NCBI GenBank assembly: GCA_001822095.1
Contig: MHPP01000014.1
Location: 1,662 to 65,661, forward strand
Reading direction: 5' to 3'
Origin: Candidatus Staskawiczbacteria bacterium RIFOXYC1_FULL_38_18
GTDB taxonomy: Bacteria; Patescibacteriota; Minisyncoccia; Minisyncoccales; Staskawiczbacteraceae
Length of the DNA stretch: 64,000 nt
Part shown: positions 1 through 64,000 of the stretch, piece by piece
Position numbering within the stretch: the first letter of the stretch is position 1
Layout: each line of letters begins with the position of its first letter
Position numbers and translations under genes: made by a program
Notes under the pieces: model-generated
What the model was told of the DNA's origin: nothing
What the model saw: the letters and a program-made list of their open reading frames with translations, nothing else
Databases searched by the model: none

Positions 1-685
1 CAAGGAAAAAATTTATAGCGAAAGTAACAGAGCCTTAAATGCCGATATTTGGGCAGAGAGCATAACCGTGCGCAGAAATTATGTTTCTTTTATTGCAAAA
101 AATAAGGCTGGCGAGTTGGCTGACTTTAAGGCGAATGTTTTGGGAAAACAAAATGTGCAAAATCTTTTAGGGGCTGTTTTAGTGGCGAAGGAACTAGGGA
201 TGAGCTTTGGAGAAATTTCAGACGCAATGACGCATATAAAACAAGAGCAGGCGGGAATGGTTTTGAAACAGGGGAAACACGGAATTGATATTATAGACTC
301 GTCATATTCTGCAAACCCGGACGGAGTTTTTGCTGATTTGGATTATTTAAATATTTTTGGCAACCCTTCGACGGGCTCAGGGCAGGCTAAAAAAATAATT
401 GTTATGCCCTGTTTGATTGAACTTGGAGAAAAATCAAAAATAATACACGAACAAATTGGCAAAAAAATCGGCAAAGTTTGCGGAATGGCTATTATAACGA
501 GCAAGGATGATTTTGAGCAATTGAAAAGGGGCGTAATGGAATCGGGCATGAAAGAAAGCAATATTTTATTTTTAGAAAAACCGGCCGAAATATATTCGGT
601 AATTACGCTTTTTTGCAAATCCGGCGACGCAATTTTACTTGAAGGCCGAGTCCCAAATAAATTAATTGAGCTATTACTAGGTTGA
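1..685 (+). CDS. murF: UDP-N-acetylmuramoyl-tripeptide--D-alanyl-D-alanine ligase (MurF), C-terminal part; 5' end lies outside the window
   Basis: The reading frame is open from base 2 with no stop. It has the Mur ligase C-terminal domain with a DSSYSANP motif (MurF-type DDSYNANP). It carries an in-frame 24-bp GC-rich insert encoding PSTGSGQA. Confidence 0.6.
   Translation, partial: KEKIYSESNRALNADIWAESITVRRNYVSFIAKNKAGELADFKANVLGKQNVQNLLGAVLVAKELGMSFGEISDAMTHIKQEQAGMVLKQGKHGIDIIDSSYSANPDGVFADLDYLNIFGNPSTGSGQAKKIIVMPCLIELGEKSKIIHEQIGKKIGKVCGMAIITSKDDFEQLKRGVMESGMKESNILFLEKPAEIYSVITLFCKSGDAILLEGRVPNKLIELLLG
364..387 (+). repeat. 24-bp GC-rich element cccttcgacgggctcagggcaggc, in-frame inside murF
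   Basis: A 23/24 identical copy lies inside ftsQ at 3442-3465. Both encode P-S-T-G-S-G-Q-A and are strongly GC-rich islands inside AT-rich coding sequence. Confidence 0.8.
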
Positions 686-1938
686 GGAATTATTTTAAAC
701 CCATATCAATCTCACTTTCGCCGAATGTGGAAAAAGACGACGTAGCGCTCGCCTTAAATTTGCTTATACGGCCATGGCTTTGGAGAAAAGGAAAGGGGAT
801 TAAAGAGCTGGAGGAGAGCTTTAAAAATTATCTTGGCGTAAAATACGCTTTTAGTTTTAACTCAGGCAGAAGCTCGCTATACGCAATTCTTAAAGCTTTA
901 GAACTCCAGAAAGGGGATGAAGTTTTGTTGCAGGCGTTTACATGCAACGCAGTACCAAACCCCATTTTATGGGTGGGTTTAGAGCCGGTTTATGTTGATT
1001 GTTCAACGGAGGACTTTAATATAAATTTGGATGACTTAAAGGCTAAAATTAGCCCCAAAACCAGGGTTTTAGTAGTTCAGCACACATTTGGAATGCCGGC
1101 CAATATGGACGAAATTAGGGCTATCTGCGAGGCTAAGAATATTATATTAATAGAGGACTGCGCCCATGCGCTTGGAGCTGATATTAATGGCTTTAAGGTT
1201 GGAACTTTTGGCAAGGCATCATTTTTCAGTTTTTCCAGAGACAAGGTTATTTCATCGGTTTATGGAGGAATGGTTGCAACAAATGATCCTTCTCTCGCCG
1301 AAAAAATCAGGCGAGCTCAGGACAAATTTGGAAGCCCAAATTCGCTCTGGGTTTTTCAGCAGATTTTGCATCCGATTTTGTTAAACTTTATAATTTTGCC
1401 GGTTTATAGCTTTTTAGATTTGGGAAAAATTATTCTGGTTGCCTCGCAGGTTTTCCATGTTTTATCGAAGGCCGTGAGTTGGCAGGAAAAGAGAGGATTG
1501 AGGCCTGGTTATTTCCCAAACGCCTTGCCAAATGCAATAGCTATGATGGCAATAAACCAGCTCAAAAAAATAGAAAAATTTAAAACTCACCGCCAAAAAG
1601 TTGCAGATTATTATTTTAAGGAATTGGCGGGAACTAAATTTGAATTGCCCAAAATTTATGATAATAAAAATAATATATATTTACGGTTCAGTGTGAAACA
1701 TAAAGACGCACACGAGATAATTTATGAAGCCTGGCACAAACAAAATATTTTATTGGGGGACTGGTATACAACCCCAATTGCGCCGTTTGATACAAAAATT
1801 GAAGAGATGAAATATATAATGGGAATGTGCAAAAATGCGGAATATTTGGCAAAACACACGCTAAACCTGCCCACACACATAAATATTAAAAAAGAGGACG
1901 CAGAACGGATAGTGGGTTTTTTAAAAAAATGGAAATAA
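682..1938 (+). CDS. DegT/DnrJ/EryC1/StrS family PLP-dependent aminotransferase
   Basis: Conserved fold I aminotransferase blocks are present (SFNSGRSSL, LIEDCAHALGA, FSFSRDKVI). The start overlaps the murF stop by 4 nt. Confidence 0.75.
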   Translation: MRNYFKPISISLSPNVEKDDVALALNLLIRPWLWRKGKGIKELEESFKNYLGVKYAFSFNSGRSSLYAILKALELQKGDEVLLQAFTCNAVPNPILWVGLEPVYVDCSTEDFNINLDDLKAKISPKTRVLVVQHTFGMPANMDEIRAICEAKNIILIEDCAHALGADINGFKVGTFGKASFFSFSRDKVISSVYGGMVATNDPSLAEKIRRAQDKFGSPNSLWVFQQILHPILLNFIILPVYSFLDLGKIILVASQVFHVLSKAVSWQEKRGLRPGYFPNALPNAIAMMAINQLKKIEKFKTHRQKVADYYFKELAGTKFELPKIYDNKNNIYLRFSVKHKDAHEIIYEAWHKQNILLGDWYTTPIAPFDTKIEEMKYIMGMCKNAEYLAKHTLNLPTHINIKKEDAERIVGFLKKWK

Positions 1939-2990
1939 GAGAAATTACAAATAAAGACGAGTGGGAAGATTTTTTGGGGGGTTGTACAGAAAAAACTTTT
2001 TTGCAATCGTGGAATTGGGGAGAATTTTGTGCCCCAGGCGCACCAGCCTCGGGCTTGAATTTGGGAAATAAAATTTGGAGGTTTGGGATTTTTGACAACG
2101 AAAAATTAGTTTCGGTTGCGATGGCAATAAAGGTTTTAGCTAAACGGGGTACGTTTTTATTTATTCCCCACGGTCCGGTTTTTAGCGAGAGTTCGAATAT
2201 TGCTGGTAAAAAGCAAATCTTAGAACTTATAATTATCAGGCTAGACGAAATCGCAAAAGAGGAGAAAGCGAGCTTTATAAGAATTTCCCCATTGCTTTTA
2301 AAAAACGAAGAAAATAACCGTATATTTGAGGATTTAAATTTTAGGCCGTCCCCGATGCACTCATCGGCATATGAAGCCACATGGAAACTGGATATTTTTT
2401 TTGAAGAAGGCGAGTTGCTAAAAAATATGCGCAAAACCACGCGCTACTTGATTAGAAAGGCCACTGAAAATCAGGATATTTCAATTGAAATAAGTGCCGA
2501 CCCCATAAATATTGAGGTTTATCAAAAACTGAATAAGGCGGTTTCAAAACGCCAGAATTTTATTCCGTTTTCGGACAGCTCAATTAAAAATGAATTTGAG
2601 ATTTTTAAAAAAGATAATCAGGCTGTCTTTTTGTTTGGCAAATATAAAGGCGAGACTGTTGCGGGGGCGATGGTTATATTCTGGCAGGGGATTGCCTATT
2701 ACCACCAGGCGGCATCTGTTGGGAAATATTCTAAATTCTCAATTCCGTATTTACTGCAATGGCGGGCAATTTTAGAGGCTAAAAGACGAGGCTGTAAAAT
2801 TTACGACTTCTGGGGATTTACTGACCCGGAAAAATTTCCCCATCACCCGTGGGCAGGGCCCACGTTGTTTAAAATGGGCTTTGGAGGGTATAAGGAAGAG
2901 TATGTGCAGACCCAAGATTTTGTTTTGTCGCCAAAATATTGGTTTAATTATATAATAGAATTAATCCGCGCCAAAAGACGCGGGTTATAA
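1929..2990 (+). CDS. FemAB-family peptidoglycan interpeptide-bridge aminoacyltransferase
   Basis: N-terminal FLQSWNWGEF (FemAB hallmark FLQSWEWG). The length of 353 aa fits and it sits among cell-wall genes. Confidence 0.7.
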   Translation: MEIREITNKDEWEDFLGGCTEKTFLQSWNWGEFCAPGAPASGLNLGNKIWRFGIFDNEKLVSVAMAIKVLAKRGTFLFIPHGPVFSESSNIAGKKQILELIIIRLDEIAKEEKASFIRISPLLLKNEENNRIFEDLNFRPSPMHSSAYEATWKLDIFFEEGELLKNMRKTTRYLIRKATENQDISIEISADPINIEVYQKLNKAVSKRQNFIPFSDSSIKNEFEIFKKDNQAVFLFGKYKGETVAGAMVIFWQGIAYYHQAASVGKYSKFSIPYLLQWRAILEAKRRGCKIYDFWGFTDPEKFPHHPWAGPTLFKMGFGGYKEEYVQTQDFVLSPKYWFNYIIELIRAKRRGL

Positions 2991-3020
2991 TTAAAAATTT
3001 AAAATTTTAAATTTAAAATT
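2987..3020. repeat. 34-bp AT-rich palindromic sequence; copy 1 of 2
   Basis: The sequence ataattaaaaatttaaaattttaaatttaaaatt begins right at the FemAB stop. An identical copy with one mismatch is at 46788-46821. Confidence 0.7.
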
Positions 3021-3025
3021 CGCCT

Positions 3026-3874
3026 GTGTCATACAGAAAATATCACATAAAAAATAAAATCCACAGGATAAAGCCCCAAAAGCCAATTTTTGTAAATCTT
3101 TGGTTTTGGATTGTAATTCTAATTATAATAATTTTTTTGACCTTAGTGTATTTTTTGTTTTTTTACCCCGGATTTCAGGTGCAGAATATTATAATATCGG
3201 GCAACCAAAAAGTGGAAACTCTTCAGTTGCAAAACGTTGTGTCCCGAGAAGTTAACCGGAAAATTTTTGCACTGGGGCCGATTCGTGTTTTTTCAAAAAG
3301 TATTTTATTCGTTGACAAAAATTCTTTAACTACAGGGCTCTTGAAGGATTTTCCGGCAATTGACACCCTGGCAATAAAAATAAAATTCCCTCATACGCTG
3401 GCATTGGATATTTTTGAAAGAAAGCCAGTGGGAATTTTTTGCCCTTCGACAGGCTCAGGGCAGGCGAGCGAGAGGTGCTTTTTTGTAGACGGGGCGGGGA
3501 TTATTTTTGAGGAGCTATCGGGAATTCCCGATAACATGTTTATCGTGCGACAGGAAAAAACAAACGGCCTGGAGGCAGTTGAGGGACAGAATGTGGTGGG
3601 ACAAGACGTCATTGATGCGATTTTAAAAATCCAGAAAGAGCTAACCGATAAATTCAAAATAAATATAAAAGAGGCGCTCGTTGCCACGCCCATACGGCTG
3701 GATATCAAAACAGGGGAGGGGTGGCAGATTTATTTTGACCTTTCTTCGGGCCTCGGCATAGATATGCAGGTGGCAAAATTGAATTTACTTTTAAAAAATG
3801 ACATAACTCCCCATGTTCGTAAAACATTGCAGTATATCGATTTGAGATTCAAAGACAGAGCATACTACAAATAA
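3026..3874 (+). CDS. ftsQ: Cell division protein FtsQ/DivIB-like (TM anchor + POTRA)
   Basis: An N-terminal basic segment and TM helix are followed by a POTRA-like region (VQNIIISGNQKV...). It sits in a cell-wall gene context. It carries the same in-frame 24-bp GC-rich insert (PSTGSGQA) as murF. Confidence 0.55.
   Translation: MSYRKYHIKNKIHRIKPQKPIFVNLWFWIVILIIIIFLTLVYFLFFYPGFQVQNIIISGNQKVETLQLQNVVSREVNRKIFALGPIRVFSKSILFVDKNSLTTGLLKDFPAIDTLAIKIKFPHTLALDIFERKPVGIFCPSTGSGQASERCFFVDGAGIIFEELSGIPDNMFIVRQEKTNGLEAVEGQNVVGQDVIDAILKIQKELTDKFKINIKEALVATPIRLDIKTGEGWQIYFDLSSGLGIDMQVAKLNLLLKNDITPHVRKTLQYIDLRFKDRAYYK
3442..3465 (+). repeat. 24-bp GC-rich element, second copy, in-frame inside ftsQ
   Basis: See the 364-387 copy. 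It differs by a single G/A substitution. Confidence 0.8.
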
Positions 3875-3878
3875 TACT

Positions 3879-3907
3879 TGACAGGGAATGGTTGTTGTGA
3901 TATAATC
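3879..3907 (+). promoter_or_regulatory. sigma70-type promoter (TTGACA-17-TATAAT)
   Basis: TTGACA gggaatggttgttgtga TATAAT lies about 10 nt upstream of the ATG of the CAP-domain gene. Confidence 0.7.
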
Positions 3908-3917
3908 AAGTATAGGC

Positions 3918-4817
3918 ATGAATTACGAATTAGGAGAATTTAGGCTTGATGTACAGAATGTGAGGAAATTTTTGTTAAGCAATATTTTGCTGTATTGCGC
4001 TGTTTTGCTTTTGGTTTTAAAGATTGCCCTTATTGGCGTCTCGCTAAACATTCCATTTAACATATTTTTTGCCGATATTACAAAAATAACGCTGGAAAAT
4101 TTGGCCAACCAAACAAGGCAATCGCTGGGTTTGGGCGTATTAATCCGTAGCCAAAAATTGGACGAAGCCGCCAAACTAAAGGCGGAAGATATGGTAAAAA
4201 ATGGGTATTTTGAGCACACAAGCCCAACAGGAGTTTCTCCGTGGTTTTGGTTTTCAAAAACAAGATATGACTATAAGTATGCTGGAGAGAATTTGGCAAT
4301 CGGATTTTACGACTCAACAGAGGTTTACAATGCCTGGCTGGATTCTCCCGCGCATAAGGCCAATTTGCTAAACCCCAACTATAAGGAATTTGGCACAGCG
4401 ATAGCGGGAGGATTTGGAAACAATAATACGGTTGTTGTTGTCCAGCTTTTTGGAAGCCCCAAACCCGAGATAGCATCTCCGGAAAAAAATTCAGTTGCTG
4501 TAAAATCTCCGGAAGCCGTGCAGCAACCCAAGCCCATAATTGAGCCAAAGGAGATTTTGCCTGAAAAGGTTTTGTCGCAATCAACCCAGGAGATCAAACC
4601 ATTTGAGGGCGCAACAAAGCTAGTCCAGGATATTATTTTTGGCGTATCTTTGGTTGTTATTGGCGCATTGCTGTTTTTACTGCTTTTTAGCACGGATTTT
4701 AAGACAGATAAAAAGCTTGTCCTTAGGCCACTGGCTATTTTAATTTTTTTGGGATTTTCATCTATTATTAATAAAGACTTGATAATTTTAATAATTCCGC
4801 ACCAGCTTATAATATAA
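3918..4817 (+). CDS. CAP/SCP (cysteine-rich secretory protein family) domain protein with N- and C-terminal TM segments
   Basis: CAP-domain motifs are present (GYFEHTSP, GENLAIGF, AWLDSPAHKANLL). It is anchored by hydrophobic helices at both ends. Confidence 0.65.
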   Translation: MNYELGEFRLDVQNVRKFLLSNILLYCAVLLLVLKIALIGVSLNIPFNIFFADITKITLENLANQTRQSLGLGVLIRSQKLDEAAKLKAEDMVKNGYFEHTSPTGVSPWFWFSKTRYDYKYAGENLAIGFYDSTEVYNAWLDSPAHKANLLNPNYKEFGTAIAGGFGNNNTVVVVQLFGSPKPEIASPEKNSVAVKSPEAVQQPKPIIEPKEILPEKVLSQSTQEIKPFEGATKLVQDIIFGVSLVVIGALLFLLLFSTDFKTDKKLVLRPLAILIFLGFSSIINKDLIILIIPHQLII

Positions 4818-4819
4818 AA

Positions 4820-5488
4820 ATGGATAATTTAAAAGCAAGAAAAATATTAAAATTTGCTATAGCTATCTACGTTGCCAGCTTTTTGGTTTTTAACTGGAAT
4901 AATGTTTCGTGGATTTTCAATTACAAGGCAGTTGGAGGAATTGTGAGTGATTTTTTTAATCCATACCCCAGCATATCGGCGTCATCCATGGGCGCATATT
5001 TCTACCCAAACCGTAATTCGGGATCTGGCTCAGGCCTGATGAACGTTAGAACAACCTACACCGATAAACAAAATACTCTTGAGATACCAAAATTATCCCT
5101 TTCTACGCCCATAATTTTTTCAGCCAGCACAGAAAAAAACGTTCTGGAGAAAGATCTTGAATCTGGAGTTATATATTATCCAGGCTCTGTGTATCCCGGG
5201 CAAGAGGGGCAAATTGTTATTTTGGGACATTCGGCGCCAGTAGGCTGGCCGGACATCAAATACCAATGGGTTTTTACAAAACTGAACGACCTGGTAGAGG
5301 GTGACGTAATCCTAATTAATCTAAACAACAAGCAATATACCTATATAGTAAGAAAAAAAACAATAATTAAAAAGGGGGCGGACGTGCCCGCGAGTGGAGC
5401 TACAAACACCAACGAATTGGTTTTGGTGAGTTGCTGGCCTCCAGGGAAAGATTATCAGCGAATTGCGGTGCAAGCCGAGTTAAATTAA
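4820..5488 (+). CDS. Sortase-family transpeptidase
   Basis: An N-terminal TM anchor is present. A conserved His block (ILGHSAP) and a catalytic Cys in the LVLVSCWP (TLxTC-like) motif are both present. Confidence 0.7.
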   Translation: MDNLKARKILKFAIAIYVASFLVFNWNNVSWIFNYKAVGGIVSDFFNPYPSISASSMGAYFYPNRNSGSGSGLMNVRTTYTDKQNTLEIPKLSLSTPIIFSASTEKNVLEKDLESGVIYYPGSVYPGQEGQIVILGHSAPVGWPDIKYQWVFTKLNDLVEGDVILINLNNKQYTYIVRKKTIIKKGADVPASGATNTNELVLVSCWPPGKDYQRIAVQAELN

Positions 5489-5493
5489 CATTG

Positions 5494-5528
5494 ACATATT
5501 TTACATAACGTGATAATATCTAAAATAA
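5494..5528 (+). promoter_or_regulatory. sigma70-type promoter
   Basis: TTGACA tattttacataacgtga TAATAT lies upstream of the surface-protein gene. Confidence 0.55.
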
Positions 5529-5557
5529 TTTAGTAAATAAAAAATTAACAAAAAAGT

Positions 5558-7090
5558 ATGAAAAACGCACAAAAAATATTAATCATATCAATTTTAACAA
5601 TATTAATTGCCGGGGGCTTTGTGTTGCCGACAGATGAAGCTGTCGCAAGCGTGTCTTGCGCCAACGGAACAACTCTGACTGCGCAGGAGCTTTACAATGC
5701 CGTATGGTCGGGGAAGTTAATAGCAACTTTTTCCGAACAGCCCGGCCAGGTGGTGGCAAGCGTAAATAATTTAACAGGTTGCACCGCGCCGGTGATCGGA
5801 GCGTCATACAAAATGTATAATGCCTATGGAACCCCAGGCTGGCTTGATACTCAGCAATATATAGGCTCGTCAGTCATGGTAAATATTAATGCCAACGGAA
5901 TAACCACCATAACTGTTCCAGTTGCGTCATGCAGAACTCAGGTTGATTTGTGGTATCAAGCTGCTCCTCAACAGCTTTATGATAGCGTGGATTATGGATC
6001 TTATCTTGACGCAAATTACGCGTTTGCCGCATATGCAACTCAAACCGCGCTTTGTACCGCCACCCCGGTTTGCACGCCTAGCTGGCAAACCGGAGCCTGG
6101 GGAGAGTGCATTAACGGATATCAGACAAGAACAGTAACTGACGCAAATGCTTGCGGAGTTGAAACCAGCAAGCCATCCACAACTCAATCTTGCGCGGTTG
6201 CGCCAGTAATAACTCCACCAGCTCAAACCCAAACTCAGACCCAAACCCAGGTAAACACTCAGACAGTATATGTAAACACAACAGGAGGTGGAAATAACAA
6301 TACTTGCTCAAACCACGCATACCAAAGATGCTCGGGTAGCAATTTGTATTGGTATGACTCGTGCGGAAACCAGCAAGAATATCAGTATTGCCCAAACGGG
6401 TGCTATAACAACGCGTGCCAAAATTATACAAACACCTACGGAAGCCTGACAATTAATAAGACTGTCAGAAATCTCGCTTCAGGCAGTACAAATTTTGCAA
6501 GTTCGGTTTATGCCAATCCGTTGGACACGCTTATGTTTATGATAACTCTGCAGGCAAACGGAAATCAGAATATGCAAAATGTTTTTGTAAGGGATTATTT
6601 CCCCGCCAACTTAATTTACCAGAACCAGCTTATAGTTTCAGGAGGAAGCAATTACTACAATAATAATTCAGGGAATATTGTTTCAGGGATTAATATAGGC
6701 ACAATATCAAGCGGTCAGACAGCTACAATAACCTATCAGGCGCAGGTTGCCTCCGCTCAAAATTTTGCCTATGGCGCGACAACATTGAATAACAGCGCCT
6801 CTGCAACAAGCTCGGTTGGAAGCACCCCAACAGCCTCTGCCTCTGTAATTGTTAATAGGGCGGCGGTTTATGGGGCAAGCGCCATTTCAACAGGCTTAAC
6901 AAATAATTTTTTGGTTGATTCCTTTTTCTTGCCATTAATGATTACCCTGCTTGGCATTTTGATGTTAAAATCAGGAATGTTTGCCGGAGCCGAGAAATGG
7001 TTCTATGCCAGAAAGAAAAATGGAAGAGAATTTAGAGCCAGCAGAGAATTAAGCAAGAAAATTTCGGAAATTAGAAAATTTGGAAGCTAA
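5558..7090 (+). CDS. Secreted Cys-rich surface protein with TQ-repeat linker and C-terminal membrane anchor
   Basis: A signal peptide is present. There are many paired cysteines, a TQTQTQTQ low-complexity linker, a beta-rich repeat region and a C-terminal hydrophobic helix plus basic tail. It lies immediately downstream of the sortase gene. Confidence 0.45.
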   Translation: MKNAQKILIISILTILIAGGFVLPTDEAVASVSCANGTTLTAQELYNAVWSGKLIATFSEQPGQVVASVNNLTGCTAPVIGASYKMYNAYGTPGWLDTQQYIGSSVMVNINANGITTITVPVASCRTQVDLWYQAAPQQLYDSVDYGSYLDANYAFAAYATQTALCTATPVCTPSWQTGAWGECINGYQTRTVTDANACGVETSKPSTTQSCAVAPVITPPAQTQTQTQTQVNTQTVYVNTTGGGNNNTCSNHAYQRCSGSNLYWYDSCGNQQEYQYCPNGCYNNACQNYTNTYGSLTINKTVRNLASGSTNFASSVYANPLDTLMFMITLQANGNQNMQNVFVRDYFPANLIYQNQLIVSGGSNYYNNNSGNIVSGINIGTISSGQTATITYQAQVASAQNFAYGATTLNNSASATSSVGSTPTASASVIVNRAAVYGASAISTGLTNNFLVDSFFLPLMITLLGILMLKSGMFAGAEKWFYARKKNGREFRASRELSKKISEIRKFGS

Positions 7091-7113
7091 AAATTAAAAA
7101 GCTAATTTTGCCA

Positions 7114-7138
7114 GAAGGCGTGCAAAAGCGCCTTTTTG
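7114..7138 (+). terminator. Rho-independent terminator
   Basis: The aggcgtgcaaaagcgcct hairpin is followed by TTTTT. Confidence 0.6.
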
Positions 7139-7157
7139 GCTGTATAATCAAAGTCAT

Positions 7158-7526
7158 ATGACGCACGAAGAATTCGCAAAATTAGTGGGAGAAGCGATTG
7201 ATTCAATTGACGAAAAATTTTTGAAAAAATTAAAAAATGTGGAAATAGTTATTGAAGACGACCCCACGCCAGAGCAATTGCAGAAACTTAGCTTACGGGG
7301 AGGCACGCTTCTTGGATTATACGAGGGCATACCTCAAATAAAAAGAGAGCAGTACGCAAATGTTTTGCCCGATAAAATAACGATTTTTAAAAATTCTATT
7401 GAGAAGGTTTATTCCAGCCCGGAAACCATAAAAAAAGCAGTGAAAGACACTGTTTGGCACGAAATAGCTCATCACTTTGGAATGGACGAGCACCAAGTCC
7501 GAAAAGCTGAACAAAAACGCAAATAA
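7158..7526 (+). CDS. Zincin-like metallopeptidase family protein (DUF1025-like)
   Basis: A HEIAHHFG (HExxH) motif lies near the C-terminus of a 122-aa acidic protein. A -10 TATAAT element lies upstream. Confidence 0.45.
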   Translation: MTHEEFAKLVGEAIDSIDEKFLKKLKNVEIVIEDDPTPEQLQKLSLRGGTLLGLYEGIPQIKREQYANVLPDKITIFKNSIEKVYSSPETIKKAVKDTVWHEIAHHFGMDEHQVRKAEQKRK

Positions 7527-8126
7527 TTATTTGCGGCCTTCAAGCGCAGATTCCAAAGTTTCCTCGTCAGCGTATTCAAGTTCTCCGCCAACGGGTATGC
7601 CCTTTGCCAGATGGGTGATTTTTACATCAGAAGTAATTTCTTTTATAGAGTTTTCAACCAATACAGAAGTTGCCCTGCCTTCGGGGGTGGGATTTAGCGC
7701 AATAATTATCTCAGAAAAATTGCCGTCTTTAATGCGTTTTTTCAATTCCTCAATTCTTAAAATTGGAATATCTTCTTTTCTCATTAGCGAAACCGTTCCG
7801 CCCAAAATAAAATAAAGCCCGTTGTATTTTTTAGTATTTTCAATAGACAATAAATCAGTTTCTTTTTCAACAACACAAAGCAAGTTTTTATTTCTTGATG
7901 GATTTTTGCAAATCTGGCATAAAACAGAATTATCATAGGGCTCAAAGGGATTAAAGCAAAGCTCACATAATTTTATTTTATTTTTTAATTCTTGAATTGC
8001 GCCAATCAGCTCGTCAACCCCTTCTTTGGGAAGCTTCATTAAGTAATAAACAAAACGGCCGGCTGTTCTTTGGCCAACCGTTGGAAATTTTTTAAAAATA
8101 TCTTTTAGTTTTTCTATGCTATCCAT
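7527..8126 (-). CDS. recR: Recombination protein RecR
   Basis: An N-terminal HhH motif (FPTVGQRTAGRFVYYL) and a C4 zinc finger (CELCFNPFE...CQIC) are present, along with a Toprim region. Confidence 0.9.
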   Translation of the reverse strand: MDSIEKLKDIFKKFPTVGQRTAGRFVYYLMKLPKEGVDELIGAIQELKNKIKLCELCFNPFEPYDNSVLCQICKNPSRNKNLLCVVEKETDLLSIENTKKYNGLYFILGGTVSLMRKEDIPILRIEELKKRIKDGNFSEIIIALNPTPEGRATSVLVENSIKEITSDVKITHLAKGIPVGGELEYADEETLESALEGRK

Positions 8127-8129
8127 TTA

Positions 8130-9482
8130 TTAGTTTTCATTAGCATACTGACCTTTATCTAAATTTTTAAAACTTACTCTTTGCTTGTCAAAGAATAAAT
8201 CAACATATCCGGTAGCTCCATTTCTGTGTTTTTCAATTAGAATTTTTGCCATTCCCGGGTTTAGGCTGTTTTCATTATAGGCGTCTTCGCGGTAAATAAA
8301 CATAACCACATCAGCGTCTTGTTCAATTGCGCCAGATTCCCTTAAGTCTGACAATCTTGGAATTTGCGGAACGCGTGACTCAACAGCGCGGGATAATTGC
8401 GACAAAACCAAAACCGGCACGTTTAACTCCTTTGCCAAAATTTTTAAAGCCCTTGAGTTTTCGGAAACCTGCTGGACGGGCGAGGCGTATTTATTCATTG
8501 GCTGCATTAATTGCAAATAATCAATTACCAGTAAGGACAACCCTTTGTTTGCCTGCAGTCTGCGCGCCATTGCCCTCATTTGCAAAATATTTACAGAGCC
8601 GGCGTCATCAATATAAATAGGGGCTTCTGATAAAATTCCCATTGCATGCTGGATTCTTGAGTAGTCATCGTCCTTCAGATGCCCCGTCCTTAAATGCCAC
8701 GAATCAATGTTTGCCACGCTGGAAATCATCCTGTCGGCCAGCTGGTCTTTTGACATTTCTAAAGAAAACAATCCAACCGGCTGGTTTGTGCCAATAGCAA
8801 CATTTCTAGCAATATCCAAAGCCAGAGACGACTTGCCCATTGCCGGCCTTGCGGCTAAAATTATCAGGTCGGACTTTTGCAAACCCGCCAGCATATTGTC
8901 CAAATCCTTAAATCCTGTTGGGATTCCGCGCAAACCTCCGGACTGCTTTGAGAGCATGTCAAGCCTCTCAAATGTTTCGGGCAAGATGTCCTTTATGGGG
9001 GTGAAAGTTTGTGTTAATGCCCGTTGCCCAATTCCAAAAATTGTTTTTTCTGCCCTGTCAATTAAAACATCAACCTCTTCCTGTTCGTCGTCAAAAGCCG
9101 ATAAGCCAATTTCTTCAGAAGCTGAAATTAAGTCGCGTAAAATCTTTTTTTGGCGGACAATTTTTGCGTAATTTGAAACGTGAGTGGCTGTCGGTACGGT
9201 ATTTATAAGTGTTGTTAAATATGCCGAGCCTCCGGTTTCCTCCAGTCTTGTTTTTTCTTTTAATCTGGCGGAAACAGACAAAATATCAATTGGGTCGGAT
9301 CGTTCGTACAAATCAAACATTGCCTGGTAAATATCCTGATGTATGCCCTTATAAAAATCTTCTGCTTTTATAAAATCAACAATTTTTACAATAGCCTCCT
9401 TATCCAACATTAAGCAACCCAGCAAGCATTGTTCTGCTTCGGTATTTTGAGGGGGAAGTTTTACCGGCATTTCGTTGACCAT
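8130..9482 (-). CDS. dnaB: Replicative DNA helicase DnaB
   Basis: A Walker A motif (GARPAMGKSS) and DnaB-family blocks (DYLQLM, SQLSRAVE) are present. The length is 450 aa. No intein is present. Confidence 0.9.
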   Translation of the reverse strand: MVNEMPVKLPPQNTEAEQCLLGCLMLDKEAIVKIVDFIKAEDFYKGIHQDIYQAMFDLYERSDPIDILSVSARLKEKTRLEETGGSAYLTTLINTVPTATHVSNYAKIVRQKKILRDLISASEEIGLSAFDDEQEEVDVLIDRAEKTIFGIGQRALTQTFTPIKDILPETFERLDMLSKQSGGLRGIPTGFKDLDNMLAGLQKSDLIILAARPAMGKSSLALDIARNVAIGTNQPVGLFSLEMSKDQLADRMISSVANIDSWHLRTGHLKDDDYSRIQHAMGILSEAPIYIDDAGSVNILQMRAMARRLQANKGLSLLVIDYLQLMQPMNKYASPVQQVSENSRALKILAKELNVPVLVLSQLSRAVESRVPQIPRLSDLRESGAIEQDADVVMFIYREDAYNENSLNPGMAKILIEKHRNGATGYVDLFFDKQRVSFKNLDKGQYANEN

Positions 9483-9523
9483 ATTTCGTTAGTTTAGCAA
9501 AACCGAGAAAACAGAGCAAGGGC

Positions 9524-9552
9524 TTGACAATAAGATAGTATTATGATAGCAT
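9524..9552 (+). promoter_or_regulatory. sigma70-type promoter with extended upstream motif gcaagggcTTGACA
   Basis: TTGACA-17-TAGCAT. The 14-bp block gcaagggcttgaca is identical to the promoter at 10820-10856. Confidence 0.55.
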
Positions 9553-9686
9553 AATTTTAGTACGTTGATTGTGGTCGGACATCGGCTTTTTCGGGCTTTA
9601 GGGTAAAAATGGACAGATATAAATTTAACCAGCGACGTTATGTTCTGGTTCTGTCCCCCGTGTCCCTTTTCCCGAGGAGGTGTGCG

Positions 9687-9944
9687 ATGAGTTCTGACCG
9701 AACGCTGGTTGGCAGTGGATTCGACCTTTTCTTGGCCGGACTGGCTTGCGGAGGGATCTCCGACGTCCAAGTCTGTGCAAGGGAAGAAACGATCCATGAT
9801 GGATGCTATCCCGGTTGCGGAGACGGCAGCTGTTGCAGCCAATTGAGGATTGCCACCTTTAGGACCTCGTCTGGAAAGATTATGGTTCTGGAGGAATACC
9901 TCGACGAGGACAACAAGGTTCAACTGAGCTTTTACCCTCTTTGA
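9687..9944 (+). CDS. Small Cys-rich protein of unknown function, encoded in a GC-rich island
   Basis: A strong SD (GAGGAGGTG) lies 4 nt before the ATG. Third-position G/C bias runs through an 85-aa ORF (MSSDRTLVGSGFDLFLAGLACGG...CYPGCGDGSCCSQ...). A promoter lies upstream and a strong terminator downstream. Confidence 0.45.
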   Translation: MSSDRTLVGSGFDLFLAGLACGGISDVQVCAREETIHDGCYPGCGDGSCCSQLRIATFRTSSGKIMVLEEYLDEDNKVQLSFYPL

Positions 9945-10108
9945 GAGCAATTTTCAGCCAGCACAAAAAGAGCAACCCACTCTATAAAATGGGCAGTAAT
10001 TCTTCGGGGAAGTGCCGAAGCGCTGGAGACGGCGGACACATCTAAGGGAGATTAGGTTCTCCTTTTGTTTCACAAAATTTATTTTGCACTGAACTAGTCG
10101 TAATATTC

Positions 10109-10141
10109 AGACCAATTCGCGCGAATTGGTCTATTAATTTT
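10109..10141 (+). terminator. Rho-independent terminator (12-bp perfect stem)
   Basis: agaccaattcgc/gcgaattggtct is followed by a U-rich tract. Confidence 0.75.
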
Positions 10142-10170
10142 AAAGTATAAAAATAAGGTTACTAACAAAA

Positions 10171-10440
10171 TTACTGACAAAAAAGTTTAATGGCACGTTT
10201 TATATCGGTCGGCGCGTTTTTGTTTAAGCCATAAAATACATGTCCTTTTTTTCCGTTACTTTCCAAAAAATTTAGGTTGTGTAAAATTATTAAATGTTTT
10301 GATGTTGATTTTACGGCGATTTCTAATTCTTCGGCTATTTTTGTCACGCTCAAATTCGTTCCGCCAGAAAGCATTTTAATTATTTTAAGACGATTAATAT
10401 TCGCCATTGCTTTAAAAATATTAACCCATCGCTTATTCAT
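10171..10440 (-). CDS. ArsR/SmtB-family HTH transcriptional regulator
   Basis: The winged HTH signature NRLKIIKML...LSVTKIAEELEIAVKSTSKHL is present in an 89-aa protein. Confidence 0.7.
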   Translation of the reverse strand: MNKRWVNIFKAMANINRLKIIKMLSGGTNLSVTKIAEELEIAVKSTSKHLIILHNLNFLESNGKKGHVFYGLNKNAPTDIKRAIKLFCQ

Positions 10441-10450
10441 GTTTTATAAT

Positions 10451-10804
10451 TTAGCCTTTTGATAATAAAATAATTGCGACAAAAGCGAAAATAATTCCAA
10501 CAATACCTGTGAGGCTTAATTTTTCGTTGAAAAGCAAAACGCCAATTAAAATTGTGGTCAGCAGGCTAAAAACCGACCACAGGGTTCCAACAATTGAGAG
10601 CTGATTTTTTTGTAATATTGCGGGAAGCCATGCAAGCACACCGGCGGAGTAGGCGATTAAGATATAAATTACGTAAATAAATTTTGGGCTTAACGCAAAC
10701 CTTTTTGAGAGAAATTCACCAACTGCAAAAAATATTGCGGAAATAATAAGCCAAATAATGTAATTTATTGATGAAAAATTCATATTATTACTTAATTTTA
10801 GCAA
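10451..10804 (-). CDS. Small multidrug-resistance / DMT-superfamily (EamA-like) 4-TM transporter
   Basis: Four hydrophobic helices are present with a conserved membrane-embedded Glu (AVGEFLSKR). It is co-directional with, and adjacent to, the ArsR gene. Confidence 0.5.
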   Translation of the reverse strand: MLKLSNNMNFSSINYIIWLIISAIFFAVGEFLSKRFALSPKFIYVIYILIAYSAGVLAWLPAILQKNQLSIVGTLWSVFSLLTTILIGVLLFNEKLSLTGIVGIIFAFVAIILLSKG

Positions 10805-10827
10805 GTCCTATAAATCCCCGCAAGGGC

Positions 10828-10856
10828 TTGACACGAACACATAATAGTGCTATAAT
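10828..10856 (+). promoter_or_regulatory. Consensus sigma70 promoter TTGACA-17-TATAAT with gcaagggc upstream block
   Basis: A perfect -35/-10 with 17-nt spacer. It shares gcaagggcttgaca with the 9524 promoter. Confidence 0.7.
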
Positions 10857-10952
10857 AAATTATAGGCTAAATTAGCCTTTGCACATCAAAAAACACCGCG
10901 ACGTAGCGGTGCAAACACTAGTTTTAACTTTTTTTTAGAAGGGTCATTACCA

Positions 10953-11858
10953 ATGGCTTCCGCTACGATTGCCCACACCGACGTCTTCGCTATTCGCGAG
11001 TTCGTGGACACGGAGATGATGCACGCGTCCGACACACGTTTGGTCGATTTTTACCTCGCCCACGCGGAGGTGATTGAGGTGCTGGCCGAGGAGGGCGATG
11101 CTGACGCTCGGGCGTTCATCAAGACGGCCGAGCGGGCGCAGGATCGGCTCAACGAAGCCGCACAGGCCGAAGGGGTTAAGGAGCGACGTCAGCGCGAGAA
11201 CCGCCAAAAGTTGGCGGTGGTGCTGGAAGAAAACGGGTACACCGAGGCGTCGGCCATCATCAGCTTGCTCGGGGAGATTGTCGCCAACAAGGTGGCAGTT
11301 CCTGGGGCAAGGCAAACGCTCGGCGAAGCTCTGACGGCTGGTGGCGGAGGAATTTGGACTCGCGCCGGCTGGGCTGTCTATTACAAGACGCTTCGACCGA
11401 TTGCCGAGGCCGTCGAGATAGAGAGCGACCAGTCCGCGCAGGCTGAGCAAGACGCTCGGAATGCCCAGGAGGCGGAACAGAAGTCCGCCACCGAAGAAAA
11501 GGCACTCTTCCTTCTCGGGTTCTTGCTCCGGGCCCTTTCGGCGGTCAGCAATGACTCGCTGGCAAATGACGGCATCCGGGGTGCAGAAATTGCCCTGGAA
11601 CGATCGAAGCCAGCCAGGGAGTGGAGCTGGTGGTTGCTCTCCGCAGTGGATCGGCTTATTGCCAGGGGCGAGCTCGTCCCCTGGGACGAGCAGAGCCAAA
11701 AGGCCGAGGGATTCATTGCTCGACTTCAGAGTGAAGTTGAGAAGGGGATTAATCTGCACCGCGCCGCCAATAATCAGCGCAAGCTGGAAAAGCAAGCTCG
11801 GCAGGCTGCTAATCGTGCCTCGCGCAATGGCTCCTGCAAGAGCGGAAAGAAAAAATAG
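10953..11858 (+). CDS. Hypothetical Ala/Glu-rich helical protein encoded by a GC-rich (foreign-looking) gene
   Basis: The 301-aa ORF has clear high-GC codon usage (GAG/GCC/CTG/CGG, GC3 dominated) inside an AT-rich genome. A promoter lies upstream and a terminator downstream. There is no recognisable domain. Confidence 0.5.
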   Translation: MASATIAHTDVFAIREFVDTEMMHASDTRLVDFYLAHAEVIEVLAEEGDADARAFIKTAERAQDRLNEAAQAEGVKERRQRENRQKLAVVLEENGYTEASAIISLLGEIVANKVAVPGARQTLGEALTAGGGGIWTRAGWAVYYKTLRPIAEAVEIESDQSAQAEQDARNAQEAEQKSATEEKALFLLGFLLRALSAVSNDSLANDGIRGAEIALERSKPAREWSWWLLSAVDRLIARGELVPWDEQSQKAEGFIARLQSEVEKGINLHRAANNQRKLEKQARQAANRASRNGSCKSGKKK

Positions 11859-11881
11859 CGGAGACCCGTTCTCCGCCAGTC

Positions 11882-11925
11882 CCTCCTTCGCGAATTAACT
11901 TTCGCGGGGGAGGGAATTTTTTTAT
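11882..11925 (+). terminator. Rho-independent terminator, likely bidirectional (shared with convergent cysS)
   Basis: The GC-rich hairpin ccctccttcgcg...cgcgggggaggg is followed by TTTTTTT. Confidence 0.6.
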
Positions 11926-13316
11926 ATTTTCTTAATAGTAGCGCCGAATTTTGTGTCCTCAATCATATAGCCCTGTTTTTCAAGTTCCTTGCGAATTTCG
12001 TCGGATTTTTGCCAGTTTTGATTTCTTCTAGCTGTTTCTCTTTCCTTCAAAAGTTTTTTAATTTTAGCGGGGACTGTCAGACTTATTTTTTTAAAATCAA
12101 TAATCCCAAAAATTTTATTTATTTCCTCAAAAAACTTATAGATTTTGGTTGATTCTTTTTTGGAGATTTTTTCCTCATCTAAGAGCTGGTTTGCTTTTTT
12201 AATAAATTCAAACATAACCGCAAAGGCTTTTGGGGTGTTAAAATCATCGTCAAGCTCTTTATAGAAATTTACTTTAAAATTCTTAATCAGGTTTTTTATT
12301 TTTTTTGCTCCCCTTATTGTTTTTACTAATTTAATTCTTCGCAGAAACTCTTCAATTTTGGAGACAGCAGACTTAACTTCAATCATTGCGGATTCGGAAT
12401 AATCCATTGGCGAAGACCATAAATTTTTAGAAACATAAAATCTCAAATAATTTGCAGGGCATCTTTTTAAGAAATCACTTATGGTAATAAAATTTCCTGA
12501 AGACTTGGACATTTTTTGTCCGCCCACAGTTAAAAACCCCACATGCATCCAATATTTTACCAGCGGGCTCTTGCCTGAAATAGCCTCCATTTGGCTTATC
12601 TCCGCTTCGTGGTGGGGGAATATTAAGTCTCTGGCGCCTCCATGGACATCATATTGCGGGCCAAAAAACCTCTCTGTTATAGCGGTGTCCTCAATGTGCC
12701 AGCCTGGGCGCCCTTGACCAAGGGAAGAAGCCCAGCTTGGTTCTAATCCTTCCTGCTTAAACTTCCACAAACAAAAATCGCCCCGGTTTCTTTTATTTTT
12801 GCTGTAATCAATTCGCGAAACGGCGTCTTCAGCGGCCAAAGCCGTACGTCCGGAAAGTTTACCATATTTTTTAAATTTTGAAATATCAAAGTAAATTCCG
12901 TCCTCGGCAATTTCATAGGCAAAACCTTTTTCTTGAAGCCTTTTTATTTGACTTATTATTTCCTTAATATAGCTTGTAGCCTTGGCATATTTTGAAACGC
13001 TTGTAATTCCAAGATTTTTCATATCTTTTAAATATTCATTTTCAAAAGCCACTGCCAGATCCTTTGGACTAACGCCCCTTTCTCGCGAACGCGCAATTAT
13101 CTTGTCATCCAAATCTGTTACGTTTTGCAGATAAAAAACCTTAAAGCCAATATGTTTTAAATATTTTACAAAAATATCAAAAACAATATAATTTCTGGCG
13201 TGCCCCAAATGAGAATAGTCGTAAACCGTCGGGCCGCAGACGAACAGATTTATTTTTTTACCGCCAACAGGCTTTATTAGGTCTTTTTTTCCGGTTAAAG
13301 TATTAAATATTTTCAT
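11922..13316 (-). CDS. cysS: Cysteinyl-tRNA synthetase
   Basis: HIGH motif (HLGHARNY) and KMSKS motif, with CysRS-specific blocks. Confidence 0.9.
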   Translation of the reverse strand: MKIFNTLTGKKDLIKPVGGKKINLFVCGPTVYDYSHLGHARNYIVFDIFVKYLKHIGFKVFYLQNVTDLDDKIIARSRERGVSPKDLAVAFENEYLKDMKNLGITSVSKYAKATSYIKEIISQIKRLQEKGFAYEIAEDGIYFDISKFKKYGKLSGRTALAAEDAVSRIDYSKNKRNRGDFCLWKFKQEGLEPSWASSLGQGRPGWHIEDTAITERFFGPQYDVHGGARDLIFPHHEAEISQMEAISGKSPLVKYWMHVGFLTVGGQKMSKSSGNFITISDFLKRCPANYLRFYVSKNLWSSPMDYSESAMIEVKSAVSKIEEFLRRIKLVKTIRGAKKIKNLIKNFKVNFYKELDDDFNTPKAFAVMFEFIKKANQLLDEEKISKKESTKIYKFFEEINKIFGIIDFKKISLTVPAKIKKLLKERETARRNQNWQKSDEIRKELEKQGYMIEDTKFGATIKKI

Positions 13317-13972
13317 TGAAGTTTGTTGAGTTGTTTGTTTATAAGTTTGTTTTTAATATACCCCTTACTTTTTAGGTCCATTACTCGCGTGAGAATGCTT
13401 AAAAATGTGAAAATAAGGCTGAACCATAAGGTATCAATAAAAATCTCAGACGGAGCCTTGGGAAAAGCCAGTAAAATAGCAATAAAAACAATTGATTGCA
13501 AAACCATTTTTGTTTTGCCAAAAATATTTGACTCCAAATAAATTTCTTTTGACTTATAAAATATTGAGGCAAAGGCGTTTATTATTTCCACTAAAATAAT
13601 AGCCAAAAGGAGCCACTTGTGTTGTGAAAATAAGCTATAAACCGCAATTGGCAGGATCAGAAGCCTGTCGGCGGTTGAGTCAAGCATGGCCCCAAATTCT
13701 GTAACACGGTCGGTGCCTCTTGCCACCGGGCCGTCAAGAAGGTCTGTAAACACGCCGATGCAGAAAAGCGCGAGTATTAATGTTTTATTTTCCACGTTAA
13801 AGAAAAATAAAAGAGCAAATAAAAGCACCGCCAAAAAAACCCGCGTCCATGTTAAATGGTTTGGTGTAATTTTTCTTGGCCAGCGTGGCTTTATGAACAA
13901 AAATAAGAATTTATCCCGATAGCTGTCTACCTTTTCCAAAAAATTTTGAAGATTGCCTAAAAATTTTTTCAT
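13313..13972 (-). CDS. CDP-alcohol phosphatidyltransferase family protein
   Basis: The signature D-G-x2-A-R-x8-G-x3-D-x3-D (DLLDGPVARGTDRVTEFGAMLDSTADR) is present, with multiple TM helices. The stop overlaps cysS by 4 nt. Confidence 0.75.
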   Translation of the reverse strand: MKKFLGNLQNFLEKVDSYRDKFLFLFIKPRWPRKITPNHLTWTRVFLAVLLFALLFFFNVENKTLILALFCIGVFTDLLDGPVARGTDRVTEFGAMLDSTADRLLILPIAVYSLFSQHKWLLLAIILVEIINAFASIFYKSKEIYLESNIFGKTKMVLQSIVFIAILLAFPKAPSEIFIDTLWFSLIFTFLSILTRVMDLKSKGYIKNKLINKQLNKLQ

Positions 13973-14017
13973 AAGCGAATTATGCTATTTTAGCAAACTT
14001 CCCAAAGAAGTTCAATT

Positions 14018-14590
14018 ATGATAAGCTTATTTAAGGATATGAAACTTTTTAATGTAATTTTTGCGCTTGTTACTGGCGTATTTGTTGCCTGGCTGGCAAG
14101 TGATTTTGTTAGCGCGAAATACAACGTTTTTTTGTTTATATTTTTTCCGGTTTTTTCCGTGTTTTGTCTTTGGCTGGCTGAAATAGTGGGCAGAAAGATT
14201 TTTATTGTGCGACAAATGGCGCGTTTTGTGCTTGTTGGCGGATTTGCGGATATAATAGACATTAAGGTTTATTTATTATTATTTTGGTTAATCCCTGCGA
14301 GTTTATTAATTAAGTCAATTTCCTTTTTAATTGCTGTGGCAATAAAATATTTTGGAAATAAATATTGGGTGTTTAATAATGATGCGGGGCATAGTATAAA
14401 AGAAATGAGTAAATTTTTGGCTGTTACGGCAATTGGATTAATAATAAACGTGGCGAGTTTTTATTTTATTACGCAAATTAAAACTGGTTTGCCGATGAAA
14501 ATTTGGACAGAGATTTCCATAATAATCGCAGCGCTGGTTGCGTCAGTCTGGAATTTTCTTTGTTATAAATTATTGGTTTTTAAGAAATAA
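14018..14590 (+). CDS. GtrA-family membrane protein (start possibly at internal Met 14216)
   Basis: The C-terminal about 125 aa match the GtrA-like 4-TM pattern (FVLVGGFADIIDIKVYLLL...YWVFNN). A TTTTATTGTGCGACAAATG motif lies directly at the internal ATG. Confidence 0.55.
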   Translation: MISLFKDMKLFNVIFALVTGVFVAWLASDFVSAKYNVFLFIFFPVFSVFCLWLAEIVGRKIFIVRQMARFVLVGGFADIIDIKVYLLLFWLIPASLLIKSISFLIAVAIKYFGNKYWVFNNDAGHSIKEMSKFLAVTAIGLIINVASFYFITQIKTGLPMKIWTEISIIIAALVASVWNFLCYKLLVFKK

Positions 14591-14713
14591 ATTATGGAGC
14601 AGGAGATAAAACAGTGCCAAAATTGCAAGAAAGAGTTCGTCATCGAGCCCGACCGCCCGGAAATAGTTTACTGCGAAGCTGTTACAACGCAGAAGTAGCA
14701 TAAATAGAAACGA

Positions 14714-15025
14714 TTGCGATACTATTATTCCAAAAAAAATTGGAATGACACTAAGAAAATGGAGGACAAAGATTTAATAAAAATTTTAAAAGCTGTGGCA
14801 AATGAAAATCGTTTTATAATTTTAAAATGTTTGTGTAAAAGCAAAGAGTTATCGGTGGGGGATTTAGCCGAGATGACCAAATCGCCGTTTAGAAGCGTTT
14901 CGAGCGATATATCTGTTTTGAGAAAGGCTAATTTAGTCCAAACCAGAAATCACTGCTCTAATCGTCTTTATTCAATTAATAACTCAAGTTTCCTAAAAGG
15001 GTTATTCCAATATTTTCTGGAATAG
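14714..15025 (+). CDS. ArsR/SmtB-family HTH regulator (start probably Met at 14759)
   Basis: The winged HTH signature NRFIILKCL...LSVGDLAEMTKSPFRSVSSDISVLRKANLV is present. Confidence 0.6.
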   Translation: MRYYYSKKNWNDTKKMEDKDLIKILKAVANENRFIILKCLCKSKELSVGDLAEMTKSPFRSVSSDISVLRKANLVQTRNHCSNRLYSINNSSFLKGLFQYFLE

Positions 15026-15083
15026 CAGATAGAAAATGACAATGTAATAAAATAATAGGTGATAATAAAAAATAAAAATAATT

Positions 15084-16178
15084 ATGGCGGTTTTATATAG
15101 AAAATATCGGCCACAGAGTTTTGCGGAAGTTATAGGGCAGGAGCACGTGGCCCAAACCTTGACTAATTCAATAACGGGGAAAAATATTTCTCACGCCTAT
15201 TTGTTTTGCGGACCAAGGGGAAGTGGCAAAACAACAATTGCCAGATTGTTTGCTAAGGCAATAAATTGCGAAAAACCGGATGGAGCCGAGCCTTGCAACA
15301 AGTGTTCTTCGTGCATGGAAATTATGCAGGGACGAAGTATGGATTTGATAGAAATTGACGCGGCTTCCCACACCGGCGTGGACGACGTGAGGCAATTAAT
15401 CGAAGGAATAAAATTTGCCCCGGTAAAGTCAAAATATAAAATATTTATTATTGACGAATGTCACCAGCTCTCAAAATCTGCCGCAAACGCTTTACTAAAA
15501 ACCCTGGAAGAGCCCCCCACTCACGCGATATTTTTGCTGGCAACAACCGAGGCCCACAAAATGATTGCAACCATAATTTCAAGATGCCAAAGGTTTGATT
15601 TTAAAAAACTTCAAATATCTGAAATTATAAAAAAACTGGAATTTATTGCAAAAAAAGAAAACGTAAAATTTGATGATTCGGCATTGTCTTTAATAGCCCT
15701 AAACGCGAGAGGCTCCTTTCGCGATGCCGAATCCTTGATGGACCAGTGCATAAATTTTTCTGGAAGCGGAGCAACCGTTAAAACGGATGACATAAAGGAG
15801 CTTTTGGGAATTGTTGAAGTGGGCCAGATTTCAAAATTTGTTGATTTGCTTATTTCAAAATACGCCAAAAACTCTATTTTATTTTTAAACGAAATGGCAG
15901 AGGGTGGCGTTGATTTGCCTGAATTTGCCAAAACACTGGTTTTTTATTTGCGAGAGTGCCTGCTTTTGAAAATAAACCCCGAATTTTTGAATGCGAAAGG
16001 ATCCGGCTTGTCGGGCGAAGAAATAGAGAAAATAAAATCTCAAACCGCAGGCCTTACTGACAAACAAATTCAAAATATGCTGGAATTATTTATTGACGCG
16101 GAAAACAAAATGAAATACTCGTCCATAATCCAACTTCCCCTTGAATTGGCGGTTATAGATGCTACAAATGCCGAATAA
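15084..16178 (+). CDS. dnaX: DNA polymerase III subunit gamma/tau
   Basis: Walker A (GPRGSGKTT), a Zn module (CNKCSSC) and the clamp-loader SRC motif (SRCQ) are present. Confidence 0.85.
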   Translation: MAVLYRKYRPQSFAEVIGQEHVAQTLTNSITGKNISHAYLFCGPRGSGKTTIARLFAKAINCEKPDGAEPCNKCSSCMEIMQGRSMDLIEIDAASHTGVDDVRQLIEGIKFAPVKSKYKIFIIDECHQLSKSAANALLKTLEEPPTHAIFLLATTEAHKMIATIISRCQRFDFKKLQISEIIKKLEFIAKKENVKFDDSALSLIALNARGSFRDAESLMDQCINFSGSGATVKTDDIKELLGIVEVGQISKFVDLLISKYAKNSILFLNEMAEGGVDLPEFAKTLVFYLRECLLLKINPEFLNAKGSGLSGEEIEKIKSQTAGLTDKQIQNMLELFIDAENKMKYSSIIQLPLELAVIDATNAE

Positions 16179-17133
16179 AAAAATTATTGTTGTGATGGCA
16201 ATGGCCGGTTTTTTATTGTTTTGCGCGCCCCATGCGGAAAGTTTGCGCGGAACACTGGACAAAAAATTAGAAAAAAATTATGTGCGGATTATGTTTGCGG
16301 GGGATTTGATGTTTGATAGAGGAATTAGATATTATGCGGAAAAAAACGGAGGAAACGACTATATTTTCGAAAAAGTTTCAGACCTGCTAAAACAAAACGA
16401 TTTAAATGTTGTAAACCTAGAGGGACCCATAACAAACAATAAATCCGTAAGCTCGGGAACTGCTCCCGGGAGTGAAAATAATTATAAATTTACTTTTGAC
16501 AAAGGTATTGCCAAAACCTTGTTTGACCAAAATATAAAAATTGTAAATTTGGGAAATAATCACATTGAAAATTTTGGTTATGCCGGGCTTAACCAAACTA
16601 AAAAATATTTGGACGAGGCAGGGGTAGATTATTTCGGCGCCCCTGATTATCCGCGTAGCATTTCAACGGAAATTAACGGAATAAAAATAACTTTTGTAAA
16701 CTATAATGAATTTTCTGCGTTGCAAGAAAACGAAGCGCCAGAAACAATAAATGAAATTCAAAAAACCAAAGGGTTTTCCGACCTAATAATTATTTATTGC
16801 CACTGGGGAGTTGAATACGCGCCTGAGCCAACAGAGGAACAAAAACAGCTGGCTCGGGAATTTATAGACAGCGGAGCAGATTTGGTTATTGGCTCGCATC
16901 CTCACGTAATTCAAACAACAGAAACATATAAAAACAAGAGAATTTATTATTCTCTTGGAAACTTTATTTTTGACCAGTATTTTGACGAAGGTGTGCGCAA
17001 GGGATTGGGAGTTGTGGTAAAAATAGACAAAACAACAAGAGGGATGGGTTTTGCGGAAAAAAACTTTTATTTGCAAACCGGCGGGCAGACCATAGTTTTA
17101 TCTCCTGCGCTTTTTCCTGAAGAGCAAAAATAA
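16159..17133 (+). CDS. CapA/PGA_cap family metallophosphatase-like capsule biosynthesis protein
   Basis: A signal peptide is present. Motifs GDLMFDRG, GNNHIENFG and HWGVEY...GSHPHV are typical of CapA. The start overlaps the dnaX 3' end by 20 nt. Confidence 0.65.
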   Translation: MLQMPNKKIIVVMAMAGFLLFCAPHAESLRGTLDKKLEKNYVRIMFAGDLMFDRGIRYYAEKNGGNDYIFEKVSDLLKQNDLNVVNLEGPITNNKSVSSGTAPGSENNYKFTFDKGIAKTLFDQNIKIVNLGNNHIENFGYAGLNQTKKYLDEAGVDYFGAPDYPRSISTEINGIKITFVNYNEFSALQENEAPETINEIQKTKGFSDLIIIYCHWGVEYAPEPTEEQKQLAREFIDSGADLVIGSHPHVIQTTETYKNKRIYYSLGNFIFDQYFDEGVRKGLGVVVKIDKTTRGMGFAEKNFYLQTGGQTIVLSPALFPEEQK

Positions 17134-18027
17134 AACCAATAACGCGCCAGGTATGCCAAATATATAATAAATTGAAGCCTCGCTGTTTAGAAGCCTCGCT
17201 AAGGCGTCCATAAGAGAGGCGGTTGTTTTTGATGGGTCTATGGGAAACTCATCCTTTAAATCATCTGTGCCATCTTTGTCTGTGTCTGCATCTGCCGGGC
17301 TTGTTCCGGAAATAATTTCCTCTTGGTCTTTTATTCCATCATTGTCGGTGTCTGCTGATAATGGATTTGTTCCATAGTCAAACTCTTCCTCAAAATCAAA
17401 TATTCCGTCGTTATCATCGTCTAAATCTTTAACATCCCCAAGCCCATCTTTGTCGGTGTCTTGCCATTCGGTTTTATCTTTTGGAAAAGCGTCGGCACCG
17501 TCTTTTGCATGGTCGCCGTCTGTATCGGCAAGCAGGGGATTTGTGCCGGAGCTTATTTCCTGGTCGTCACTCAAGCCATCGTTGTCGTCATCCGCATCCT
17601 TCTGGTTTCCGGACCCGTCCTTGTCGGTGTCTGAATCAACAAAATACTCCTTTTTCAGCGCGGTGTTGTTTTCCAGATTTTCGTCGCTCGGGTTTTCGGA
17701 AATAATTTTTGCTGTTATGCTGTGCGAACCCGCGCTAATCTTGTAATCAATAAAAACGTCGTCATAGTTATTTGTTCGCACAGAAATTGGTTGCGGATCT
17801 GATATTTCCTTACCGTTGCTTAAAAAAACAACATGCCCGTAAACATCTGTGTCGCCGGTATTTAAAACCCGCGCGAACATTCTTATTATTTCGCCCTCCA
17901 TGGCGTTTTCCTTTGAAAACGTAATGTCATTTTCGGTTATTGACAAATCTGTTTTTGCAAGAGAAACGTCCGCGGAAAACAAAATAACTAACGAGAAAAC
18001 AACAATAAAAAGGAGAAGTCTTTTCAT
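17098..18027 (-). CDS. Secreted Asp-rich calcium-binding protein with thrombospondin type-3-like repeats and C-terminal TM anchor
   Basis: A signal peptide is present. Repeated DTDKDGxxD / DDDNDGxxD motifs are present. The C-terminal hydrophobic helix ends in KKRRR. Confidence 0.55.
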   Translation of the reverse strand: MKRLLLFIVVFSLVILFSADVSLAKTDLSITENDITFSKENAMEGEIIRMFARVLNTGDTDVYGHVVFLSNGKEISDPQPISVRTNNYDDVFIDYKISAGSHSITAKIISENPSDENLENNTALKKEYFVDSDTDKDGSGNQKDADDDNDGLSDDQEISSGTNPLLADTDGDHAKDGADAFPKDKTEWQDTDKDGLGDVKDLDDDNDGIFDFEEEFDYGTNPLSADTDNDGIKDQEEIISGTSPADADTDKDGTDDLKDEFPIDPSKTTASLMDALARLLNSEASIYYIFGIPGALLVLFLLFRKKRRR

Positions 18028-18044
18028 TATTATATTTTACCAAT

Positions 18045-18078
18045 AAAAAACAGGGGATTCAACCCCTGATTTTTTTCG
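18045..18078. terminator. Bidirectional rho-independent terminator
   Basis: The caggggattcaacccctg hairpin is flanked by an A-tract on the left and a T-tract on the right. It terminates the minus-strand tRNA-Gln transcript. Confidence 0.65.
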
Positions 18079-18181
18079 CGTTTGGATTGTATCTGGCTTT
18101 GGCTTTCTTTTTTACTTTTCTTAACTGTCTTTTTCTATTTGCCCATGTCATATGTCTTTTGTTTATTTAATAATAGCTTAG

Positions 18182-18252
18182 CTGCGGGACTTGGATTCGA
18201 ACCAAGATACTAGCCTCCAAAGGGCCATGTCCTACCATTAGACGATCCCGCA
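18182..18252 (-). tRNA. tRNA-Gln (anticodon UUG)
   Basis: Folded manually. The acceptor stem has U1:A72 and G73 (the Gln identity set). D stem is GUCU/AGGAC. Anticodon stem is UGGCC/GGCUA with loop CUUUGGA. The T arm is CUUGG-UUCGAAU-CCAAG. No CCA is encoded. Confidence 0.8.
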
Positions 18253-18320
18253 ATTAATTATTTATATTTTACCTTATTTTATCAAATATTTCAATATATG
18301 AACAAAAAGCAGGGAATCTA

Positions 18321-18350
18321 TTGACAGGGTATACCCCTATGGAGTATAAT
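18321..18350 (+). promoter_or_regulatory. sigma70 promoter with embedded 10-bp palindrome GGGTATACCC (candidate CsoR operator)
   Basis: TTGACA-18-TATAAT. The spacer contains the perfect inverted repeat gggtataccc. The ATG of the CsoR-like gene follows about 7 nt after the -10, so the transcript is probably leaderless. Confidence 0.55.
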
Positions 18351-18356
18351 TGTAAT

Positions 18357-18638
18357 ATGGAACATAAACATAATAATTCTCATGCGCAAAAGGCGACAAG
18401 GCGCCTTAGAATTGTTGCGGGGCAAATAAAAGGACTGGAAAAAATGGTTCAGGAGGATAAATATTGCGTTGATATTATCAACCAATCCCTTGCGGTAAAA
18501 CAGGCCTTATCAAGCTTTGAGGATTTTATATTAAAAAACCATTTGTCTACCCATGTGGTTAGCCAAATGAAGTCCGGCAACTCCAGCAAAGCGATTGATG
18601 AAATACTTTCTATTTATCGCCTGTCTAAAAAGAAATAG
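18357..18638 (+). CDS. csoR: CsoR/RcnR-family (DUF156) metal-sensing transcriptional repressor
   Basis: The RLRIVAGQIKGLEKMVQEDKYCVDIINQSLAVKQAL pattern with the conserved Cys and His ligand positions of the CsoR family. The ORF-track start at 18321 would overlap the promoter, so Met 18357 is preferred. Confidence 0.7.
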   Translation: MEHKHNNSHAQKATRRLRIVAGQIKGLEKMVQEDKYCVDIINQSLAVKQALSSFEDFILKNHLSTHVVSQMKSGNSSKAIDEILSIYRLSKKK

Positions 18639-18673
18639 GGCAAAGTAAATTAATATTATTTAATAAATTATTA

Positions 18674-18937
18674 ATGGACAACAATCAAAACAATAATAAT
18701 GACATGGGCGGCAAAATGATGTGGATAATGATGCTTTGCTGCATTGCGCCGATTTTATTTATCTTTTTAAGCGGGGCCATAGCCAGCAGAGGAAATTGGA
18801 TTACGATAGTTATTACGGGAATTTTTGTAATAGGATATCTTGTAATAATGAATAAGATGCACAGTAGCCACGGCCATAAATCAGTCAAAGGAAAATCAGA
18901 CGATTCACACAACTCACACGGCCACGGATGCCATTAG
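18674..18937 (+). CDS. Small His-rich two-TM membrane protein (putative metal binding)
   Basis: An N-terminal poly-N/Q segment and two TM helices. The C-terminal tail is HSSHGHKSVKGKSDDSHNSHGHGCH. Confidence 0.45.
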   Translation: MDNNQNNNNDMGGKMMWIMMLCCIAPILFIFLSGAIASRGNWITIVITGIFVIGYLVIMNKMHSSHGHKSVKGKSDDSHNSHGHGCH

Positions 18938-18995
18938 TTTATTAATTAAAATTTTTAGTGTATTATTGGCTGGTCAAACAAGCTAGGGGGGACAA

Positions 18996-19109
18996 CTCAC
19001 GATAATGGAAATCAGGCGATAGATATTTTAAGAGAACGATACGCGAAGGGAGAAATCAATAAAGAGGAATTTAAAGCTAAGAAAAAAAATTTAAGCTAAT
19101 ACATATCTA
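18996..19109 (+). pseudogene. SHOCT-domain remnant without a start codon (possible C-terminal part of the upstream His-rich membrane protein, now separated by a stop)
   Basis: It translates to GGTTHDNGNQAIDILRERYAKGEINKEEFKAKKKNLS, which matches the SHOCT short C-terminal domain motif. There is no ATG/GTG/TTG in frame after the preceding stop. Confidence 0.35.
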
Positions 19110-19435
19110 TGAAAATTTGCATTATTCTACAATCAAACAACCCTGAACATATTTGGAATACATTTCGTTTTGGAATCACTTCTTTGAAGGCAAAACACAG
19201 GGTAGTAATTTTTTTAATGAATGAGGGGTCTGAACTTGACGCTATTGAGGACGCTGAAATCTTTGATATTTCCAATAAAATTGCTGAGTATAAAAAATTA
19301 AAAGGAGACATATATGCCTGCGGGACTTGTTTAGAACTTCGCGGCAAAAAAGGAATCGGGATTTGTCCTGTTTCCACGATGTCAGATTTGCTAAAAATAG
19401 TTGAAGACAGCGATAAGGTTTTAGTTTTTAGCTAA
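19109..19435 (+). CDS. DsrE/DsrF-like family protein
   Basis: The KICIILQSNNPE...FRFGITSL...HRVVIFLMNEG pattern and the conserved Cys (YACGTC) resemble the DsrE/DsrF sulfur-relay-like fold. Confidence 0.45.
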   Translation: MKICIILQSNNPEHIWNTFRFGITSLKAKHRVVIFLMNEGSELDAIEDAEIFDISNKIAEYKKLKGDIYACGTCLELRGKKGIGICPVSTMSDLLKIVEDSDKVLVFS

Positions 19436-19440
19436 TAATT

Positions 19441-20232
19441 ATGGATTGTTGTAATTCAAAAACTTATTTGTCAAAAGAAGTTGTGAAAGGTTTAAAAATA
19501 GTTCTTTACATTGCGTTTTTTATTAATGCTGGAATGTTTTTAGTTGAATTGGTGAGCGGAGTTATTACTCACTCTAACGCCCTTTCTGCTGATTCGTTAG
19601 ATATGTTTGGAGATGCGTTTGTGTATGGACTAAGCCTGTTTGTTTTAACTAAACACCACAAAGTTCAAGCAAGAGCATCTATGGTAAAAGGGGCGGTTAT
19701 GCTACTTATAGGATTGTATGTCTTCGCAGAAGCCTTTTACAAAATGGTTCATCCGATTGTGCCACCGGCGCAAGCAATTACGCTGATTGGTATTTTGGCA
19801 TTAGTTGCAAATGGCGTATGCCTATTTTTACTAACAAGGCACAAGGATAAAAATATAAATATGAAGTCTTCGTGGATTTGTTCCAGAAACGATATGTTTG
19901 GGAATGTCGGCGTCATTATAGCAGGAATTTCGGTCGCCTATTTTAATTCTATGTGGCCGGATATAATCGTCGGCATGGGAATAGCCGGGCTGGCTGTTTA
20001 TTTTTCGGCGGGGATCATAAAAGACGTGCATATGCACAATGTCAAATATCAGACTCTACAAAATAATTTTATGGTCAAAGAAATAGAAATAAAAAACAAA
20101 AAATATTACAAATGCGAAGAGTGCGGTTTGGTTTATCTTTATAAAGAGATAGCTGAAAAGTGCCAAAATTGGTGCAAAACATACCACACCTGTAATTTAG
20201 AGATTATTAAATATGCACAGCGATTGACATAG
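19441..20232 (+). CDS. Cation diffusion facilitator (CDF) transporter with C-terminal Cys-rich zinc-ribbon instead of the usual cytoplasmic domain
   Basis: The CDF signature HSNALSADSLDMFGDAFVYGLSL is in TM2 and six TM helices are present. The C-terminus is KCEECGLVY...CQNWCKTYHTC. Confidence 0.7.
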   Translation: MDCCNSKTYLSKEVVKGLKIVLYIAFFINAGMFLVELVSGVITHSNALSADSLDMFGDAFVYGLSLFVLTKHHKVQARASMVKGAVMLLIGLYVFAEAFYKMVHPIVPPAQAITLIGILALVANGVCLFLLTRHKDKNINMKSSWICSRNDMFGNVGVIIAGISVAYFNSMWPDIIVGMGIAGLAVYFSAGIIKDVHMHNVKYQTLQNNFMVKEIEIKNKKYYKCEECGLVYLYKEIAEKCQNWCKTYHTCNLEIIKYAQRLT

Positions 20233-20263
20233 TAAATAAAAGGCGTAAAATAAAGTAATATAT

Positions 20264-20647
20264 ATGAATTCGTTAAGTAAAAATTTTATCATTATTTTCC
20301 TGATAATCTGCGTTGTGGGAATTTTTGGTTTTCATTGGTTTTTGATCAGCGATATGATGCCCATTGGCGAATGTTTTTCTGTTGATTGCGTTTACACTCC
20401 CGCCCAAACGATTCCGCAGGGAACACAAAATATTCTGCTAATTGCTTTAATGGCAATCCTATTTGGCGTGGCTACGCCTTTGGCAATATTATCGGATAAA
20501 AAACTCACAGAACTGCCGAGGCGGATGTTTCTTGAGTGGAGAATAGGCGGCTTTTGCCGTAAACTGATTTTATGGCTTAAAATTTTAGAAAAAAGGGATC
20601 CTCAAACCGCATTAATTGCGGCGCGGATTTCAAATTTTAGCCAATAA
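20264..20647 (+). CDS. Hypothetical membrane protein
   Basis: A 127-aa ORF with two or three hydrophobic helices. No recognisable domain. Confidence 0.35.
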   Translation: MNSLSKNFIIIFLIICVVGIFGFHWFLISDMMPIGECFSVDCVYTPAQTIPQGTQNILLIALMAILFGVATPLAILSDKKLTELPRRMFLEWRIGGFCRKLILWLKILEKRDPQTALIAARISNFSQ

Positions 20648-20733
20648 ATTTTAATTATTTAATTTGCTATAAATTTCAAATTTTCGCGCCGTTGTTATGG
20701 CGTTTTTTGTTAAAATAAAAAATAAAAAATATT

Positions 20734-22560
20734 ATGTTAAGAGAAATAAAACACAAGATAGAAAACATAAAATCCTTAGAGGATAAAATAACAATTGAGG
20801 CGGAGATTGAAGTATTGAACGGCGTGGACAGCGCGGACATAGACGAAGCGAGTGGAAATTGTCATATAAAATTTGACGGAGAAAAAATTTCTTCGGGTGA
20901 AATTATAAAAAAAATAAAGGAGCTTGGCTTTGAGGTGGCAGCAGATGAAGTTCTCTCAGCTGAAATATTGCCGAGAGAAGAATCTTTACCGGCTCAAAAA
21001 GAAGAGTGGAGTAGCAAAAACTTGAAAGAGCATGTTTACAAAGTGGAAGGGATGCATTGTGCCTCCTGTGAAATTTTGATTGAGAAAAAGCTCTTGATGA
21101 TTCAAAACATAAAGTCTGTTGATGCTTCAACTCCAAAAGGAGAGGTCGTAATAGAATACAGCGGAGACAGGCCAAATCCGGAGAGATTAAGCAAAATATT
21201 TAAGGGAGAAAATTATCAATTTGACGATATGGACACCGGAACGCAAGCTAAAAGCAGGGAAGAAAATGAGTCCGGAAAAAAATCAAGCCCGACCTTAGTT
21301 GCTTTTAACATAGCGATATTTGTGATCATTGCGTTCTTATTTTTGCAAAAAATGGGAATTGCTGATTTTTTGAGTGTAAGCTCCGGGTCCTCCTTTATGA
21401 CATTCGTGGGATTCGGGCTTTTGGCGGGGCTTTCCTCGTGCGCGGCTTTGGTTGGGGGAATTATTCTATCGATGTCAAAACAATGGTCATCGCTTTATTC
21501 TCAAGAACAAACTACATCTCAGAAATTGCAACCACATGTAATGTTTAATGCCGGCAGGGTTGTTTCTTATGCTATTTTTGGCGGAGTACTGGGTGTAATA
21601 GGAAGCAAGCTCCAGATTTCTCCGCAATTTACCGGTTATTTAGTTATTGGCATATCTCTATTAATGATTGCTTTGGGACTTCAAATGCTGGGGGTTAGGG
21701 CGTTCAGAAAATTTCAGATTGCAGCTCCAAAATTCGCAACAAGATATATTGCTAATGAAAAGAATTTTCAAGGGAAGCAAATGCCGTTTATTATGGGAGC
21801 CTTAACTTTCTTTCTGCCTTGCGGTTTTACCATTACAGCTCAAAGCTTGGCATTGCTTTCAGGAAACGCATTTTCCGGAGCGTTAATAATGGGAGCGTTT
21901 GCACTAGGAACAGTGCCCTCGCTTTTATTTATCGGACTGTCTAGCGTTAAGTTTTCATCAAAACCGCACTTAGCTGAAAGATTCGCGAAGGTAGCAGGGT
22001 TTTTGGTTTTATTCTTTGCTTTGTATAATATGTCGAATCAAGCGACTGTTTTGGGATTTACGGGGTTTGGTAACATATTAGCTTCAAGCCAAGCCCAAGT
22101 AAAATCAGCAAAAATTGATGTAAAAGATTTACCCCAAATTATTGATGGCAAGCAGGTTATTAAAATGACAGCCTACGGCTCAAAGGATGTTCCGAATTCC
22201 TTTAAAGTAAGGGTTGGAATTCCTGTAAGATGGGAAATAACAGCCGACAGAACAGCAGGCGGGTGCAACGGTTCAATCATCTCAAACAGCTTGTTCTCAG
22301 GATCAATTGATTTGATTCCCGGGCAAGTTTCAGTAAAAGAATTTACTCCGCAAAAAACAGGAAAGTTCAGGTTTTCCTGCCAAATGGGCATGATTTCTGG
22401 AATTATTGAGGTTGTGAATGCGGATACTGCCACTGGTTCAAATAATTCTGGGGTGCCGGTCGCTAATGCAGCAACGCAGGGCGGCGACGACGTGGTTCCA
22501 TCTGGATCAACGGGATGCGGTTGTGGAGGAGGCGGAGGCAGTACCTGTGGCGGTAATTAA
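20734..22560 (+). CDS. Multi-domain metal-handling membrane protein: HMA-like domains + DsbD_2/CcdA-like TM core + C-terminal cupredoxin-like domain + Cys/Gly tail
   Basis: The HMA motif GMHCASCEILIEKKL is present. The polytopic TM region has conserved Cys in TM helices (GLSSCAALVGG, FFLPCGFT). The C-terminal beta domain has a FSCQMGM motif. It ends GCGCGGGGGSTCGGN. Confidence 0.55.
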   Translation: MLREIKHKIENIKSLEDKITIEAEIEVLNGVDSADIDEASGNCHIKFDGEKISSGEIIKKIKELGFEVAADEVLSAEILPREESLPAQKEEWSSKNLKEHVYKVEGMHCASCEILIEKKLLMIQNIKSVDASTPKGEVVIEYSGDRPNPERLSKIFKGENYQFDDMDTGTQAKSREENESGKKSSPTLVAFNIAIFVIIAFLFLQKMGIADFLSVSSGSSFMTFVGFGLLAGLSSCAALVGGIILSMSKQWSSLYSQEQTTSQKLQPHVMFNAGRVVSYAIFGGVLGVIGSKLQISPQFTGYLVIGISLLMIALGLQMLGVRAFRKFQIAAPKFATRYIANEKNFQGKQMPFIMGALTFFLPCGFTITAQSLALLSGNAFSGALIMGAFALGTVPSLLFIGLSSVKFSSKPHLAERFAKVAGFLVLFFALYNMSNQATVLGFTGFGNILASSQAQVKSAKIDVKDLPQIIDGKQVIKMTAYGSKDVPNSFKVRVGIPVRWEITADRTAGGCNGSIISNSLFSGSIDLIPGQVSVKEFTPQKTGKFRFSCQMGMISGIIEVVNADTATGSNNSGVPVANAATQGGDDVVPSGSTGCGCGGGGGSTCGGN

Positions 22561-22580
22561 ATTAAATATTTTTTAAAATC

Positions 22581-22979
22581 ATGAAAAATAATCTAATAAT
22601 TTTATCTGTAATAGTTGTAGCAGTAGCGGGCATTTATTTTTTATCGTCAGGGCCTAAATCCGGCTCGCAAAATTACTTATCAGGTGAAACCGTCGCCGTT
22701 GCTAGCTTAAATCAACAAAATCAGGTGATGTTCAGCATAGATGCTAAAAGATGGCAATTTACGCCGGACATTATTAGGGTCAAGAAAGGCCAGAATGTCA
22801 AAATTATCATTAACAACACCGATACCGTGCATGGGATTAATTTGCCGGAATTTAATGCTATTAGTGACGATTCTATTGAGTTTACAGCATCCAAAACAGG
22901 CGAGTTTACTTTTTTCTGTAAGAATTTTTGCGGCGAGGGGCATACAGGTATGACAGGAAAAATTATTGTTTCAGAATAA
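22581..22979 (+). CDS. Cupredoxin-like (CuA-type ligand motif) secreted/anchored protein
   Basis: A signal/anchor helix is present. VHGINL...FFCKNFCGEGHTGM gives H...C-x3-C-x3-H-x2-M, which resembles a CuA-like copper site. Confidence 0.6.
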   Translation: MKNNLIILSVIVVAVAGIYFLSSGPKSGSQNYLSGETVAVASLNQQNQVMFSIDAKRWQFTPDIIRVKKGQNVKIIINNTDTVHGINLPEFNAISDDSIEFTASKTGEFTFFCKNFCGEGHTGMTGKIIVSE

Positions 22980-22982
22980 AAT

Positions 22983-24305
22983 ATGAAAAAAACAAAATTT
23001 AAAATTCAAGGCATAAAATGCAGTAATTGCTCTTTGCTGATTGAAGAAAGATTAAGAAATGTAAACGGCGTTGTTAGGGTTAAAGTTGACCAAACCTCAA
23101 ACAAGGGTGTTGTCATTTATGATGAACAAAAAATAACAGAAAGCGATATTTATCAGGCGATTGAGAGCATAAATGATTTTCATTTGGAAAAAATTGAAGA
23201 AGCAATTACGCCGGTACCGAAAATTTTAGAAACGGAAAACAAAGGATATGATTTGGGTATCAAAAAAGCAAAGTTTAGAATAAGGGGGTTAAAATGCAAC
23301 AGCTGCGTTCTTTTGATAGAAGGCAGGCTTAAAAGCAAAGACGGCGTTGTTAAAGTTAAGGTTGACCAAACCTCAAACAAGGGAGTTGTCATTTATGACG
23401 AACAAAAAATAACAGAACAGGATATTTATCAGGCGATCGAGGAAATAGGCGGGTTTAAAGTGGAAAAGATTGAAGATGGAGCAGAAAACAGCGTTGAAAA
23501 TATAAATTACGACAATCCCAGCATTGTAAAAGAGGAAAAACCTCCAATTGAAACTTCAGCCACTAAAAAAGTTTTTGTGGCAGCAGTTGTTTTAGTTTTG
23601 ATTTTCCAGCTCTTTACATTCGGAAATAAAAATAATCAGGGGAGCCGGGCAAAGGAGTCCGTAAAAAACACCGTGGTTCAGGAACAACAGGTTAATAACA
23701 ACCAACAGGCGCCGGCGGTAAAAACAGCAGAGAAAAACGATAATCCTGTTTTGGAGGCGTATGTAGTCAGCCGGTGCCCTTTTGGGATTCAAATGCAGAG
23801 AGTTATGGCAGATGTGATAAAAAATATTCCATCTTCTGCGCAATATATGAAAGTAAGGTATATGGGGAGCGTTTCTAATGGAATAATTACTGCTATGCAC
23901 GGAAATGCGGAGGCGCAGGAAAATTTGAGGCAGATTTGCCTGAGAGAGGAACAGCCGACAAAATACTGGCCGTATGTTTCCTGTCAAATGAAAGGTTCTG
24001 GTCAGGAGGTAGCCTGCGAAAAACCGTCGGGAGTTGATTCGTCGAAATTATCAGCATGCGTTTCAGATGTCAGCAGGGGATTGGCTTATGCTCAAAAAGA
24101 CTTTGATTTAAACAGCAAATACCAAATACAAGGCTCTCCAACATTAATATTAAATGGTCAGCAAGTTTCAGAATTTAATTTTGGTGGAAGGACTTCCGAT
24201 GCGGTAAAAAATGTGATATGCAACGGATTTAACAGTCAGCCAGAATTCTGTTCAACAAAGCTGACCACAGCTAATGCGGCAGCAAGTTTTTCCGCTACGT
24301 ATTAG
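22983..24305 (+). CDS. Tandem HMA-domain protein with TM helix and C-terminal thioredoxin/DsbA-like domain
   Basis: Two HMA domains are present (GIKCSNCSLLIEERL and GLKCNSCVLLIEGRL); the two repeats are near-identical at the DNA level (23084-23160 vs 23350-23430). The C-terminus has CPFG and a GSPTLILNG cis-Pro loop typical of the thioredoxin fold. Confidence 0.5.
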   Translation: MKKTKFKIQGIKCSNCSLLIEERLRNVNGVVRVKVDQTSNKGVVIYDEQKITESDIYQAIESINDFHLEKIEEAITPVPKILETENKGYDLGIKKAKFRIRGLKCNSCVLLIEGRLKSKDGVVKVKVDQTSNKGVVIYDEQKITEQDIYQAIEEIGGFKVEKIEDGAENSVENINYDNPSIVKEEKPPIETSATKKVFVAAVVLVLIFQLFTFGNKNNQGSRAKESVKNTVVQEQQVNNNQQAPAVKTAEKNDNPVLEAYVVSRCPFGIQMQRVMADVIKNIPSSAQYMKVRYMGSVSNGIITAMHGNAEAQENLRQICLREEQPTKYWPYVSCQMKGSGQEVACEKPSGVDSSKLSACVSDVSRGLAYAQKDFDLNSKYQIQGSPTLILNGQQVSEFNFGGRTSDAVKNVICNGFNSQPEFCSTKLTTANAAASFSATY

Positions 24306-24324
24306 CCCAAAATAAATAATTTAA

Positions 24325-26811
24325 ATGGAAAATAAAAAAATAAAAACAAAAAAAACCCGGCTCTCTGAAATTGAATCAAAAATCGACAAAATTTTAGATT
24401 TGGTTTCGAACGGGCCAAAAATCCAAAACCCGGCGGTTGCTGCGACAAAAGCCGAACCAGGCAAAGACCAGCAAATTAGCTTGGCTGTAAGCGGAATGCA
24501 TTGTGTGTCGTGCGCGAAAATAATTGAGAAAAAGTTATTAAAGGTTCCCGGAGTAAAGGAGGTAAATGTCAACTTTACCGCTGAAAAAGCCAGAATTATT
24601 TTTGACAGCTCAAAAGCCACAACAGGCGATTTGATCGGCGCCATTGCATCCGCCGGTTATAAAGCATCATTGCCGGACGTTGCTGACCCTGAAGGGGAAA
24701 AAAAGAGAAAAGAAAAAGAAATTAAAAATTACCGTAATAAATTTTTAATTTCTTTTGGATTGAGCTTGCCGATGCTTTATTTCATGCTTTTGGATTTCTT
24801 TAATTTTTTACCATTAAGGGATTTCCTGATGCCATGGATAGGCGTTGTTTCTCTGTTACTGACCATACCCGTTCAGTTTATTATTGGAGCAGGATTTTAC
24901 AGAGGGATGTGGAGTAGCTTGAAGATGAAGACTTTCAATATGGATAGCTTAATTGCAATTGGAACAAGCACCGCATTCTTTTACAGTTTGTGGCAATTTT
25001 TAAGCTATGCGATAAGTAATGGAACGCTTATTGGATTAAACGGCGCTAAAATTCCGGAGTTATACTTTGAAACAGCAGCTTATCTGATTACGTTTGTGGT
25101 GCTTGGCAAATGGCTTGAAACAAAAGCAAAAGGCAGGACATCTGAGGCTATTAAAAAATTAATGGGTCTTCAGCCAAAAACCGCAAGAATAGTCAAGGGG
25201 GGTGAAACATTTGACATACCAATTGATGAGGTAAAAAGAGGAGATGTTGTTTTGGTCCGGCCCGGAGAAAAAATTCCTGTTGATGGTGTAATTTTAAAAG
25301 GCAGGTCTTCTGTTGACGAATCAATGCTTACAGGAGAAAGCATACCGGTTGAAAAAAATGCCGGAGACAAAGTCATTGGAGCTACAATAAATAAATATGG
25401 CAGTTTTGAATTTGAAGCCACAAACGTTGGCAACGAAACCGCCTTGGCTCAAATAATTAGGTTGATTGAGGAAGCCCAAGGTTCAAAAGCTCCAATTCAG
25501 GCAATGGCCGATAAAATTTCAGCCTGGTTTGTGCCTGCGGTTTTAGTTTTGGCAGCTTTAACTTTTGTTGTTTGGTATTTTGCTTTAGGTGCAAGTCTCT
25601 CATTTGCCTTGATGGCATTTACGTCAGTAATTGTTATTGCCTGCCCGTGCGCGCTGGGGCTTGCAACACCAACCGCAATAATGGTTGGAACCGGCAAAGG
25701 GGCAGAATATGGGGTGCTTATTAAGGGCGGAGAACCCTTGGAGGCGGCCTGCAAGGTTAAAGCAGTTGTATTTGATAAAACCGGCACTTTGACAAAGGGT
25801 AAACCGGAAGTTACAGATATTGTGGGAGCGGAATTGAGCGACGAAAACAAGATTATCGGCATTACGGCATCCCTTGAAAAACTTTCAGAACATCCATTGG
25901 CCGAGGCAATAGTCAATTATGCAAAAGAGGAAAAAATTCATTTGCCCGAAGCCTCAAATTTTAAAGCAATTCCAGGCCACGGCGTTGAAGGAAAAATTAG
26001 CGGAAAAAAATATTATTTTGGCAACCGCAAGTTAATTACCGATGTTGCCGGATTGGATGTGGGCGAAAACGAAAAGAAAATAAGCAAGCTTGAGAGCGAG
26101 GGAAAAACAGCAATGATTCTGGCTTCAGAAAAAGAGATATTGGGGATAATAGCCGTAGCAGATACAATAAAGGAAAACACAATTGAAGCGGTAACTGCCT
26201 TAAGGAAAAAAGGGATACAGGTGTTTATGATTACAGGAGACAATAAACGCACCGCAGAGGCAATTGCCAAACAAATTGGAATTACAAACGTGCTGGCTGA
26301 AGTTTTGCCAGAGGACAAGGCAAGTGAAGTAAAAAAACTTCAAGGCACAGGGATCAAAGTTGCAATGGTGGGGGACGGCATCAACGACGCGCCTGCGCTT
26401 GCCCAGGCAGATTTGGGGATTGCCATGGGCGGAGGCACTGATGTTGCAATGGAAACAGGAGGAATAGTAATCATTAAAAACGACCTGCGAGATGTGTTGA
26501 CAGCCATAAGTTTAAGCCGAGATACAATGGGTAAAATAAAACAAAATATGTTTTTTGCCTTGTTTTACAATGTGATTGGCATACCGATTGCTGCCAGAAT
26601 TTTTGCGGAAATGGGCCTTGTATTAAGGCCGGAGCTGGCCGGATTGGCAATGGCCTTCAGCTCCATTTCTGTGGTGTCTAATTCTTTATTACTTAAATAT
26701 TTTAAGCCCAATAAAAGGAATTATGTATCAATGGTTGCCCCAATTGTTCTGGCATTAGTTTTCTTGTTTATATTTATAGAATTTGGCAGGCTTAGCTCTA
26801 ATATGGCATAA
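24325..26811 (+). CDS. copA: Copper-translocating P1B-type ATPase
   Basis: The N-terminal HMA motif [15 protein letters not shown] is present. CPC is in TM6 ([12 protein letters not shown]). DKTGTLT phosphorylation site, [10 protein letters not shown] and TGDN are present. Confidence 0.9.
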
Positions 26812-26836
26812 TTTATTATTAACTTAATTTGGAAAA

Positions 26837-27046
26837 ATGATAGAAAAAACAATACTAGCAATTTCCGGAATGCATTGCGCGTCCTGCGCAAAAATTATTG
26901 AGGCCACTCTTGAGGAAAAAAACGGGGTAAGCTCAATTTTAGTAGATTACGATTCTAAAAAGGCTTTCTTAGAGTTTGACGGGCAGAAAACAAACCTCTA
27001 CGACCTTAAAAGCGAAATAGAAACACTGGGTTATAGGGCGTTATAG
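26837..27046 (+). CDS. copZ: Copper chaperone CopZ-like HMA protein
   Basis: A 69-aa single HMA domain with the GMHCASCAKII motif, directly downstream of copA. Confidence 0.8.
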   Translation: MIEKTILAISGMHCASCAKIIEATLEEKNGVSSILVDYDSKKAFLEFDGQKTNLYDLKSEIETLGYRAL

Positions 27047-27056
27047 ATTAAAATTA

Positions 27057-27088
27057 AAAACACTCCCTCACCGGGAGTGTTTTTAATT
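27057..27088. terminator. Bidirectional rho-independent terminator
   Basis: The aacactccctcaccgggagtgtt hairpin has an A-tract before and a T-tract after. It lies between the convergent copZ and SWIB genes. Confidence 0.7.
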
Positions 27089-27099
27089 TCTATTTAGAA

Positions 27100-27372
27100 C
27101 TATGACAGGTGTTTTGAAACCAGTTTTGTCATCTCAAACATATTCACAACGCCCTTTCCTCCAAAAACTTTTTTCAGTTTTTCATCGGCGTTTATGTTCC
27201 TCTTGTTTTTAGGATCCTGCAGATTGTTTTTTTTAATGTAGGCCCAAAGTTTTTTTACGACTTCCGACCTTGGCAACGGACCCTTTCCTACAACTGCCTC
27301 TAAATCGGCAGATACGGCTAACGGCTTCATAAAAGCCGAGTTTGCTTTTCCTGGCATGCGATTAATTTTCAA
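27100..27372 (-). CDS. SWIB/MDM2 domain protein
   Basis: PLAVSADLEAVVG...RSEVVKKLWAYIKKNNLQDPKNKRNINADEKLKKVFG matches the SWIB-domain consensus. Confidence 0.7.
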   Translation of the reverse strand: MKINRMPGKANSAFMKPLAVSADLEAVVGKGPLPRSEVVKKLWAYIKKNNLQDPKNKRNINADEKLKKVFGGKGVVNMFEMTKLVSKHLS

Positions 27373-27608
27373 TTTTCAAGAGAGTTGCGAAGTTACGAAT
27401 AAATTAGCAACTTAATGATAATTGATAATTTAGTTTACTTATAAATTATGAACATTAAACTATTATACCTCTAATACTCCTCTAATGCAACGGCTCTGTC
27501 AAGTTTTTACGCTCTTTGGCGCTAATTTTAATTAAATATTTAATCAAATATGTTAAATAATAAATTATTATTAATGTTTTTTTAAAAAAAAAGAAAAGTA
27601 ATAATTAT

Positions 27609-29615
27609 ATGAAGAAAAATTTAAAAAGAATTTTAATAAAATTTTTCGCATTTGTTGCGATTATGAGTTTTGCTTGTAATCCAGTTTTGATCTTAGCTAA
27701 AACCGCCAGCGTCGCCTCGGAATTTGCGCCAAACGCGGGCTGGCTTCCTGTTGCCGGGGACTGGGATGGAGACGGCACAGCAACAATTGGGCTCTATAAC
27801 CTAAAAACTTCTATTTTCTACTTGAGGAATTCCAACACAACAGGCGTTGCCGATATCACTTTTGGATATGGCGCGCCAAACGCGGGCTGGCTTCCTGTTG
27901 CCGGGGACTGGGACAAAAACAAAACAGCCTCCATCGGTCTGTATAACCCGTTAACATCGGTATTCACGCTGAGAAATTCAAATACAACGGGTATTGCCGA
28001 TATCACTTTTGGATATGGCGCGCCGAACGCGGGCTGGCTTCCTGTTGCAGGGGACTGGGATGGAGACGGCACAGCAACAATTGCTTTATATGATTCGCTT
28101 TCATCAACTTTTTATTTAAGAAATTCAAACACTTCAGGATATGCGGACGCGACGTTTAGTTACGGTGTTGAGGACGCGGGCTGGCTTCCTGTTGCCGGGG
28201 ACTGGGATGGAGACGGCACAGCAACAATTGGGCTCTATGATTCCACTGCGTCGATATTTATGCTAAAAAACCAAAATACTTCGGGCGTTGCCGATATCAC
28301 TTTTGGATATGGCGCGCCGAACGCGGGCTGGCTTCCTGTTGCCGGGGACTGGGATGGAGACGGCACAGCAACAATTGGGCTCTATGACCCAAAAACTTCT
28401 ATTTTCTACTTGAGGAATTCCAACACAACAGGCGTTGCCGATATCACTTTTGGATATGGCGCGCCGTTTGAACCATTAATACCGGGCAACTTAATTCTCA
28501 ATCCCTCAATGGAAAGCGGTTCTTCTGCGCCAGATAATTGGCATGGCGAATTTTGGGGCTCAAACAATGTTATTTTTTCCTATCCAACAACTGGTCACAC
28601 GGGTAACGGCTCCAGTATAGCAACTCCGTCCTATACAGACGGTGACGCGAAATGGCGTTTTGACGACGTTAAGGTTGTCCCCTCACAACAGTATGTTTTT
28701 TCCGATTTTTACAAATCAACCATTAAAACAACTGTGACATTAAGATTTACCCTAAATGACGGGACGTTCCTTTATGCTGATATGGGATATCCCGAACCTT
28801 CTACTGATTGGAGCCAATTTTCGGGCTCGTTTGTAGCTCCACTAAATGCAGTTTCGGTTACGGTTTTTCATTTAATAAATTCCGCCGGTTATTTATCTGT
28901 TGATGACTTCTTTCTGGCTGGAGCTTCTCCTGGTACCGCTTTTCCGCAAGGAATGATATCAATAAATTTTGACGACGCATGGACAAGCGCATATCAAAAC
29001 GCGTTTCCGGTTCTTGATGTTTTTGGAATAAAGGCAACGGAATATGCTATATCGGGCGCGATTGGCGACACAGCAAATGGCTATATGACACAGGGTCAAT
29101 TATTGGACCTGCAGAATCGTGGACACGAAATTGAAGCGCATTCAAAAACCCATCTCGACCTAACAACCTTAACGCAGGCCCAGATGACCGATGAAATTTT
29201 GGGATCAAAACAGGCGCTGGAAGCGATGGGTTTTAAAACAATCACTTCTTTTGATTATCCTTATGGCGCCTATAATTCAGCAGTAACACAAACTGTTAAA
29301 AATGCCGGTTATCTCGGCGCCAGAACAGCCGACAATTATGAGCAGGATATAGGCGACAATTATGCTAGCCAAGACCCGTATTTGTTAAAAACCCAGGTTG
29401 TGGTTTCAACCACCCCAATAAGCATAATTCAGCAATGGATTAACAATGCAATTGTAAGCAAAACATGGCTGATACTTGTTTTTCATAAAGTTGACAACAG
29501 CGGAGAACAATATAGTTACACCCCGATGCAATTTTCGCAGGTGGTTGATTATATAAACCAGACGAAAATAAAATTCATCACAATGACTGAGGGATTGGGC
29601 TTGCTTGCGAACTAA
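27609..29615 (+). CDS. Secreted protein with six FG-GAP/VCBS-like repeats and C-terminal polysaccharide deacetylase (NodB/CE4) domain
   Basis: A signal peptide is present. The unit PNAGWLPVAGDWDGDGTATIGLYD is repeated six times. The C-terminal NodB motifs are ISINFDDAW and GHEIEAHSKTH. Confidence 0.65.
   Translation: MKKNLKRILIKFFAFVAIMSFACNPVLILAKTASVASEFAPNAGWLPVAGDWDGDGTATIGLYNLKTSIFYLRNSNTTGVADITFGYGAPNAGWLPVAGDWDKNKTASIGLYNPLTSVFTLRNSNTTGIADITFGYGAPNAGWLPVAGDWDGDGTATIALYDSLSSTFYLRNSNTSGYADATFSYGVEDAGWLPVAGDWDGDGTATIGLYDSTASIFMLKNQNTSGVADITFGYGAPNAGWLPVAGDWDGDGTATIGLYDPKTSIFYLRNSNTTGVADITFGYGAPFEPLIPGNLILNPSMESGSSAPDNWHGEFWGSNNVIFSYPTTGHTGNGSSIATPSYTDGDAKWRFDDVKVVPSQQYVFSDFYKSTIKTTVTLRFTLNDGTFLYADMGYPEPSTDWSQFSGSFVAPLNAVSVTVFHLINSAGYLSVDDFFLAGASPGTAFPQGMISINFDDAWTSAYQNAFPVLDVFGIKATEYAISGAIGDTANGYMTQGQLLDLQNRGHEIEAHSKTHLDLTTLTQAQMTDEILGSKQALEAMGFKTITSFDYPYGAYNSAVTQTVKNAGYLGARTADNYEQDIGDNYASQDPYLLKTQVVVSTTPISIIQQWINNAIVSKTWLILVFHKVDNSGEQYSYTPMQFSQVVDYINQTKIKFITMTEGLGLLAN
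27712..28470 (+). repeat. Six tandem, near-identical ~150-bp intragenic repeats
   Basis: Near-identical nucleotide blocks (gcgccaaacgcgggctggcttcctgttgccggggactgggatggagacggcacagcaacaattgggctctat...) recur at a ~150-bp period. Confidence 0.8.
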
Positions 29616-29626
29616 GTTATATAAAA

Positions 29627-29670
29627 AACCAGCACGCTTTATTGTTAACATGCTGGTTTTTTGTTATAAT
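29627..29670 (+). terminator. Rho-independent terminator overlapping a TTGTTA-17-TATAAT promoter for the next gene
   Basis: The accagcacg...catgctggt hairpin is followed by TTTTTT. The -35 TTGTTA lies in the loop and TATAAT lies after the T-tract. Confidence 0.55.
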
Positions 29671-29700
29671 TAAAATAGTATTATTAGTAAAATTAAAAAA

Positions 29701-30085
29701 TATGGAAACAGCAAATTTTTTATCAGCTATTCTTGGGCTTTTTTTGGTTTTTATTCCTTTGTCGCTGCTTATGAATCCAAAAAAAATAAAAACATTATTT
29801 TCCGCAATGGAAAATGACGTTACGGCCTACACATGTGGCGTTGTTTCATTTGTTTTAGGGTCAGCCACGGTTTTGCTTAACAACGTTTGGGCATATGACT
29901 GGCGGACTCTTATAACAATTTTTGGCTGGATTTTGATTATTCGCGGGCTTGTTTTAATGTTTTGGCAGGAAGGGGCGTTAATGTTTATACGTAAAATTAA
30001 GGACAAGGAACGGCTTTCTTACGCCCTATTGGCCGCTGTATTTTTGGGGCTAATTCTTGTTTATTTTGGTTTTGTTGGGAAATAG
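29701..30085 (+). CDS. Hypothetical 4-TM membrane protein
   Basis: The ORF starts after the terminator/promoter. Four hydrophobic helices are present. No recognisable domain. Confidence 0.4.
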
Positions 30086-30140
30086 CAGATTGTATTGTTG
30101 GTTTTTATTTGGTATAAGGAATAAATAAAATAGTATTTAT

Positions 30141-31337
30141 ATGATTTCAATTACTCCCAAAAAAATTATAATAACAACCATGGTAATCGCGTGCGCGGGA
30201 GGCGTTTTTGTCGGAGGAGCTTTTTTTGGGAGAAAAATGACCTACCAAGTCCCGCAGTCGGGGACGATAGACTTTTCCCTTTTTTGGGACTCTTACAACA
30301 AGCTTCAACAAAATTTTTTTGACCCGTCAAAAATTGACAGCCAGAAAATAATTTACGGGGCAATTGAAGGAATGGCAAAATCCCTTGACGACCCATATAC
30401 TTCGTTTTTTAACCCCGAAGAGGCGCAGAAATTTATGCAGGATTTGTCTGGGTCTTTTGAAGGCATTGGAGCCGAAATTGGAATTAAGAAGGAACAACTG
30501 ACAATTGTGGCGCCCCTAGAAGGAAGTCCGGCGCAAGCGTCCGGAATAAAAGCCGGAGACGTGATTATAAAAATTGATAACACCGAGGCGTCTGACCTGA
30601 CAACCGACGAAGCTGTTGGTTTAATTCGCGGAGCAAAGGGCACTGTGGTTACCCTAACGATTTTTAGAACAGGGTGGTCTGCCGCAAAAGATTTTAAAAT
30701 AACAAGGGACACAATTATTGTGCATCCTGCAAAATGGTCGCTCAAGAATGGAAATGTTGCCTATATCCAAATTACCCAGTTTGACGAGAACCTTGTTGCC
30801 GACTTCCAAAAGACAGTGGCCGAAATTTTACAAAGCCCCGCAGAAAAAATAGTTCTGGATTTAAGAAATAATCCTGGCGGATACCTTGAGGTTGCCCAAA
30901 ATATTGCGGGCTGGTTTTTGGAAAAAGGGCAGATTGTCACAATTGAAGACTTTGGTGGGAAAAAGGAGCAACAACTCTATAAGTCAGACGGAACAGCCGA
31001 GCTTTTGGGATACCCGATTGTTGTGTTAATAAACGAGGGTTCTGCTTCTGCGTCAGAGATATTGGCCGGATCAATAAGGGATAACAAGGGAGCCAAGCTT
31101 ATTGGAACAAAATCCTTTGGCAAAGGTTCTGTGCAGGAAATTTTAGATTTGCGGGGCGGGTCGTTTTTAAAAATAACAATTGCCAAATGGCTTACCCCGA
31201 AAGGTGCGTCAATTTCCGAGGTTGGCTTGTCTCCGGACGTTAAGGTTGATATTACCGATGAAGATGTGGAACAAGACAAAGACCCGCAACTTGATAAAGC
31301 CCTTGAAATTGTTAAATCTATCCCCACAGGAAAATAG
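30141..31337 (+). CDS. Carboxyl-terminal processing peptidase (S41 family, CtpA/Tsp-like) with PDZ domain
   Basis: An N-terminal anchor and a PDZ domain (GIKAGDVIIKID) are present. The S41 catalytic block GSASASEILAGSIRDNKGAKLIGTKSFGKGSVQ is present. Confidence 0.8.
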   Translation: MISITPKKIIITTMVIACAGGVFVGGAFFGRKMTYQVPQSGTIDFSLFWDSYNKLQQNFFDPSKIDSQKIIYGAIEGMAKSLDDPYTSFFNPEEAQKFMQDLSGSFEGIGAEIGIKKEQLTIVAPLEGSPAQASGIKAGDVIIKIDNTEASDLTTDEAVGLIRGAKGTVVTLTIFRTGWSAAKDFKITRDTIIVHPAKWSLKNGNVAYIQITQFDENLVADFQKTVAEILQSPAEKIVLDLRNNPGGYLEVAQNIAGWFLEKGQIVTIEDFGGKKEQQLYKSDGTAELLGYPIVVLINEGSASASEILAGSIRDNKGAKLIGTKSFGKGSVQEILDLRGGSFLKITIAKWLTPKGASISEVGLSPDVKVDITDEDVEQDKDPQLDKALEIVKSIPTGK

Positions 31338-31405
31338 AAGCTACTTTAATTTGAGACTCCCAGTAAATTGCAGAGACGAAAGATACAATTAAAAGTAAAT
31401 CAATT

Positions 31406-31432
31406 AAGCCCGAATAAAATTGGGCTTTTTTG
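31406..31432 (+). terminator. Rho-independent terminator
   Basis: aagcccgaataaaattgggctt is followed by TTTTTT. Confidence 0.7.
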
Positions 31433-31497
31433 TTATTATTGAATTCAAAACCAAAAAGTGCTAATTTTAATAAATAAAATAGGTAATAAATAAAAAT

Positions 31498-31890
31498 ATG
31501 AAATCTATTGTAATATGTGGAAGTTCTCGTTTTACAGAAGAAGCGAGGCAATTCGCAACTAAATTAAAAGAATTGGGTGTTATCGTATATGAGCCTCATT
31601 TTTACAGAGCTTCTGGTGGAAACTGGGCGGAAGTAAAAGATTTTGATAAAAAGTTTGTGGCTTTAGGTTTGGTGCACGACCATTTCCAAAAAATGAGATT
31701 AGCGGATGTAATTTATATTTATAACAAAGACGGATATGCAGGAGTAAGCACAAACATAGAAATAGGTTTTGCTATGGGTTTGAACAAGCCAATTTATGCC
31801 TTTTGTGAAAATGACGAAGAACCGCACAGAAAAGTTTTATTCAATAAAATTGTTTCAACCCCAGAAGAGTTATTAAAATTATTAAATTAA
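31498..31890 (+). CDS. DNPH1/Rcl-like 2'-deoxynucleoside 5'-phosphate N-hydrolase (nucleoside 2-deoxyribosyltransferase superfamily), paralog 1
   Basis: An N-terminal IVICGSSRF motif (DNPH1: YFCGSIRGG) and the C-terminal ADVIYIY...STNIEIGFAMGLNKPIYAF block (DNPH1: ADVVVAEVTQPSLGVGYELGRAVAFNKRILCLF), with a catalytic Glu. Confidence 0.55.
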   Translation: MKSIVICGSSRFTEEARQFATKLKELGVIVYEPHFYRASGGNWAEVKDFDKKFVALGLVHDHFQKMRLADVIYIYNKDGYAGVSTNIEIGFAMGLNKPIYAFCENDEEPHRKVLFNKIVSTPEELLKLLN

Positions 31891-31897
31891 ATAAAAA

Positions 31898-32470
31898 ATG
31901 AAAATAATTTTAGGTACAACCTCACCATATCGCATAGAAGCATTTAAGTTTTTGGAAATTGATTTTACAGCAGAGGGAAGCAAAGTGGACGAGTCTCAAG
32001 TAGACAGAAATAATCCAGAAGAATTAGTAAAAGAATTATCAAAATTAAAAGCAGAAGCAGTCGCAAAAAATCACAGTGATGCGATTATTATCGGGATGGA
32101 TTCAGTAGGCTATTTTAACGGAAAAATTCTTGAAAAACCAAAATCAAGAGAAGAAGGTTTTGAAAGATTAAAATCTCTTTCAGGAAACAATCACCAGTTT
32201 TATACTGGAATTCACATAGTAAATACCGCCTCAAATAAGGTAATTTCTAAAATAGTAAAAACAGAAATTTATTTAAGGAATTTTTCAGAAAAAGAAATTG
32301 AAACCTATCTCAACCAAGATAAATTCTATAATACTTACGCTCTTGGATATGACCCTTTGGGACATTACAGCTCAACTTTTGCCGAAAGGATAGAAGGAAG
32401 CTATAACAATTTTTTGAGAGGTATCCCTCTTGAAATTATGCCAGATTTAATTACTAATGCAAACAATTAA
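31898..32470 (+). CDS. maf: Maf-family nucleoside triphosphate pyrophosphatase
   Basis: KIILGTTSPYRIEAF, IIIGMDSVGYFNGKILEKP and the SGNNHQFYTGIHI blocks are typical of Maf/YhdE. Confidence 0.8.
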   Translation: MKIILGTTSPYRIEAFKFLEIDFTAEGSKVDESQVDRNNPEELVKELSKLKAEAVAKNHSDAIIIGMDSVGYFNGKILEKPKSREEGFERLKSLSGNNHQFYTGIHIVNTASNKVISKIVKTEIYLRNFSEKEIETYLNQDKFYNTYALGYDPLGHYSSTFAERIEGSYNNFLRGIPLEIMPDLITNANN

Positions 32471-32471
32471 A

Positions 32472-32897
32472 ATGAAAATAGCAATCGTTGGCAGTTCTCA
32501 TTTTTGCACAGAAATGGTTGAATATAGGGATAAATTGAAAGCTTTGGGACACGAATGTGAGTTGCACGAGCATTATGTTGCCAGGGCAAGCGGTCAAATG
32601 AGAGAATTGTGGGAGAGAATGCAAAAGGAACACGCAAAAGTTAAAATTGAGCACGATTATATCAGGTATCACTACAACGAAATTCTTAACAGCGATGCGG
32701 TTTTGGTTTTGAATTTTGACAAAAATGGAATCAAAAATTATATTGGTGGCAATACCTTGATAGAAATGGGTCAAGCGTATGTTAATAATAAAAAGATTTT
32801 TTTGTTAAATCCTATACCAGATATGCAATACAAAGAGGAAATTGAGGCATTGCAACCAGTTGTAATTAGTAGCAATCTTGATTTAATAAAGATATGA
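32472..32897 (+). CDS. DNPH1/Rcl-like N-hydrolase, paralog 2
   Basis: KIAIVGSSHF and DAVLVLNFDKNG...GGNTLIEMGQAYVNNKKIFLL are paralogous to the 31498 gene. Confidence 0.55.
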   Translation: MKIAIVGSSHFCTEMVEYRDKLKALGHECELHEHYVARASGQMRELWERMQKEHAKVKIEHDYIRYHYNEILNSDAVLVLNFDKNGIKNYIGGNTLIEMGQAYVNNKKIFLLNPIPDMQYKEEIEALQPVVISSNLDLIKI

Positions 32898-33457
32898 ACA
32901 CTAAATTATTAAAACATACAAAAGAACACTGCTTAAAAACTCTTGCGAAAAATAAAGTTTCTTTTGGTTCTGCAAAAGCCGACTCATATCTCCCAGGACA
33001 TATTAACGAGGTTGAAAAGTGTGTGGAAAGAATTATTAAAGATTATCCAGCAGATAGAGAAATAGTTTTATTATCTGTTTATTTGCACGACATTGGACAC
33101 GCACTTGGAAATCATAAAGACCACGAATTAAAGTCCGAAGCCGAAGCAAAGCGTTTTCTAAAAAAGATGGGTTTGATTGAAGACAAAATAAACAGGGTCG
33201 CTCACTGTGTAAGAGCTCACAGGTGCAAAGATGTTCAACCCGAAACCGTAGAGGCAAAGATTTTGGCAACAGCCGATTCTTTAAGCCATATGACAGATGG
33301 TTGCTATATGGATATGTTAATTGATAGAAGAAAGGATTTGGCACTTGGAAAACTTGAAAGGGATTATAGAGATATTGGCTTGTTTCCAAAAATAAAAAAA
33401 GAAATTATGCCCGTTTACAAAGCTTGGAAAGAATTGATAGAAGTATATCCTGAATGA
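32894..33457 (+). CDS. HD-domain phosphohydrolase
   Basis: The H...HD...H...D motif pattern is present (LSVYLHDIGHALG, AHCVRAHRC, LATADSLSHM). Confidence 0.7.
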   Translation: MNTKLLKHTKEHCLKTLAKNKVSFGSAKADSYLPGHINEVEKCVERIIKDYPADREIVLLSVYLHDIGHALGNHKDHELKSEAEAKRFLKKMGLIEDKINRVAHCVRAHRCKDVQPETVEAKILATADSLSHMTDGCYMDMLIDRRKDLALGKLERDYRDIGLFPKIKKEIMPVYKAWKELIEVYPE

Positions 33458-33458
33458 T

Positions 33459-34607
33459 ATGGAAAACGATGAACAACCAGAGATAATAGTAAAATTTATT
33501 AATGAAACAGGCGGAAAAAAATTATCCGAAAAGGAAAAGCGATTACGTTATTCTGTTAGGGTATGGAAAAAAAGATTAAAAAGGAGGAAAGTAATAGAAA
33601 GACGTAAAAAACACATAAGACGTCTTTTACAGGGAAAACCTCTTTCTCTTCATAATGACATCAAAACGAGGGTGAGATATAATGATGTAAGAGCCCCTGA
33701 AGATTTTTCTTTTTTGACAAACACGGAGGAGACAATAGATTTTTTGAATAGGATAGAATCTTATTTTAACAAACGCAAGCAGGTGTTCGTTGTTCTTAAA
33801 AATGTAAAAAATATCGACCATAGTGCCATAACAGTTTTACTTTCATTAATGTATAAATTTAGAGTCGCCAAAATAAAATTCAATGGCGATTTTCCTGATG
33901 ATTTAAAGGTGAAGGAAACAATCGTTGATTCCCAGTTTTTTAGAAAATTATTGTCTCCAATGTCGTCAGATATGGGTAATGATTATACTATGACAAAAAA
34001 TAATCAAATTTTTGCCAGAGCAAACACAATAGTTGTTTCAGAAATGGGAGAAAAAATTATGGAGGAATCCACGAAAACAATTTGGGGAGAGAGGAGAATA
34101 TGTAAGGGATTGCAAAAGACTTTGATTGAATTAATGCACAATACTAACAATCACGCCTCAAGAAGTGAGGACAACCAGGAGCACTGGTGGTTATCTGTTA
34201 ACCACGATAAAGAAAACAAAAAGGTTGATTTCTATTTTGTAGATTATGGACAGGGTATTCTTAGAAGTCTTGAAAGAAAATCTAATCCTAAAATATGGAA
34301 CAATTTTTGGGATAATTTTAAAAAGATGATAGACTTAGGGTCAGAACAAAAGGTCATCGAATGTCTCTTAAACGGAGAGCATTGGAGCCCAGAGCAAAGA
34401 ATACAGCCATATTATAGGGGAAAAGGATTGCCTAGCATAAAAGATTCCTTGAGTAGGGGGCAAATAAGTGATTTGCAGATAATAACAAACAATACACGTT
34501 CTGAAGTCGATTCAAATAATTTTATTCATCTGTCGAAAAATTTTAATGGCACCTTCATCCATTGGAAGTTAGAAAAAAATAACGAAAATAAAATATGGAA
34601 TATATAA
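33459..34607 (+). CDS. STAS-like + GHKL (histidine-kinase-like) ATPase domain protein
   Basis: A central STAS-like block (KQVFVVLKNVKNIDHSAITVLLSLMYKFR) is present. The C-terminal Bergerat-fold boxes are the N-box (ELMHNTNNHA), G1 (VDYGQGI) and G2 (RGKGLPSI). The N-terminus is highly basic. Confidence 0.5.
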   Translation: MENDEQPEIIVKFINETGGKKLSEKEKRLRYSVRVWKKRLKRRKVIERRKKHIRRLLQGKPLSLHNDIKTRVRYNDVRAPEDFSFLTNTEETIDFLNRIESYFNKRKQVFVVLKNVKNIDHSAITVLLSLMYKFRVAKIKFNGDFPDDLKVKETIVDSQFFRKLLSPMSSDMGNDYTMTKNNQIFARANTIVVSEMGEKIMEESTKTIWGERRICKGLQKTLIELMHNTNNHASRSEDNQEHWWLSVNHDKENKKVDFYFVDYGQGILRSLERKSNPKIWNNFWDNFKKMIDLGSEQKVIECLLNGEHWSPEQRIQPYYRGKGLPSIKDSLSRGQISDLQIITNNTRSEVDSNNFIHLSKNFNGTFIHWKLEKNNENKIWNI

Positions 34608-34930
34608 AAATTTTAATAGCAAAAGATTTTTCAAAAACGCCTGGTCCTCGCTATAAAAAGGAGGGGTCTTTTTCCGCTGAGCTTTTTTTAGAACAGATAT
34701 TGGAGAAAAAGTTTACAGATATTTTGGAAAAGAAGGATAAAAAAATAATTATTGATTTGGACGGAACGCTTGGCTATGGAACAAGCTTTTTGGAGGAAAC
34801 TTTCGGAGGGCTTGCCAGAAAATATGGAGCGGATAAAGTGAGTGAAAAAATTGAAGTTGCCTCGAAAGAGGAGCCGTGGCTTTTGGAGGATATTAAGAGC
34901 TATATTGAAGATGTCAAAAAGCAATCCTGA
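34595..34930 (+). CDS. DUF4325-like STAS-fold protein
   Basis: IIIDLDGTLGYGTSFLEETFGGLARKYG resembles the DUF4325/STAS-like motif. The start overlaps the previous gene by 13 nt, suggesting translational coupling. Confidence 0.45.
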   Translation: MEYIKILIAKDFSKTPGPRYKKEGSFSAELFLEQILEKKFTDILEKKDKKIIIDLDGTLGYGTSFLEETFGGLARKYGADKVSEKIEVASKEEPWLLEDIKSYIEDVKKQS

Positions 34931-35534
34931 TGGAGTACTAATTTTTATAATAATCTTTTTGGTTGGGGCAATAATCGGCTCGTGCATTTCTCTTGCGTTT
35001 CTCAACAAATATTCAACTTCGCCATCTGTTTCGATAGACCCAATAGATGGTATTTCTATATTCGTTAACGTGTTATTGGTAATATATGTAACCAGGACGT
35101 TGACTCGCAAAAACGAAGAGGAGAGGGTCGAAAAAGAAATTTTAATAAAACAACTGCAAGATTTTCAGGATTGTCTCGATAACACTATTACTAGATTGCT
35201 TTCAACGGAAAAGCTAAAACTGGTTGCGGTTAATGCTAATCTTAAGACGCTTAGAAGGAATTTTAATTCAATTCGTGAGTTGCTTAAGAAATATAATTTT
35301 ATTTCACAAGCTGAAGATAATGATATTTGTAACACCATAGACGCAATTCTAAGAGACATTAAGGATTTTTTTACTGATACGCCAAGAACTGGAGAAAATG
35401 GGGAAAAGGATGTTGGAGTTAATCAAGACGAAATTTCCTTAGGAGCACAGAATAGGCAGGGGATAGATGATTCAACTATGAAGGCAAAAGGAAAAATCTT
35501 TGAATTGGTTGTATTAATAAACAGAAAAGAATAG
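34915..35534 (+). CDS. Hypothetical single-TM, coiled-coil protein (third gene of the module)
   Basis: An internal Met (MSKSNPDG) overlaps the upstream stop. One TM helix is followed by predicted helical/coiled-coil sequence. No recognisable domain. Confidence 0.4.
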
Positions 35535-35559
35535 ACGCTTATTTTTTATATTTTAGGGA

Positions 35560-35586
35560 GAAGAGGCAAAAGTGCCTCTTTTTTCG
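35560..35586 (+). terminator. Rho-independent terminator
   Basis: agaggcaaaagtgcctct is followed by TTTTTT. Confidence 0.7.
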
Positions 35587-35709
35587 TGTTTTTGGGGTTG
35601 GTAAGAGTCGGATATTTTGGAGTTTCACGACTTGCAAAAAATATCAATCCGTTGTAATGTTTTAATATCGTAGTTTCGTTTCAGGGCTCTTTCACAAGGG
35701 AGACAGAAA

Positions 35710-36039
35710 GTGGACGGAGCAATTCTTGACCAGTTGACTGGCAAACAATACGATTTGCCTGTCTTTGAAAACGATTTGGTGAGGGTTGAATCTGCTGGGA
35801 GAGTTATCCGAGTCGGTATCAAAGACCGAGGGATGGCTTTCTCTTGGTGGGAACCGACTCATCCCTTCTCTGGTAACCGCAGTCTACCGCAACAGCGAGG
35901 TTGGGATTTTCAAGTGGAAACCCCCAACGAGAATGAGACCAGAGCGATTTTTTCAAAGGGAAGCGTGAGGCACGTTCTCACGCTCACCTGCACAAACCCC
36001 AACGTGAAGCCCAAGACCATTGAAGTGAAGTGGGATTAA
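35710..36039 (+). CDS. Hypothetical protein (moderately GC-rich gene)
   Basis: A GTG start has a good SD (AAGGGAGA). The 109-aa ORF is GC-richer than its surroundings. Confidence 0.4.
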   Translation: MDGAILDQLTGKQYDLPVFENDLVRVESAGRVIRVGIKDRGMAFSWWEPTHPFSGNRSLPQQRGWDFQVETPNENETRAIFSKGSVRHVLTLTCTNPNVKPKTIEVKWD

Positions 36040-36065
36040 GTTTTCAATTTTGAAAGGAAACGGCA

Positions 36066-36338
36066 ATGACCACCGCAAGCGACATTAAGAACGTTGCACA
36101 AAGTACCGAAGAAAATCCTTCTCGACTTGGATGCTTCATCTTGAAACCTCCCGTGAGGCTCAAGTATAAGCCAAGTGGGAAAATCGTCACCGCTTCTATG
36201 GTGGATATCAGCGGGAAGTATCCCAACCACGTCCACACGGAAGAGATGGGATACTGGTATCCAGCCGATAAATTTGAAATCGGCACAGAAGTTATAACCG
36301 TGGAGCCAGCCCCGATTGAGGACTTGCTTAACTCGTAG
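36066..36338 (+). CDS. Hypothetical protein (moderately GC-rich gene)
   Basis: An ATG with an SD (AAAGGAAA). The 90-aa ORF is co-directional with the previous gene. Confidence 0.4.
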   Translation: MTTASDIKNVAQSTEENPSRLGCFILKPPVRLKYKPSGKIVTASMVDISGKYPNHVHTEEMGYWYPADKFEIGTEVITVEPAPIEDLLNS

Positions 36339-36463
36339 TTAAGTAGGTCCAACCCGAGATAACGGAAATCGAAATCATAGCCCAATGACGGAAACGTTAG
36401 CAGGCTCTTTTTTTACAAACGGATAAGCTCGCATTTTCATTTATTTTTTGGTAGGATAAAAAT

Positions 36464-36895
36464 ATGAACGATAAGGAAAAATTAGTATTTTTTGCAAAAC
36501 AAAATTTAGGCAAGCCGTATAAATACGGAGCAAAGCCATCAGAAGCTCCCAAGACTTTTGATTGTTCAAGTTTTGTTCAATATATTTACAAAAAAGTTGG
36601 TATAGCTTTGCCAAGGACAGCTCTTGAGCAGGCTCATCTTGGTAAAAAAGTTAAACCCAAAAGAGAGTATTTGCAAATAGGTGATTTGATATTTATAAAA
36701 GGTATGGTTGGTAGATATAATGAAGAGTTTCCGCAAGGAATAGGACACGTTGCAATGTATATCGGAGATGGCAAAATAATACAGGCTAAATATCAAAAAA
36801 ATAAAAATGGGTCTGATGGTGGAAAAGTACAGGTAGATTCAGTCGCAAAAATAATAAATAGAAAAAATTTGGTTGTCATAAAAAGAATAATTTAA
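36464..36895 (+). CDS. NlpC/P60 (C40) cell-wall peptidase
   Basis: The catalytic Cys block FDCSSFVQYIY and the His block GHVAMYIGDGKIIQA are present. Confidence 0.75.
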   Translation: MNDKEKLVFFAKQNLGKPYKYGAKPSEAPKTFDCSSFVQYIYKKVGIALPRTALEQAHLGKKVKPKREYLQIGDLIFIKGMVGRYNEEFPQGIGHVAMYIGDGKIIQAKYQKNKNGSDGGKVQVDSVAKIINRKNLVVIKRII

Positions 36896-36903
36896 TTAAA
36901 TTT

Positions 36904-37155
36904 ATGTCGGAAAATTTAAGACCATTTGAAGAACAACCAGAAAAGGAGCAAACCCAAGAGCAGATTTTAGATGCTTTAGAGTCGGCATTTGAAAAAGGAG
37001 CTAAAGCGGAATTAACCGTCTCGGAACCAAGCGGTGAGTTAAGGATAAATTCAGTTTTTATTGAGGGGCTTGAGGGTGGAATGCTTTTTGTTTCTTCATC
37101 AAAAGATTCTCCCGTAATGGGAATACCGATTGGTGATGTTAAAAGGGTGGTATAA
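36904..37155 (+). CDS. Hypothetical small acidic protein
   Basis: An 83-aa ORF co-directional in the operon. Confidence 0.35.
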   Translation: MSENLRPFEEQPEKEQTQEQILDALESAFEKGAKAELTVSEPSGELRINSVFIEGLEGGMLFVSSSKDSPVMGIPIGDVKRVV

Positions 37156-37166
37156 GTCCCAAAAAT

Positions 37167-37832
37167 ATGGAAGATAAAATAATAAAGGTGTCCGAAACAA
37201 TAAAAGTAAACGATTCTTGGAAGGCGAGAACAGAATCTGGCTATCTTGTCAGTTCAAATAAGACGAAATGTATTGATTTGATTTCACATTCAGACCTTGA
37301 TGAAAATAATATCATAGATATATTGATTAGTTTACATATTATTCTGGAAGCTGGTCTGAACGCTTTTTACAGGAATATGGTGCTTATGTCGCTAAAAAAG
37401 GAGTTGGGCGAGTTCGAAGTTATGGAGAACGTGGACAGGGTCAGTTTTATAGATAAAACGGTCGCATTTATTTATTTCTCTAAGTTTGATTTTGAGGGAA
37501 AACTTGATGAGGCAAAAAAATACCACAGCATAATATCCGCTCTTAAGGATTTTTCAGCAATAAGAAATAAATTATTCCACGGACACTCGATAAGCACAAT
37601 CTTCGATGGAGAAAAAAACCGTCACTCGGAATTAAAGGGTAAAATTACTCTGGAAATGTTGATAGAGCAAATGAGAAAGTTTAGGTTTATCTTAGAGGGA
37701 ATGAGATTTTATTTTGATCGCCTGCAATCCAGTATGACTTCAAGTGGCAAGGAATCATTTAAAAAGGAGTATCTAAGCGATGAATTTTTACCGCATTTAG
37801 GTACTTTTGCAGACGTAGATGTAAAAGAATAA
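37167..37832 (+). CDS. HEPN-like (Rx4H motif) protein, possibly Abi_2/AbiD-like abortive infection protein
   Basis: AIRNKLFHGHS contains R-x4-H near the C-terminal third of an all-helical 221-aa protein. It lies in a mobile-element context. Confidence 0.4.
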   Translation: MEDKIIKVSETIKVNDSWKARTESGYLVSSNKTKCIDLISHSDLDENNIIDILISLHIILEAGLNAFYRNMVLMSLKKELGEFEVMENVDRVSFIDKTVAFIYFSKFDFEGKLDEAKKYHSIISALKDFSAIRNKLFHGHSISTIFDGEKNRHSELKGKITLEMLIEQMRKFRFILEGMRFYFDRLQSSMTSSGKESFKKEYLSDEFLPHLGTFADVDVKE

Positions 37833-37840
37833 ATAAATTT

Positions 37841-38458
37841 ATGATTTTAGATTCGTCAATTTCATCAATAACAAATTTAATCGGTAAATTTACGACAGAG
37901 CCGTTTTATTTTAAAGGATTTTCAGCCAGTGTTTTACCAGGTACGGTTGGAATGCCAGGTTTTAATTTAAAACAAAACACAGATAATTTTTATATGATTG
38001 ACTGGAGTTTGGCAATTAAAATGGCGAACTCCTTAAACGAAGATATTGTGATTGAGAATATAAAATCAGAATGGAGAGGAGTAAATGGTTTTGTATGTAA
38101 ATCTGACGATTTCTGTAACAGTATTTATAGAGTAAAAAGCGATGGCGATGTTGACGCAATAGAAAAATTATTGGCTGGAAATAAACAAAAAGTTTTGCTA
38201 CCGTTTTTAATGAAAAAGCAATCAGAAATTATTATTCAGGCGAATTTTGCGTTATACATATACAAAAAGAGGTTTTTGAGACACTTAGATATGGTCCATT
38301 TCAAAAAAATAGAAGTAAAAGAGCCAGACACATATCATCAATTGTATAGAAAAAGTTTAGTAAAGATAAGACTTAATGGTAAATGGAGGTCTTTAGTTCT
38401 AAAACCCCAGGAGTTTTTTGTTGCAGGCGATATTTTGAATATACCAGATACAAATTAA
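37841..38458 (+). CDS. Hypothetical protein
   Basis: A 205-aa ORF with no recognisable domain. Confidence 0.4.
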   Translation: MILDSSISSITNLIGKFTTEPFYFKGFSASVLPGTVGMPGFNLKQNTDNFYMIDWSLAIKMANSLNEDIVIENIKSEWRGVNGFVCKSDDFCNSIYRVKSDGDVDAIEKLLAGNKQKVLLPFLMKKQSEIIIQANFALYIYKKRFLRHLDMVHFKKIEVKEPDTYHQLYRKSLVKIRLNGKWRSLVLKPQEFFVAGDILNIPDTN

Positions 38459-38471
38459 ATAATAATATACT

Positions 38472-39497
38472 ATGAGTAAAAAAATTCTAATAATCGCAGG
38501 AATAGCAATTTTATTAACACTGATTTTTGGCGTTTTTGTTTTGTTGCAAATAAACAATTTAAGGAAACCACAGGTAAGCTCGCTTGAAGCACAAGCGAAA
38601 GCAATTCAAAATCAGATACAGCAGATAGATTCTGAATACAGGCAAAAGATGAATGAAATAACCGATAAGCAGAAACAAAATAACTGCATAGAGTCAAAAG
38701 ATGTTGAAATGATAAAGACGCTAACAGGCGAAAAACAAACAGAAAAACAATGGAGTATAGTTTCAATGGAGGGAATCTGTGGAGATTTATTCAATCAAAA
38801 CGAAGCCTTGGCAAAAGAGAGGTCTTACAAAACAAGTCAGCTACAAACACAGATGGACCTTTTAACCGCCCGAACGGCATCAGACAGAGAAAAGGCAATG
38901 ACTGCGATTAGAACTTTTATGGTTAAACCTGATTTGGAATTAGTGTATACTGGCACCAGACACCCATCCAATTTTAACGTTGGAGTTGTCGTAAATCGGG
39001 ATGAAGGTGGCTACACAATGGAAGGTTTTAGTGGTTGGGAAAGAAGAGTTGAAGTTTACCAACAAACGGAATATATCAACGACAGATGCGAAGTTTACGA
39101 ATATGAGGTGGATGTTAGAAATAATCAAATTGTAGAGATACACGTTCGTTATCCCGATGGGCTGGCAGGAATGAGTAGTGGTAAATGTACAAGCTACGGT
39201 TCAATGGAAGTTCCGTTAAAGACAAAAGACGAAATTGAAAAGGTAGCATTTGCGTATCTTAGCAGAGACCTCGAACACACAAAATTTTTAATTAGGTCTG
39301 ATATCAAGCCAGAATATCTCCCAAGTAAGACGATAGCGAAAAATCCTGCAATGAACGAATGGCGTTGGGAAGATAAGAGTTACAAACTCCCAGAAGGACT
39401 AACAAGCGACCCGTTCCCGTATCCTATGATTAGAATTATCATTTCAAGCGGAGGAAAGCTTGTCTACTATCTGAATACGACAGAACTATTTAATTAA
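38472..39497 (+). CDS. Hypothetical membrane-anchored coiled-coil protein
   Basis: An N-terminal TM helix is followed by a Q/K-rich coiled coil and a C-terminal globular region. Confidence 0.4.
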   Translation: MSKKILIIAGIAILLTLIFGVFVLLQINNLRKPQVSSLEAQAKAIQNQIQQIDSEYRQKMNEITDKQKQNNCIESKDVEMIKTLTGEKQTEKQWSIVSMEGICGDLFNQNEALAKERSYKTSQLQTQMDLLTARTASDREKAMTAIRTFMVKPDLELVYTGTRHPSNFNVGVVVNRDEGGYTMEGFSGWERRVEVYQQTEYINDRCEVYEYEVDVRNNQIVEIHVRYPDGLAGMSSGKCTSYGSMEVPLKTKDEIEKVAFAYLSRDLEHTKFLIRSDIKPEYLPSKTIAKNPAMNEWRWEDKSYKLPEGLTSDPFPYPMIRIIISSGGKLVYYLNTTELFN

Positions 39498-39525
39498 AGG
39501 GTAATTAAGTATATTTTTACAAATT

Positions 39526-39547
39526 GGGGCTAAATGCCCCTTTTTTA
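39526..39547 (+). terminator. Rho-independent terminator
   Basis: ggggctaaatgcccc is followed by TTTTTT. Confidence 0.7.
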
Positions 39548-39653
39548 TTACTGAATGTGTATGCCAAAACAAACCCAAGACAAATCCAAGGGGTGCCCAG
39601 TAAATCAAAAGGCAAAAGAGGTATGTTTGCTGGGGTGGAGGGAGTTAAGGTTT

Positions 39654-39683
39654 GATTGTGAGGTAATTTATGCTATAATTAAT
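39654..39683 (+). promoter_or_regulatory. sigma70-type promoter (TTGATT-16/17-TATAAT) with ~120-nt G/U-rich leader
   Basis: ttgattgtgaggtaatttatgcTATAAT is followed by a gtggtttcgttttgtatcgtatggtgtggtttt leader before the ATG at 39800. Confidence 0.5.
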
Positions 39684-39799
39684 GTATTAAGGTAAGGTTT
39701 TTTTGTATGGTGGCTCTTTAATAAGATAATTGTGGTTTCGTTTTGTATCGTATGGTGTGGTTTTGATAAATTAAATAATTAAATCAAAAACATATCATT

Positions 39800-40135
39800 A
39801 TGGAAAACAAAATAGGTTATATTGAAAAATACCCCAATATCCCAATGAAAAAAAGTTTACTCTGCCTTTTGCTTGGAATCGAGCTGGAAACGCTTAAAGA
39901 AGTTATTAGGTTATCCAATAAAAAAATATCACTTGAGAAGGCGGTTAATATTGTTTGGGAGGAAGGACAAAGACTAATGGCTTGCGGACAGCTAAAGATA
40001 GGCGAGCCAAAATCTGATAATGACCCAATACCCGTTTATCAAACCGAAACGGGAAAGAGAGAGTTCATTATTCGAGTTCTTAATAAAATTAACCCAAAAT
40101 TGAGCAAGAAATTTAAGCAGGATAAAAAGAAGTAA
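39800..40135 (+). CDS. Hypothetical protein
   Basis: A 111-aa ORF followed by a terminator (cccttttagcaaggg+T6 at 40152-40175). Confidence 0.4.
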   Translation: MENKIGYIEKYPNIPMKKSLLCLLLGIELETLKEVIRLSNKKISLEKAVNIVWEEGQRLMACGQLKIGEPKSDNDPIPVYQTETGKREFIIRVLNKINPKLSKKFKQDKKK

Positions 40136-40392
40136 AAGTAAAAATCCATTTAGCCCTTTTAGCAAGGGTTTTTTGGTTATATTGATTTTTAGCAATTTTG
40201 GCGGTAAGATTAAAATAATTTAATATTGGTTGCCTAACCCTTAAAATTTATTTTAAGGTATGGCAAAAAGTCGTTGTGCATATCAAACCCGTCATTCGGG
40301 GGTGTGCACAACGCTATACAGGGAAACTTGTATATGGGTCGCAAGACTCACCCCAGTGGCGGGTTTTATGTTGTGCCACAATTATTAAAAAT

Positions 40393-40713
40393 ATGGAAAA
40401 TCAAACAGAAGAAACAAAAAGTAGTTTTTTTGAACATTGGAAGCGTTCAGTTTTAGTAATTGTAGGATTTGTAGCTATCTGCATATTTATTGGAAGCCTG
40501 CACTTATCCTCTGAACAAAGCGGGGCATTGGTGATAGCAATACCGTTATGTTTATTTTTATACTTCTTACCAGCATATATCGCTTTCAAAAAAGAAAAGA
40601 AAAATAAGGTTGCTATTTTTGCACTAAATTTGTTTTTAGGATGGACACTTATTGGCTGGATTGTTGCACTGGTTTGGAGCTTAACTTATGAAGAAAGAAA
40701 AAATATAAATTGA
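40393..40713 (+). CDS. Superinfection immunity (Imm_superinfect-like) membrane protein
   Basis: YFLPAYIAFKKEKKNKVAIFALNLFLGWTLIGWIVALVWSL matches the phage superinfection-immunity family pattern. The ORF track starts it at 40276; Met 40393 is preferred. Confidence 0.55.
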   Translation: MENQTEETKSSFFEHWKRSVLVIVGFVAICIFIGSLHLSSEQSGALVIAIPLCLFLYFLPAYIAFKKEKKNKVAIFALNLFLGWTLIGWIVALVWSLTYEERKNIN

Positions 40714-41153
40714 ATATCATAACAATTATGAACAAAAAAATTAAGTATATTATAATAGCTGTTTTAGTCTTGTTTGTTGGCTTGCCCGCTATTGCGATGG
40801 GAAGCTCTATAACCAATTCTCTTATTCACGGAAAATCTATACCAGAAGCTATTGAGATTTTATCCACACAAATTGACTCCCTGATTAGCAGAGTTGAAAT
40901 TTTGGAAACTAAACAAATCGAACAGGAGCGAACAATCGCCTGTAATTTTGCAGACGAAGCCCTGCAAAAAGCTCAAATGGAGGGTGGAATAATTGACGCT
41001 GATTTAAAAGGTATAGACGAGTTGATTACCAAAATAACTTACCAACGCGATAATTCTCCGCAAAGCCAATATGAAATGTGGCAATCACGGTTGGATAAGG
41101 TTCGGAGCATAAAAGAGCAATATGATTCTGCCAAAGAAAAATGTAAACAATAA
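40710..41153 (+). CDS. Hypothetical secreted/anchored helical protein
   Basis: An N-terminal hydrophobic segment is present in this 147-aa protein. Confidence 0.4.
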   Translation: MNIITIMNKKIKYIIIAVLVLFVGLPAIAMGSSITNSLIHGKSIPEAIEILSTQIDSLISRVEILETKQIEQERTIACNFADEALQKAQMEGGIIDADLKGIDELITKITYQRDNSPQSQYEMWQSRLDKVRSIKEQYDSAKEKCKQ

Positions 41154-41165
41154 GCATAAAAATAG

Positions 41166-41193
41166 TTGACACGGCTCGTTGAAGTGCTATAAT
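41166..41193 (+). promoter_or_regulatory. sigma70 promoter TTGACA-16-TATAAT
   Basis: aatagTTGACAcggctcgttgaagtgcTATAATtaaaa. Confidence 0.65.
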
Positions 41194-41199
41194 TAAAAA

Positions 41200-41394
41200 G
41201 TAGAAATAGAAGTTCTACATAAAAAATAAACGAAGGGAAGGTAAAATTTAATATCTATACTAACCGTAGGTGAAATAAACTGCGGGAAAAAAATAAACAT
41301 AAAAGGAGATATCTCCTCTGTTTGATTTTTTCCCAACAGACTCACTTATTGTAGTGGTTCTAAAGAAAAAGCGACAGAGATGTCGTTTTTTTCT
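41200..41394 (+). ncRNA. Candidate ~190-nt small RNA (promoter to terminator, no ORF)
   Basis: It lies between a consensus promoter and an intrinsic terminator (gcgacagagatgtcgt + T7 at 41371-41393). It contains the GGAGATATCTCC palindrome. No start codon follows the internal SD-like AAAGGAG. Confidence 0.3.
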
Positions 41395-41437
41395 GTTTTA
41401 GGGGGTCCGCACAAATGATATTAACAAAAATTATTTT

Positions 41438-41692
41438 ATGGAAAAAGAAAAAGAGCTAATAAATATGCAGAGGTGCTCAAGATTTGAAAGCTGCGATATT
41501 GCAAGATGTCCATTGGATTATTTTATGGATGAAAGGGTTGAGCATAAAGAAGACGAAGTCTGCGTTTTGAGAAAACTGCAAGGGAAAGTTAGAACAAGGC
41601 GAATGAAAGGCATCCTGACACCCAAAATGAGGAGTCTTGCCAACTTTGTGTATAAGAAAAATTTTAAAATCAACCAGGGAGCGAATAATTAA
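41438..41692 (+). CDS. Hypothetical small Cys-containing protein
   Basis: An 84-aa ORF; it contains CSRFESCDIARC. Confidence 0.35.
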   Translation: MEKEKELINMQRCSRFESCDIARCPLDYFMDERVEHKEDEVCVLRKLQGKVRTRRMKGILTPKMRSLANFVYKKNFKINQGANN

Positions 41693-41711
41693 ATAACCTT
41701 GAATCAAAAAT

Positions 41712-42524
41712 ATGACAAACACAAACCAAAGCGTAGAAATTGAGGATGGTAGTAATGATAAAAAGTATTTTACAATAATACCAAATTATATTTTAAATCA
41801 TTCCACGCCATACGACAGAGATGTTTATATTCAAATGAAAAGAATAGCTGGTGAACACGGAACTTGTTGGACATCCCAAAAAACATTAGCTAAACAATGT
41901 GGAGTTAGCATCAATCGATTAAAAAAATCATTGAGTTATCTTTTAGATAACAAATGGATAAAATATATGGGAACTAAAAAGGTTGGAACTAAAGGCGGGG
42001 GGCAGGAGGTCAACGAATACAAAATAGTTGATTTGTGGAAAATGAACGGTGAATTTTATGAAATCAAGGGAGTGTCGCCAGACGATATACCTGCAAAACA
42101 AGGGGTATCACTAATAGAACCAAGGGAATGTCACAAAAAAATCAGAGGGGTGTCGCTGGATGATAACAAAGAAGAACCCATTAATAATAAACCCATTAAA
42201 GAAGAGGCGGGCGATAAGGAAAATCTTATTAAAGAAGTGGTGGAGAAATGGAATTCTTATGCCAAACCGTTAGAGGGATATAGAAATAAAACACTGAATA
42301 AATTTGGTCTCCCGAAATGTAAAGGTATAACAGCGGACATTAGGGTCGTTTTTTACAGGCTTATGAAGGAAAAAAGAACAAAGGAGGCAATGTTGGAATC
42401 TATAAAAAATTATATGAATGAAGTAATTAATAGAAGCCCTGATAATGACTATGCGATTCACAGATTTTCGTTTTATGAGTTTTTTAATCAGGATAATGGT
42501 TTTGTAAAATTTAGTAACAAATAA
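41712..42524 (+). CDS. Phage/plasmid replication-initiation-like HTH protein (DnaD/HTH_36-like)
   Basis: FTIIPNYILNH...DRDVYIQMKRIAGEHGTCWTSQKTLAKQCGVSINRLKKSLSYLLDNKWI is an N-terminal wHTH typical of replisome organiser/Rep proteins. Confidence 0.45.
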   Translation: MTNTNQSVEIEDGSNDKKYFTIIPNYILNHSTPYDRDVYIQMKRIAGEHGTCWTSQKTLAKQCGVSINRLKKSLSYLLDNKWIKYMGTKKVGTKGGGQEVNEYKIVDLWKMNGEFYEIKGVSPDDIPAKQGVSLIEPRECHKKIRGVSLDDNKEEPINNKPIKEEAGDKENLIKEVVEKWNSYAKPLEGYRNKTLNKFGLPKCKGITADIRVVFYRLMKEKRTKEAMLESIKNYMNEVINRSPDNDYAIHRFSFYEFFNQDNGFVKFSNK

Positions 42525-42531
42525 AAAATTT

Positions 42532-43776
42532 ATGACAGATTTAACTTGGCACACAGAAAAACGAAAAGTTAATGACTTACTCCCATTTAAGGGTAACGCA
42601 AGAAAAGAAGATGAAAAACAATCATTTGATTTAAGAAAGAGTTTTGAGAAGTTTGATTTAGTAGAAATACCCGCAATAAATACGGACAATACTACTTTGG
42701 CGGGAAACAGAAGATTAAGAATGCTTCAATTACTTGGGAGAGGAGAAGAAATGATTGACGTTAGGGTTCCGAACAGAGCTTTAACAACGGAGGAGGTGAA
42801 GGAATATAATTTAAGAAGTAATAAAAATACGGCTTCTTGGGATATTGGCTTGCTTGCAAATTTTGACGAAGGTTTGTTGAAGGAGGTCGGCTGGGAAGGT
42901 TGGGAGTTGGATGAAATATTTAGTCCAAATGTTGAAGATGATGATTCATTTGATGTTGAATCAGAGACTAAAAAAATAACAGAGCCAAAAGTTAAGTTTG
43001 GCGATTTGTATGAAGTAAACGGGCACAGAATTTTATGCGGAAATAGTCAGGACCCAGAACGGGTCGAAAAATTAATGGATAGAAAGGTCGCAAAATTAAT
43101 TTTTACAAGCCCGCCATATAATATGGCTGGGAAGATGTATAAAAATTATTCTGACAATTTGAAAAGCGAGGAATATATAAAATTTAACCTTGATGTCCTC
43201 CAAAATTGTAAAAGGTTTTTGAAAGGATTTTGTTTTTGGAACATTTCTTATAACAAAAACGCCAGGTCTGAATTTATTGAAATAATCTATAAGATTATTA
43301 AGGATACTGGCTTGCAGTTTGTAGAGCTAATTGTCTGGGACAAGGGGCACGCCCTCCCAATAGTTTCAAAACAAGGGCTGACGAGAAGGTATGAGGACGT
43401 GTTATTGGTTGGCGATAACGAAAGTGTACAAAGTGATTTGGAAATATATTTTTGTGGGGCGAATGACAAAAAAGTATTTTTCAACAAAAAAAACCAAAAA
43501 GGAATCACAAATTATTGGAGAGTTAATACAAACCAAGCTCAACAGAAAAATCATTTGGCGTGCTTTCCAGTAGCACTCCCAATCAAAGGAATTGAATTGA
43601 TGACACAAAGAGGCGATATTGTATTGGACCCATTTTTGGGAAGCGGGACCACTTTAATAGCATCGGAAAGAACTGGTAGAAAATGTTTTGCTTGTGAATT
43701 GGACCCTTTGTATGTTGAGTTGGCTCTAAATCGTTTTAAATATTTGTTTGGCAAAGAGGCGATAAAAATATGTTAG
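42532..43776 (+). CDS. ParB-like nuclease N-terminal domain fused to DNA N6-adenine/N4-cytosine methyltransferase
   Basis: A ParB-N/Srx fold occupies the N-terminus. The motif IV SPPY (IFTSPPYNM) and a C-terminal AdoMet motif DPFLGSGTT are present. This is a typical phage orphan MTase architecture. Confidence 0.7.
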   Translation: MTDLTWHTEKRKVNDLLPFKGNARKEDEKQSFDLRKSFEKFDLVEIPAINTDNTTLAGNRRLRMLQLLGRGEEMIDVRVPNRALTTEEVKEYNLRSNKNTASWDIGLLANFDEGLLKEVGWEGWELDEIFSPNVEDDDSFDVESETKKITEPKVKFGDLYEVNGHRILCGNSQDPERVEKLMDRKVAKLIFTSPPYNMAGKMYKNYSDNLKSEEYIKFNLDVLQNCKRFLKGFCFWNISYNKNARSEFIEIIYKIIKDTGLQFVELIVWDKGHALPIVSKQGLTRRYEDVLLVGDNESVQSDLEIYFCGANDKKVFFNKKNQKGITNYWRVNTNQAQQKNHLACFPVALPIKGIELMTQRGDIVLDPFLGSGTTLIASERTGRKCFACELDPLYVELALNRFKYLFGKEAIKIC

Positions 43777-44234
43777 AAGATTCAAACGAATTAAATCAGG
43801 AACCTAATAAGATTGAGGCAGAAAATCTCCATAGCAGTGGTGGTTTTGTGGATAAGCCCGAGAGAGATGAGCAGGGCAGATTTGTGAATGGACATCCTAA
43901 ATTGGGCGGAACGAGAATGGGCTATCTCTCTCTTCGAAAGGTTTTACGTGAAATGTTACAGGAAGCCAAAGAGGTAACCATTAACGACCGAAAAGAACAA
44001 AGGACAAGAATGGAAATTTTATTAGAAGTTCTGTTTAAGAAGGCTGTTGGCGGAGACCTGGGGGCAATTCGTGAAATATTTGACAGAATTGAGGGAAAAC
44101 CAAAACCATTAGGCGTAAATGATATGCCTGACGAAATTAATCTGACACAAGTTTTTCAGCAAATATATAATCAAAGTGAGGAAGCTAGAAGGCAGAAGGA
44201 GGAAGAGAATAATTTAGAAAATAAAATTAAATAA
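43770..44234 (+). CDS. Hypothetical protein
   Basis: A 154-aa ORF whose start overlaps the MTase stop. Confidence 0.4.
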   Translation: MLEDSNELNQEPNKIEAENLHSSGGFVDKPERDEQGRFVNGHPKLGGTRMGYLSLRKVLREMLQEAKEVTINDRKEQRTRMEILLEVLFKKAVGGDLGAIREIFDRIEGKPKPLGVNDMPDEINLTQVFQQIYNQSEEARRQKEEENNLENKIK

Positions 44235-44245
44235 GATTTTTAAAA

Positions 44246-44449
44246 ATGAAAAGGAATGAATTAAAAACTAATTATACGTCAAAAAAGGATGAAGGAAGAA
44301 GAAACTTCGCCCTTAATTATATCGCTAACCATATTAAAAAGAATTTACAGAACCTATCTAAATTTAAGTGGGGAGGTGGGGGATTTGCTTGTTTTGTGAA
44401 TTTGGAGCGACCCCACAGCGAACAAGAGGGTCAAGACAAAAGTAAATAA
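44246..44449 (+). CDS. Hypothetical small protein
   Basis: A 67-aa ORF. Confidence 0.3.
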   Translation: MKRNELKTNYTSKKDEGRRNFALNYIANHIKKNLQNLSKFKWGGGGFACFVNLERPHSEQEGQDKSK

Positions 44450-44609
44450 ACTACCCTGGGTAAAATGAGTAGATTTTGAGGGTAATAAGGCAAAACAAAC
44501 AATCAAGTGATTATTCAGTCCTGTCCGTAGAGAGAGGCTTTGACGCAAGGGTTGTCCAGCGTCATCATCACGCCACTGGTAAAGTAAATTAAAAAGCCAG
44601 TGTAAAAAT

Positions 44610-45155
44610 ATGGACAACAAAAAATGTGCTTTGTATCTACGGGTCAGCAAAAGCGACCAGACAACATTGAATCAAGAATTGGAATTGAAAGGTTATTGTC
44701 AGCGGAACGATTGGGATATTTTCAATGTTTACAAAGACGAAGGCGTGTCTGGCTCAAAGACATCAAGACCAGAGTTAGATAAAATGTTAAAAGATGTGCG
44801 GGACAAAAAGTTTGAAGCGGTGATTGTTTGGAAATTTGACCGCTTAGGCAGGTCAACGGCTCATCTTTTACAGGTTTTAGAAGAAATGAAGAATAAAGGA
44901 ATCAGATTGATAGCAACAAGCCAAAGCATAGACACAGACACCGCAATGGGTAAATTCTTTTTTACAATCTTATCTGGGTTTGCTGAAATGGAACGAGGAA
45001 TAATAACAGAAAGAATAAATTTGGGTTTAGCAAGGGTAAAAAAACAAGGGAAAAAGTTGGGTCGCCCATCAGGCTCAAAAGATAAAAGTTATCGTAAAAA
45101 GTCGGGATATTTGCTTCGCTGGCAAAATCAACAAAATCTAAAAGTTTCAATTTAA
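44610..45155 (+). CDS. Small serine recombinase (resolvase/invertase family)
   Basis: The catalytic Ser (ALYLRVSKSDQ) is in a resolvase N-domain, with FDRLGRS and a C-terminal HTH. Confidence 0.8.
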   Translation: MDNKKCALYLRVSKSDQTTLNQELELKGYCQRNDWDIFNVYKDEGVSGSKTSRPELDKMLKDVRDKKFEAVIVWKFDRLGRSTAHLLQVLEEMKNKGIRLIATSQSIDTDTAMGKFFFTILSGFAEMERGIITERINLGLARVKKQGKKLGRPSGSKDKSYRKKSGYLLRWQNQQNLKVSI

Positions 45156-45159
45156 AAAT

Positions 45160-46776
45160 ATGAATCTAAAATCAGCAATCTATGGCAGGGTAAGTCCGAG
45201 TTCTAAAAAATCCATAGAAAACGAGACTATTGAAGACCAAACCGAAAAAAACAAAAAATTCATTATAAGAAATAATGATATTTTGGTTGATATTTATCCA
45301 GACGACCAATATTCTGGTCATTTGGAAAGAAGACCCAGTTTTGATAGATTATTAGAAGATGCAAAATTGGGTCGAATTGAATCTGTTTATATTACAAAAA
45401 TTGATAGACTTGCGAGGGACCCTGGGACGCAGATTTATTGTCTTAAGGAGTTAAAAAAATTAAATCTAAAAGTTTTTCTTGGTGGAGAACTTCTTGATGA
45501 CACACCCGAAGGAAAACTCTTGCTTGGTATACTCGGGCAATTTAGTGAATACGAGGCATCACAAATTGTCATAAGAACCACAAACGGAAGGTGGCGAAAA
45601 GCCAGAGCTGGAAAGATTATCGCCTCCGTTACTCGTTATGGTTTTAAGTTAGAATGGGTTAAAAGGGGAGATGAAAATATTAAAATAGTTTCGATAGATG
45701 AAAATGAATCTAAGGTAGTACTTTATATGTTTGATTTGATATTCAAATGCAGAAGCTGTCATCAGGTAGCTAAAAAATTATTTGAAGAGGGAATTAAAAC
45801 GAGAAATGGAAAAAATTGGGACGCAACCACGGTAAAAGGAGTTTTGACAGATAAAACTTATACAGGAATTTGGCACTACGGCAAAAGATTAGCAGTAGAA
45901 CCAAAGAAAAAGAGAAAGACATATTACAGGTGCCTTAATTCAAGCACAATGGCTAATCCGAACAAGGATGATATCATTTATTACAAAATTCCTGCAATAG
46001 TTAGTAAAGAAAGGTTTGACGCAGTCCAAGAGCTTTTAAAAGAAATTAGTAAAAGAAGAGTTGAAACAAAAAGATTTTATCTTTTAAACGGTATTTTAAG
46101 ATGTGCGAAATGCGGAGCTAAAATGTATGGGAGGAGTTTGTATGATAAAAGATACAATAGATATTATACATATTATTATTGTTCGACCAATTCAAAACCT
46201 TTTCACAAGGCTCCTTGCCCCACGAATCAAGTTAGAAGTAAGGATGTTGAAAAAACGGTTTGGGAGGCGGTGCAAAATATCTTTCATAATCCTGAAAATA
46301 TTTTGTCTTGCAACGAAGCATATTTGAAAGAAAACTATAATCAGGATAAAATAGCGGATGAGAAAAGGTTGCTACTTGCAGAACTAGAAAAAATAAGGCA
46401 AAATAAGATAAAGCAATTAGAGCTTTATGAGATAGACGATGTTATCGATAAGGTCGTTATTAAAGAAAGACTAAATTTTTTATCTGGTAAGGAGCAGTAC
46501 CTAAAAAAGAAATTAGAAGTTATTGATAAATCTGCAACAAGTTCAGAGATGAACAAACATTTAGTTGAGAGCGTAAAGGAATTTGGTAAGCTAATGGAGA
46601 TTGATTTGGAAAAAATGACCGATATTGAGAAAAAAGAATTGCTGATGGGAATGCTGGTATATGTGGAGTTTGACCCAGATAATATGGGCGTTAATGTTGT
46701 TGGAAGTATAGAAGGAATAGACACCGCAAATAAACTTGGGAAAAAGCTTGAGGTATTGAAATTATTAAGGACTTAA
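45160..46776 (+). CDS. Large serine recombinase (phage-type integrase)
   Basis: A resolvase N-domain (AIYGRVSPSSKKS, DRLARDP), a recombinase domain, a zinc ribbon (CAKCGAKMYG...C) and a coiled coil make up the 538-aa protein. Confidence 0.8.
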   Translation: MNLKSAIYGRVSPSSKKSIENETIEDQTEKNKKFIIRNNDILVDIYPDDQYSGHLERRPSFDRLLEDAKLGRIESVYITKIDRLARDPGTQIYCLKELKKLNLKVFLGGELLDDTPEGKLLLGILGQFSEYEASQIVIRTTNGRWRKARAGKIIASVTRYGFKLEWVKRGDENIKIVSIDENESKVVLYMFDLIFKCRSCHQVAKKLFEEGIKTRNGKNWDATTVKGVLTDKTYTGIWHYGKRLAVEPKKKRKTYYRCLNSSTMANPNKDDIIYYKIPAIVSKERFDAVQELLKEISKRRVETKRFYLLNGILRCAKCGAKMYGRSLYDKRYNRYYTYYYCSTNSKPFHKAPCPTNQVRSKDVEKTVWEAVQNIFHNPENILSCNEAYLKENYNQDKIADEKRLLLAELEKIRQNKIKQLELYEIDDVIDKVVIKERLNFLSGKEQYLKKKLEVIDKSATSSEMNKHLVESVKEFGKLMEIDLEKMTDIEKKELLMGMLVYVEFDPDNMGVNVVGSIEGIDTANKLGKKLEVLKLLRT

Positions 46777-46787
46777 AGTAGAATACA

Positions 46788-46821
46788 CGATATAATTAAA
46801 AATTTAAAATTTTAAATTCAA
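46788..46821. repeat. 34-bp AT-rich palindromic sequence; copy 2, 12 nt after the integrase stop (candidate att-like site)
   Basis: ataattaaaaatttaaaattttaaattcaaaatt is 33/34 identical to 2987-3020. Confidence 0.7.
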
Positions 46822-46829
46822 AATTAGCT

Positions 46830-47303
46830 ATGAAGGTAATACTGCTACAAGATATTGAGAACCTCGGAAAAAAATACGAAATAAAAGAGGTAAAGGACGG
46901 ATATGCCAGGAATTTTTTATTGCCTGGAAAAATGGCAAGAGCCGCTACTAGGCAAGCCTTAAAATGGCTTGGCGACCAAAAGGAAGTTATTGAAAAAGAG
47001 GCCGTGGAAGATTTAGCCAAAGTCCAGGCGTTGGCTTCTGCAATGGACGGGTTAGAGGTTTCTATCTCGGTAAAAATTGGGGAAGAGGGCCAGCTTTTTG
47101 AATCGATTAACAGCCAAAAAATTGCAGAAAAATTAAAGGAAATGGGATTTGAGGTTAAAAAATCGCAAATTTTGCTGGAAAACCCAATCAAGGAGACAGG
47201 AGAGTTTCCTGTGAAAATAAATCTTGACCATAATTTAGAGGTTGAGATAAAGGCGATCATTGCGGGAGAAGGCGGAACAAAAGAAGAGAAAGAAGAAGAG
47301 TAA
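46830..47303 (+). CDS. rplI: 50S ribosomal protein L9
   Basis: MKVILLQDIENLGKKYEIKEVKDGYARNFLLPGKMA is the L9 N-domain consensus. Confidence 0.85.
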   Translation: MKVILLQDIENLGKKYEIKEVKDGYARNFLLPGKMARAATRQALKWLGDQKEVIEKEAVEDLAKVQALASAMDGLEVSISVKIGEEGQLFESINSQKIAEKLKEMGFEVKKSQILLENPIKETGEFPVKINLDHNLEVEIKAIIAGEGGTKEEKEEE

Positions 47304-47310
47304 AAAATAC

Positions 47311-48960
47311 ATGAAATATATTTTTGTTACGGGAGGCGTAATGTCGGGAGTAGGCAAGGGCGTAGCAGCTGCCTCTATTGCCAAAATTCTTCAGTCGCGC
47401 GGCTTTGGCGTCACAGCAATCAAAATAGACCCATATGTAAATGTTGACGCAGGCACAATGAACCCCACAGAACACGGTGAGGTTTTTGTTTTAGACGACG
47501 GCATGGAATGCGACCAGGACATGGGCAACTACGAGAGGTTTTTGGACACCAGTTTGTCATCGGCAAACTACATGACAACAGGAAGCGTTTATTTGTCTGT
47601 AATCAACAAGGAACGGGCAATGGAATATGGCGGAAAACAGGTGGAAGTTGTTCCGCGGATACCGCTTGAAGTAATAGACAGGATTAACAAGGCGGCAAAA
47701 AAAGAAAAGGCGGAAATCGTTGTAACGGAAATTGGGGGTACCGTTGGCGAATATGAAAACCTGCTTTTTTTGGAGGCAATTAAGATGCTGAAATTAAAGC
47801 ATCACAAGGATGTGATTACGGTTTTGGTCAGCTATATACCGTCGCTGGGGGCAGGCGGAACTGAATTAAAAACAAAACCCACACAGCACGCTGTGCGAAA
47901 TTTAAATTCAGTTGGCATACAGCCGGATATAATTTTAGGGAGAGCCGGCGTTCCGCTTGACCAGAAGAGAAAAGAAAAAATCCAATTTATGTGCGGGCTT
48001 GAGGAGGGCGATGTCATTTCGGCTCCGAACGTGGAAAGCATTTATGAAGTTCCGATTAATTTTGAAAAGGATAATATTTCAGACCGCATTTTAAAAAAAC
48101 TCTCGCTTAAAGCCAAATCAAGAGACTTAAAGGAATGGAGGGGGCTTGTTGATGCCATACAAAACCCAGAAGGCGAGGTAAAAATAGGAATTGTTGGCAA
48201 ATATTTTGGGAGCGGGGATTTTATTCTGACCGACTCATATATTTCGGTTTTAGAGTCAATTAAACACGCCTCGTATTTTTGGCGGAAAAAGCCGGTTATT
48301 GAATGGTTGGACGCGGGCGCATATGAAAAAGACCAAAAAGGCATAAAAGAATTAGATAAATATGATGGTATAATTGTGCCGGGAGGTTTTGGAAACAGGG
48401 GCATAGAAGGAAAAATTAAAGCCATAGAATACTGCCGAAAAAATAAAATCCCATTTTTGGGCTTGTGCCTTGGACTCCAGCTTTCCGTAATTGAATTTGC
48501 AAGGAATGTTGCGGGAATAAAAGATGCCACATCGAGGGAATTTGTTAAAAATGCAAAAAATCCGGTAATAGATGTTATAGAAGAGCAAAAAAAAATGCTT
48601 AAACAAAAAAACTATGGCGGAACAATGAGATTAGGGGCTTACGACTGTGAGGTCCAACCGGGCACCATAAGCCATAAAGCCTATAAGGACTGGATTAAAG
48701 CCGGAAAAGGCCCATACACTATTTCAGAGAGGCACAGGCACAGGTACGAGGTAAACAACGACTACCGAAAACTATTAGAAGAAAAAGGACTGATAATCGC
48801 AGGCATAAACAAAAAAAAGAACCTTGTGGAAATTATTGAACATAATGGTCACCCATTTTTTGTGGCTACGCAATTTCATCCCGAGTTTAAGTCGCGCCCG
48901 CTAAAACCACACCCGTTGTTTAAGGAGTTTATTTCTGCGGCAACAAAAAAGCCTCGATAA
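47311..48960 (+). CDS. pyrG: CTP synthase
   Basis: The N-terminal synthetase domain (KYIFVTGGVMSGVGKG) and the C-terminal glutamine amidotransferase domain (GLCLGLQ, HRHRYEVN) are present. The internal Met 47311 is chosen over the ORF-track start. Confidence 0.9.
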   Translation: MKYIFVTGGVMSGVGKGVAAASIAKILQSRGFGVTAIKIDPYVNVDAGTMNPTEHGEVFVLDDGMECDQDMGNYERFLDTSLSSANYMTTGSVYLSVINKERAMEYGGKQVEVVPRIPLEVIDRINKAAKKEKAEIVVTEIGGTVGEYENLLFLEAIKMLKLKHHKDVITVLVSYIPSLGAGGTELKTKPTQHAVRNLNSVGIQPDIILGRAGVPLDQKRKEKIQFMCGLEEGDVISAPNVESIYEVPINFEKDNISDRILKKLSLKAKSRDLKEWRGLVDAIQNPEGEVKIGIVGKYFGSGDFILTDSYISVLESIKHASYFWRKKPVIEWLDAGAYEKDQKGIKELDKYDGIIVPGGFGNRGIEGKIKAIEYCRKNKIPFLGLCLGLQLSVIEFARNVAGIKDATSREFVKNAKNPVIDVIEEQKKMLKQKNYGGTMRLGAYDCEVQPGTISHKAYKDWIKAGKGPYTISERHRHRYEVNNDYRKLLEEKGLIIAGINKKKNLVEIIEHNGHPFFVATQFHPEFKSRPLKPHPLFKEFISAATKKPR

Positions 48961-48974
48961 GCAGGGCCTTTCAC

Positions 48975-49247
48975 CTAAATTACAGAGACTACTTTTGCAG
49001 ACCGCCTGGATCCGTCAAAAAGCTTCTTGGTTTTTGCAGAAAAAGACACAACACCGTTTTTCATGGCATAAATAGTATCGTCAGATCCCTTTTTGACATT
49101 TTTCCCCAAAAGATAGTGGGAGCCTCTCTGTCTTACAATTATTTCGCCAACCTTTACGGTTTCGCCCGCATAGGCCTTAATTCCCAGTCTTTGGCTTTCT
49201 GAATCCCTTCCAAGCCTGGAAGAGCCTCCTTGTTTAGTTTTGCTCAT
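48975..49247 (-). CDS. rpmA: 50S ribosomal protein L27
   Basis: GGSSRLGRDSESQRLGIKAYAGETVKVGEIIVRQRG matches bL27. Confidence 0.85.
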   Translation of the reverse strand: MSKTKQGGSSRLGRDSESQRLGIKAYAGETVKVGEIIVRQRGSHYLLGKNVKKGSDDTIYAMKNGVVSFSAKTKKLFDGSRRSAKVVSVI

Positions 49248-49430
49248 GTTTATGTTTTAGATTTTAATAATATTATGTTAGCAAAAATTATAGACTTTGT
49301 CAAACGCTATTTTAGTGATATAATATTATTTATTATAATAGTTTTATTAATGATGCTTTCGTTTGCAACAGGATACATAACCGCAAAAAATATTCAAAAA
49401 ACGCCAATAACAATAGAACAAAAACAATGA
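49230..49430 (+). CDS. Hypothetical small membrane protein
   Basis: A 66-aa ORF with a single TM helix. Its stop overlaps the uppS start. Confidence 0.3.
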   Translation: MFSFAHVYVLDFNNIMLAKIIDFVKRYFSDIILFIIIVLLMMLSFATGYITAKNIQKTPITIEQKQ

Positions 49431-50134
49431 CAGATAAAATTCCTCAACATATAGTTTTATTCCCGGACGGAAACCGGAGATGGGCAAAACAAAAAGGACT
49501 GCACACATTAGAAGGCCACAAAAAAGGATATGAAAACCTTTTGGATTTTTCAAGGTGGTGCAAAAATAGGGGAGTGAAAGTTCTCACCGCCTTTGGTTTC
49601 TCAACCGAAAACTGGAACAGGACGGAAGAAGAAGTGAGTTATTTAATGAAGCTTTTGGAAACAGGATTGATTAATAATTTTGAAAAATACCAAAATAGCG
49701 AGGAATACAAAAAAGAGGGGATTGGGGTAAGAGTCATTGGCCAAAAAGAACGCCTTCCAAAATCCCTACAGGAGGCAATAGAAAGAGTTGAGGAGGCCAC
49801 AAAAAATAACGATAAATTATTTTTAAACCTGGCTATCAGTTATGGAGGCAGGTGGGATATTTTAAACGCTGTAAAGAATATTATAAAGGAGGGGATTGAC
49901 CCGGAAAAAATAGACGAAAAATTATTTGAGACCTATTTATCAACTGCAGGCGTGCCCGTGCCCGACCTTATAATCCGCGCAGGCGGGGAAATGAGAATGT
50001 CCAATTTTGTGCTTTGGCAGGGGGCATATTCAGAGCTCTATTTTTGCCCAAAGCTTTGGCCGGATTTTACCGAGCAGGATCTGGACGCGGCGCTAGTCGA
50101 GTTTGACCGGCGTGCCCGCCGATTTGGAAAATGA
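49427..50134 (+). CDS. uppS: Undecaprenyl diphosphate synthase (cis-isoprenyl transferase)
   Basis: The HIVLFPDGNRRWAK and FSTENWNR motifs are present. Confidence 0.85.
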   Translation: MTDKIPQHIVLFPDGNRRWAKQKGLHTLEGHKKGYENLLDFSRWCKNRGVKVLTAFGFSTENWNRTEEEVSYLMKLLETGLINNFEKYQNSEEYKKEGIGVRVIGQKERLPKSLQEAIERVEEATKNNDKLFLNLAISYGGRWDILNAVKNIIKEGIDPEKIDEKLFETYLSTAGVPVPDLIIRAGGEMRMSNFVLWQGAYSELYFCPKLWPDFTEQDLDAALVEFDRRARRFGK

Positions 50135-50608
50135 TTTTGCCATATCCAGCCACTTAGATTTTCTTGGCCGAGCCTTATATTTACAGCATGCTTTTTGAAT
50201 TTCAATAAGAGAGTGCAAATCGCTTTTTTGCCAGGCAGCTAAATATTTGCCTTTGTTTTTTTGTATAATTTCAACTGCCTTGGCCCACATTTCAAAGTCT
50301 CTTTTTTTATCTCTAGCTAAAGCATTTTTCTTAAAAAACGGCACAACTATTTTAGCCACGTCGCTAATTTTCTGAACCGAAAACCTTGCCTGGCCTTTTG
50401 ATATTGAAACTTCTCCGCAACATAATTCCTTCTTAATTTTGTTTAAAATTCTCTCGTTTTCCTTTGGAGCAGTCACAACAAATTGGGCCTTCCATCTGTA
50501 ATAGGTGGGGGAGTTGGTTCTTTTGTGCCTGGTATCCTTGCGAAACTGCAAATCAAAACATCCGTCGCTATTTACTATTGTTGCAACGCTAAATTTTTCC
50601 TTTACCAT
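50093..50608 (-). CDS. LAGLIDADG-like homing endonuclease family protein (single-motif type)
   Basis: The N-terminal block VATIVNSDGCFDL resembles the LAGLIDADG consensus (GFIDGDGSF). The protein is about 170 aa and basic, and free-standing. Its 3' end overlaps the uppS 3' end convergently by ~40 nt. Confidence 0.4.
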   Translation of the reverse strand: MVKEKFSVATIVNSDGCFDLQFRKDTRHKRTNSPTYYRWKAQFVVTAPKENERILNKIKKELCCGEVSISKGQARFSVQKISDVAKIVVPFFKKNALARDKKRDFEMWAKAVEIIQKNKGKYLAAWQKSDLHSLIEIQKACCKYKARPRKSKWLDMAKSFSKSAGTPVKLD

Positions 50609-50658
50609 TGTTTTTAAAAAATTACTTATTTTAAATTATTAGACCTATTATACTATTT

Positions 50659-50698
50659 TAATTGTGCGACAAGCAATAGCTGCTGCTATTGTGCGACA
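50659..50698. promoter_or_regulatory. Two adjacent copies of the recurring TTGTGCGACA(A/G) inverted-repeat motif
   Basis: taATTGTGCGACAAgcaatagctgctgctATTGTGCGACAGatt lies in the divergent region between the LAGLIDADG-like gene and the ABC transporter. The other copies are listed in findings. Confidence 0.5.
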
Positions 50699-50746
50699 GA
50701 TTAGATTTGAATAAAATTAAAAACTTGCGGCAGGGCCAGTTTTTGT

Positions 50747-50774
50747 TATCCTTGACATATTTTAATTGTATGAT
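50747..50774 (+). promoter_or_regulatory. sigma70 promoter TTGACA-16-TAGAAT for the ABC exporter
   Basis: ccTTGACAtattttaattgtatgaTAGAATtt. Confidence 0.55.
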
Positions 50775-50854
50775 AGAATTTAGTTAGTCCTGACGGTGAT
50801 AATGTGTCATCGTCCTGAACCAAAACAGAATAACGAGAGAAGGGAAGCTAGCAA

Positions 50855-52597
50855 ATGAAAACGATCTTCAAAGCCTACTGGCCGACTGCAAAAAAGTATG
50901 GCTGGCTAATGCTGGTCATGCTGTTTTGCATGGTGATGAGCGTGTTGGCGAATGCCGCGTACCCATTTCTTCTGCGGCAGTTCCTAGACGGATTTACCTG
51001 CGATTCTGGCGATGATATCATCATGCAGACGCTGTGGCGCGTTTTCTGGCTGATTGTTGCGGCTAACGCGGCGTGGCTTGGCCTTGATTTGGCGACTGCT
51101 TACTTTGAACCTAGCAGTATGCGGGACCTTGACCAGCGCAGTTTTCGTGCCCTTCAGGCGCAATCCATGAGATTTTTTGAAGACTCATTGGCAGGAGCGC
51201 TTGCTAAGGTCGCCGGAAAATTCTGCAACTCTTTTGAGGGGATTATTGACCAAATCATTTACAGCCTCGGCCGTAGTCTAACCATGATTTTGCTGACATT
51301 TGCGGTGTTCATCTATGAGAGTCCGATGTTGGCCTTGGCCTTTGGCGTTTGGATCGCCATTTACCTTGCCATCAGCATCTACTTTGCTGTTTTGAGAATG
51401 AGGTGGGGCCAGGTAGTCTCCGAAAAAGACTCTGCCGTAGGTGGGGCTTTTACAGACGCATGTATCAACCAGCCAGCCATCAAGGCATTTGGAATGGAGC
51501 GCGAGGAACAGCAACGGTTTGACAGCACCACAGAAGATTGTTATGTGCACAGGAAAAGCACATATCTGCGAGGCATGATGCTTCTGCGCGTGCAAGGAAT
51601 TGCGGCTGGCGCTTTCGAGTTCATTGTTCTCTGTATGCTTGTGCGAGGTTGGTATAACAAAACCGTAACCGTGGGAGATTTCGTATTTTTCCAAAGTTAC
51701 GTGATAATTCTGATGTCTCAGATATGGAACATTGGGATTTCAACCAACCGCATCTTTCGCTATTTGGCGGATGCGAAGCAGATGGCAGAGATTTTTGCAA
51801 GGGAGTCTGAGGTGCAGGATGCTCCCGGCGCGCGGCCACTGATTGTTGAAGATGGAAAAATTGAGTTTCACTCAGTCAGCTTCAACTACGGCAATCAGAG
51901 TGCGCATCACGACAGCACCATCGAGGATTTCACGTTGCTGGTCCAGCCAGGCCAGACACTAGCCTTTGTGGGCCATAGCGGCGCAGGAAAAAGCACTCTG
52001 GCAAAACTTATTCTCCGCCTCTATGACATCCACTCCGGCTACATCCGCATTGATAATCAGGACATTGCAAACGTGACGCAATTGTCTCTGCGCCGGCAGA
52101 TCGCAGTCGTGCCGCAAGATCCTGATCTTTTTCACAGAAGCCTCCGGGAAAATATTGCCTTTGCAAATCCCGAAGCATCTGAGGAGGAGATTATTGCGGC
52201 CACCAAACGCGCGCATGCATGGGAATTCATCCAGCGCCTTCCCAAAGGCCTGGATACTATTGTCGGCGAACGCGGCACGAAACTTTCTGGCGGCCAACGG
52301 CAACGGATTGCTCTGGCCCGGGCATTTCTTGCAGATGCTCCCATTCTTATTTTGGACGAGGCGACAAGCGCGCTTGACAGCAAAACGGAACACAAGATTC
52401 AGTCTGCGATTGCAGACCTGCTTGTGGGCCGGACCTGCATTGTCATCGCACATCGTTTTTCCACAATCAAGAACGCGAGCCGGATTATAGTCATGGAAGA
52501 TGGGGCCATCAAGGAAGACGGCACGCACAAAGAGCTACTCTCTCAAGATGGCGTATACGCCAGCCTCTGGAAACACCAGAGCGGCTACATCAAGTAG
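50855..52597 (+). CDS. ABC transporter, fused permease/ATP-binding exporter (MsbA/half-transporter type), GC-rich gene
   Basis: Six N-terminal TM helices are present. Walker A (GHSGAGKST), the ABC signature LSGGQRQRIALARA, Walker B ILILDEATSALD and an H-loop are present. Its GC content is visibly higher than that of its neighbours. Confidence 0.8.
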   Translation: MKTIFKAYWPTAKKYGWLMLVMLFCMVMSVLANAAYPFLLRQFLDGFTCDSGDDIIMQTLWRVFWLIVAANAAWLGLDLATAYFEPSSMRDLDQRSFRALQAQSMRFFEDSLAGALAKVAGKFCNSFEGIIDQIIYSLGRSLTMILLTFAVFIYESPMLALAFGVWIAIYLAISIYFAVLRMRWGQVVSEKDSAVGGAFTDACINQPAIKAFGMEREEQQRFDSTTEDCYVHRKSTYLRGMMLLRVQGIAAGAFEFIVLCMLVRGWYNKTVTVGDFVFFQSYVIILMSQIWNIGISTNRIFRYLADAKQMAEIFARESEVQDAPGARPLIVEDGKIEFHSVSFNYGNQSAHHDSTIEDFTLLVQPGQTLAFVGHSGAGKSTLAKLILRLYDIHSGYIRIDNQDIANVTQLSLRRQIAVVPQDPDLFHRSLRENIAFANPEASEEEIIAATKRAHAWEFIQRLPKGLDTIVGERGTKLSGGQRQRIALARAFLADAPILILDEATSALDSKTEHKIQSAIADLLVGRTCIVIAHRFSTIKNASRIIVMEDGAIKEDGTHKELLSQDGVYASLWKHQSGYIK

Positions 52598-52607
52598 TAA
52601 TCGCCAT

Positions 52608-52641
52608 GTCCCGGCACAGCAATGTGTCCGGGACTTTTTTA
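52608..52641 (+). terminator. Rho-independent terminator
   Basis: gtcccggcacagcaatgtgtccgggac is followed by TTTTTT. Confidence 0.75.
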
Positions 52642-52778
52642 TTGCCTTGCCTCGCCGGAGCTTTTAGCGAAGGCGGGTGCGACAAGTGATTAAATAATAT
52701 ATTTTGCAGAACATATATTTCGCGACATTTGTTTGACTTTTATAAAAAATAGAGCCAAGCTTAAATAATTGAAAAGTT

Positions 52779-54713
52779 ATGAAAGAGCAAATAATACAAA
52801 AAGGAGATATTTTTGGAGAGGAATTAAAGCACCATATACTCCGCCGCCTCTCTGAAATAATAGTTGGAAAGGAGACAAATATTACCTCATCTATTTTAGA
52901 ATTTTTAATCGAGCAAACTCTCTTGGAGAAAAGCGAGAAGGTAATGATATCTCGAGAAAAAATCGCCCTGGGAATCAAAGAAATTTTTTTACTTAAATTT
53001 TCGATAGAAGAGCTGGAAGAGCCACTACAAAACCTAATAACAGCTGGTAGGGTTAAGGCATCGAATAAAATTTTTTGTTTAGTAATAGACAGATTCGGAG
53101 AATTAAAGAAGAGGAACGCGGAGACAAAAAGGTTTGAAAAACAAATTCTGAATGAGTGGTGGGATAAAATATCTATTCAGTACCCCGAAATCGGTTCAAA
53201 ATTTAAGGAGGATTTAACGGGGGATCTTCAGTTATATTTGAATAAAATATTTCTGAAACATGGGGCAGAATGCGCCGGTCTTATTTACCCTAAGGACTCT
53301 AAATTAGACGAATATATTAGACTATTATTGACAGAAGAAGAGTTTGAAAAATGTTTACCCAAAAGATCTGCGGAGATAGAGAGAGTTCGTAAAATCGAAT
53401 TCCCACTTTTCCTTAGAAATATTGATAGTAAGAAAAAAAAATATCTATCTCAACTCCTCGACGGTACATTTATTTACCGCATTGTTCAAGCCGATCCGCA
53501 AACTAAAAAATATATTGCTACTAGCTTCAAGAGCTATTCTCTGTACCTAGATACTAATGTTCTCTATTCATTGTTTGATTTAAGCGTTAGAAATAAAACA
53601 ACTGTCGAGAGAACGATTGATTTAGCCCGAGAGTTTGGAATGAAAATATTAGTCTCTAAAAGAACGGTGGAAGAAATGAAAAAGTCGGTAGAGAGCAACG
53701 GGGCCTCTTTATTGAAAAGTCCGGATATCAGGCGTGATCTAGCGGAAATTGCTGCAGATATTTCCGAAGAAGAAAATTTTATTACCGCTTATAGGCGTGA
53801 ATATTATAGAACAGGAATAAACAAGACTGATTTTATAAACAAATTTACTCATGTTTCAGAACTTCTTAAAAATAAAGGCATAGAAATAGATACAAGAATA
53901 ATCAATTTTTCAAAGGAAACTATAGAAAAAGAGACCCGGATACTTAACGATAATATACGCATTAAGAAAGACCTAGACGTTGCACAACACGATGCTTATA
54001 GTTGTTTATTAATAAGAAGGCTTCGTAAAGAAACAGAGGCTAATCAATCTGAAGGAAGGTACTGGTTTCTGACATTGGATTATCAACTACTGATTTATGG
54101 AGCAAAAACCAAAGATGCAGGAGAGCCTTCTTTCTCGTTATTACCACATCAATTATTACAGTTATTGCGTCCTTTTACCCAAAGAACTGAAGAATACGAC
54201 TCTGATTTTATTGAGCTGTTCTCTCGCCCCCAGATAAAATCTGCACAAGGGATTCTACCCAATAATTTGGCAGAGAAAATAATGGCTAAAATTTCATCTT
54301 TTAAGGAAGTTAGGCCAGACATTGCTTTAAGCATTATCCTGAATGCAGAGTTTATTAAGGCTGTTTCTACCGAGAAAGACCCCGTTAAGATAGAAGAGGA
54401 AACAGCCAAGCAGATTGGGGATCGTCTCGCTATACGACTATCACAAGTGGAGGACAGGTTGAGACATATGGAGTTACAAAAAACACCTGCGCCGCAAACG
54501 GTTCGCTCTCTTAGCACAAGTAATTATTGGAACCTTGTTAATCCTCTCTGGCTTGTATGGCAATTACTAAAGTGGTTTTATAACTTAATTAAGAAGCATA
54601 AACTAATATCCGGTTTGATAGTTTTTATGGGTTTAATAGCAACGGATTACTCAATGGCCTGGCAAAACTTAAAAACGATCTGGAGGTTTATCAAAAACGC
54701 AATTGGGTTGTGA
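52779..54713 (+). CDS. Large hypothetical protein with central PIN-like nuclease domain and C-terminal hydrophobic helix
   Basis: YSLYLDTNVLYSLFDL is a PIN domain strand-1 motif with Asp. Downstream acidic residues are present (EEMKKS, QHDAYSCLLI, FLTLDYQL). About 240 aa of unknown N-terminal region precede it and a C-terminal LISGLIVFMGLIA helix follows. Confidence 0.4.
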   Translation: MKEQIIQKGDIFGEELKHHILRRLSEIIVGKETNITSSILEFLIEQTLLEKSEKVMISREKIALGIKEIFLLKFSIEELEEPLQNLITAGRVKASNKIFCLVIDRFGELKKRNAETKRFEKQILNEWWDKISIQYPEIGSKFKEDLTGDLQLYLNKIFLKHGAECAGLIYPKDSKLDEYIRLLLTEEEFEKCLPKRSAEIERVRKIEFPLFLRNIDSKKKKYLSQLLDGTFIYRIVQADPQTKKYIATSFKSYSLYLDTNVLYSLFDLSVRNKTTVERTIDLAREFGMKILVSKRTVEEMKKSVESNGASLLKSPDIRRDLAEIAADISEEENFITAYRREYYRTGINKTDFINKFTHVSELLKNKGIEIDTRIINFSKETIEKETRILNDNIRIKKDLDVAQHDAYSCLLIRRLRKETEANQSEGRYWFLTLDYQLLIYGAKTKDAGEPSFSLLPHQLLQLLRPFTQRTEEYDSDFIELFSRPQIKSAQGILPNNLAEKIMAKISSFKEVRPDIALSIILNAEFIKAVSTEKDPVKIEEETAKQIGDRLAIRLSQVEDRLRHMELQKTPAPQTVRSLSTSNYWNLVNPLWLVWQLLKWFYNLIKKHKLISGLIVFMGLIATDYSMAWQNLKTIWRFIKNAIGL

Positions 54714-54765
54714 ACTATCTCGTCGGTAAGAATGATTTTATTGTGCGACAAATTGGATAAAACAA

Positions 54766-54792
54766 AAAACTGGCCGAGGGGTCAGTTTTATC
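54766..54792. terminator. Bidirectional terminator between convergent genes
   Basis: aaaaaactggccgaggggtcagtttta: a hairpin with an A-tract and a T-tract. It is preceded by a TTTTATTGTGCGACAAAT motif copy at 54737-54754. Confidence 0.6.
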
Positions 54793-54893
54793 ATTGTTAT
54801 TTTTTGTCTGAAAATATTTTTTAATAAAAAAGGCGCCGATCGTTGAACGACAAGCGCCAGTGCGTGAAACAGCTTAGTCGTTGGCGTTAGCCA

Positions 54894-56084
54894 TCAACAA
54901 GCTTTAATCTTTAACCGCATTCCTCGGGGAAGGGAGCGATGGATTGTTTCCCGAAGAGTAGATACGGTATTGAAAAGTCTCTCAAGAGAGGTGTCCAGAC
55001 TTTGGATATGACTTTCGTCCAACCTGCCTAGCAAGATTTGGATTTCAGAATCCGCCATGTCTGTGTAGGTGCGAAGCTTGTATTCCATGCCTCTGGCTTG
55101 AGATCCCAAGGAGGCGATTTTCTCGCCGGCGTGATGATGACTGTTGCGCTGAATTCCTGAGACGCCTCGCAAAGCCGATGCAATATAGTGCTGAGCCTGA
55201 GCCAAAGACATCTTCTGTCCAATGATTTCCTTGGCAAGAGGAATTTGAGACTCGGCTGGCTTAACCTGCGAAAGTAAAAGTCCCAACTGGAAGCTAAGAG
55301 GAGCCTTAATCCTTCTAGAACCGCTGCTCACAGAACCGGTATCTCCGCCTTCCTTGCCTTTGACAACCGGAATCATCCAGTTTAGTACTGTTGGATGAAG
55401 TTTGCGCAGCATAAATTGCTGGCCAACCCATCCCACAGACTTTCCAAAGATGTCTGCGATATGTTTGTCGGTGCGCCCGTTGTTTTTCATGCGCAAGACT
55501 GCCGCCAGGCGCTCTACCGGATCGTGGTCGTGGCGATTGCAATTTGCTGCAACAGAAGCCTCAAAGAGGGTTTCTATGTCAGCGCCGCCTTCCCAGACGT
55601 AAGCTGAGATGCCCCGTTTAAGAAGCATGCAAGCTTTGAGCCGGCCTTCGCCGTCAACAAGTTGCGCGTCAAAGTCAGGGTTTCCGTCGATTTTCACGAC
55701 AATAACCGGAACAAGCTGTCCAACAGCATCTATACTGTTAGCTAGCGAATCAATACCAAAAAATCGTTGCCGGATTTGGTTTTTCATCGGACGGATTTTG
55801 AATGGATTAAAAGCCTCAACTCGCGGCAGTACGACTTTGCTCATGTCAACTTCCGGAGTTGCATTTTGGGCGGGCTCGTTTTTGTGTTTGCCCTTGCCAG
55901 CTTTTGCAAAAATAGACTTGGCAGATGAAACTGGTTCCTCGCGATTGGCTGGTTTTGCCACGATATTGCCGCTGCGTTGCGCTGGGACGGAATTAAACAT
56001 CCGCAGGCTAGCCTCACTAATGCCGGAATTACCAGCAGAGATTGGCTTTGCCGCTGCAATTGGGGCGCTTTTTGGCTTTTTCAT
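54894..56084 (-). CDS. ParB-like nuclease-domain protein (GC-richer gene)
   Basis: The central ParB-N/Srx block FNPFKIRP...LANSIDAVGQLVPVIVVKIDG...QLVDGEGRLKA is present. The N-terminus is low-complexity and basic. Its own promoter TTGACA-17-TATATT lies at ~56150-56180 (minus strand). Confidence 0.5.
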   Translation of the reverse strand: MKKPKSAPIAAAKPISAGNSGISEASLRMFNSVPAQRSGNIVAKPANREEPVSSAKSIFAKAGKGKHKNEPAQNATPEVDMSKVVLPRVEAFNPFKIRPMKNQIRQRFFGIDSLANSIDAVGQLVPVIVVKIDGNPDFDAQLVDGEGRLKACMLLKRGISAYVWEGGADIETLFEASVAANCNRHDHDPVERLAAVLRMKNNGRTDKHIADIFGKSVGWVGQQFMLRKLHPTVLNWMIPVVKGKEGGDTGSVSSGSRRIKAPLSFQLGLLLSQVKPAESQIPLAKEIIGQKMSLAQAQHYIASALRGVSGIQRNSHHHAGEKIASLGSQARGMEYKLRTYTDMADSEIQILLGRLDESHIQSLDTSLERLFNTVSTLRETIHRSLPRGMRLKIKAC

Positions 56085-56232
56085 AATTGTCCCTCTCGCA
56101 ATAATAGTGACAACGAACTGCTAGATGCAAACTCACTACGGGCAAGTTCGCATAAAAATATTAGTTTAATATATAAAAATAATCTGCCATTGTCAATTTA
56201 AAAAAAGAGATTATATTTTTATTGTGCGACGT

Positions 56233-57204
56233 TTACTTTTTATCTGGGTCGGAATGGAACTGGTGGTGGATGTCACGGAGGCGTTTGTTGGTTACGTGCG
56301 TGTAAATTTGGGTTGTGGCGATGTTGGAGTGGCCAAGAAATTCTTGGATGCTGCGAAGGTCAACTCCTTGGTTTAATAAATCGGTGGCATAACTGTGGCG
56401 CAAAGTGTGGGGGGTTGTGAAAATTGGCACGCCAGAAAGCAAAGCATATTTTTTAACCATGCGTTCAATTGACCTTGGCGTCAGGCGGGCATCTGTATCA
56501 TCTTTTTTATCGCGAAAGTTAATAAACAAAGCTTTTTGATTGGCATGATTAACACCATTTCTTATTTCAAGATATTTTTTAATAAAGTTTAATGCCCGTT
56601 CAGAAAAATAAACAACACGCGGTTTCCCGCCTTTTCCAATGACGCCCAACTCTATATCCTTTTTATCTTTTAGGCTGTTAAACTGTTCAAGATTTAATGA
56701 TACTAATTCGGCAATTCTGAGGCCGGTTGAAAAAAAAGCTTCTAAAATAGCCCTGTCACGTAGGCTAATATCGTCTTTTGGCTCAATAGACGATAAAAGC
56801 TTACCAATCTGGTCTAAACTAAGGAATTTCACGCTTTTTAGGCCTTTATCAGCCTTTGCAAGGGCTATTTTATCGGGGGGCAGCGAAAGTATGTCTTTTG
56901 CCACAAAGTAGCCTAAAAGGCCTCTTAAAGCGATTAAATAGTAGTTTTGGGTGCCTTTTGACAGCAATTTACCGGTAGCAGGGCTTGGGGTGCGGGAAAG
57001 GTATAATCTATAGTCCCAAATATGGTCTGAGGTCAATTGATGGGGGAGTAAAGAGGATAATTTAGCGTGGTCTAACCAATGAAAAAACTTTTCTAAATAT
57101 TTTTTATAATTATCTTGAGTATTTTTTCTTAAACCTTTTTCTACTTCGCAGAAATCTAAAAAATCCTGGAGATTTTCTTTAATTGGTTTGGTTGAATTTT
57201 CCAT
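56233..57204 (-). CDS. Tyrosine recombinase (XerC/XerD-like phage-integrase family)
   Basis: A core-binding N-domain is present. The C-terminal catalytic R...HxxR...Y pattern is HTLRHSYATDLL...GHSNIATTQIYTHV. Confidence 0.8.
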   Translation of the reverse strand: MENSTKPIKENLQDFLDFCEVEKGLRKNTQDNYKKYLEKFFHWLDHAKLSSLLPHQLTSDHIWDYRLYLSRTPSPATGKLLSKGTQNYYLIALRGLLGYFVAKDILSLPPDKIALAKADKGLKSVKFLSLDQIGKLLSSIEPKDDISLRDRAILEAFFSTGLRIAELVSLNLEQFNSLKDKKDIELGVIGKGGKPRVVYFSERALNFIKKYLEIRNGVNHANQKALFINFRDKKDDTDARLTPRSIERMVKKYALLSGVPIFTTPHTLRHSYATDLLNQGVDLRSIQEFLGHSNIATTQIYTHVTNKRLRDIHHQFHSDPDKK

Positions 57205-57306
57205 GTCTTTTTTTGAGTTGCCTTATTGCCCTACTCTACAACGTCGGTTTACCTACATTTTGCGACGTAGTATATATCTATAATAACGCTCCCCTAGGGC
57301 GTGTCA

Positions 57307-57376
57307 ACCCCGTTAGAAATAGCCCGCCCATAGGCTCTTCGGGCGCGTTTCGCGCGGGCGAGATTTCTAACGGGGT
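57307..57376. repeat. 70-bp GC-rich nested palindromic element (14-bp perfect outer arms ACCCCGTTAGAAAT / ATTTCTAACGGGGT enclosing GC-rich inner hairpins)
   Basis: accccgttagaaat agcccgcccataggctcttcgggcgcgtttcgcgcgggcgag atttctaacggggt. It lies in an AT-rich intergenic region upstream of the recombinase gene. Confidence 0.7.
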
Positions 57377-57448
57377 CAATGGGGTTGTAAATTATTTTAA
57401 AAAAGATGATGCATATATCACCTTTCTAATCATATTATTATAAAAAAT

Positions 57449-57748
57449 TTATTTTTGGAGAATATTTTGAAAAATACTATTTTTATTTTGGTTTGTATTT
57501 TGATCTACCGTGGTTTTTACCGGCTCTCCCCCGCCTTTCAGTCCCCCGCTGATTTTAGTATAAACTCCGGAGGCATTTGATACCGCCCAGCCCGATAACT
57601 TGGCCCAATAGATTTCTTTTTGGACTGCTATGCCTAGATATAATTTCTTTCCATATTCCCTTGCATACGGCTGCTGGCTCAAAAAAGTCGCACCAAGAAT
57701 AAAAATTATAATAATTATATAACCTGCGCGGCTAAAATTCTCAAACAT
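57449..57748 (-). CDS. Hypothetical small membrane/secreted protein
   Basis: The ORF starts at the internal Met (MFENFSRAGYIIIIIF...). A TM helix is present. The C-terminus is Gly-rich. Confidence 0.35.
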   Translation of the reverse strand: MFENFSRAGYIIIIIFILGATFLSQQPYAREYGKKLYLGIAVQKEIYWAKLSGWAVSNASGVYTKISGGLKGGGEPVKTTVDQNTNQNKNSIFQNILQK

Positions 57749-57848
57749 TTTTGAAATATAATTTATTAATTTATTAATAATCGTACTATCTGCGCTTACG
57801 CGCCATTTGCACAGACGGGGTTTATTCCCCATCTGTCGCACAATAAAA

Positions 57849-58331
57849 CTACTCTGGCTGAGTTGTATGAGTGATTAAATCCAGGGGATATTTTGTGCCT
57901 GAAAAATAGTCTTTTACCATTTGTTTTATATCTAAATCTCGCAGCACATTTAAATCCATTTTTTCTATTTCTTCTGGTGCAAACCATTTGGTTTCTGATA
58001 TTTCATCCTGTAAAAATTTTCCTTGGTTCTCTGAAATTTTACCGATATAAATAATTTTTATTCCATGATGAAAACTTTCAACATCGTTCTTGTTTTTGAA
58101 TATTGAATATACGCCCAAAATATTTTTTGGATTAAAATCAAATCCAGTTTCTTCTCTTACTTCTTTTCTGACTGCATCAATGGGGCTCTCCCCCACCTCA
58201 ATCCAGCCCGCAGGATGGCTCCATTTTCCTTTTGCCGATGGACTGTTCTCCTTTACCAATAAAATTTTACCATCTCTTTCTATAATAGCTCCCGCCACGC
58301 CGAATGTTTGGGTATATACGCGTTTTGTCAT
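57849..58331 (-). CDS. NUDIX hydrolase
   Basis: The Nudix box GKWSHPAGWIEVGESPIDAVRKEVREETG (GX5EX7REUXEEXGU) is present. Confidence 0.8.
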   Translation of the reverse strand: MTKRVYTQTFGVAGAIIERDGKILLVKENSPSAKGKWSHPAGWIEVGESPIDAVRKEVREETGFDFNPKNILGVYSIFKNKNDVESFHHGIKIIYIGKISENQGKFLQDEISETKWFAPEEIEKMDLNVLRDLDIKQMVKDYFSGTKYPLDLITHTTQPE

Positions 58332-58334
58332 GTT

Positions 58335-59831
58335 TTAAAGTAATTTTATTGCTTGTTCTATGCGTTTTATTGTTTTTTCTTTGCCTAGAATATCTGCTAT
58401 TTCAAACGGACTTGGAGAAAATTTCTTGCCCGACAAAGCCACGCGCAACGGCCACAACAAATATCCTTTATTTTTTTCAGGATATCCTTTCTGTTTATTA
58501 AACTCCCCTGCCCCGGCTGTCAGACCTGCCTCAATATTTTTTATGTCCCATATTTTAATTTCCGACAAAATTTTGTCGCACAATAAAAGAGCCTCCTTAA
58601 TTTCTGTGTCCTGCATTGTTGACCATTTTAATAAATCTTTATCAAGACTTAATTTATCCGCAAAAAAGAAATCCGACAATTCAACAATATCAGAAAGTTT
58701 CTTCATCCTTGTTTTTGAGACTTCAACAATTTTTTCCAGCTGATTTTCGGTTACCTGCCCTGCAACCAGAAGCCCGGCTTCCCGCAAATATGGTTTGCAA
58801 AGTTCTGTTAATTTTTCAATATTTTTCTCTCTGATATAAAAGCCGTTTAGGAAATCCAGGCGGTCAATGTTAAAAACAGCGCCGGCTTTTTGCACTTTTT
58901 CTATTGAAAACTCTTTTACTAATTCAGATAGTGAAAAAATTTCTTTTTCCGTTCCCGGATTCCAGCCAAGCAAAACCATGAAGTTAACAAGAGCTTCGGG
59001 CAGATAACCGCTATTATGATAATCGGCTAATGCAACATCTCCCTGCCTTTTTGAAAGCTTGGATCTATCGGTATTTAGCATTAAAGGCAAATGAGCATAA
59101 ATAGGCTGGTAAAAGCCAAGCGCTTTTTGTATTAAAATTTGCCTTGGCGTGTTTGGCAGGTGTTCTTCACCTCTTATTACGTGACTAATTTCCATTTCAA
59201 AATCATCAACAACAACAGCAAAGTGATATAACGGCGAATCTAAATCTTTTGCAATTACCACGTCGCCCAAAAGCCTGGCATCAAATTCCACGTCGCCACG
59301 TATTAGGTCATTAAATTTTATTTTTTTGTTTTCAATTCTAAATCTTATCACAGAAGATTTTTTTTCGGCTAAATTTTTTTCAACGGTTTCCTTTGATAAG
59401 CGTGCGCACTTTCCGTCGTATTTTGGAGCCACTCCCCTGCTCATTTGATCTTGGCGCTTAGCTTCCAAATCTTCCTCTGTACAAAAACAATAATAAGCCT
59501 TGTTTTCCCCTAAAAGCTTTTCTAAATATTTTTTGTAAATATCTGTGCGCTGGGTTTGCTTGTATGGCCCAAATTTTCCGCCAATATCCGGGCCTTCGTT
59601 CCACTCTATTCCCAGCCACTTCAATTGCTCTATAATTTCTTCTGTCCATTTCTGCAAGGACCTTTCTTTATCAGTGTCCTCGATGCGCAAAACAAACCTG
59701 CCGCCATTTTTTTGGGCAAACAAATAATTAAATAAAGCGGTTCTGGACCCTCCCACATGCAAAGGCCCTGTGGGGCTTGGGGCAAACCTTACTCTCACCT
59801 GCCCCGCCGATTTTTTAGCAATTTTTTTCAT
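58335..59831 (-). CDS. gltX: Glutamyl-tRNA synthetase
   Basis: HIGH-type motif (PSPTGPLHVGGSRTALFNY) and KMSKS-type motif (KLSKR), with GluRS-specific blocks. Confidence 0.9.
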   Translation of the reverse strand: MKKIAKKSAGQVRVRFAPSPTGPLHVGGSRTALFNYLFAQKNGGRFVLRIEDTDKERSLQKWTEEIIEQLKWLGIEWNEGPDIGGKFGPYKQTQRTDIYKKYLEKLLGENKAYYCFCTEEDLEAKRQDQMSRGVAPKYDGKCARLSKETVEKNLAEKKSSVIRFRIENKKIKFNDLIRGDVEFDARLLGDVVIAKDLDSPLYHFAVVVDDFEMEISHVIRGEEHLPNTPRQILIQKALGFYQPIYAHLPLMLNTDRSKLSKRQGDVALADYHNSGYLPEALVNFMVLLGWNPGTEKEIFSLSELVKEFSIEKVQKAGAVFNIDRLDFLNGFYIREKNIEKLTELCKPYLREAGLLVAGQVTENQLEKIVEVSKTRMKKLSDIVELSDFFFADKLSLDKDLLKWSTMQDTEIKEALLLCDKILSEIKIWDIKNIEAGLTAGAGEFNKQKGYPEKNKGYLLWPLRVALSGKKFSPSPFEIADILGKEKTIKRIEQAIKLL

Positions 59832-59832
59832 T

Positions 59833-60948
59833 TTAATCTAGCGTTAAAAATTCTAATATTTCCCTTGCTACGGCTCTCGCAGCCAACGGTTTTGCAAACG
59901 AAAGCGCCGATTGCTTCATCTGCTCAATCTTGCTCGGATTTAAAAACAGCATCTGGACGTTTTCTATAAAAAAATTGGGCGTTAGGTTGTCCTGCTCAAT
60001 AACCAGGGCAGCTCCGGTGTCTGCGTATGCGTAGGCGTTTTTTGACTGGTGGTCTCCCGCCGAGGACGGCAAGGGAATCAGTATACTCGGCTTGCCAATT
60101 GCGGCGATTTCAAAGATAGAGCCAGAAGCCGACCGCGAAATTATCAAATCAGCGGCCTTGTAGGCGTGCTTAATTTGCTCTTCACTTAAAAACCCATAGG
60201 CATGATAATATTTTTGCAAATTTTGATTGGCCACAACTTGCGATTCAGCCCTGTCTCTTTTTAAATTTTCTATGCCGGTCATATGTATTATCTCATAGCT
60301 TTTAAGCAGGCTCTCTAAAACATTCAGGATAAAGTCGTTGATAGCTTCGGATCCCTGCGACCCCCCTATTATCAAAAAAACCGGTTTCTCAAAAGTTAGG
60401 CCAAAAACTTCTCCCGCGCTTTTTTTATCGCCCTCCAAAACCTCTTTTCTTATTGGATTTCCCGTAACGGTTGTTACTTTTGGGTCAAAAAATTCTGTTT
60501 TCTCAAAAGAAGTAAAAATCTTTTTTGCCCATTTTGATGTTTTTTGATTTGAAAGCCCTGGCACTACATCGGATTCGTGTAAAAACACTGGAATTTTTAG
60601 CAATCTAGCCGAAAAGGTTACAGCAAAAGAGCCCGACCCGCCCTTGCTGAAAACCAAATCGGGATTTATTACCAGAAGCATAAAAAAACTTTGTAAAATT
60701 CCGAAAGGAATTTTAAATAAAATGTCTACAAAATTTTGGAAAGAAAAATATCTGCGCAGTTTTCCCGAAACAATTGTTTTCATAATAAAATCTTCCTGCG
60801 ACAGCAAGGCCAGCCAAAAGCCGTCCTTTGGGCCCACGTAAAAAAGTTCCAAATCTTTTTTGGGATAAATCCTCCTTATTTCCCGCGCAATAGCGACCAA
60901 GGGAAAAACATGTCCTCCTGTTCCGCCCCCCGTGAATATTATTTTCAT
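59833..60948 (-). CDS. murG: UDP-N-acetylglucosamine--N-acetylmuramyl-(pentapeptide)-pyrophosphoryl-undecaprenol GlcNAc transferase
   Basis: MKIIFTGGGTGGHVFP is the N-terminal G-loop. The GT28 C-terminal domain is present. The start ATG overlaps the ftsW stop (ATGA). Confidence 0.85.
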   Translation of the reverse strand: MKIIFTGGGTGGHVFPLVAIAREIRRIYPKKDLELFYVGPKDGFWLALLSQEDFIMKTIVSGKLRRYFSFQNFVDILFKIPFGILQSFFMLLVINPDLVFSKGGSGSFAVTFSARLLKIPVFLHESDVVPGLSNQKTSKWAKKIFTSFEKTEFFDPKVTTVTGNPIRKEVLEGDKKSAGEVFGLTFEKPVFLIIGGSQGSEAINDFILNVLESLLKSYEIIHMTGIENLKRDRAESQVVANQNLQKYYHAYGFLSEEQIKHAYKAADLIISRSASGSIFEIAAIGKPSILIPLPSSAGDHQSKNAYAYADTGAALVIEQDNLTPNFFIENVQMLFLNPSKIEQMKQSALSFAKPLAARAVAREILEFLTLD

Positions 60949-62072
60949 GTATTTTTTGAGATGTTTAATAGTAGCCCCATGGCAAATATTTCTGTAATAA
61001 GATGCGAGCCTCCGGAAGAGAAAAATGGCAAAGGGATTCCCGCTATAGGAAACAGCCCGGCAGATGACGCGATGTTTATAAGCGCCTGAAGCGATATCCA
61101 AAAAACAATTCCTATTGCTGTCAATTTTGAAAACTTATCGTTTGAATTTTTATAAATCTGGATCCCGCGCCAAAAAAGAGCAATAAACGCGGCAATTATT
61201 ATTGCGCCCCCTATCAGCCCTAATTCCTCCCCTATTATTCCAAAAATAGAGTCAGACATTGCGGTTGGAAGCCCGCCGAATTTTTGGGTTGAGAGCCCCA
61301 ACCCTTTTCCCCAAAATCCGCCCGATCCCAGAGAAATTATTGATTGCGTAAGTTGGTGGCTTTCTCCCAGGGGATCGCGTGTAGGATTTAAAAAAGTAAG
61401 CCACCGGCTGAATCTATAAGGCTCAAGCCTTACCGCAAGCATTAGGGCGCCCAGGCCCGCAACAACAACCAAAAGCGTGTGCCAAATAGGGGTTTTTGCC
61501 GAAAAATATAACGCTAGCAACGTCAATGATATTATTCCAAGGGTGCTGATGTCTCTCTGCAAATATAGAGCAAAGGAAATTATTCCTAAAAAAATAAGAA
61601 AGGGCAAAAGAATATATATTGTATTATGATAACCTTTTTTTACATTGGATTTCCAGCCCCCCGCGCCTGTTTCGTATAATTTTGAGGCAATCCACGCCGA
61701 TAAATACATAATGGCTGTGATTTTTAAAAATTCGGCGGGCTGAATTGTTGCCTTGCCAAACGAAATCCATCTGCTTGCGCCAGCTATTTTTAGGCCAATG
61801 CCCGGAATAAACACAAAAAATAATCCCGCAATATTCAGCAAAACAAATGCCAGCGCCCATTTCCTCAGGACCCCTAAAGGAATTTTATAGCCCGCAAACC
61901 CCGCCACAATTGCCGGTAGAAATCCAAAAACCAGCTGGTGTAAAAAATAATAATTGGTGTTGCCAAATCTCTGCAGAGATGCGGGCGCAGAAACGCAGAA
62001 AAAAAACAGCAAGCTAAAAACAATAAATGCACAAATCAAGAAGAACAGGAAATAATCAAAGTGGCGCTTCAT
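60945..62072 (-). CDS. ftsW: FtsW/RodA/SpoVE-family lipid II flippase/peptidoglycan polymerase
   Basis: Ten TM helices with SEDS-family blocks (PAEFLKITAIMY, GSGGFWGKGLG). It lies between murD and murG. Confidence 0.85.
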   Translation of the reverse strand: MKRHFDYFLFFLICAFIVFSLLFFFCVSAPASLQRFGNTNYYFLHQLVFGFLPAIVAGFAGYKIPLGVLRKWALAFVLLNIAGLFFVFIPGIGLKIAGASRWISFGKATIQPAEFLKITAIMYLSAWIASKLYETGAGGWKSNVKKGYHNTIYILLPFLIFLGIISFALYLQRDISTLGIISLTLLALYFSAKTPIWHTLLVVVAGLGALMLAVRLEPYRFSRWLTFLNPTRDPLGESHQLTQSIISLGSGGFWGKGLGLSTQKFGGLPTAMSDSIFGIIGEELGLIGGAIIIAAFIALFWRGIQIYKNSNDKFSKLTAIGIVFWISLQALINIASSAGLFPIAGIPLPFFSSGGSHLITEIFAMGLLLNISKNT

Positions 62073-62078
62073 GCAAGA

Positions 62079-63992
62079 TTATTTTTGATAGGCCTTAACT
62101 AATAATTTAAATTGGTCGCCTTTTTCCTCAAAGTTTTTCCAAAGCGAATAGCTTGGCGAGGCGCTCGACAGAAGGCATATTTTTCCGGGCTCAGTATTTT
62201 TATAGGCAAAAATTACCGCTTCCTCCATACTTCTTGTTTTTAGGATATTCAGCCCGGCCAGACGGATTTTATCTCCGCTTTCGGGAAAAAGAGCTACATT
62301 TCTTATTTTATATTTTTTTATCGCTTTTTCCAATCCCGAAAAATTATATCCGCGGTTCTCCCCGCCCAAAAAAATCGTGTCCACCTCCTTTAGCGATTTT
62401 ATTGCCATTATGGTTGATTCGGGAGTTGTGGAAATTGCATCGTCATAAAACCTTATGTTTTTATGTTTGCCGACAAATTCCAGCCTGTGTGGCAGAGGTT
62501 TAAATGTTTTAATTCCCCGCCTTATTTTTGCGTCTGCAATTGCAAATTCCTTTACAGCGGACACAGCAGCTCTAATATTTTCCCTGTTATGAGGCCCAAT
62601 CAACGGCAAATCTATTTCATTAAGAAAGGCATCCTGCGCAAACGGAACAGCTTTTCCCCTGACCTCGCTTAGCCAGCTTAACGCTTTTTTATCCTTTTGA
62701 TTAAAAATAAACACGTCTTCCTTTTCCTGGTGCATTATTATATTTTTTTTGGCGTTATAGTAATTTTTAACGGTGTAGTGGTAGTCCATGTGCTCGGGAA
62801 AAAGGCTGGTTAAAACCGCAATATCCGGCGAATATTTAATATCGTCTAGTTGGTAGCTTGAAAGCTCCAGAACAAAAATTGTATTTTTTTTAATTTTACC
62901 CAAGAGCGCGCTAAGCATGGGCGTGCCAATATTTCCCAAAAGTTGCGCGGTTTTCCCTGATTTTTTAAGAATGTGATAAATTAGGGAAGCTGTTGTTGAT
63001 TTACCTTTTGTTCCGGTGACTCCGATTATTTTTACACCCGGTATTTGCTTTGCATATGAAAAAAATATATTTGTTGCCGTAGTATAGGGAATCTTTATGT
63101 ATTTTTTATACACTCCCGGAGACTTAATGGCTATATCGTAATTTTTTTGCTTTGCCAAATAATCAGGGCCGTCTTTTGCATCAGATGTTGCTATTTTCAG
63201 CGCGCTAAATTTCTTCTCTAAATATTCCTTTGTGGCCTTGCCCTCAATTCCATAACCTAATATTAGGGCGTTTCTCATTCCTAAAAATTTTAGATAGTCG
63301 GGCACTAATGACGGCTGGGTTTTAAAAACCTTATCCACCAGTTCCTGCGGCTTTCTCTTGTCTTGAAAATAGATTTTAAGGGGGAGTTTTTTTTCATTAA
63401 AAAAATACCTGTTATCCTCGGGATCTATTTTTGGCAAAAACACCTCTCCGGCCAAGTCGTCCCTGAATAATGCCCTAGACATATAAAAGGCCGCCCGCGA
63501 CTCTTCGTAGGTTCCAACACAGTCAAACGGCTTTACTCTGCCAAATCCCAAAATATCCCTGAATGTAGCAAGCAACCCCGTGTTCTCCATAAGATTTTTT
63601 CCAAAAATTTTAATCAGTGTTTCTTTCGGCACAAATGGCAAAAGTATCAAAAAAACAAAAGCGCATTTTGGGCATTGCCCGCACCATAGTTTGCCGTTTG
63701 TTGCGCCACCTATTTTAAAATTATTGTTACAGCTGGAAAAAACATCAAAATATTTTTTATGCTCTGAGAACAATTCAGCAATCCTTATTTCGTAAAACGG
63801 CCTAAGCAAAGAAAAATAAAATAAATCGGGGCTGATAAAACGCCTTACATAACTTTGAAACAACTTTTCAAATTCAGAGGATTTAGACCATTGGTGGTTG
63901 ATTGTTGCCCCTTTATATTTTACATTCCCAAAATTACTGCTATATTCATTGGACACAACAAAAAAAGAATAATTATAAAACAGAGCAGACAA
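62079..63992 (-). CDS. murD: UDP-N-acetylmuramoylalanine--D-glutamate ligase (MurD) with an unusual ~240-aa N-terminal extension; may continue beyond the window edge
   Basis: A MurD core starts near MRNALILGYGIEG with a P-loop GVTGTKGKSTTASL and Mur ligase middle and C-terminal domains. The upstream in-frame 240 aa carry CGQCPKC and no stop separates them. The reading frame is still open at the window end. Confidence 0.7.
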   Translation of the reverse strand: MSALFYNYSFFVVSNEYSSNFGNVKYKGATINHQWSKSSEFEKLFQSYVRRFISPDLFYFSLLRPFYEIRIAELFSEHKKYFDVFSSCNNNFKIGGATNGKLWCGQCPKCAFVFLILLPFVPKETLIKIFGKNLMENTGLLATFRDILGFGRVKPFDCVGTYEESRAAFYMSRALFRDDLAGEVFLPKIDPEDNRYFFNEKKLPLKIYFQDKRKPQELVDKVFKTQPSLVPDYLKFLGMRNALILGYGIEGKATKEYLEKKFSALKIATSDAKDGPDYLAKQKNYDIAIKSPGVYKKYIKIPYTTATNIFFSYAKQIPGVKIIGVTGTKGKSTTASLIYHILKKSGKTAQLLGNIGTPMLSALLGKIKKNTIFVLELSSYQLDDIKYSPDIAVLTSLFPEHMDYHYTVKNYYNAKKNIIMHQEKEDVFIFNQKDKKALSWLSEVRGKAVPFAQDAFLNEIDLPLIGPHNRENIRAAVSAVKEFAIADAKIRRGIKTFKPLPHRLEFVGKHKNIRFYDDAISTTPESTIMAIKSLKEVDTIFLGGENRGYNFSGLEKAIKKYKIRNVALFPESGDKIRLAGLNILKTRSMEEAVIFAYKNTEPGKICLLSSASPSYSLWKNFEEKGDQFKLLVKAYQK

Positions 63993-64000
63993 AATACCCA

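Follow-up and report, generated by a model that had tools for sequence, protein, structure and literature searches.

Where a genome is AT-rich, islands of high GC content that come with strong promoters and terminators often turn out to be structured RNAs. Acquired islets of atypical GC content and codon usage are reportedly expected, under the amelioration model of Lawrence and Ochman, to drift towards the composition of their host. In the smtB-smtA type of arrangement, an ArsR/SmtB repressor adjoins the gene of a Cys-rich metallothionein, and RNA thermometers of the fourU and ROSE types are leaders that occlude the ribosome-binding site. Prophages carry "morons", which are autonomous promoter-gene-terminator units (Cumby et al. 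2012, PMC3594210). Selection can act on coding sequences to give extreme mRNA secondary structure (Gebert et al. 2019, PMC6544989), and an mRNA stays functional for longer when its coding sequence is more structured (Mauger et al. 2019, PMC6883848).

Here we compare these systems with a locus of a Candidatus Staskawiczbacteria genome that contains two GC-rich genes, ORF85 and ORF301. Judged from sequence, each unit appears to be built like a moron cassette, with a single gene, its own sigma-70-type promoter, and a factor-independent terminator. Like morons, both units differ in composition from their neighbours and are placed between genes that are adjacent in relatives. Unlike morons, they are not in a prophage: their flanks are housekeeping genes, and the locus had no match among PHROGs, INPHARED, or IMG/VR. 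A second difference is that ORF301 has been kept at one chromosomal site across lineages saturated at synonymous sites, rather than being a recent add-on. We read both units as putative moron-like, high-expression accessory cassettes. The explanation we favor, with a probability of roughly 0.55, is that two independent monocistronic promoter-leader-gene-terminator cassettes occupy an ancestral cysS-dnaB junction, with ORF301 the older and ORF85 plus the ArsR/transporter pair a later insertion.

Two GC-rich coding units among housekeeping genes

The window, meaning the whole 64,000-nt stretch of DNA that was analysed, has 38.8% GC overall. Within it, an AT-rich ArsR/small-transporter pair separates the two GC-rich units, both of which carry a predicted sigma-70-type promoter and intrinsic terminator. 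The housekeeping neighbours are recR, dnaB, cysS, and a CDP-alcohol phosphatidyltransferase gene. The units are read independently of these surrounding genes, here opposite to them. The features, in window coordinates, are:

9480-9529, control-region copy A, from the dnaB start codon (cat, 9480-9482) to the -35 hexamer
9524-9552, plus strand, predicted promoter P1, TTGACA-17-TAGCAT (10/12) with TG extension
9559-9686, plus strand, ORF85 leader, a predicted long hairpin sequestering the Shine-Dalgarno sequence (SD, GAGGAGG) and the AUG
9687-9944, plus strand, ORF85, an 85-aa acidic protein with 6 Cys
9945-10072, plus strand, ORF85 3' UTR and terminator (hairpin 10044-10065, U-run)
10109-10132, perfect 12+12 palindrome between the convergent ORF85 and ArsR genes, putatively a terminator
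10171-10440, minus strand, ArsR-family HTH regulator (31% GC; Pfam HTH_5, E 1.9e-8), within the inserted segment
10451-10804, minus strand, small EamA/SMR-like membrane protein (33% GC), within the inserted segment
10783-10833, control-region copy B, from the transporter ATG (cat, 10783-10785) to the -35 hexamer
10828-10856, plus strand, predicted promoter P2, TTGACA-17-TATAAT (12/12) with TG extension
10863-10952, plus strand, ORF301 leader, with a 5'-terminal hairpin (10864-10878) followed by TTGCAC, a second hairpin (10894-10911), and the ribosome-binding site GAAGGG
10953-11858, plus strand, ORF301, a predicted soluble, all-helical 301-aa protein (NCBI hypothetical protein OGZ84626.1)
11856-11915, two adjacent hairpins: 11858-11878 with a minus-strand T-run (predicted cysS terminator) and 11880-11915 (predicted plus-strand ORF301 terminator)

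The original prediction described two GC-rich, atypical segments with high-GC third positions in an AT-rich background. Composition agreed with the first part: ORF301 has 60% GC (GC1/2/3 of 0.66/0.45/0.70) and ORF85 52% (0.52/0.47/0.58), compared to 31-42% in flanking genes. The claim about third positions held for ORF301, while the enrichment in ORF85 is moderate only. The remaining ORFs of the window have GC3 of 0.22-0.44, apart from four further GC-elevated islet ORFs (0.49-0.58). Such islets elsewhere in the window include an ABC transporter (50855-52597), a ParB-like gene (54894-56084), and 35710-36338. In the inserted segment, the transporter starts at ATG 10785 or TTG 10804, with other assemblies calling a gene of 110 or 117 aa, and its matches to Pfam EamA (E 1e-5) and Multi_Drug_Res (E 1.3e-3) are both below the gathering score.

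The two products were likewise as first described. Ala makes up 17% and Glu 11% of ORF301, whose body is acidic and whose C-terminal tail is basic (+9); the AF2 model of this protein (pLDDT 85) is all-helical, and no signal peptide or membrane segment was predicted. Neither ORF301 nor ORF85 had a match in Pfam, NCBIfam, PHROGs, PADLOC, PDB, or Rfam.

We considered whether the segments could instead be structured non-coding or dual-function RNA genes in which the ORFs are incidental. Like the OLE, GOLLD, ROOL, HEARO, and raiA RNAs of Rfam, they measure 0.5-1 kb, are GC-rich against an AT-rich genome, and come with a strong promoter and terminator, a setting in which structured RNAs are common. 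The ORF301 transcript folds with a z-score of -4.5 relative to dinucleotide shuffles, the ORF85 UTRs are about as conserved as the ORF (77-88%), and a 29-nt deletion in one homologous locus (L003) takes out the ORF85 start codon. However, ORF301 has strong codon periodicity, and the invariant residues of its family motif (KPxxEWxxWxLxAxxRL) are encoded by differing synonymous codons between members. In ORF85, 20 of 30 substitutions fall at third codon positions, and both ORFs have a start codon and ribosome-binding site. Rfam covariance models searched over 9400-12000 to E 10 gave nothing better than E 0.2, all implausible families, and ARAGORN found no tmRNA. RNA genes with incidental ORFs are thus very unlikely, and the patterns of periodicity and third-position change argue that ORF85 and ORF301 both encode real proteins. 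As originally proposed, each lies in a self-contained transcription unit. The antisense frame of ORF301 is open in only 3 of 6 family members, in line with the earlier view that reverse-strand ORFs are spurious; these appear to be by-products.

A probable control-region duplication bracketing a proposed later insertion

The 14-mer GCAAGGGCTTGACA occurs exactly twice in the window (9516-9529 in copy A and 10820-10833 in copy B), once before each gene. Allowing up to 2 mismatches gives 3 matches versus 0.36 expected, and 0 of 100 shuffles reached 3. Both promoters have a 17-nt spacer and a TG-extended -10, and the second is a perfect consensus. Each unit ends in a predicted intrinsic terminator, an 8-bp hairpin for ORF85 and, for ORF301, a 15-bp hairpin followed by a T-run (-40 kcal/mol, z -6.1). 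The original prediction was correct on all of these elements. Perfect or near-perfect consensus promoters are not confined to ORF85 and ORF301, with others at 3878, 18321, and 41166.

The similarity extends beyond the 14-mer, as the sequence upstream of P2 matches that upstream of P1 over ~50 nt. The 36 nt located 5' of the 14-mer align between copies A and B with a score of 8, at least equalled in 1 of 5000 shuffles and by 3 of 5000 37-mers drawn at random from the genome. Copy A is homologous to the dnaB-adjacent region of the relatives L005 (34/47 identical) and L090. Together the copies bracket a 1304-nt insert comprising ORF85, ArsR, and the transporter, at whose junctions there was no transposase, integrase, or terminal repeat. 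Apparently, ~50 nt of the control region next to dnaB were duplicated, and the 14-mer is the core that has stayed intact.

Relatives help to order these events. The P2 spacer end and -10 are conserved in L005, L008, and L090, the last of which begins with the same promoter and upstream sequence as ORF301, and all ORF301 members with readable flanks lie behind the same promoter. By this conservation, P2 is the likely ancestral promoter of the ORF301 family. ORF301 homologues stand alone between dnaB and cysS, reading away from dnaB, in L005/L006 and L008, and the shorter contig L007 has the same three-gene layout (dnaB-gene-gene); in L009 and L090, the genes located 3' are other GC-rich ORFs rather than cysS. 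A check for an empty site between dnaB and cysS had been suggested, and such sites exist: 76 nt separate cysS from dnaB in the Staskawiczbacteria MAG L010, the nearest named relative, and of the 25 Patescibacteria loci having this gene order, 14 have a gap no longer than 263 nt.

The original prediction interpreted the locus as one horizontally acquired, co-regulated module, in which two GC-rich genes arrived with a shared promoter around ArsR-SMR. Consistent with this view, the site occupied by the four genes is empty in the nearest relative, the block common to both promoters is non-random, and three further assemblies from the same population have an identical four-gene arrangement. However, the co-occurrence expected of a module was not seen in other genomes, where ORF301 homologues occupy this site unaccompanied by the remaining three genes (L005/L006 and L008) and ORF85 is found elsewhere without its three partners (L001/L002). 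Furthermore, ArsR and SMR are AT-rich and host-like (31-33% GC), and the promoter is the resident one of the ORF301 family, duplicated rather than brought in. A single acquired module is therefore highly unlikely.

In the sequence of events that we favor, ORF301 would be the older resident, a member of a small lineage-specific family between dnaB and cysS. ORF85 and the ArsR/small-transporter pair would be a later 1.3-kb insertion directly 3' of the -35 hexamer of the ORF301 promoter. The insertion would have duplicated ~50 nt beside dnaB, such that ORF85 is now under copy A while ORF301 remains under copy B. The promoter block would then be shared because the control region was duplicated at insertion, not because a promoter arrived with the genes. 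Given these shared copies, ORF85 and ORF301 probably have promoter strength and any upstream regulation in common, yet do not form one acquired module.

Divergence, GC persistence, and mRNA pairing in the ORF301 family

Only five other relatives of ORF301 (P0004-P0008) were found among 1.84 billion representatives, making a six-member family. The family motif had 0 matches in 185,579 GTDB species genomes, no relatives were present in IMG/VR, INPHARED, or PLSDB, and JGI metagenomes contained only already-known members. Promoter and leader are conserved across relatives while the coding sequence diverges. The 5' hairpin is at the same place in L008 (same stem), L090 (AGGG/CCCT), and L005 (GAGAA/TTCTC), and the CCCTCC...GGAGGG terminator stem recurs in L008, L009, and L090. 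Members of the family would be driven by a TG-extended consensus promoter and produce an mRNA that mostly opens with a 5' stem-loop and closes with a GC-rich terminator. The second leader hairpin of ORF301 (10894-10911) reads as a terminator on the minus strand.

The protein itself changes quickly. Between the window and L008, protein identity is 90% for DnaB and 78% for CysS versus 30-36% for ORF301, and in nucleotides the ORF301 coding sequence retains ~50% identity, compared with 75-79% in the flanks on either side. ORF301 evolves more than 10 times faster than DnaB. Its identity is nonetheless about the same between the window and L008 as between the window and L005 (near 35%), where DnaB identities are 90% and 76%. 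Flanking genes are 0.34-0.43 identical at 4-fold sites, which amounts to saturation, and family members are likewise saturated (0.20-0.44), so no recent exchange is visible among the sampled ORF301 alleles. Vertical descent and repeated replacement at the same site are indistinguishable here because only three lineages (the window, L005/L006/L007, and L008) carry both flanks.

One interpretation of this divergence is a role for ORF301 as a hypervariable gene of biological conflict (anti-phage, anti-host, or immunity-like, for example), with its diversity kept by frequency-dependent selection, its alleles swapped by homologous recombination through the dnaB/cysS flanks, and its GC content raised by GC-biased gene conversion at this recombination hot spot. 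The low coding identity between more similar flanks fits this proposal, as do the lack of scaling between ORF301 divergence and host distance and the strong, constitutive-looking promoter of a lineage-specific gene with no housekeeping annotation. In contrast, there was no PADLOC or PHROGs match, nor a signal peptide or membrane segment, and weak constraint over the timespan of synonymous saturation also explains the divergence. The bacterial GC3 shift ascribed to biased gene conversion is a few percent, too small to move GC3 from 0.3 to 0.7. We consider a conflict gene improbable.

All six family genes have GC3 of 0.65-0.81, versus 0.24-0.35 in the AT-rich flanking genes of L005, L006, and L008, and their codon choice is GC-type, the opposite of native genes. 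ORF301 resembles acquired islets in its deviant GC, GC3, and codon choice, its insertion in a conserved junction, and its orphan protein; it differs in that the family shows no amelioration and no donor lineage was found. Of the foreign signal first proposed, the atypical composition and codon choice stand, but recent acquisition of ORF301 is doubtful because the family stays GC-rich at the same site in lineages with saturated flanks.

Plain recent transfer from higher-GC donors, with no selection on composition and ORF301 alleles imported separately into a hot spot, would also account for foreign-type codon usage; the high GC content would then be that of foreign DNA not yet ameliorated. The other GC-elevated islets show that uptake of higher-GC genes is common here, the ORF85 unit appears recently transferred, and ORF301 distances do not track those of DnaB. 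Yet no donor was found among the 1.84 billion representatives, the GTDB genomes, IMG/VR, INPHARED, or PLSDB, and the members share a promoter, 5' hairpin, and terminator stem while being saturated at 4-fold sites. Ordinary genes of GC-rich genomes also fall short of the pairing excess described below. Recent transfer of this kind is somewhat unlikely.

mRNA pairing in the family exceeded that of synonymous-codon shuffles in all six members (z of -3.8, -5.8, -2.8, -5.7, -8.2, and -9.9). For comparison, nine native AT-rich genes had z of -2.0 to +0.6, and 16 genes from GC-rich genomes had a mean of -0.97 and a minimum of -4.0 (Mann-Whitney p 9e-5 versus the family). Native folding energy was therefore below that of synonymous shuffles and beyond composition-matched controls, as expected of selected mRNA structure. 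The excess extends over the length of the coding sequence and is more pronounced on the sense strand; in L008 and L090, pairing is nearly strand-symmetric and may have a DNA-level cause. Such an excess is not confined to ORF301: two native genes of the window reach comparable values (17098-18027, z -5.3; 42532-43776, z -4.3), and GC3 correlates weakly with z (rho -0.29). As in structured coding sequences of the type described by Gebert et al., the native synonymous arrangement of ORF301 folds far more stably than shuffles, with the difference that the property is common to a whole fast-evolving family with a GC excess of 25-30 points over its host.

We think these values point to selection for stable, paired RNA keeping the family GC-rich, and by analogy pairing in ORF301 may lengthen mRNA half-life. 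With its consensus promoter, 5' hairpin, paired GC-rich coding sequence, and strong terminator, ORF301 looks as if built for a long-lived, abundant mRNA. Only tentatively do we propose the full claim, that a GC-rich, self-paired ORF301 has been held at the cysS/dnaB junction past synonymous saturation and owes its composition to a selected property of the transcript or DNA rather than to horizontal transfer. If true, an exceptionally stable mRNA in ultra-small Patescibacteria cells is one possible benefit of this composition, other GC-rich islets of these genomes may follow the same logic, and horizontal transfer would in part be called wrongly when such genomes are judged by GC content.

The ORF85 unit and its leader

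In L001/L002, the ORF85 homologue lies between thrS and a tRNA-Ser gene, on a contig without ORF301 or ArsR-SMR. Homology with L001 begins at the promoter/transcription start (~TAGTAC, 9559, near which the P1 start is predicted) and ends at the terminator. Identity is ~50% in the flanks but 74% at 4-fold sites within the unit; the 3' UTR is 84% identical, dropping to ~50% beyond the terminator. These boundaries indicate that ORF85 moves as a unit, and the identity at 4-fold sites does look like recent transfer. The terminator, an 8-bp stem and U-run, was missed by a consensus scan and found by folding; by eye, its stem differs in L001 yet still pairs (GGGAGA/UUCUCC versus AGGCAA/UUUGCCU).

The ORF85 leader folds with a minimum free energy of -44.6 kcal/mol (z -2.6). 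The same helices form in L001, where a 33-nt indel lands in the apical loop, although this comparison of two sequences yields no compensatory pairs. As in fourU and ROSE elements, a U-rich tract (GCUUUUUCGGG) is predicted to pair with the SD, and CAUC with the AUG. The leader differs from those elements in being a long-range helix that closes a ~100-nt domain, not a short local hairpin, and it had no Rfam match. Translation of ORF85 is probably gated, because the leader of its mRNA is predicted to occlude both SD and AUG.

ORF85 has an N-terminal hydrophobic helix (residues 11-21) ending in LAGLAC at C21, then a predicted 4-stranded sheet. Its product may be a small Cys-rich alpha/beta protein that is exported or lipid-anchored. 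Against the lipobox consensus [LVI][ASTVI][GAS]C, the -3/-2 residues (G, L) are off, the hydrophobic segment contains an Asp, and the best 19-residue Kyte-Doolittle window is 1.51. The pairing of a gene for a small Cys-rich protein with one for an ArsR-family regulator recalls smtB-smtA, but here the two genes converge instead of diverging, no ArsR gene adjoins the L001 homologue, and the 6 Cys in 85 aa lie in a predicted beta-sheet fold. This gene arrangement, the L001 homologue, and the lack of a Pfam or NCBIfam match argue against a metallothionein under ArsR/SmtB control. In L001, an 80-nt promoter duplication with 88% identity is present around the ORF85 unit.

Two self-contained GC-rich units between dnaB and cysS

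The original prediction suggested that two GC-rich genes are co-regulated parts of one horizontally acquired module around an ArsR-SMR pair. The genes concerned are arranged as follows in an AT-rich Patescibacteria genome, the window itself being 38.8% GC.

Genes around the dnaB-cysS junction
beyond dnaB, - strand: recR
8130-9482, - strand: dnaB
9687-9944, + strand: ORF85 (85-aa Cys-rich protein), with its promoter P1
10171-10440, - strand: ArsR
10451-10804, - strand: small EamA/SMR-like (transporter) gene
10953-11858, + strand: ORF301 (301-aa protein, predicted all-helical), with its promoter P2
11922-13316, - strand: cysS
adjoining cysS on the side far from ORF301, - strand: CDP-alcohol phosphatidyltransferase gene

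Exact-sequence look-up showed that Candidatus Staskawiczbacteria MAGs carry both proteins, deposited as hypothetical proteins OGZ84623.1 (ORF85) and OGZ84626.1 (ORF301). Both genes are as GC-rich as had been claimed, with 60% GC for ORF301 (GC1/2/3 = 0.66/0.45/0.70) and 52% for ORF85 (0.52/0.47/0.58), while GC3 is 0.22-0.44 in the window's remaining ORFs, four more GC-elevated islet ORFs excepted. P1 and P2 are alike in their predicted 17-nt spacer and TG-extended -10, with P2 matching the consensus at 12/12 positions, and each unit ends in a predicted hairpin-plus-U terminator. Promoter quality alone is not special, because the window contains three further perfect or near-perfect consensus promoters. 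The exact 14-mer GCAAGGGCTTGACA, at 9516-9529 (P1) and 10820-10833 (P2), occurs exactly twice in the window and is not explained by chance; a near-match at 51511 lies within ABC-transporter coding sequence and is irrelevant. By eye, the -10 regions of P1 and P2 (9543-9552 and 10851-10864) also give opposite-strand -10-like hexamers, TGcTATCAT and TATAAT, and a consensus scan found no other recognisable promoter for dnaB or the transporter gene. Judging from these motifs, P1 and P2 may be bidirectional and serve both genes as well. A second ArsR-family HTH gene (14714-15025, + strand; HTH_5, E 9e-6) lies 3 kb from the first.

Strongly promoted GC-rich islands in AT-rich genomes are often structured RNAs. 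Searching Rfam gave no credible match in the ORF85/ORF301 region, either at gathering score across the whole window or at E up to 10 within 9400-12000, and a by-eye likeness of GGATTCGAC at 9715 to a tmRNA 5' end was given no support by ARAGORN. Three-base periodicity is strong in ORF301, and an exhaustive phmmer search recovered a small family (P0004-P0008, E 1e-22 to 1e-5) whose invariant motif, KPxxEWxxWxLxAxxRL, is written in different synonymous codons by different members. For ORF85 and its homologue on contig L001 (87% identical), the 30 differences are distributed 6/4/20 over codon positions 1/2/3. Together, these results identify both as protein genes. A 282-aa antisense ORF across ORF301 was dismissed as a by-product of GC-rich codon choice, since it is interrupted by stops in three of the six homologues (L005, L008, and L090). 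Neither protein matched anything in Pfam, NCBIfam, PHROGs, or PADLOC, nor did a profile search against PDB sequences give a match; marginal hits to slr0373_blue (E 0.0065) and Drc1-Sld2 (E 0.0037), from one family member each, were discounted.

Insertion history and the shared promoter block

The observation is confirmed and its interpretation holds in part, in that the two units are real, atypical, and self-contained and their promoter sharing is non-random. The part of the original prediction that does not stand is co-acquisition as a single module, which is contradicted by homologues that occur apart. On related contigs L005/L006, the ORF301 homologue P0008 is flanked by dnaB and cysS, a three-gene layout repeated on the shorter contig L007, and in L008 the homologue P0005 is flanked by dnaB (90% identical protein) and cysS (78%). 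No ORF85, ArsR, or transporter accompanies the ORF301 homologue at any of these loci. The ORF85 homologue in L001/L002 is flanked by a gene reading as thrS and by a tRNA-Ser gene, on a contig from which ORF301, ArsR, and the transporter are all absent. The anticipated empty site was also found: in L010, the nearest named genome (Staskawiczbacteria; DnaB 73%), dnaB and cysS lie on the same strand with a 76-nt gap, and the gap is ≤ 263 nt in 14 of the 25 Patescibacteria loci having the cysS-dnaB order. From these distributions we infer that cysS-dnaB adjacency is ancestral, that a sub-lineage gained an ORF301-type gene at this junction, and that the ORF85-ArsR-transporter block is a further insertion; the block was seen in no population other than that of the window, which includes L098 and L099. 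At two other loci (L090 1182-2247 and L009 1018-1257), the ORF301 homologue is followed not by cysS but by other orphan ORFs of 205 aa (45% GC) and 93 aa (58% GC), with no Pfam match and an mRNA pairing z (defined below) of about -4.2, so the GC-rich islet is larger in some lineages. In kind, the locus is ordinary: orphan accessory genes at an insertion hot spot.

The 47 nt from the dnaB start codon to the P1 -35 are homologous to the dnaB-side stretch in L005 (34/47 identical) and L090, and P2 has the same end of the spacer, -10, and 5' hairpin as the ORF301-family promoter in L008 and L090. Upstream of the 14-mer, 36 nt align between P2 and P1, in each case from the start-codon 'cat' of the divergent gene onward, with a score equalled in 1/5000 shuffles and 3/5000 random genomic 37-mers. 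Downstream of TTGACA, their likeness is no greater than promoter constraints account for. The simplest reading of these alignments is that an insertion accompanied by duplication of the control region produced the shared 14-mer. A 1304-nt segment would have been inserted directly after the -35 hexamer, duplicating ~50 nt of the divergent control region, of which the 14-mer would be the as yet undiverged part. One substitution is already present in the 14-mer of the population variant L098; where the same contig seems to have lost 40 nt with the P1 -10 box, there is a scaffold gap of Ns rather than a variant. No recombinase or terminal repeat was found at the insert junctions. So read, the locus would show cleanly, and in a datable way, how duplicating a resident divergent control region can wire newly inserted genes into a promoter already in place.

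The ORF85 unit of L001, at an unrelated location, is enclosed by a comparable duplication: it lies between two local promoter-region copies (80 nt, 88% identical) that end at the predicted transcript start. These direct repeats, at 1106-1185 and 2017-2096 of L001, bracket a 911-nt segment comprising the ORF85 unit, a ~75-nt promoter-to-terminator unit that may encode a small RNA, and a gene for tRNA-Ser(TGA). Homology between the window and L001 runs from the promoter/transcript start to the terminator, with identities of 77% in the 5' UTR, 88% in ORF85, 84% in the 3' UTR, and ~50% outside. Four-fold degenerate sites of ORF85 are 74% identical, which implies fairly recent movement of the transcription unit in its entirety.

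The 128-nt ORF85 leader is predicted to form a long hairpin, with the SD opposite GCUUUUUCGGG, the start codon opposite CAUC, and GGACAGA base-paired to UCUGUCC. Identical helices are predicted for the L001 leader, which has a 33-nt insertion in the apical loop (two sequences compared, no covariation). Since both the SD and the start codon are predicted to be paired, translation of ORF85 is probably gated by its leader. On paper, the predicted fold resembles an RBS-occluding thermometer or riboregulator, although it matches no described family. Contig L003, from another sample and otherwise 100% identical to the window, has a 29-nt deletion that includes the ORF85 start codon (L003 803; window 9687-9715), for which natural variation or faulty assembly may account; an upstream ATG is in frame to the C-terminal 75 residues that the resulting L003 protein (P0002) shares with ORF85. 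The RBS-proximal 10-mer of the ORF85 leader, GTTCTGTCCC followed by CGAGGAG, is found again in L008, in the leader of its ORF301 homologue. There, L008 1215-1247 corresponds to the GTTCTGTCCC...TTTCGAGGAG module at 9648-9686 of the window, in place of which other ORF301-family members have a GAAAGGG-type RBS. This distribution suggests past exchange of leader/promoter modules between ORF85-type and ORF301-type cassettes.

Persistent high GC in the ORF301 family

Atypical GC is usually taken to indicate recent transfer. The ORF301 family breaks this rule, with GC3 near 0.7, foreign-type codons, and excess mRNA pairing in genomes of ~39% GC. The unusual feature is a family that evolves fast and yet has retained GC-rich, strongly self-paired coding sequences in genomes that are AT-rich. 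Between the window and L008, nucleotide and protein identities are 79% and 90% for dnaB, 75% and 78% for cysS, and only about 50% and 30-36% for ORF301. GC3 is 0.65-0.81 in all six family members, compared to 0.24-0.35 in the AT-rich neighbour genes of L005, L006, and L008. The family favours AAG, GAG, and TTC and shuns TTA and AGA, whereas native genes have the opposite preference, including two read by eye as ribosomal proteins L9 and L27. Translational selection was rejected as the source of high GC3, as these two genes have GC3 of ~0.40 and favour AAA and TTT, unlike ORF301. The flanking genes are saturated, with an identity of only 0.34-0.43 at four-fold sites. If ORF301 has been resident since the lineages split, any foreign composition that was neutral would be expected to have eroded. 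Head-on replication conflict was unsupported as a cause of fast ORF301 evolution; the gene lies on the positive-GC-skew strand like most window genes.

The main alternative is repeated replacement of ORF301 at a recombination hot spot, the source being a GC-rich pool that sampling has missed; with both flanking genes present in only three lineages, this may be the case. No such pool appeared among 1.84 billion protein representatives or in GTDB genomes, JGI metagenomes, IMG/VR, INPHARED, or PLSDB. Scanning for the back-translated motif gave 0 matches in GTDB genomes and, in metagenomes and IMG/VR, four chance matches and two already-known loci. Single-protein scans of IMG/VR, INPHARED, and PLSDB found no match, and a profile search of a 5.8-billion-protein set returned two among the matches listed, both already-known family members.

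We quantified mRNA pairing by folding native coding sequences and synonymous-codon shuffles, in which codons are exchanged among same-amino-acid positions, leaving protein and codon usage unchanged. Negative z indicates more pairing than in the shuffles.

mRNA pairing z against synonymous-codon shuffles
Six ORF301-family members: -3.8, -5.8, -2.8, -5.7, -8.2, -9.9
Nine native AT-rich comparison genes: -2.0 to +0.6
16 genes of GC-rich genomes, among fetched loci: mean -0.97, minimum -4.0
ABC transporter: -2.9 and -4.6
ParB-like gene: -2.2
L090 neighbour ORFs (205 aa, 93 aa): -4.2 and -4.3
ORF85 (window, L001): -2.4 and -3.4

The ORF301 family differed from the controls of GC-rich genomes (Mann-Whitney p 9e-5), and the ORF301 coding sequence had z = -4.5 against dinucleotide shuffles. 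The excess is distributed along the family's coding sequences, and the sense strand pairs more in 5/5 members tested, by a slight margin in L008 and L090. When 63 window ORFs were ranked by pairing, ORF301 came second and ORF85 fourth, with a weak correlation between GC3 and z (rho -0.29). Two genes of ordinary composition are as extreme as ORF301: a TSP3-repeat protein gene (17098-18027, - strand; z -5.3), where internal repeats may contribute, and a DNA methylase gene (42532-43776, + strand; z -4.3). Both genes call for care with the argument from structure.

Coding sequences are known to come under selection for a high degree of structure (PMC6544989), and functional mRNA half-life can lengthen with more structured coding sequence (PMC6883848). 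A 5'-terminal stem-loop is found in the same place, with differing stems, in L005, L008, and L090. Our preferred reading is that the consensus promoter, 5' stem-loop, paired GC-rich coding sequence, and 15-bp terminator of ORF301 would yield a very stable, abundant mRNA, and that the need for such an mRNA would hold the family at high GC. We regard this reading as tentative, giving it roughly one chance in three. For the idea that gene composition in Patescibacteria is shaped by selection on the structure or stability of mRNA, the family is a testable case. Given its dnaB-side placement, its consensus promoter, and the very fast evolution of its proteins, it is a sensible choice for metaproteomics and metatranscriptomics of the Rifle and landfill datasets, in both of which it occurs.

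Known systems and other window features

Prophage morons are defined as units with their own promoter and terminator, a deviant composition, and flanking genes that adjoin each other in relatives (PMC3594210). The ORF85 and ORF301 units fit this definition in anatomy, with predicted promoters and terminators, but are sited outside any prophage. We therefore term them moron-like chromosomal cassettes, outside the moron class. The proximity of an ArsR gene to Cys-rich ORF85 superficially recalls smtB-smtA; however, ORF85 and ArsR converge, no metallothionein signature is present, and L001 lacks the pairing.

Elsewhere in the window, a GC-elevated islet at 35600-36400 (about 50% GC) holds ORFs at 35710-36039 (+, 109 aa) and 36066-36338 (+, 90 aa) with no Pfam match and pairing z of -2.9 and -1.3. 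Within 50752-52650, an ABC-transporter ATPase/permease gene (50855-52597; 51% GC, GC3 0.58) has its own TTGACA-16-TAGAAT promoter and terminator, a cassette-like anatomy as in the ORF85 and ORF301 units. The region at 54894-57204 (-) includes a 396-aa ORF (50% GC) with a weak ParB_N match (E 0.0096), adjoining a tyrosine recombinase gene (Phage_integrase, E 4e-38). Cumulative GC skew peaks here, at about 56 kb, and the region may be a replication terminus/dif region or a mobile-element edge. A mobile-element-like block at 41712-46776 (+), preceded by a TTGACA-16-TATAAT promoter at 41166, encodes an HTH_36 protein, an N6/N4 DNA methylase, a resolvase, and a large serine recombinase. Finally, a full-length LOOT RNA (Rfam RF03000) at 40231-40350 (+) scored 87 bits against a gathering score of 46 and overlaps the beginning of an ORF that was listed mechanically at 40276-40713.

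Follow-up and report, generated by a model that had tools for sequence, protein, structure and literature searches.

A probable post-transcriptionally gated small-gene cassette with a candidate portable 3′ RNA domain in a Candidatus Staskawiczbacteria genome

Type I toxin–antitoxin systems such as hok/sok, tisB/istR-1, dinQ/agrB and aapA1/isoA1 express a small open reading frame (ORF) from its own strong promoter on a stable, highly structured mRNA, whose 5′ part pairs with, and so sequesters, the Shine–Dalgarno sequence and the start region. They are cassette-like units with a patchy distribution. The locus described here shares these traits, the sequestration as a prediction, and because its start region is held as in type I toxin mRNAs, its activation would be expected to need processing or refolding. 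The 3′-untranslated region (UTR)-derived and dual-function RNAs (CpxQ, SdhX and DapZ; RNAIII/hld and SgrS/SgrT) are close in another respect: as here, the transcript combines a small ORF with a conserved RNA domain by the terminator, and the RNA domain is more conserved than the coding part. The organism belongs to the CPR/Patescibacteria, which have small genomes and in which, to our knowledge, most lineage-specific genes and nearly all regulatory RNA are uncharacterised.

We analysed a 64-kb stretch of DNA (64,000 nucleotides, hereafter the window) and consider it probable that it contains a small-gene cassette that is autonomous, is gated after transcription and carries a new, portable RNA domain on its 3′ side. 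A strong σ70-type promoter would produce a transcript of about 500 nt in three parts. The 5′ portion of the leader would pair with the Shine–Dalgarno sequence, the AUG and codons 2–6 around a small multi-stem core; given this pairing with the translation-initiation region, the mRNA is predicted to be made translationally closed. Presumably something would have to open it: processing at the 5′ end, for instance, a factor acting in trans or changed conditions. The 85-codon ORF would then yield an orphan, beta-rich cytoplasmic protein, and ahead of the terminator some 85 nt of the 3′ UTR would form an independently selected structured RNA module, the 3′ domain. Most likely, this domain determines what becomes of the locked mRNA, as a putative platform for binding or stability that works in cis or once processed. 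The features of the unit are as follows.

9524–9552, + strand: promoter, TTGACA (9524–9529), 17-nt spacer and TG-extended TAGCAT (9547–9552); 10 of 12 positions match in the scan
9559–9686, + strand: 5′ leader of about 127 nt, a structured RNA predicted from the folds of eight homologues to pair with its own translation-initiation region
9572–9595, + strand: leader strand predicted to pair with the Shine–Dalgarno sequence, AUG and early codons; the partners covary
9600–9667, + strand: predicted leader core around a three-way junction, with a G-run:C-run helix and stems La and Lc
9674–9682, + strand: Shine–Dalgarno sequence, GAGGAGGTG / GAGGAGGUG, with 6 nt between GGAGG and ATG
9687–9944, + strand: coding sequence of an 85-amino-acid orphan small protein, from third-position bias, dN/dS and a homologue family
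9964–10067, + strand: 3′-UTR element and terminator (pseudoknot, GUAAU, P3, P4, tail and terminator)
9964–9993, + strand: A-run and H-type pseudoknot, with pairs of stem S2 changed on both sides
9996–10020, + strand: junction GUAAU (9996–10000) and hairpin P3, with compensatory changes
10021–10045, + strand: hairpin P4 (CGCUG 10021–10025, GNRA loop GAGA, CGGCG 10030–10034) and tail
10046–10067, + strand: intrinsic terminator of the unit (GGGAGA, loop UUAGGU, UCUCC and a U-run, UUUU)
10109–10132, no strand assigned: perfect palindrome of 24 nt, 165 nt past the stop codon; 10 bp and a 4-nt loop in the scan

The host of the ORF is a Candidatus Staskawiczbacteria (Parcubacteria/CPR) genome, from which the unit differs in base composition: its region has a G+C content of 52–58%, against 38.8% for the genome overall, and the GC3 of the ORF is 0.59, against 0.34–0.42 in housekeeping genes. 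ORFs are present on both strands of this GC-rich region. A second GC-rich unit in the window has its promoter at 10828. The convergent neighbour of the ORF (10171–10440, − strand) encodes an ArsR-family helix-turn-helix protein (Pfam HTH_5, E = 1.9e-8), preceded at a gap of 10 nt by an SMR-type transporter gene, on the strand opposite to the ORF. A search for tRNAs and tmRNAs found no tmRNA-like feature.

The 85-codon ORF is a genuine protein gene, an orphan whose product is annotated as a hypothetical protein of Candidatus Staskawiczbacteria MAGs (OGZ84623.1/OGZ92332.1). Compared with its closest diverged homologue (L001), substitutions fall 6/4/20 over the three codon positions (20 of 30 at the third), with a dN/dS of 0.135. 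Values among long-form members are 0.18–0.45, and those in the whole relative set, 0.13–0.45, are below 1 in every pair. Most homologous loci maintain an ORF of 85–126 amino acids, and the amino-acid motifs of the family are kept where the DNA is saturated. The coding call of the initial annotation stands on this conservation and codon bias. We regard it as extremely improbable that the ORF is spurious and the entire 500-nt transcript a non-coding structured RNA. Such a reading could point to a GC-rich region with ORFs on both strands in an AT-rich genome, to a strongly folded transcript with an occluded translation-initiation region, and to broken ORFs in three relatives (a 29-nt deletion that removes the ATG in L003, a 1-nt frameshift in L036 and a low-coverage contig in L044). 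The third-position bias, the dN/dS values well below 1, the protein motifs, the maintained ORF length and the conserved Shine–Dalgarno sequence and ATG all argue against it. The three disruptions could mean that the protein is dispensable.

Members of the family were recovered by phmmer and profile searches. ORF family 1 is tiny (about nine distinct loci), and the known distribution, very narrow and patchy, covers roughly a dozen loci from a small number of Parcubacteria lineages. Protein sizes quoted across the family are 85–133 amino acids. The conserved core is the C-terminal part (QLRIATFR, TSSGK, IMVLEEYL, DEDNK and VQLSFY), of which the last 35 residues are predicted to form the beta strands of a beta-meander. 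In the AlphaFold2 prediction for the 85-amino-acid protein (pLDDT 71.5) there are five strands and a single helix; a brief hydrophobic helix (residues 11–21) occurs in the short form and is missing from the long form. The best reading of these predictions is a beta-rich cytoplasmic orphan protein. Neither it, the long-form members, the ORF of family 2 (below) nor a 301-amino-acid ORF matched Pfam, NCBIfam, PHROGs or PADLOC; the 85-amino-acid protein had no match in a sequence search of the PDB, and tblastn found none in phage genomes. Foldseek comparison of its model with the PDB and BFVD gave best E values of 0.03–0.14 and TM scores of at most 0.46, which are not meaningful, and the model of a long-form member (pLDDT 52.6) is too poor for a structure search. 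One further phmmer match, the FG-GAP/VCBS-like repeat protein P0004 (E = 3e-4), was dismissed as compositional because it rests on a YPGKGDGS-like repeat.

The initial annotation had counted eight cysteines in the protein and proposed that it binds metal, like a metallothionein, under the control of the ArsR/SmtB-type neighbour, or that it is a RiPP precursor. There are six cysteines (one in LACGG, one in VCARE and four in DGCYPGCGDGSCCS), and they include a CxxxC and a CC. The convergent ArsR-family gene is indeed present, which together with the cysteines is what the metallothionein proposal has in its favour. The cysteine pattern, however, is not conserved across the family: the alignment has no invariant cysteine column, the family member P0008 has a single cysteine and Cys30 of the window protein is a serine in L001. 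An ArsR gene is absent beside the unit in nine homologous loci, several of them on short contigs; within the recovered flanks, none adjoins it in L001, L004, L034, L036, L041, L042, L043 or L044. Judged by the metal-ligand patterns of SmtB/CadC, the ArsR of the window, read directly, has a lone cysteine among its 89 residues, at residue 88, and it lacks the DxHx10HxxE motif, the alpha3 cysteine and the alpha5 Asp/His/Glu ligands. It scores 51.2 on the NCBIfam metalloregulator model, below the cut-off of 55, and its gene lies 10 nt behind that of the SMR-type transporter. The RiPP proposal meets a conserved region that is a C-terminal beta-meander, predicted as part of a folded beta-rich domain, with no leader/core arrangement. 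At the loci recovered, again including several short contigs, no radical SAM (rSAM), cyclodehydratase, lanthipeptide or peptidase gene flanks the unit, and the genes called beside it have housekeeping roles (DnaB, ThrRS, CysS, DnaE, HAD and NYN). With variable cysteine columns, and neither ArsR nor modifying-enzyme neighbours at nine loci, several of them on short contigs, metal binding by the product is not supported, and a cysteine-rich metallothionein-like protein under ArsR/SmtB control, or a RiPP precursor, is scarcely credible. Cysteine-richness of one sequence need not mean metal binding.

The signals for transcription and initiation are clear. The promoter match (TTGACA/TAGCAT) places the start so that the leader would be about 127 nt, close to the 125 nt of the initial annotation, the transcription start being a prediction; homologous loci keep the −35 element, the spacing and the −10 element. 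The context upstream of this promoter (CAAGGGCTTGACA) is common to the promoter of the second GC-rich unit. The near-ideal Shine–Dalgarno sequence noted earlier is confirmed, and it is conserved, along with the ATG, in family-1 loci other than L042 (GAAGGAGG) and L044 (a low-coverage, error-prone contig). We place the start at 9687 because the in-frame ATG at 9609, which would give a 111-amino-acid ORF, lies within a leader hairpin, has no Shine–Dalgarno sequence and is not conserved. The description of the gene as strongly expressed has to be qualified: the signals for transcription are strong, but all homologues are predicted to have their translation-initiation region in paired form. A perfect Shine–Dalgarno sequence plus a strong promoter need not mean high protein output.

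Independent MFE folds of eight homologous leaders converge on one common architecture, and all eight predict helices that cover the translation-initiation region. The MFE is −54 kcal/mol, against −38.5 when the upstream sequence is shuffled. In the predicted fold of the window, leader positions 9572–9579 pair with codons 2–5 (9693–9700), CAUCG (9580–9584) pairs with CGAUG (9685–9689), which includes the AUG, and GCUUUUUCGGG (9585–9595) pairs with CCCGAGGAGGU (9671–9681), which includes the Shine–Dalgarno sequence. These partners covary: UGGUCGGA:UCUGACCG in the window corresponds to GUGGUCG:CGAUCAC in L042, UACGAC:GUCGUA in L043, GUGAUU:GAUCAC in L004 and AUGG:CCAU in L041, and the helices over the AUG and codons 2–6 vary in step with the coding sequence across homologues. 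The core contains the G-run:C-run helix (9600–9603 with 9664–9667), stem La (GGACAGA 9611–9617 with UCUGUCC 9650–9656), of which variants are altered on both sides (GGACAG:CUGUCC, GGAAC:GUUCC and CAGGGAA:UUCCCUG), and hairpin Lc (ACCAG 9628–9632 with CUGGU 9645–9649). A third arm, Lb, is present in eight of the eight other aligned family-1 leaders and absent from the window. The pairing probability of the Shine–Dalgarno sequence alone is not significant, with shuffled upstream sequences averaging P of about 0.7 and three of the eight leaders exceeding 95% of shuffles; the argument for a leader lock therefore rests on the conserved architecture and the covariation. The suggestion in the initial annotation that the leader is a cis-regulatory RNA fares well, in that a structure is conserved in the eight homologous leaders and a cis-regulatory role is plausible, as predicted from the folds. 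Comparison of the leader with Rfam gave no match at gathering thresholds or at E ≤ 10.

A lock of this kind raises the alternative of a type I toxin–antitoxin-like module, in which the product of the ORF would be toxic or arrest growth, the 5′ fold would keep the abundant mRNA inert until processing activates it, and the 3′ domain would serve stability control or be the target of an antitoxin RNA. We regard this as unlikely but a serious alternative, including its proposal for the 3′ domain. Consistent with it are the strong promoter, an initiation region predicted to be fully occluded in all homologues, a very stable fold of the whole transcript (z = −4.4), a base composition foreign to the genome, a narrow and patchy distribution with disrupted copies, and a cassette-like unit with variable neighbours and alternative cassettes at one locus. 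Against it, the minus strand holds no promoter-like site between 9300 and 12100, although an antitoxin RNA could yet be divergent or encoded in trans; the 3′ element, by its G–U pairs, folds on the strand of the ORF. The protein does not look like the short, hydrophobic kind of membrane peptide, the brief hydrophobic helix being confined to the short form, PADLOC gives no match and dN/dS reflects ordinary purifying selection.

On the 3′ side, the initial annotation had placed a terminator with a 12-bp stem about 160 nt downstream of the ORF. There is a palindrome at that distance (10109–10132), but it is not conserved in homologous loci and has no clean U-run after it on either strand. A nearer terminator (10046–10067), which is conserved in relatives, had been missed. 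The stem of this terminator differs in sequence among homologues with its pairing kept by compensatory changes, and L041 retains it although the rest of the 3′ element is absent. This puts the length of the conserved 3′ UTR at about 120 nt instead of 160 nt. The palindrome could serve as a reserve terminator, or as one that works in both directions, where the unit and arsR converge.

Between the stop codon and this terminator lies a previously undescribed pseudoknotted RNA, as judged from the compared sequences. An A-run (9964–9968) precedes an H-type pseudoknot in which stem S1 (AGAG 9969–9972 with CUCU 9980–9983) is invariant and stem S2 pairs CCCA (9976–9979) with UGGG (9990–9993) across an A-rich connecting loop, AUAAAA. 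Two pairs of S2 are changed on both sides (CCCA:UGGG, UCCA:UGGA and CCCG(A):(U)CGGG). Hairpin P3 (CUUCGG 10002–10007, loop GGAAGUG, CCGAAG 10015–10020) has both-sided changes at three of its six pairs, with four pair types at one position, and G–U pairs in L042, L043 and L168 identify the ORF (+) strand as the strand that folds. The stem of P4 is invariant, including a U–G pair, and its loop varies only at the N of GNRA (GAGA, GCGA or GGGA); S1 and P4 provide no covariation test because they never vary. The tail after P4, GACACAUCUAA (10035–10045), is near-invariant and is taken to be single-stranded. In an alignment of ten sequences, several of them closely related, made by hand to the structure, 98.6% of cells are paired, against 37–46% with the partners slid, and six pairs are changed on both sides, a number reached by 0 of 500 shuffles. 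RNAalifold independently recovers P3, P4 and the terminator. The claim that the 3′ UTR is structured is borne out by this recovery and by the compensatory changes.

The core of the element is 79–91% identical between transcripts whose synonymous divergence is 0.6–0.76 or whose ORFs are unrelated; the element is thus more conserved than the coding sequence, in which synonymous sites are saturated. Recent recombination or gene conversion could account for part of this identity, beside selection. Relatives may carry extra GAAA-capped hairpins, for which the element has two separate insertion sites. A covariance model finds the element once in each locus and nowhere else in the window; two weak extra matches (20 and 14 bits) look terminator-driven. 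Searches of Rfam with the window, the isolated element and homologous loci, at gathering and permissive (E ≤ 10) thresholds, returned nothing on the leader, the ORF or the element, literature searches on structured RNAs of CPR bacteria turned up no description of the motif, and its pattern has only chance matches, in GC-rich phages, in IMG/VR. Inspection by eye showed no conserved complementarity of the leader to the tail or to the loops of the element, and none that was obvious elsewhere. Pseudoknot-stimulated recoding (readthrough or frameshifting) was considered and rejected, as the distance from stop codon to element varies from 14 to 24 nt and AAAAAG follows the stop.

Such conservation invites the alternative that the element is the main product, as a 3′-UTR-derived small RNA or RNP scaffold or as a ligand-sensing or self-cleaving RNA, with the ORF only its carrier. 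It would explain why the element is more conserved than the coding sequence and common to unrelated ORFs, and why L036 and L044 retain it intact although their ORFs are disrupted; the pseudoknot with an A-rich loop, the GNRA loops and the optional GAAA-capped hairpins are features of a globular RNA. The element nevertheless always lies 14–24 nt past a stop codon and has no promoter of its own, L041 retains ORF and terminator without it, and it has neither a match to a known ribozyme or riboswitch model nor complementarity elsewhere by eye. We judge this alternative unlikely.

The comparison of loci points to modularity. The same 3′ element follows an unrelated ORF family, family 2, in L010, L168 and L039; homology of the two families was rejected by hhalign (probability 0.06%). 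Conversely, L041 has the family ORF without the element. L043 and L010 share a near-identical upstream region and 3′ element, between which leader and ORF are unrelated, and the second GC-rich unit of the window is located at the orthologous promoter. Variants of the element (pseudoknot type and inserted hairpins) are shuffled relative to ORF families, and the genomic neighbours of the unit vary between loci. The best explanation of these arrangements appears to be that promoter and 3′ domain form a constant frame, between which leader and ORF are exchangeable.

An exchange of this type could also make the 3′ element a border for recombination at the DNA level, by analogy with integron attC sites or with homology arms, across which leader and ORF cassettes are swapped. 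The presence at one locus of alternative cassettes flanked by a conserved promoter and element, and the shuffling of element variants relative to ORF families, would fit, as would an ACCCAAC motif immediately upstream of the element in long-form loci, which fits the attC R″ consensus, RYYYAAC. However, short-form and family-2 loci lack that motif, no gene for an integrase or recombinase adjoins any locus, and, whereas integron cassettes are promoterless, every cassette here brings its own promoter. Compensatory changes and G–U pairs, moreover, indicate selection on RNA folded from one strand. We consider a recombination border highly improbable.

Within the gated-cassette model, the element might represent a new class of folded functional RNA, a portable module for exchangeable, translationally locked small-ORF cassettes of CPR bacteria, possibly a domain that binds a factor or ligand, a structure that blocks exonucleases or a ribozyme; we put both the class and these examples forward tentatively, as possible rather than likely. 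Were it so, the unit would be a post-transcriptional ‘expression frame’ without a described bacterial counterpart. One transcript here carries two conserved RNA structures that flank an orphan ORF, and the 3′ structure is constrained more tightly than the protein and is reused. If the cassette model is true, it would suggest how these organisms keep small, exchangeable genes silent, despite strong transcription, until they are required, and would add a structured RNA family absent from Rfam 15.

Several known systems resemble the locus in part. Like smtA–smtB, it places a small cysteine-containing ORF beside an ArsR-family gene, but the genes are convergent here, whereas smtA and smtB diverge from a shared operator region; the cysteines are not conserved, the ArsR lacks metal ligands and is paired with an SMR transporter gene, and the homologous loci examined show no ArsR neighbour. 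Integron cassettes likewise combine exchangeable ORFs, each with a conserved structured 3′ element of about 60–140 nt. Here, by contrast, every cassette comes with a promoter and a leader of its own, no integrase is called and selection is visible on the folded RNA of the coding strand. The pseudoknot recalls the preQ1-I and SAM-II/SAM-V aptamers in its short stem (AGAG/CUCU), loop bases that pair downstream past an A-rich linker, preceding A-run and similar size. It differs in that the isolated element has no Rfam match at E ≤ 10, in its position in a 3′ UTR with no downstream gene to regulate, and in the two further conserved hairpins and invariant tail that follow.

The two closest groups also differ from the locus. 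Whereas the 3′-UTR-derived and dual-function RNAs act through a short single-stranded seed, the element is a compact module of a pseudoknot and GNRA hairpins, for which no target complementarity was identified and which is shared by unrelated ORFs. Compared with type I toxin–antitoxin systems, no gene for an antisense or trans-acting antitoxin RNA was detected, and the protein, at 85–133 amino acids, is soluble-looking and beta-rich rather than a short membrane peptide. The predicted lock is local, between leader and translation-initiation region, rather than an interaction of the 5′ and 3′ ends, and the transcript carries a conserved pseudoknotted 3′ domain that has no counterpart in those systems.

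The most notable result is an element in the 3′ untranslated region (UTR) of the 85-codon ORF. Promoter, 5′ leader, ORF, element and terminator form one unit, laid out with its neighbours as follows:

9524-9552 (+), promoter-like site by sequence match, TTGACA-17-TAGCAT with TG
9674-9682 (+), Shine–Dalgarno sequence GAGGAGGUG
9687-9944 (+), 85-codon ORF
9964-10045 (+), 3′-UTR element defined by sequence and alignment: an A-run; an H-type pseudoknot (stems S1, AGAG/CUCU, and S2, CCCA/UGGG, with an A-rich joining loop); the junction GUAAU; hairpin P3 (CUUCGG, loop GGAAGUG, CCGAAG); hairpin P4 (CGCUG, loop GAGA, CGGCG); and the tail GACACAUCUAA
10046-10067 (+), terminator directly after the tail, conserved in relatives
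10109-10132 (unstranded), perfect 24-nt palindrome AGACCAATTCGC/GCGAATTGGTCT, between the unit and the convergent arsR gene
10171-10440 (−), minimal ArsR-family HTH gene (89 aa), convergent to the unit
10451-10804 (−), SMR/EamA-like 4-TM transporter gene, 10 nt ahead of the ArsR gene on the same strand

The ORF, Shine–Dalgarno sequence, promoter-like site and distal palindrome were all found as the initial annotation had described them. It took the palindrome as the terminator, but missed the nearer, conserved one; the palindrome is not kept in relatives and is not followed by a clean U-run on either strand.

In a hand-made alignment of the element from ten distinct loci (A8), 98.6% of cells are paired, compared with 37–46% when the partners are slid, and six two-sided pair changes (S2 has two, P3 three and an inserted hairpin one) were matched by 0 of 500 shuffles. 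S1 and P4 are invariant in A8 and hence have no covariation support; RNAalifold recovered P3, P4 and the terminator from an unguided MAFFT alignment. The P4 loop variants (GAGA, GCGA and GGGA) are all GNRA. In some relatives a further hairpin with a GAAA cap is present, ahead of GUAAU in L036 and L043 and behind it in L010 and L042. The G-U pairs are compatible with the ORF strand only. Core identity is 79–91% across all pairs, and the attached ORFs have a synonymous divergence of 0.33–0.76. Even on its own, the element matched nothing in Rfam at E ≤ 10, and the window contains a single copy. Genome, metagenome and viral collections, scanned with exact patterns, yielded it in these loci only; the patterns demanded 18–19 defined bases within the conserved P4/tail segment and would miss diverged copies. 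The element is a new RNA motif under strong constraint, and both UTRs are conserved and structured. For the 3′ domain we infer either an effect on mRNA fate, by way of stability, processing or the binding of a factor, or release as an RNA in its own right.

Leaders were aligned from nine loci of family 1 (the ORF and its relatives) and folded from eight, excluding the low-coverage contig L044. Overall identity is only around 60%, and all eight leaders, each folded separately, have the same architecture. In the predicted folds, leader nucleotides ~13–40 pair in turn with codons 2–6, the AUG and, via a pyrimidine tract, the Shine–Dalgarno sequence; the predicted pairings in the window are UGGUCGGA:UCUGACCG, CAUCG:CGAUG and GCUUUUUCGGG:CCCGAGGAGGU. 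This segment is followed by one or two G-run:C-run helices and then by a junction that stem La closes and from which arms Lb and Lc extend; Lb is absent from the window. Where the coding sequence differs, the helices over its start differ with it (L042 has GUGGUCG:CGAUCAC, L043 UACGAC:GUCGUA, L004 GUGAUU:GAUCAC and L041, ahead of the AUG, AUGG:CCAU), and La is altered on both sides among leaders (GGACAG:CUGUCC, GGAAC:GUUCC and CAGGGAA:UUCCCUG). The minimum free energy is −54 kcal/mol, versus −38.5 kcal/mol with shuffled upstream sequence. Because shuffled upstream sequence also gives a high Shine–Dalgarno pairing probability (mean ~0.7), this measure was not used as support, and the case for the leader therefore rests on common architecture, covariation and low free energy. 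The folds suggest an mRNA that would be made translationally closed, with translation gated by the leader. ‘Strongly expressed’, as the ORF had been described, would then fit the transcription signals but not translation, the start region being predicted to be paired. The idea of structured UTRs was right, and we rate them as more interesting than was proposed.

The ORF encodes a real orphan protein. Its product exactly matches a hypothetical protein (OGZ84623.1/OGZ92332.1) of Candidatus Staskawiczbacteria MAGs, including GCA_001822165.1 (contig MHPX01000003.1), in which gene order is the same as in the window. Protein databases hold very few relatives: family 1 comprises a short form of 85 aa (window, P0002 and P0003) and a long form of 113–133 aa (P0006 to P0009). 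Third-position bias and dN/dS bear out the earlier coding call. Relative to the closest diverged copy, L001 (87% amino acid identity), there are 30 substitutions, distributed 6/4/20 over codon positions 1/2/3, with 16 synonymous versus 11 non-synonymous codon changes; dN/dS (Nei–Gojobori) is 0.135 for this pair and 0.18–0.45 among long-form members. The conserved stretch is C-terminal: [QR]LRIA[TVI]F[RK]..S...M[VL].EE[YW]L...D....V[QK]L[SA].Y. AlphaFold2, given a seven-sequence alignment, models one helix and five predicted strands with moderate confidence (pLDDT 71.5, pTM 0.57); the model matched nothing meaningful in PDB or BFVD, and sequence searches of Pfam, NCBIfam, PHROG, PADLOC and PDB returned no match. 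Three relatives retain the UTR structures with a disrupted ORF: in L003 (~790-800, opposite window 9684-9712) a deletion of 29 nt has taken out the ATG, the rest being identical; L036 (~420-450) has a 1-nt frameshift past codon 10; and L044 (879-1240), at a coverage of only 0.63×, has several indels. These may reflect assembly error, or real decay of a dispensable protein.

The initial annotation was thus largely a real observation, with an interpretation (metallothionein under ArsR/SmtB control, or RiPP precursor) that is not supported, because the cysteines are not conserved and neither an ArsR gene nor a peptide-modifying enzyme gene was seen beside the unit in the homologous loci examined, several of which are on short contigs. 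The protein has six cysteines, not eight; no cysteine column is invariant in family 1, P0008 has a single cysteine, and Cys30 is serine in L001. Neighbours in homologous loci are ThrRS, DnaE, CysS, NYN or HAD genes. The ArsR-family protein in the window scores slightly under the NCBIfam metalloregulator cut-off and, by direct reading, has no recognisable α3 Cys/α5 ligand set. The order of transporter, then regulator, is unusual.

The genome is AT-rich (38.8% G+C), and the window DnaB beside the unit shares 76% identity with its counterpart in another Staskawiczbacteria MAG. Two further features lie elsewhere in the window:

5558-7090 (+), 510-aa ORF from the ORF list only, probably a surface protein judging by its sequence: a signal-like N-terminal segment, many cysteines, a (TQ)n run, repeats rich in Asn and Tyr and, at the C terminus, a hydrophobic anchor with basic residues after it
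40231-40350 (+), LOOT RNA (Rfam RF03000; 87 bits, E = 4e-15), overlapping the 5′ end of a GTG ORF that was listed mechanically (40276-40713)

The 3′ element also lies downstream of a second ORF family (family 2; 160–174 aa), in the Staskawiczbacteria MAG locus L010 and in L168/L169; a partial ORF in L039 is related. Family 2 is under purifying selection (dN/dS 0.35), and hhalign detects no homology between it and family 1 (probability 0.06%). Its leader is shorter and contains a CCUCCAU able to pair with the AUGGAG of the start region. The reverse case is L041, where the element is missing but a long-form family-1 ORF and the terminator are present. The long-form family-1 locus L043 and the family-2 locus L010 are nearly identical upstream, from the SMR gene's 5′ end through the intergenic region to the −10 of the promoter, and have the 3′ element in common; the leader and ORF in between are unrelated. 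The window has a second GC-rich unit:

10828-11915 (+), second unit, 62% G+C versus 39% for the genome
10828-10856 (+), perfect promoter, TTGACA-17-TATAAT
10953-11858 (+), 301-aa Ala/Glu/Arg-rich ORF (62% G+C; annotated hypothetical OGZ84626.1), with no family match
11880-11915 (+), 15-bp terminator

This unit has two leader hairpins, no 3′ element, and an upstream promoter context (CAAGGGCTTGACA) in common with the first. Its promoter is the orthologous SMR-adjacent one that drives the family-2 and family-1 cassettes in L010 and L043; there are therefore three alternative cassettes at one locus across related genomes. Leader and ORF are exchanged in cassette-like fashion, and variants of the 3′ element do not follow ORF family, which points to recombination among units. 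Gene order is SMR, cassette, DnaB, CysS in L010 (1-2800) and DnaB, cassette 1, ArsR, SMR, cassette 2, CysS in the window (8130-13316); cassettes in other loci adjoin ThrRS, DnaE or CysS. The units may mark recombination-prone sites.

Relatives carry additional strong promoters like that of the unit (TTGACA...TATGAT...TAGTAC), downstream of it or beside it (L001 1735-1880 and 1907-1981; L168 3580-3820). These drive short non-coding transcripts: an unassigned ~90-nt RNA with a terminator in L001, a tRNA-Ser(UGA) and, in L168, a tRNA-like sequence with a CCA end. Across these genomes, promoter plus initially transcribed TAGTAC looks like a general form of strong promoter.

We do not class the unit as a type I toxin–antitoxin system because, unlike those systems, it has no visible antitoxin RNA and its protein is not a membrane peptide; the nearest analogy is nevertheless the toxin mRNA of such systems, an inert and highly structured mRNA.

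Follow-up and report, generated by a model that had tools for sequence, protein, structure and literature searches.

A short inverted-repeat motif recurs along the 64-kb stretch of Candidatus Staskawiczbacteria DNA analysed here (the window, meaning the whole of that stretch), which raises the question of whether it regulates the accessory genes among which most copies lie or serves another purpose on this chromosome. An earlier note had proposed a regulator's operator, a recombinase or ParB-like protein binding site, or the core of a small repeat element. Judging from sequence comparisons, the motif's most likely role is to mark the terminus of replication, not to regulate a cluster of accessory genes, because mirror-oriented copies of a dif arm flank a candidate dif beside an Xer-type recombinase gene in many uncultured Parcubacteria.

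Searching the window for the 13-mer TTATTGTGCGACA with at most one mismatch gave eight sites (Table 1) against an expectation of 0.13, and none of 100 shuffled sequences reached eight. The 11-mer TTGTGCGACAA occurs exactly four times (14205+, 50662+, 54741+ and 58573-; chance expectation 0.04), and the motif is the top-repeated 11-mer of the window once low-complexity sequence and one tandem array are set aside. Allowing two mismatches raised the count to ten (1.65 expected), and the two added sites, 5217 and 46176, could be chance. Six of the eight copies fall within 8 kb, at 50.6-58.6 kb. All seven copies of the earlier note were thus recovered as a real recurring motif, at the right sites though with coordinates shifted by 1-3 nt; it had overlooked the eighth, at 3540, and had called near-perfect the copy at 57834, which is a perfect 13-mer. 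The exact 18-mer that it counted three times, TTTTATTGTGCGACAAAT, was found twice (14200 and 54736), the gltX copy sharing 17 nt. Its palindrome CGACAAAATTTTGTCG within gltX is present, as is the hairpin after the 57834 copy (-10.9 kcal/mol, z = -4.0), and this copy does follow the NUDIX stop; the 56219 copy is likewise confirmed beside the recombinase stop codon, ending 1 nt ahead of it.

Table 1 Motif copies (at most one mismatch) and neighbouring features in the window.
Feature	Position	Strand	Remarks
Motif copy TTATCGTGCGACA, 1 mismatch	3540..3552	+	Inside FtsQ/POTRA-like ORF 3026-3874 (Pfam); ~53.7 kb left of candidate dif
Perfect motif copy	14202..14214	+	Ends 1 nt before ATG at 14216
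Motif copy TAATTGTGCGACA	50659..50671	+	First of tandem pair, by divergent LAGLIDADG gene
Motif copy CTATTGTGCGACA	50686..50698	+	Second of tandem pair, 27 nt start to start
5.5-kb GC-richer segment	50699..56218	.	ABC transporter, 644-aa ORF, 396-aa weakly ParB-like ORF; flanked by motif copies
Perfect motif copy	54738..54750	+	24 nt past 644-aa ORF stop, ahead of terminator-like hairpin 54766-54789; within inserted segment
Motif copy TTATTGTGCGACG, innermost left	56219..56231	+	Ends 1 nt before recombinase stop codon (56233); antisense to both neighbours
Xer-like tyrosine recombinase gene, 323 aa	56233..57204	-	Pfam Phage_integrase and SAM-like N-terminal domain
Candidate dif ACGTCGCAAAA-TGTAGG-TAAACCGACGT, 28 bp	57241..57268	-	11-6-11 imperfect palindrome; ~36 nt upstream of recombinase start codon
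Sigma-70-type promoter TTGACA-16-TATTAT	57280..57307	-	11/12 matches; reads through candidate dif into recombinase gene
Small conserved ORF, hydrophobic N-terminus	57449..57841	-	Between innermost right copy and candidate dif in all relatives examined; tblastn matches
Perfect motif copy, innermost right	57834..57846	-	2 nt past NUDIX stop, then 10-bp hairpin
Perfect motif copy	58574..58586	-	Inside gltX, read CTT TTA TTG TGC GAC A (LLLCD)

The consensus of the copies is ttTTATTGTGCGACAaat. The TTGT-N3-ACAA dyad is real, but the full site of which it is a part extends over 16-18 bp and is asymmetric. The copies compared share no flanking sequence beyond ~18 nt, which argues against the core of a small repeat element. 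Several individual placements recur in other species, whose loci are numbered L here: the ortholog of the 3540 copy is perfect in L173 (position 4837), tandem pairs with 25-27 nt spacing also occur in L138, L178, L219 and L220, equivalents of the 57834 copy precede the recombinase start by 400-900 nt, and the position of the 56219 copy is the most widely conserved of all. The ATG that follows the 14202 copy is likely the true start of the GtrA-like gene; the Pfam GtrA domain begins at residue 69 of the long ORF.

One Xer-like tyrosine recombinase gene was found at the locus. The best PDB match of its product is XerD (1a0p, 2.8e-37), its NCBIfam XerD/XerC scores lie under the equivalog cut-offs, and R149, K191, H266, R269, H292 and Y301 are invariant in 19 orthologs. 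Upstream of this gene is the palindrome that we take to be a candidate dif, of which relatives carry 42 distinct versions 2-244 nt (mostly <100 nt) before the recombinase start; the strong promoter just upstream of it is kept in relatives as well. The cumulative GC skew of the window reaches its maximum at 56-57 kb, coinciding with the candidate dif, and gene orientation converges there. Among 15 related loci with a recombinase at least 51% identical and long flanks on both sides, GC skew is positive to the left of the recombinase and negative to the right in 14, and gene orientation also converges at the recombinase in 13 of these 14. The LAGLIDADG and recombinase genes are adjacent in most relatives, which are without the 5.5-kb segment.

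The motif is related in sequence to this candidate dif. Its reverse complement, TTGTCGCACAA|T, matches all invariant positions of the dif arm, whose consensus is A[TCG][GT]TCGCA[ATC]AA|T, and in sister clades the motif is the dif arm: where recombinase identity is 63-66%, that arm reads (A)TGTCGCACAAT or TAGTCGCACAAT. Where the dif arm is of the ATAA type, 21 of 42 copies are the solo variant ATTATGCGAC, a tally restricted to the A and G forms at the variable position, versus 7 of 54 where the arm is of the AAAA type. A GTACGAC solo copy stands alongside a GTACGAC-type dif arm in L230, and the same pairing is seen in L228, where dif was read by eye. The sole 18-mer match in a distant genome, with a chromosome of 808 kb and a recombinase 41% identical, precedes the recombinase gene by 13 nt. 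The main clade, which includes the window, has solo arms of TTGTCGCACAA versus its own dif arm A[TC]GTCGCAAAA, a difference at two positions; the co-variation is partial because the solo arm is more invariant across species than dif. These comparisons favour the recombinase-site option of the earlier note, the motif being in all appearance a solo copy of the candidate dif arm upstream of the Xer-like gene. We consider it somewhat better than an even chance that the copies are solo Xer-binding half-sites, set in a polar array around dif at the terminus of these uncultured, Ca. Staskawiczbacteria-like Parcubacteria.

The strand of a copy tracks its side of dif, + to the left and - to the right, for 68 of 74 and 47 of 49 copies in two locus sets. 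In GTDB loci, 43 + and 5 - copies lie left of the recombinase gene and 25 - and 1 + copies right of it; in metagenome loci, with two matches that are dif itself taken out, the dif side has 20 + and 0 - and the opposite side 27 - and 2 +. In ~40 loci the copy by the recombinase stop obeys this dif-side rule even though it runs antisense to each of its neighbours. The distant copies at 3540 and 14202 also keep the orientation of their replichore; being 43-54 kb away, they show that the array extends past the immediate surroundings of dif. This replichore orientation, the convergence on dif from either side and a density that peaks near dif would likewise suit a KOPS/SRS-like polar motif that is read by an FtsK/SpoIIIE translocase and steers it toward dif. 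Known KOPS and SRS are purine-rich words of 7-8 nt that occur throughout both replichores, whereas the present motif spans 13-18 nt, contains a dyad and is apparently rare away from the terminus (one match block apiece on contigs of 267, 594 and 808 kb), and a motif whose sequence is that of a dif arm is not what an FtsK model predicts; we regard such a motif as unlikely.

The same polarity bears on the proposal that a dimeric HTH regulator (ArsR, ParB-like or another) controls the accessory genes at 50-58.6 kb with the motif as its operator. The dyad, several intergenic copies near promoters or terminators and one copy that overlaps the -35 of the LAGLIDADG gene would all be expected of an operator, but some copies are located within coding sequence, and others follow stop codons, fall between genes that converge or run antisense to the genes on either side. 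The conserved site lacks symmetry over its 16-18 bp, its orientation follows the side of dif and not the gene, and the motif is kept in many species, including those without the accessory genes. A regulatory role of this kind is therefore highly improbable. Binding by the ParB-like protein is disfavoured in addition, since its ORF (54894-56084) lies in a segment missing from most motif-carrying relatives and its ParB match is under the family cut-off.

A scan of the 18-mer against one genome per species gave 90 blocks, roughly half of them from CPR/Parcubacteria MAGs that belong to many species and hold 2-6 copies of the 13-mer per 8 kb; non-CPR matches have one copy each, in line with chance. 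The blocks contain the recombinase ortholog in 22 cases, gltX in 18 and the LAGLIDADG gene in 16, and by our tally ~33 of ~57 CPR blocks are syntenic with the window, the motif concentrating in the region uppS-LAGLIDADG-recombinase-gltX. The clade is represented by incomplete genomes and the GTDB loci are 8-kb blocks picked for holding the 18-mer, a biased sampling, and motif counts are not independent events because the species are related. Dozens of species, of Ca. Staskawiczbacteria and of related Parcubacteria, keep the 13-18-mer. Selection on the gltX copy acts at the DNA level. The corresponding protein segment varies among orthologs (SLxxSEK and similar), and in the window and ten loci it is replaced by the identical 16-nt CTTTTATTGTGCGACA while flanking codons vary; several species without the gltX-internal copy carry one just past the gltX stop.

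We also considered whether the copies are non-functional scars: mobile elements of the IMEX or dif-module type that repeatedly integrated and excised near dif by Xer recombination could have left degenerate halves of dif behind. Variable inserts do separate copies by the recombinase gene (5.5 kb in the window, where the insert is GC-richer than its surroundings, and ~2 kb in L181 and L140/L133), and L153 and L211 carry a partial second dif-like duplication. Scars would, however, hardly occupy orthologous positions in many species, including one within gltX against the protein's own preference, nor show a regular mirror polarity and a 13-mer that is nearly invariant, exceeding dif; moreover, the inserts lie ~1 kb from dif, past the recombinase gene, and not at dif itself. 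We judge this origin quite improbable.

About two-thirds of the copies are intergenic, many of them 1-7 nt past a same-strand stop codon or beside terminator hairpins, a placement that would also fit an RNA-level or gene-end role such as a processing or termination signal. Consistent with such a role, the preceding gene is on the same strand for 51 of the 64 intergenic copies whose two neighbours were called, 28 of the 34 copies in coding sequence read in the sense direction, and many copies adjoin terminator hairpins. The sense bias is equally expected of a dif-polar DNA motif, because genes are co-oriented with replication, and the most conserved copy, by the recombinase stop, runs antisense to the genes on either side. 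Copies also occur on either side of terminators, some past the T tract, and the motif's own hairpin is weak (-1.2 kcal/mol), and we give a gene-end signal very little credence.

Polar sites that flip at the terminus would also be expected of Ter-like fork traps bound by a dedicated terminator protein, for which the candidate would be the single-domain LAGLIDADG protein, itself conserved, whose gene neighbours that of the recombinase. Proteins of this family recognise long, specific sites, and at least 16 GTDB loci have the gene in synteny. Read as its reverse complement, the 50659 copy supplies the -35-like TTGTCG of this divergent gene, 17 nt from TATAAT, and the overlap recurs in L138, L171, L172 and L211; it resembles that of TerB with the tus promoter. 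On the other hand, many loci keep the recombinase-adjacent copy while the LAGLIDADG gene was not found in the downstream flank (to 10 kb in L227, L235 and L238), and the site is odd-centred and mostly asymmetric, unlike the pseudo-palindromes cut by homodimeric LAGLIDADG enzymes. We know of no similarity of the motif to the Tus or RTP Ter consensus. With the identity to the dif arm and the co-variation with dif both pointing to the recombinase, a fork trap seems doubtful.

If the copies are solo Xer half-sites, some ten arms would surround dif, densest within a few kb and mirror-oriented, and with the + strand on the left and the - strand on the right the outer end of each would face dif. Each would probably bind one recombinase monomer and could not recombine because the partner arm is absent. 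The bound proteins would form a polar array showing the same face to arrivals from either chromosome arm and would thereby mark the dif region, by analogy as a barrier or unloading site for DNA-translocating machines, most plausibly one where SMC loop extruders, FtsK or the replisome unload or stall; neither SMC-ScpAB nor FtsK was found among the 22 window ORFs scanned. The closest known kind are the XerD/XDS sites of Bacillus subtilis, where XerD binds dif-like XDS sites in the terminus and unloads SMC without need of XerC (PMC11840125; bioRxiv 10.1101/2021.09.09.459576). The motif differs from XDS in having no partial second arm and no CACAA signal at positions -8 to -4.

The motif, a 13-base word within an 18-bp site, recurs in the window well beyond chance, as the earlier note had claimed. 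Across the whole window there are four exact copies of TTGTGCGACAA (0.04 expected), eight copies of TTATTGTGCGACA at up to one mismatch (0.13 expected) and ten copies at up to two mismatches (1.65 expected), and the most repeated 11-mer is that of the motif when low-complexity sequence and one tandem array are left aside. Six of the eight copies lie within 50.6-58.6 kb, with two in the 50 kb of the window outside this cluster. All seven sites previously listed were recovered, together with an eighth, at 3540, that had been overlooked; the copy at 57834, described as near-perfect, is in fact a perfect 13-mer, and the 18-mer said to occur exactly three times has two exact copies and a third with 17 nt in common. 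Based on a repeat search and an alignment of flanks, similarity between copies ends at ~18 nt. As the flanks are unrelated past this point, the motif is a short site and no repeat element, which disposes of the small repeat element that the note had envisaged and, likewise, of miniature elements of the REP, MITE or BOX-like type. Rfam and tRNA scans of the window detected a LOOT RNA and a tRNA-Gln alone, neither at the motif, and a literature search with the motif string returned unrelated primers only.

Two other repeats were observed in the window. A 38-nt AT-rich, internally palindromic repeat is present in two copies that are 95% identical, each directly preceding a gene start (an FtsQ-like ORF and L9), and its copy at 46791-46828 also directly follows the stop of a serine recombinase gene. 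A tandem array with a period of 147 nt, recovered as overlapping matches to a 294-nt reference copy at 62-74% identity, falls within an ORF of 668 aa that has a polysaccharide deacetylase domain.

Features of the window and their coordinates.
Feature	Position	Strand	Remark
Motif copies, up to one mismatch	3540, 14202, 50659, 50686, 54738, 56219	+	window search
Motif copies, up to one mismatch	57834, 58574	-	window search
Candidate dif	57241-57268	-	~36 nt before recombinase start codon
xer promoter, TTGACA-16-TATTAT	57307-57280	-	candidate dif directly downstream
Xer-like tyrosine recombinase gene (xer), 323 aa	56233-57204	-
Long inverted repeat	57309-57376		directly upstream of xer promoter -35
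Small ORF	57449-57841	-
LAGLIDADG gene	50093-50608	-	free-standing single-domain protein, 171 aa
GC-richer segment	50699-56218		5.5 kb, GC 0.45-0.50
Insertion	31338-46829		15.5 kb
N6/N4 DNA methylase	42532-43776		in 15.5-kb insertion, right end
Large serine recombinase	45160-46776		in 15.5-kb insertion, right end
LOOT RNA match	40231-40350		in 15.5-kb insertion
38-nt repeat	2986-3023, 46791-46828
Tandem array	27663-28544

We scanned the 18-mer TTTTATTGTGCGACARAT in one genome per species and obtained 90 blocks of at most 8 kb each; these GTDB blocks were selected by presence of the 18-mer and, the species of the clade being related, counts drawn from them are not independent. About 40 of the 90 are single matches in unrelated bacteria, roughly the chance level that we estimate for a pattern of this length, and the others belong to many different Ca. 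Staskawiczbacteria, Parcubacteria and other Patescibacteria MAGs. Additional copies of the 13-mer (two to six per 8 kb) were found only in the Patescibacteria-type blocks and not in unrelated bacteria. The window's own species is not among the 90 blocks, and matches to the recombinase protein came from metagenome contigs only, of at most 78 kb. A compilation of 106 copies yielded the consensus ttTTATTGTGCGACAaat, in which 13 core positions are 92-100% conserved and conservation is absent beyond ~18 nt, placing the conserved site at 13-18 nt. Since these copies come from many species, the motif is a feature of the whole clade, which bears out the conservation in related genomes that the note had proposed to check.

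The matches are also regional rather than genome-wide. When ORFs of the window were compared with the 90 blocks using tblastn, an ortholog of the recombinase was detected in 22 blocks (41-98% identity), gltX in 18, the 171-aa LAGLIDADG-like gene in 16 and uppS in 12; by our own tally, ~33 of ~57 CPR blocks share orthologs with this one 64-kb window. A single match block was obtained on each of three long contigs (267, 594 and 808 kb), and three blocks, all on one strand, on a fourth of 299 kb. This concentration in one syntenic region, together with the few blocks on long contigs, excludes a DNA uptake sequence, Chi or a genome-wide KOPS-type word. Uptake sequences (DUS/USS) occur about once per kb genome-wide in both orientations, whereas the motif has few copies outside the cluster, one to three blocks on long contigs and a strong polarity. 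In a 15-mer scan of viral contigs, only single-copy, chance-level matches occurred among the at least 120 listed.

The recombinase contains a Pfam Phage_integrase domain and a SAM-like N-terminal domain, its closest solved relatives are XerD and XerA (best PDB match XerD, 2.8e-37), and its catalytic set R149, K191, H266, R269, H292 and Y301 is invariant in 19 orthologs. Because it scores 223 bits against the NCBIfam XerD model and 216 bits against that for XerC, in both cases under the equivalog cut-off, we refer to it as Xer-like rather than as a XerC or XerD equivalog; the locus yielded no second xer gene. When sequences preceding the recombinase start were aligned for 15 loci, a sigma-70-type promoter emerged and, downstream of it, a conserved imperfect palindrome of 28 bp with an 11-6-11 layout, the candidate dif, of which the commonest form is ATGTCGCAAAA-TGTAGG-TAAAGCGACAT. 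The window version, ACGTCGCAAAA-TGTAGG-TAAACCGACGT, is complementary at 7 of 11 arm positions, and the 42 distinct versions compiled from these 15 loci and 80 more from metagenomes, fetched via the recombinase alignment, are complementary at 6-9 of 11. Cumulative GC skew of the window peaks at 56-57 kb; of 15 related loci that have long flanks, 14 show a positive skew to the left and a negative skew to the right of the recombinase, and 13 of these also have gene orientations that converge at it. With an Xer-type catalytic set, a ~28-bp 11-6-11 site, a position at the skew peak and convergent genes, the locus fits, as judged from its sequence, a single-recombinase Xer/dif system at the replication terminus. 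Systems of this kind have one functional site per chromosome, where recombination resolves dimers, mostly with FtsK in control. Our literature search found no report of dif in CPR bacteria.

The motif itself corresponds to one arm of this candidate dif. The promoter-proximal arm in the 42 versions reads A-[T/C/G]-[G/T]-T-C-G-C-A-[A/T/C]-A-A followed by T. Reverse-complemented, the motif is T-T-G-T-C-G-C-A-C-A-A and then T-A-A-A-A: all invariant arm positions are matched, and the variable positions are observed variants, save for the outermost one. In a clade with 63-66% recombinase identity (loci L226, L231, L232, L234, L235 and L236), the dif arm is the motif, (A)TGTCGCACAAT or TAGTCGCACAAT. 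Co-variation of these solo arms, as we call the copies outside dif, with dif itself is only partial. The solo variant ATTATGCGAC makes up 21 of 42 copies in species with an ATAA-type dif arm versus 7 of 54 in those with an AAAA-type arm, counting only the A and G forms at the variant position, and a GTACGAC solo copy stands next to a GTACGAC-type dif arm in two loci (L230 and L228, the dif of the latter read by eye). Within the main clade, solo arm and dif arm of the same organism differ at two positions, and the solo arm is more invariant than dif. On a distant 808-kb chromosome, with a recombinase only 41% identical, the sole 18-mer match lies 13 nt upstream of the recombinase gene.

Several further features were observed near xer. 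In two related loci (L153 and L211), a second, partial dif-like duplication, comprising another GTCGCAAAAT arm and an inverted copy of the other arm, is located ~60-90 nt downstream of dif and ahead of the xer start, and may be a remnant of Xer-mediated integration. The long inverted repeat (CCCCGTTAGAAAT...ATTTCTAACGGGG) has a similar counterpart, CCCCGTTAGAAG...CTTCTAACGGGG, at the equivalent place in another locus (L229), and may serve as a terminator for the small ORF or as a palindrome to which a protein binds. This small ORF has a hydrophobic N-terminus and conserved ...FLSQQPYF... and ...EKIKNYF... stretches, with no match in Pfam or NCBIfam, and it and its orthologs are always flanked by the innermost right solo arm on one side and by the xer promoter and dif on the other. 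Lastly, the 20-mer ATGCGTAGTGCGACGTAAAA, found three times in ~2 kb at 7.5-9.6 kb downstream of the xer stop in one related metagenome locus (L227), is an unrelated local repeat containing the GTGCGAC core.

Strand and position of the copies were compared after orienting all loci like the window and measuring distances from either end of the recombinase gene, dif being just upstream of its start. Copies to the left of the gene are on the + strand in 43 of 48 cases in the GTDB loci, and those to the right on the - strand in 25 of 26; in the metagenome loci, copies are on the expected strand in 20 of 20 and 27 of 29 cases on the two sides, excluding two matches that are dif itself. The motif thus points toward dif on both chromosome arms, as KOPS and SRS do, and forms two opposed polar groups, as Ter sites do; in dif-arm terms, the outer end of each solo copy faces dif. 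One copy, 2-160 nt past the recombinase stop (window 56219), is conserved almost everywhere, and a second near-universal copy is found 400-900 nt upstream of the recombinase start, before the small conserved ORF (window 57834). The former is antisense to both flanking genes, which indicates that polarity tracks the side of dif and not the direction of transcription. We consider it unlikely that the motif is a KOPS-like sequence orienting FtsK, for while the polarity agrees, its length, regional restriction and identity with a dif arm do not. A Ter-like trap read by the neighbouring LAGLIDADG protein, whose promoter is overlapped by a motif copy, also seems improbable, given that the motif persists in many loci whose examined flank contains no LAGLIDADG gene.

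Approximately two thirds of the copies are intergenic, often right after a stop codon or beside a terminator, and 34 copies are within coding sequence. Of 64 intergenic copies with both neighbours called, 34 have a same-strand downstream gene and 20 lie between convergent genes. We read this bias toward gene ends as the placement of a long site at least cost among genes running with replication; an RNA or gene-end signal is highly unlikely, as both the conserved antisense copy and the weak hairpin contradict it. The motif resembles an operator of an "accessory island", a tempting misreading, but the positions of the copies and their dif-side polarity contradict this reading, and no fixed upstream promoter signal is present across the 106 copies, making a local operator very improbable. 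A promoter or transcription-start element was rejected as well: no promoter signal stands at a fixed distance across the 106 copies, and the -10-like box upstream of the TAATTG variant belongs, as a TATAAT on the opposite strand, to the divergent LAGLIDADG gene. Among the other options in the earlier note, a ParB-like binding site is not supported, the ParB domain of the 396-aa ORF being sub-threshold, and a recombinase binding site is the one that survives, since the motif is a dif arm.

The copy within gltX is informative about the level at which the motif is maintained. In gltX orthologs the protein segment at this site is variable (SLxxSEK and similar), and in the window and 10 other loci LLLCD takes its place; the 16 nt encoding it, CTTTTATTGTGCGACA, are identical throughout and flanked by codons that vary. 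Identity of these 16 nt amid variable codons demonstrates that selection acts on the motif as DNA. Several species that have no copy inside gltX carry one immediately past the gltX stop.

The region around the copies also contains variable inserts. Relative to eight related species, in which the ortholog of the ORF at 30141-31337 directly abuts the ribosomal protein L9 gene, the window has a 15.5-kb insertion that is probably an integrated mobile element or prophage. The GC-richer 5.5-kb segment encodes an ABC transporter, a 644-aa ORF without a family and the 396-aa ORF; most relatives have LAGLIDADG and xer adjacent at this place, and other species have different inserts of 0.3-2 kb there, likewise bounded by motif copies. 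Such variable inserts between copies would be expected if the motif were a set of integration scars, a reading we find quite improbable because the conservation of the motif argues for function. An invertible segment and terminal inverted repeats of a mobile recombinase cassette were rejected, as the orientation of the recombinase relative to gltX is constant wherever both are present and the locus is syntenic, its identity tracking that of neighbouring genes. Integron-like attC sites were rejected too, given that the array is 3' of the recombinase gene, the sites are just 13-18 nt and some lie in core genes. The LAGLIDADG gene is next to xer in conserved synteny in at least 16 GTDB loci and has its -35 supplied by a solo dif arm; its product matches one half of I-OnuI-type monomeric homing endonucleases and retains the acidic motif residue (VATIVNSDG), and the gene looks vertically inherited rather than mobile.

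Together, these results establish a polar, terminus-centred and clade-conserved array of solo dif arms. By analogy, we infer that monomers of the Xer-like recombinase would occupy the solo arms, which would be unable to recombine, and that the occupied arms would mark the dif zone for machines coming from both chromosome arms. A bolder proposal, possible but in our view doubtful, is that the single Xer serves both as dimer resolver at dif and as a terminus-defining directional gate on the solo arms. Here, mirror-symmetric arms with bound Xer monomers would stop or unload SMC, FtsK or the replisome arriving from either arm, the conserved innermost pair around xer and dif would set the limits of the zone, and in minimal CPR genomes the one Xer would stand in for what are separate systems in model bacteria (Tus/RTP, MatP or XerD-XDS); variable inserts beside the recombinase gene could, moreover, land preferentially at the solo arms. 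No smc, scpAB or ftsK was found among the 22 window ORFs scanned. The locus provides a concrete candidate dif/Xer system and terminus locator for a large uncultured group whose chromosome biology is essentially unknown, and both motif and dif can help in orienting MAG assemblies of the clade and in checking them. It further suggests that solo dif arms at the terminus, so far associated with XerD and XDS in Firmicutes, exist in a very distant lineage in a simpler version, with one arm and apparently one recombinase, where strict polarity hints at a directional mechanism.

Several known systems resemble this arrangement in part. Accessory recombinase-binding repeats, such as DR1/DR2 of the Tn4430 TnpI resolution site and the extra IntI1 sites of attI1, are single-arm motifs of the same recombinase besides an inverted core, as here; those repeats lie within ~100 bp of the core and control recombination itself, whereas the present copies are 0.5 to >40 kb away. 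KOPS of E. coli and SRS of B. subtilis, which orient FtsK and SpoIIIE, are short, skewed words of 7-8 nt along both replichores; they share with the motif its polarity and the switch of orientation at dif, but the motif is 13-18 bp rather than 8 bp, not G-rich, dif-derived and apparently confined to the terminus. Ter sites act with Tus in E. coli or RTP in B. subtilis, and the resemblance lies in some ten polar sites that flank the terminus as two opposed groups, part of them within genes, with one site overlapping the promoter of a nearby DNA-binding protein gene. However, the motif equals a dif arm and has, to our knowledge, no similarity to the Ter consensus, and no Tus or RTP family match was obtained among the 22 window ORFs scanned, a subset of all ORFs. 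The matS site of enterobacteria, read by MatP, is a 13-bp dyad restricted to the terminus and denser toward dif (PMC10945525). Our motif is likewise a 13-bp dyad site at the terminus with density rising toward dif, but it is polar and linked to a recombinase. In contrast, matS is a true palindrome without polarity, and MatP has no kinship with recombinases.

Xer/dif systems with a single recombinase and with dif beside xer are XerS/difSL of streptococci, XerH/difH of Helicobacter and XerA/dif of archaea (PMC1914069, PMC3325230, PMC2958812). They share with our locus one tyrosine recombinase gene linked to an imperfect-palindrome dif at the terminus and an unequal conservation of the two dif arms; by contrast, their abstracts describe no solo-arm array. 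The recombinase here is nearer to XerD, XerC and XerA than to XerS and XerH, and its dif lies between the xer promoter and start codon.

XerD-binding dif-like sites (XDS) were reportedly the subject of a study by Karaboja et al. in 2021. According to later work, XerD unloads SMC-ScpAB at XDS in the terminus of B. subtilis and Staphylococcus aureus, independently of XerC in B. subtilis (PMC11840125; bioRxiv 10.1101/2021.09.09.459576), and an XDS consists of a full XerD arm, a 5-6-bp degenerate centre and the five innermost bp of a second XerD arm (bioRxiv 10.1101/2021.09.09.459576). The motif differs in being one arm plus an A/T-rich stretch without a partial second arm; base frequencies across the 106 copies show no conserved CACAA at -8 to -4. 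The recombinase is below both XerD and XerC cut-offs, and its gene was the sole xer detected at this locus; the host belongs to the CPR rather than the Firmicutes. SMC unloading here is hypothetical. Strict mirror polarity and a conserved innermost pair around xer are not among the features that we found described for XDS. In both cases, nevertheless, extra chromosomal sites in the terminus region, several per genome, carry a bona fide dif arm to which the recombinase binds or, judging from the sequence match, may bind; XDS are not, and the solo arms presumably are not, recombination substrates, and the Xer recombinase is their presumed reader. The XDS of B. subtilis are the closest precedent for the solo arms.
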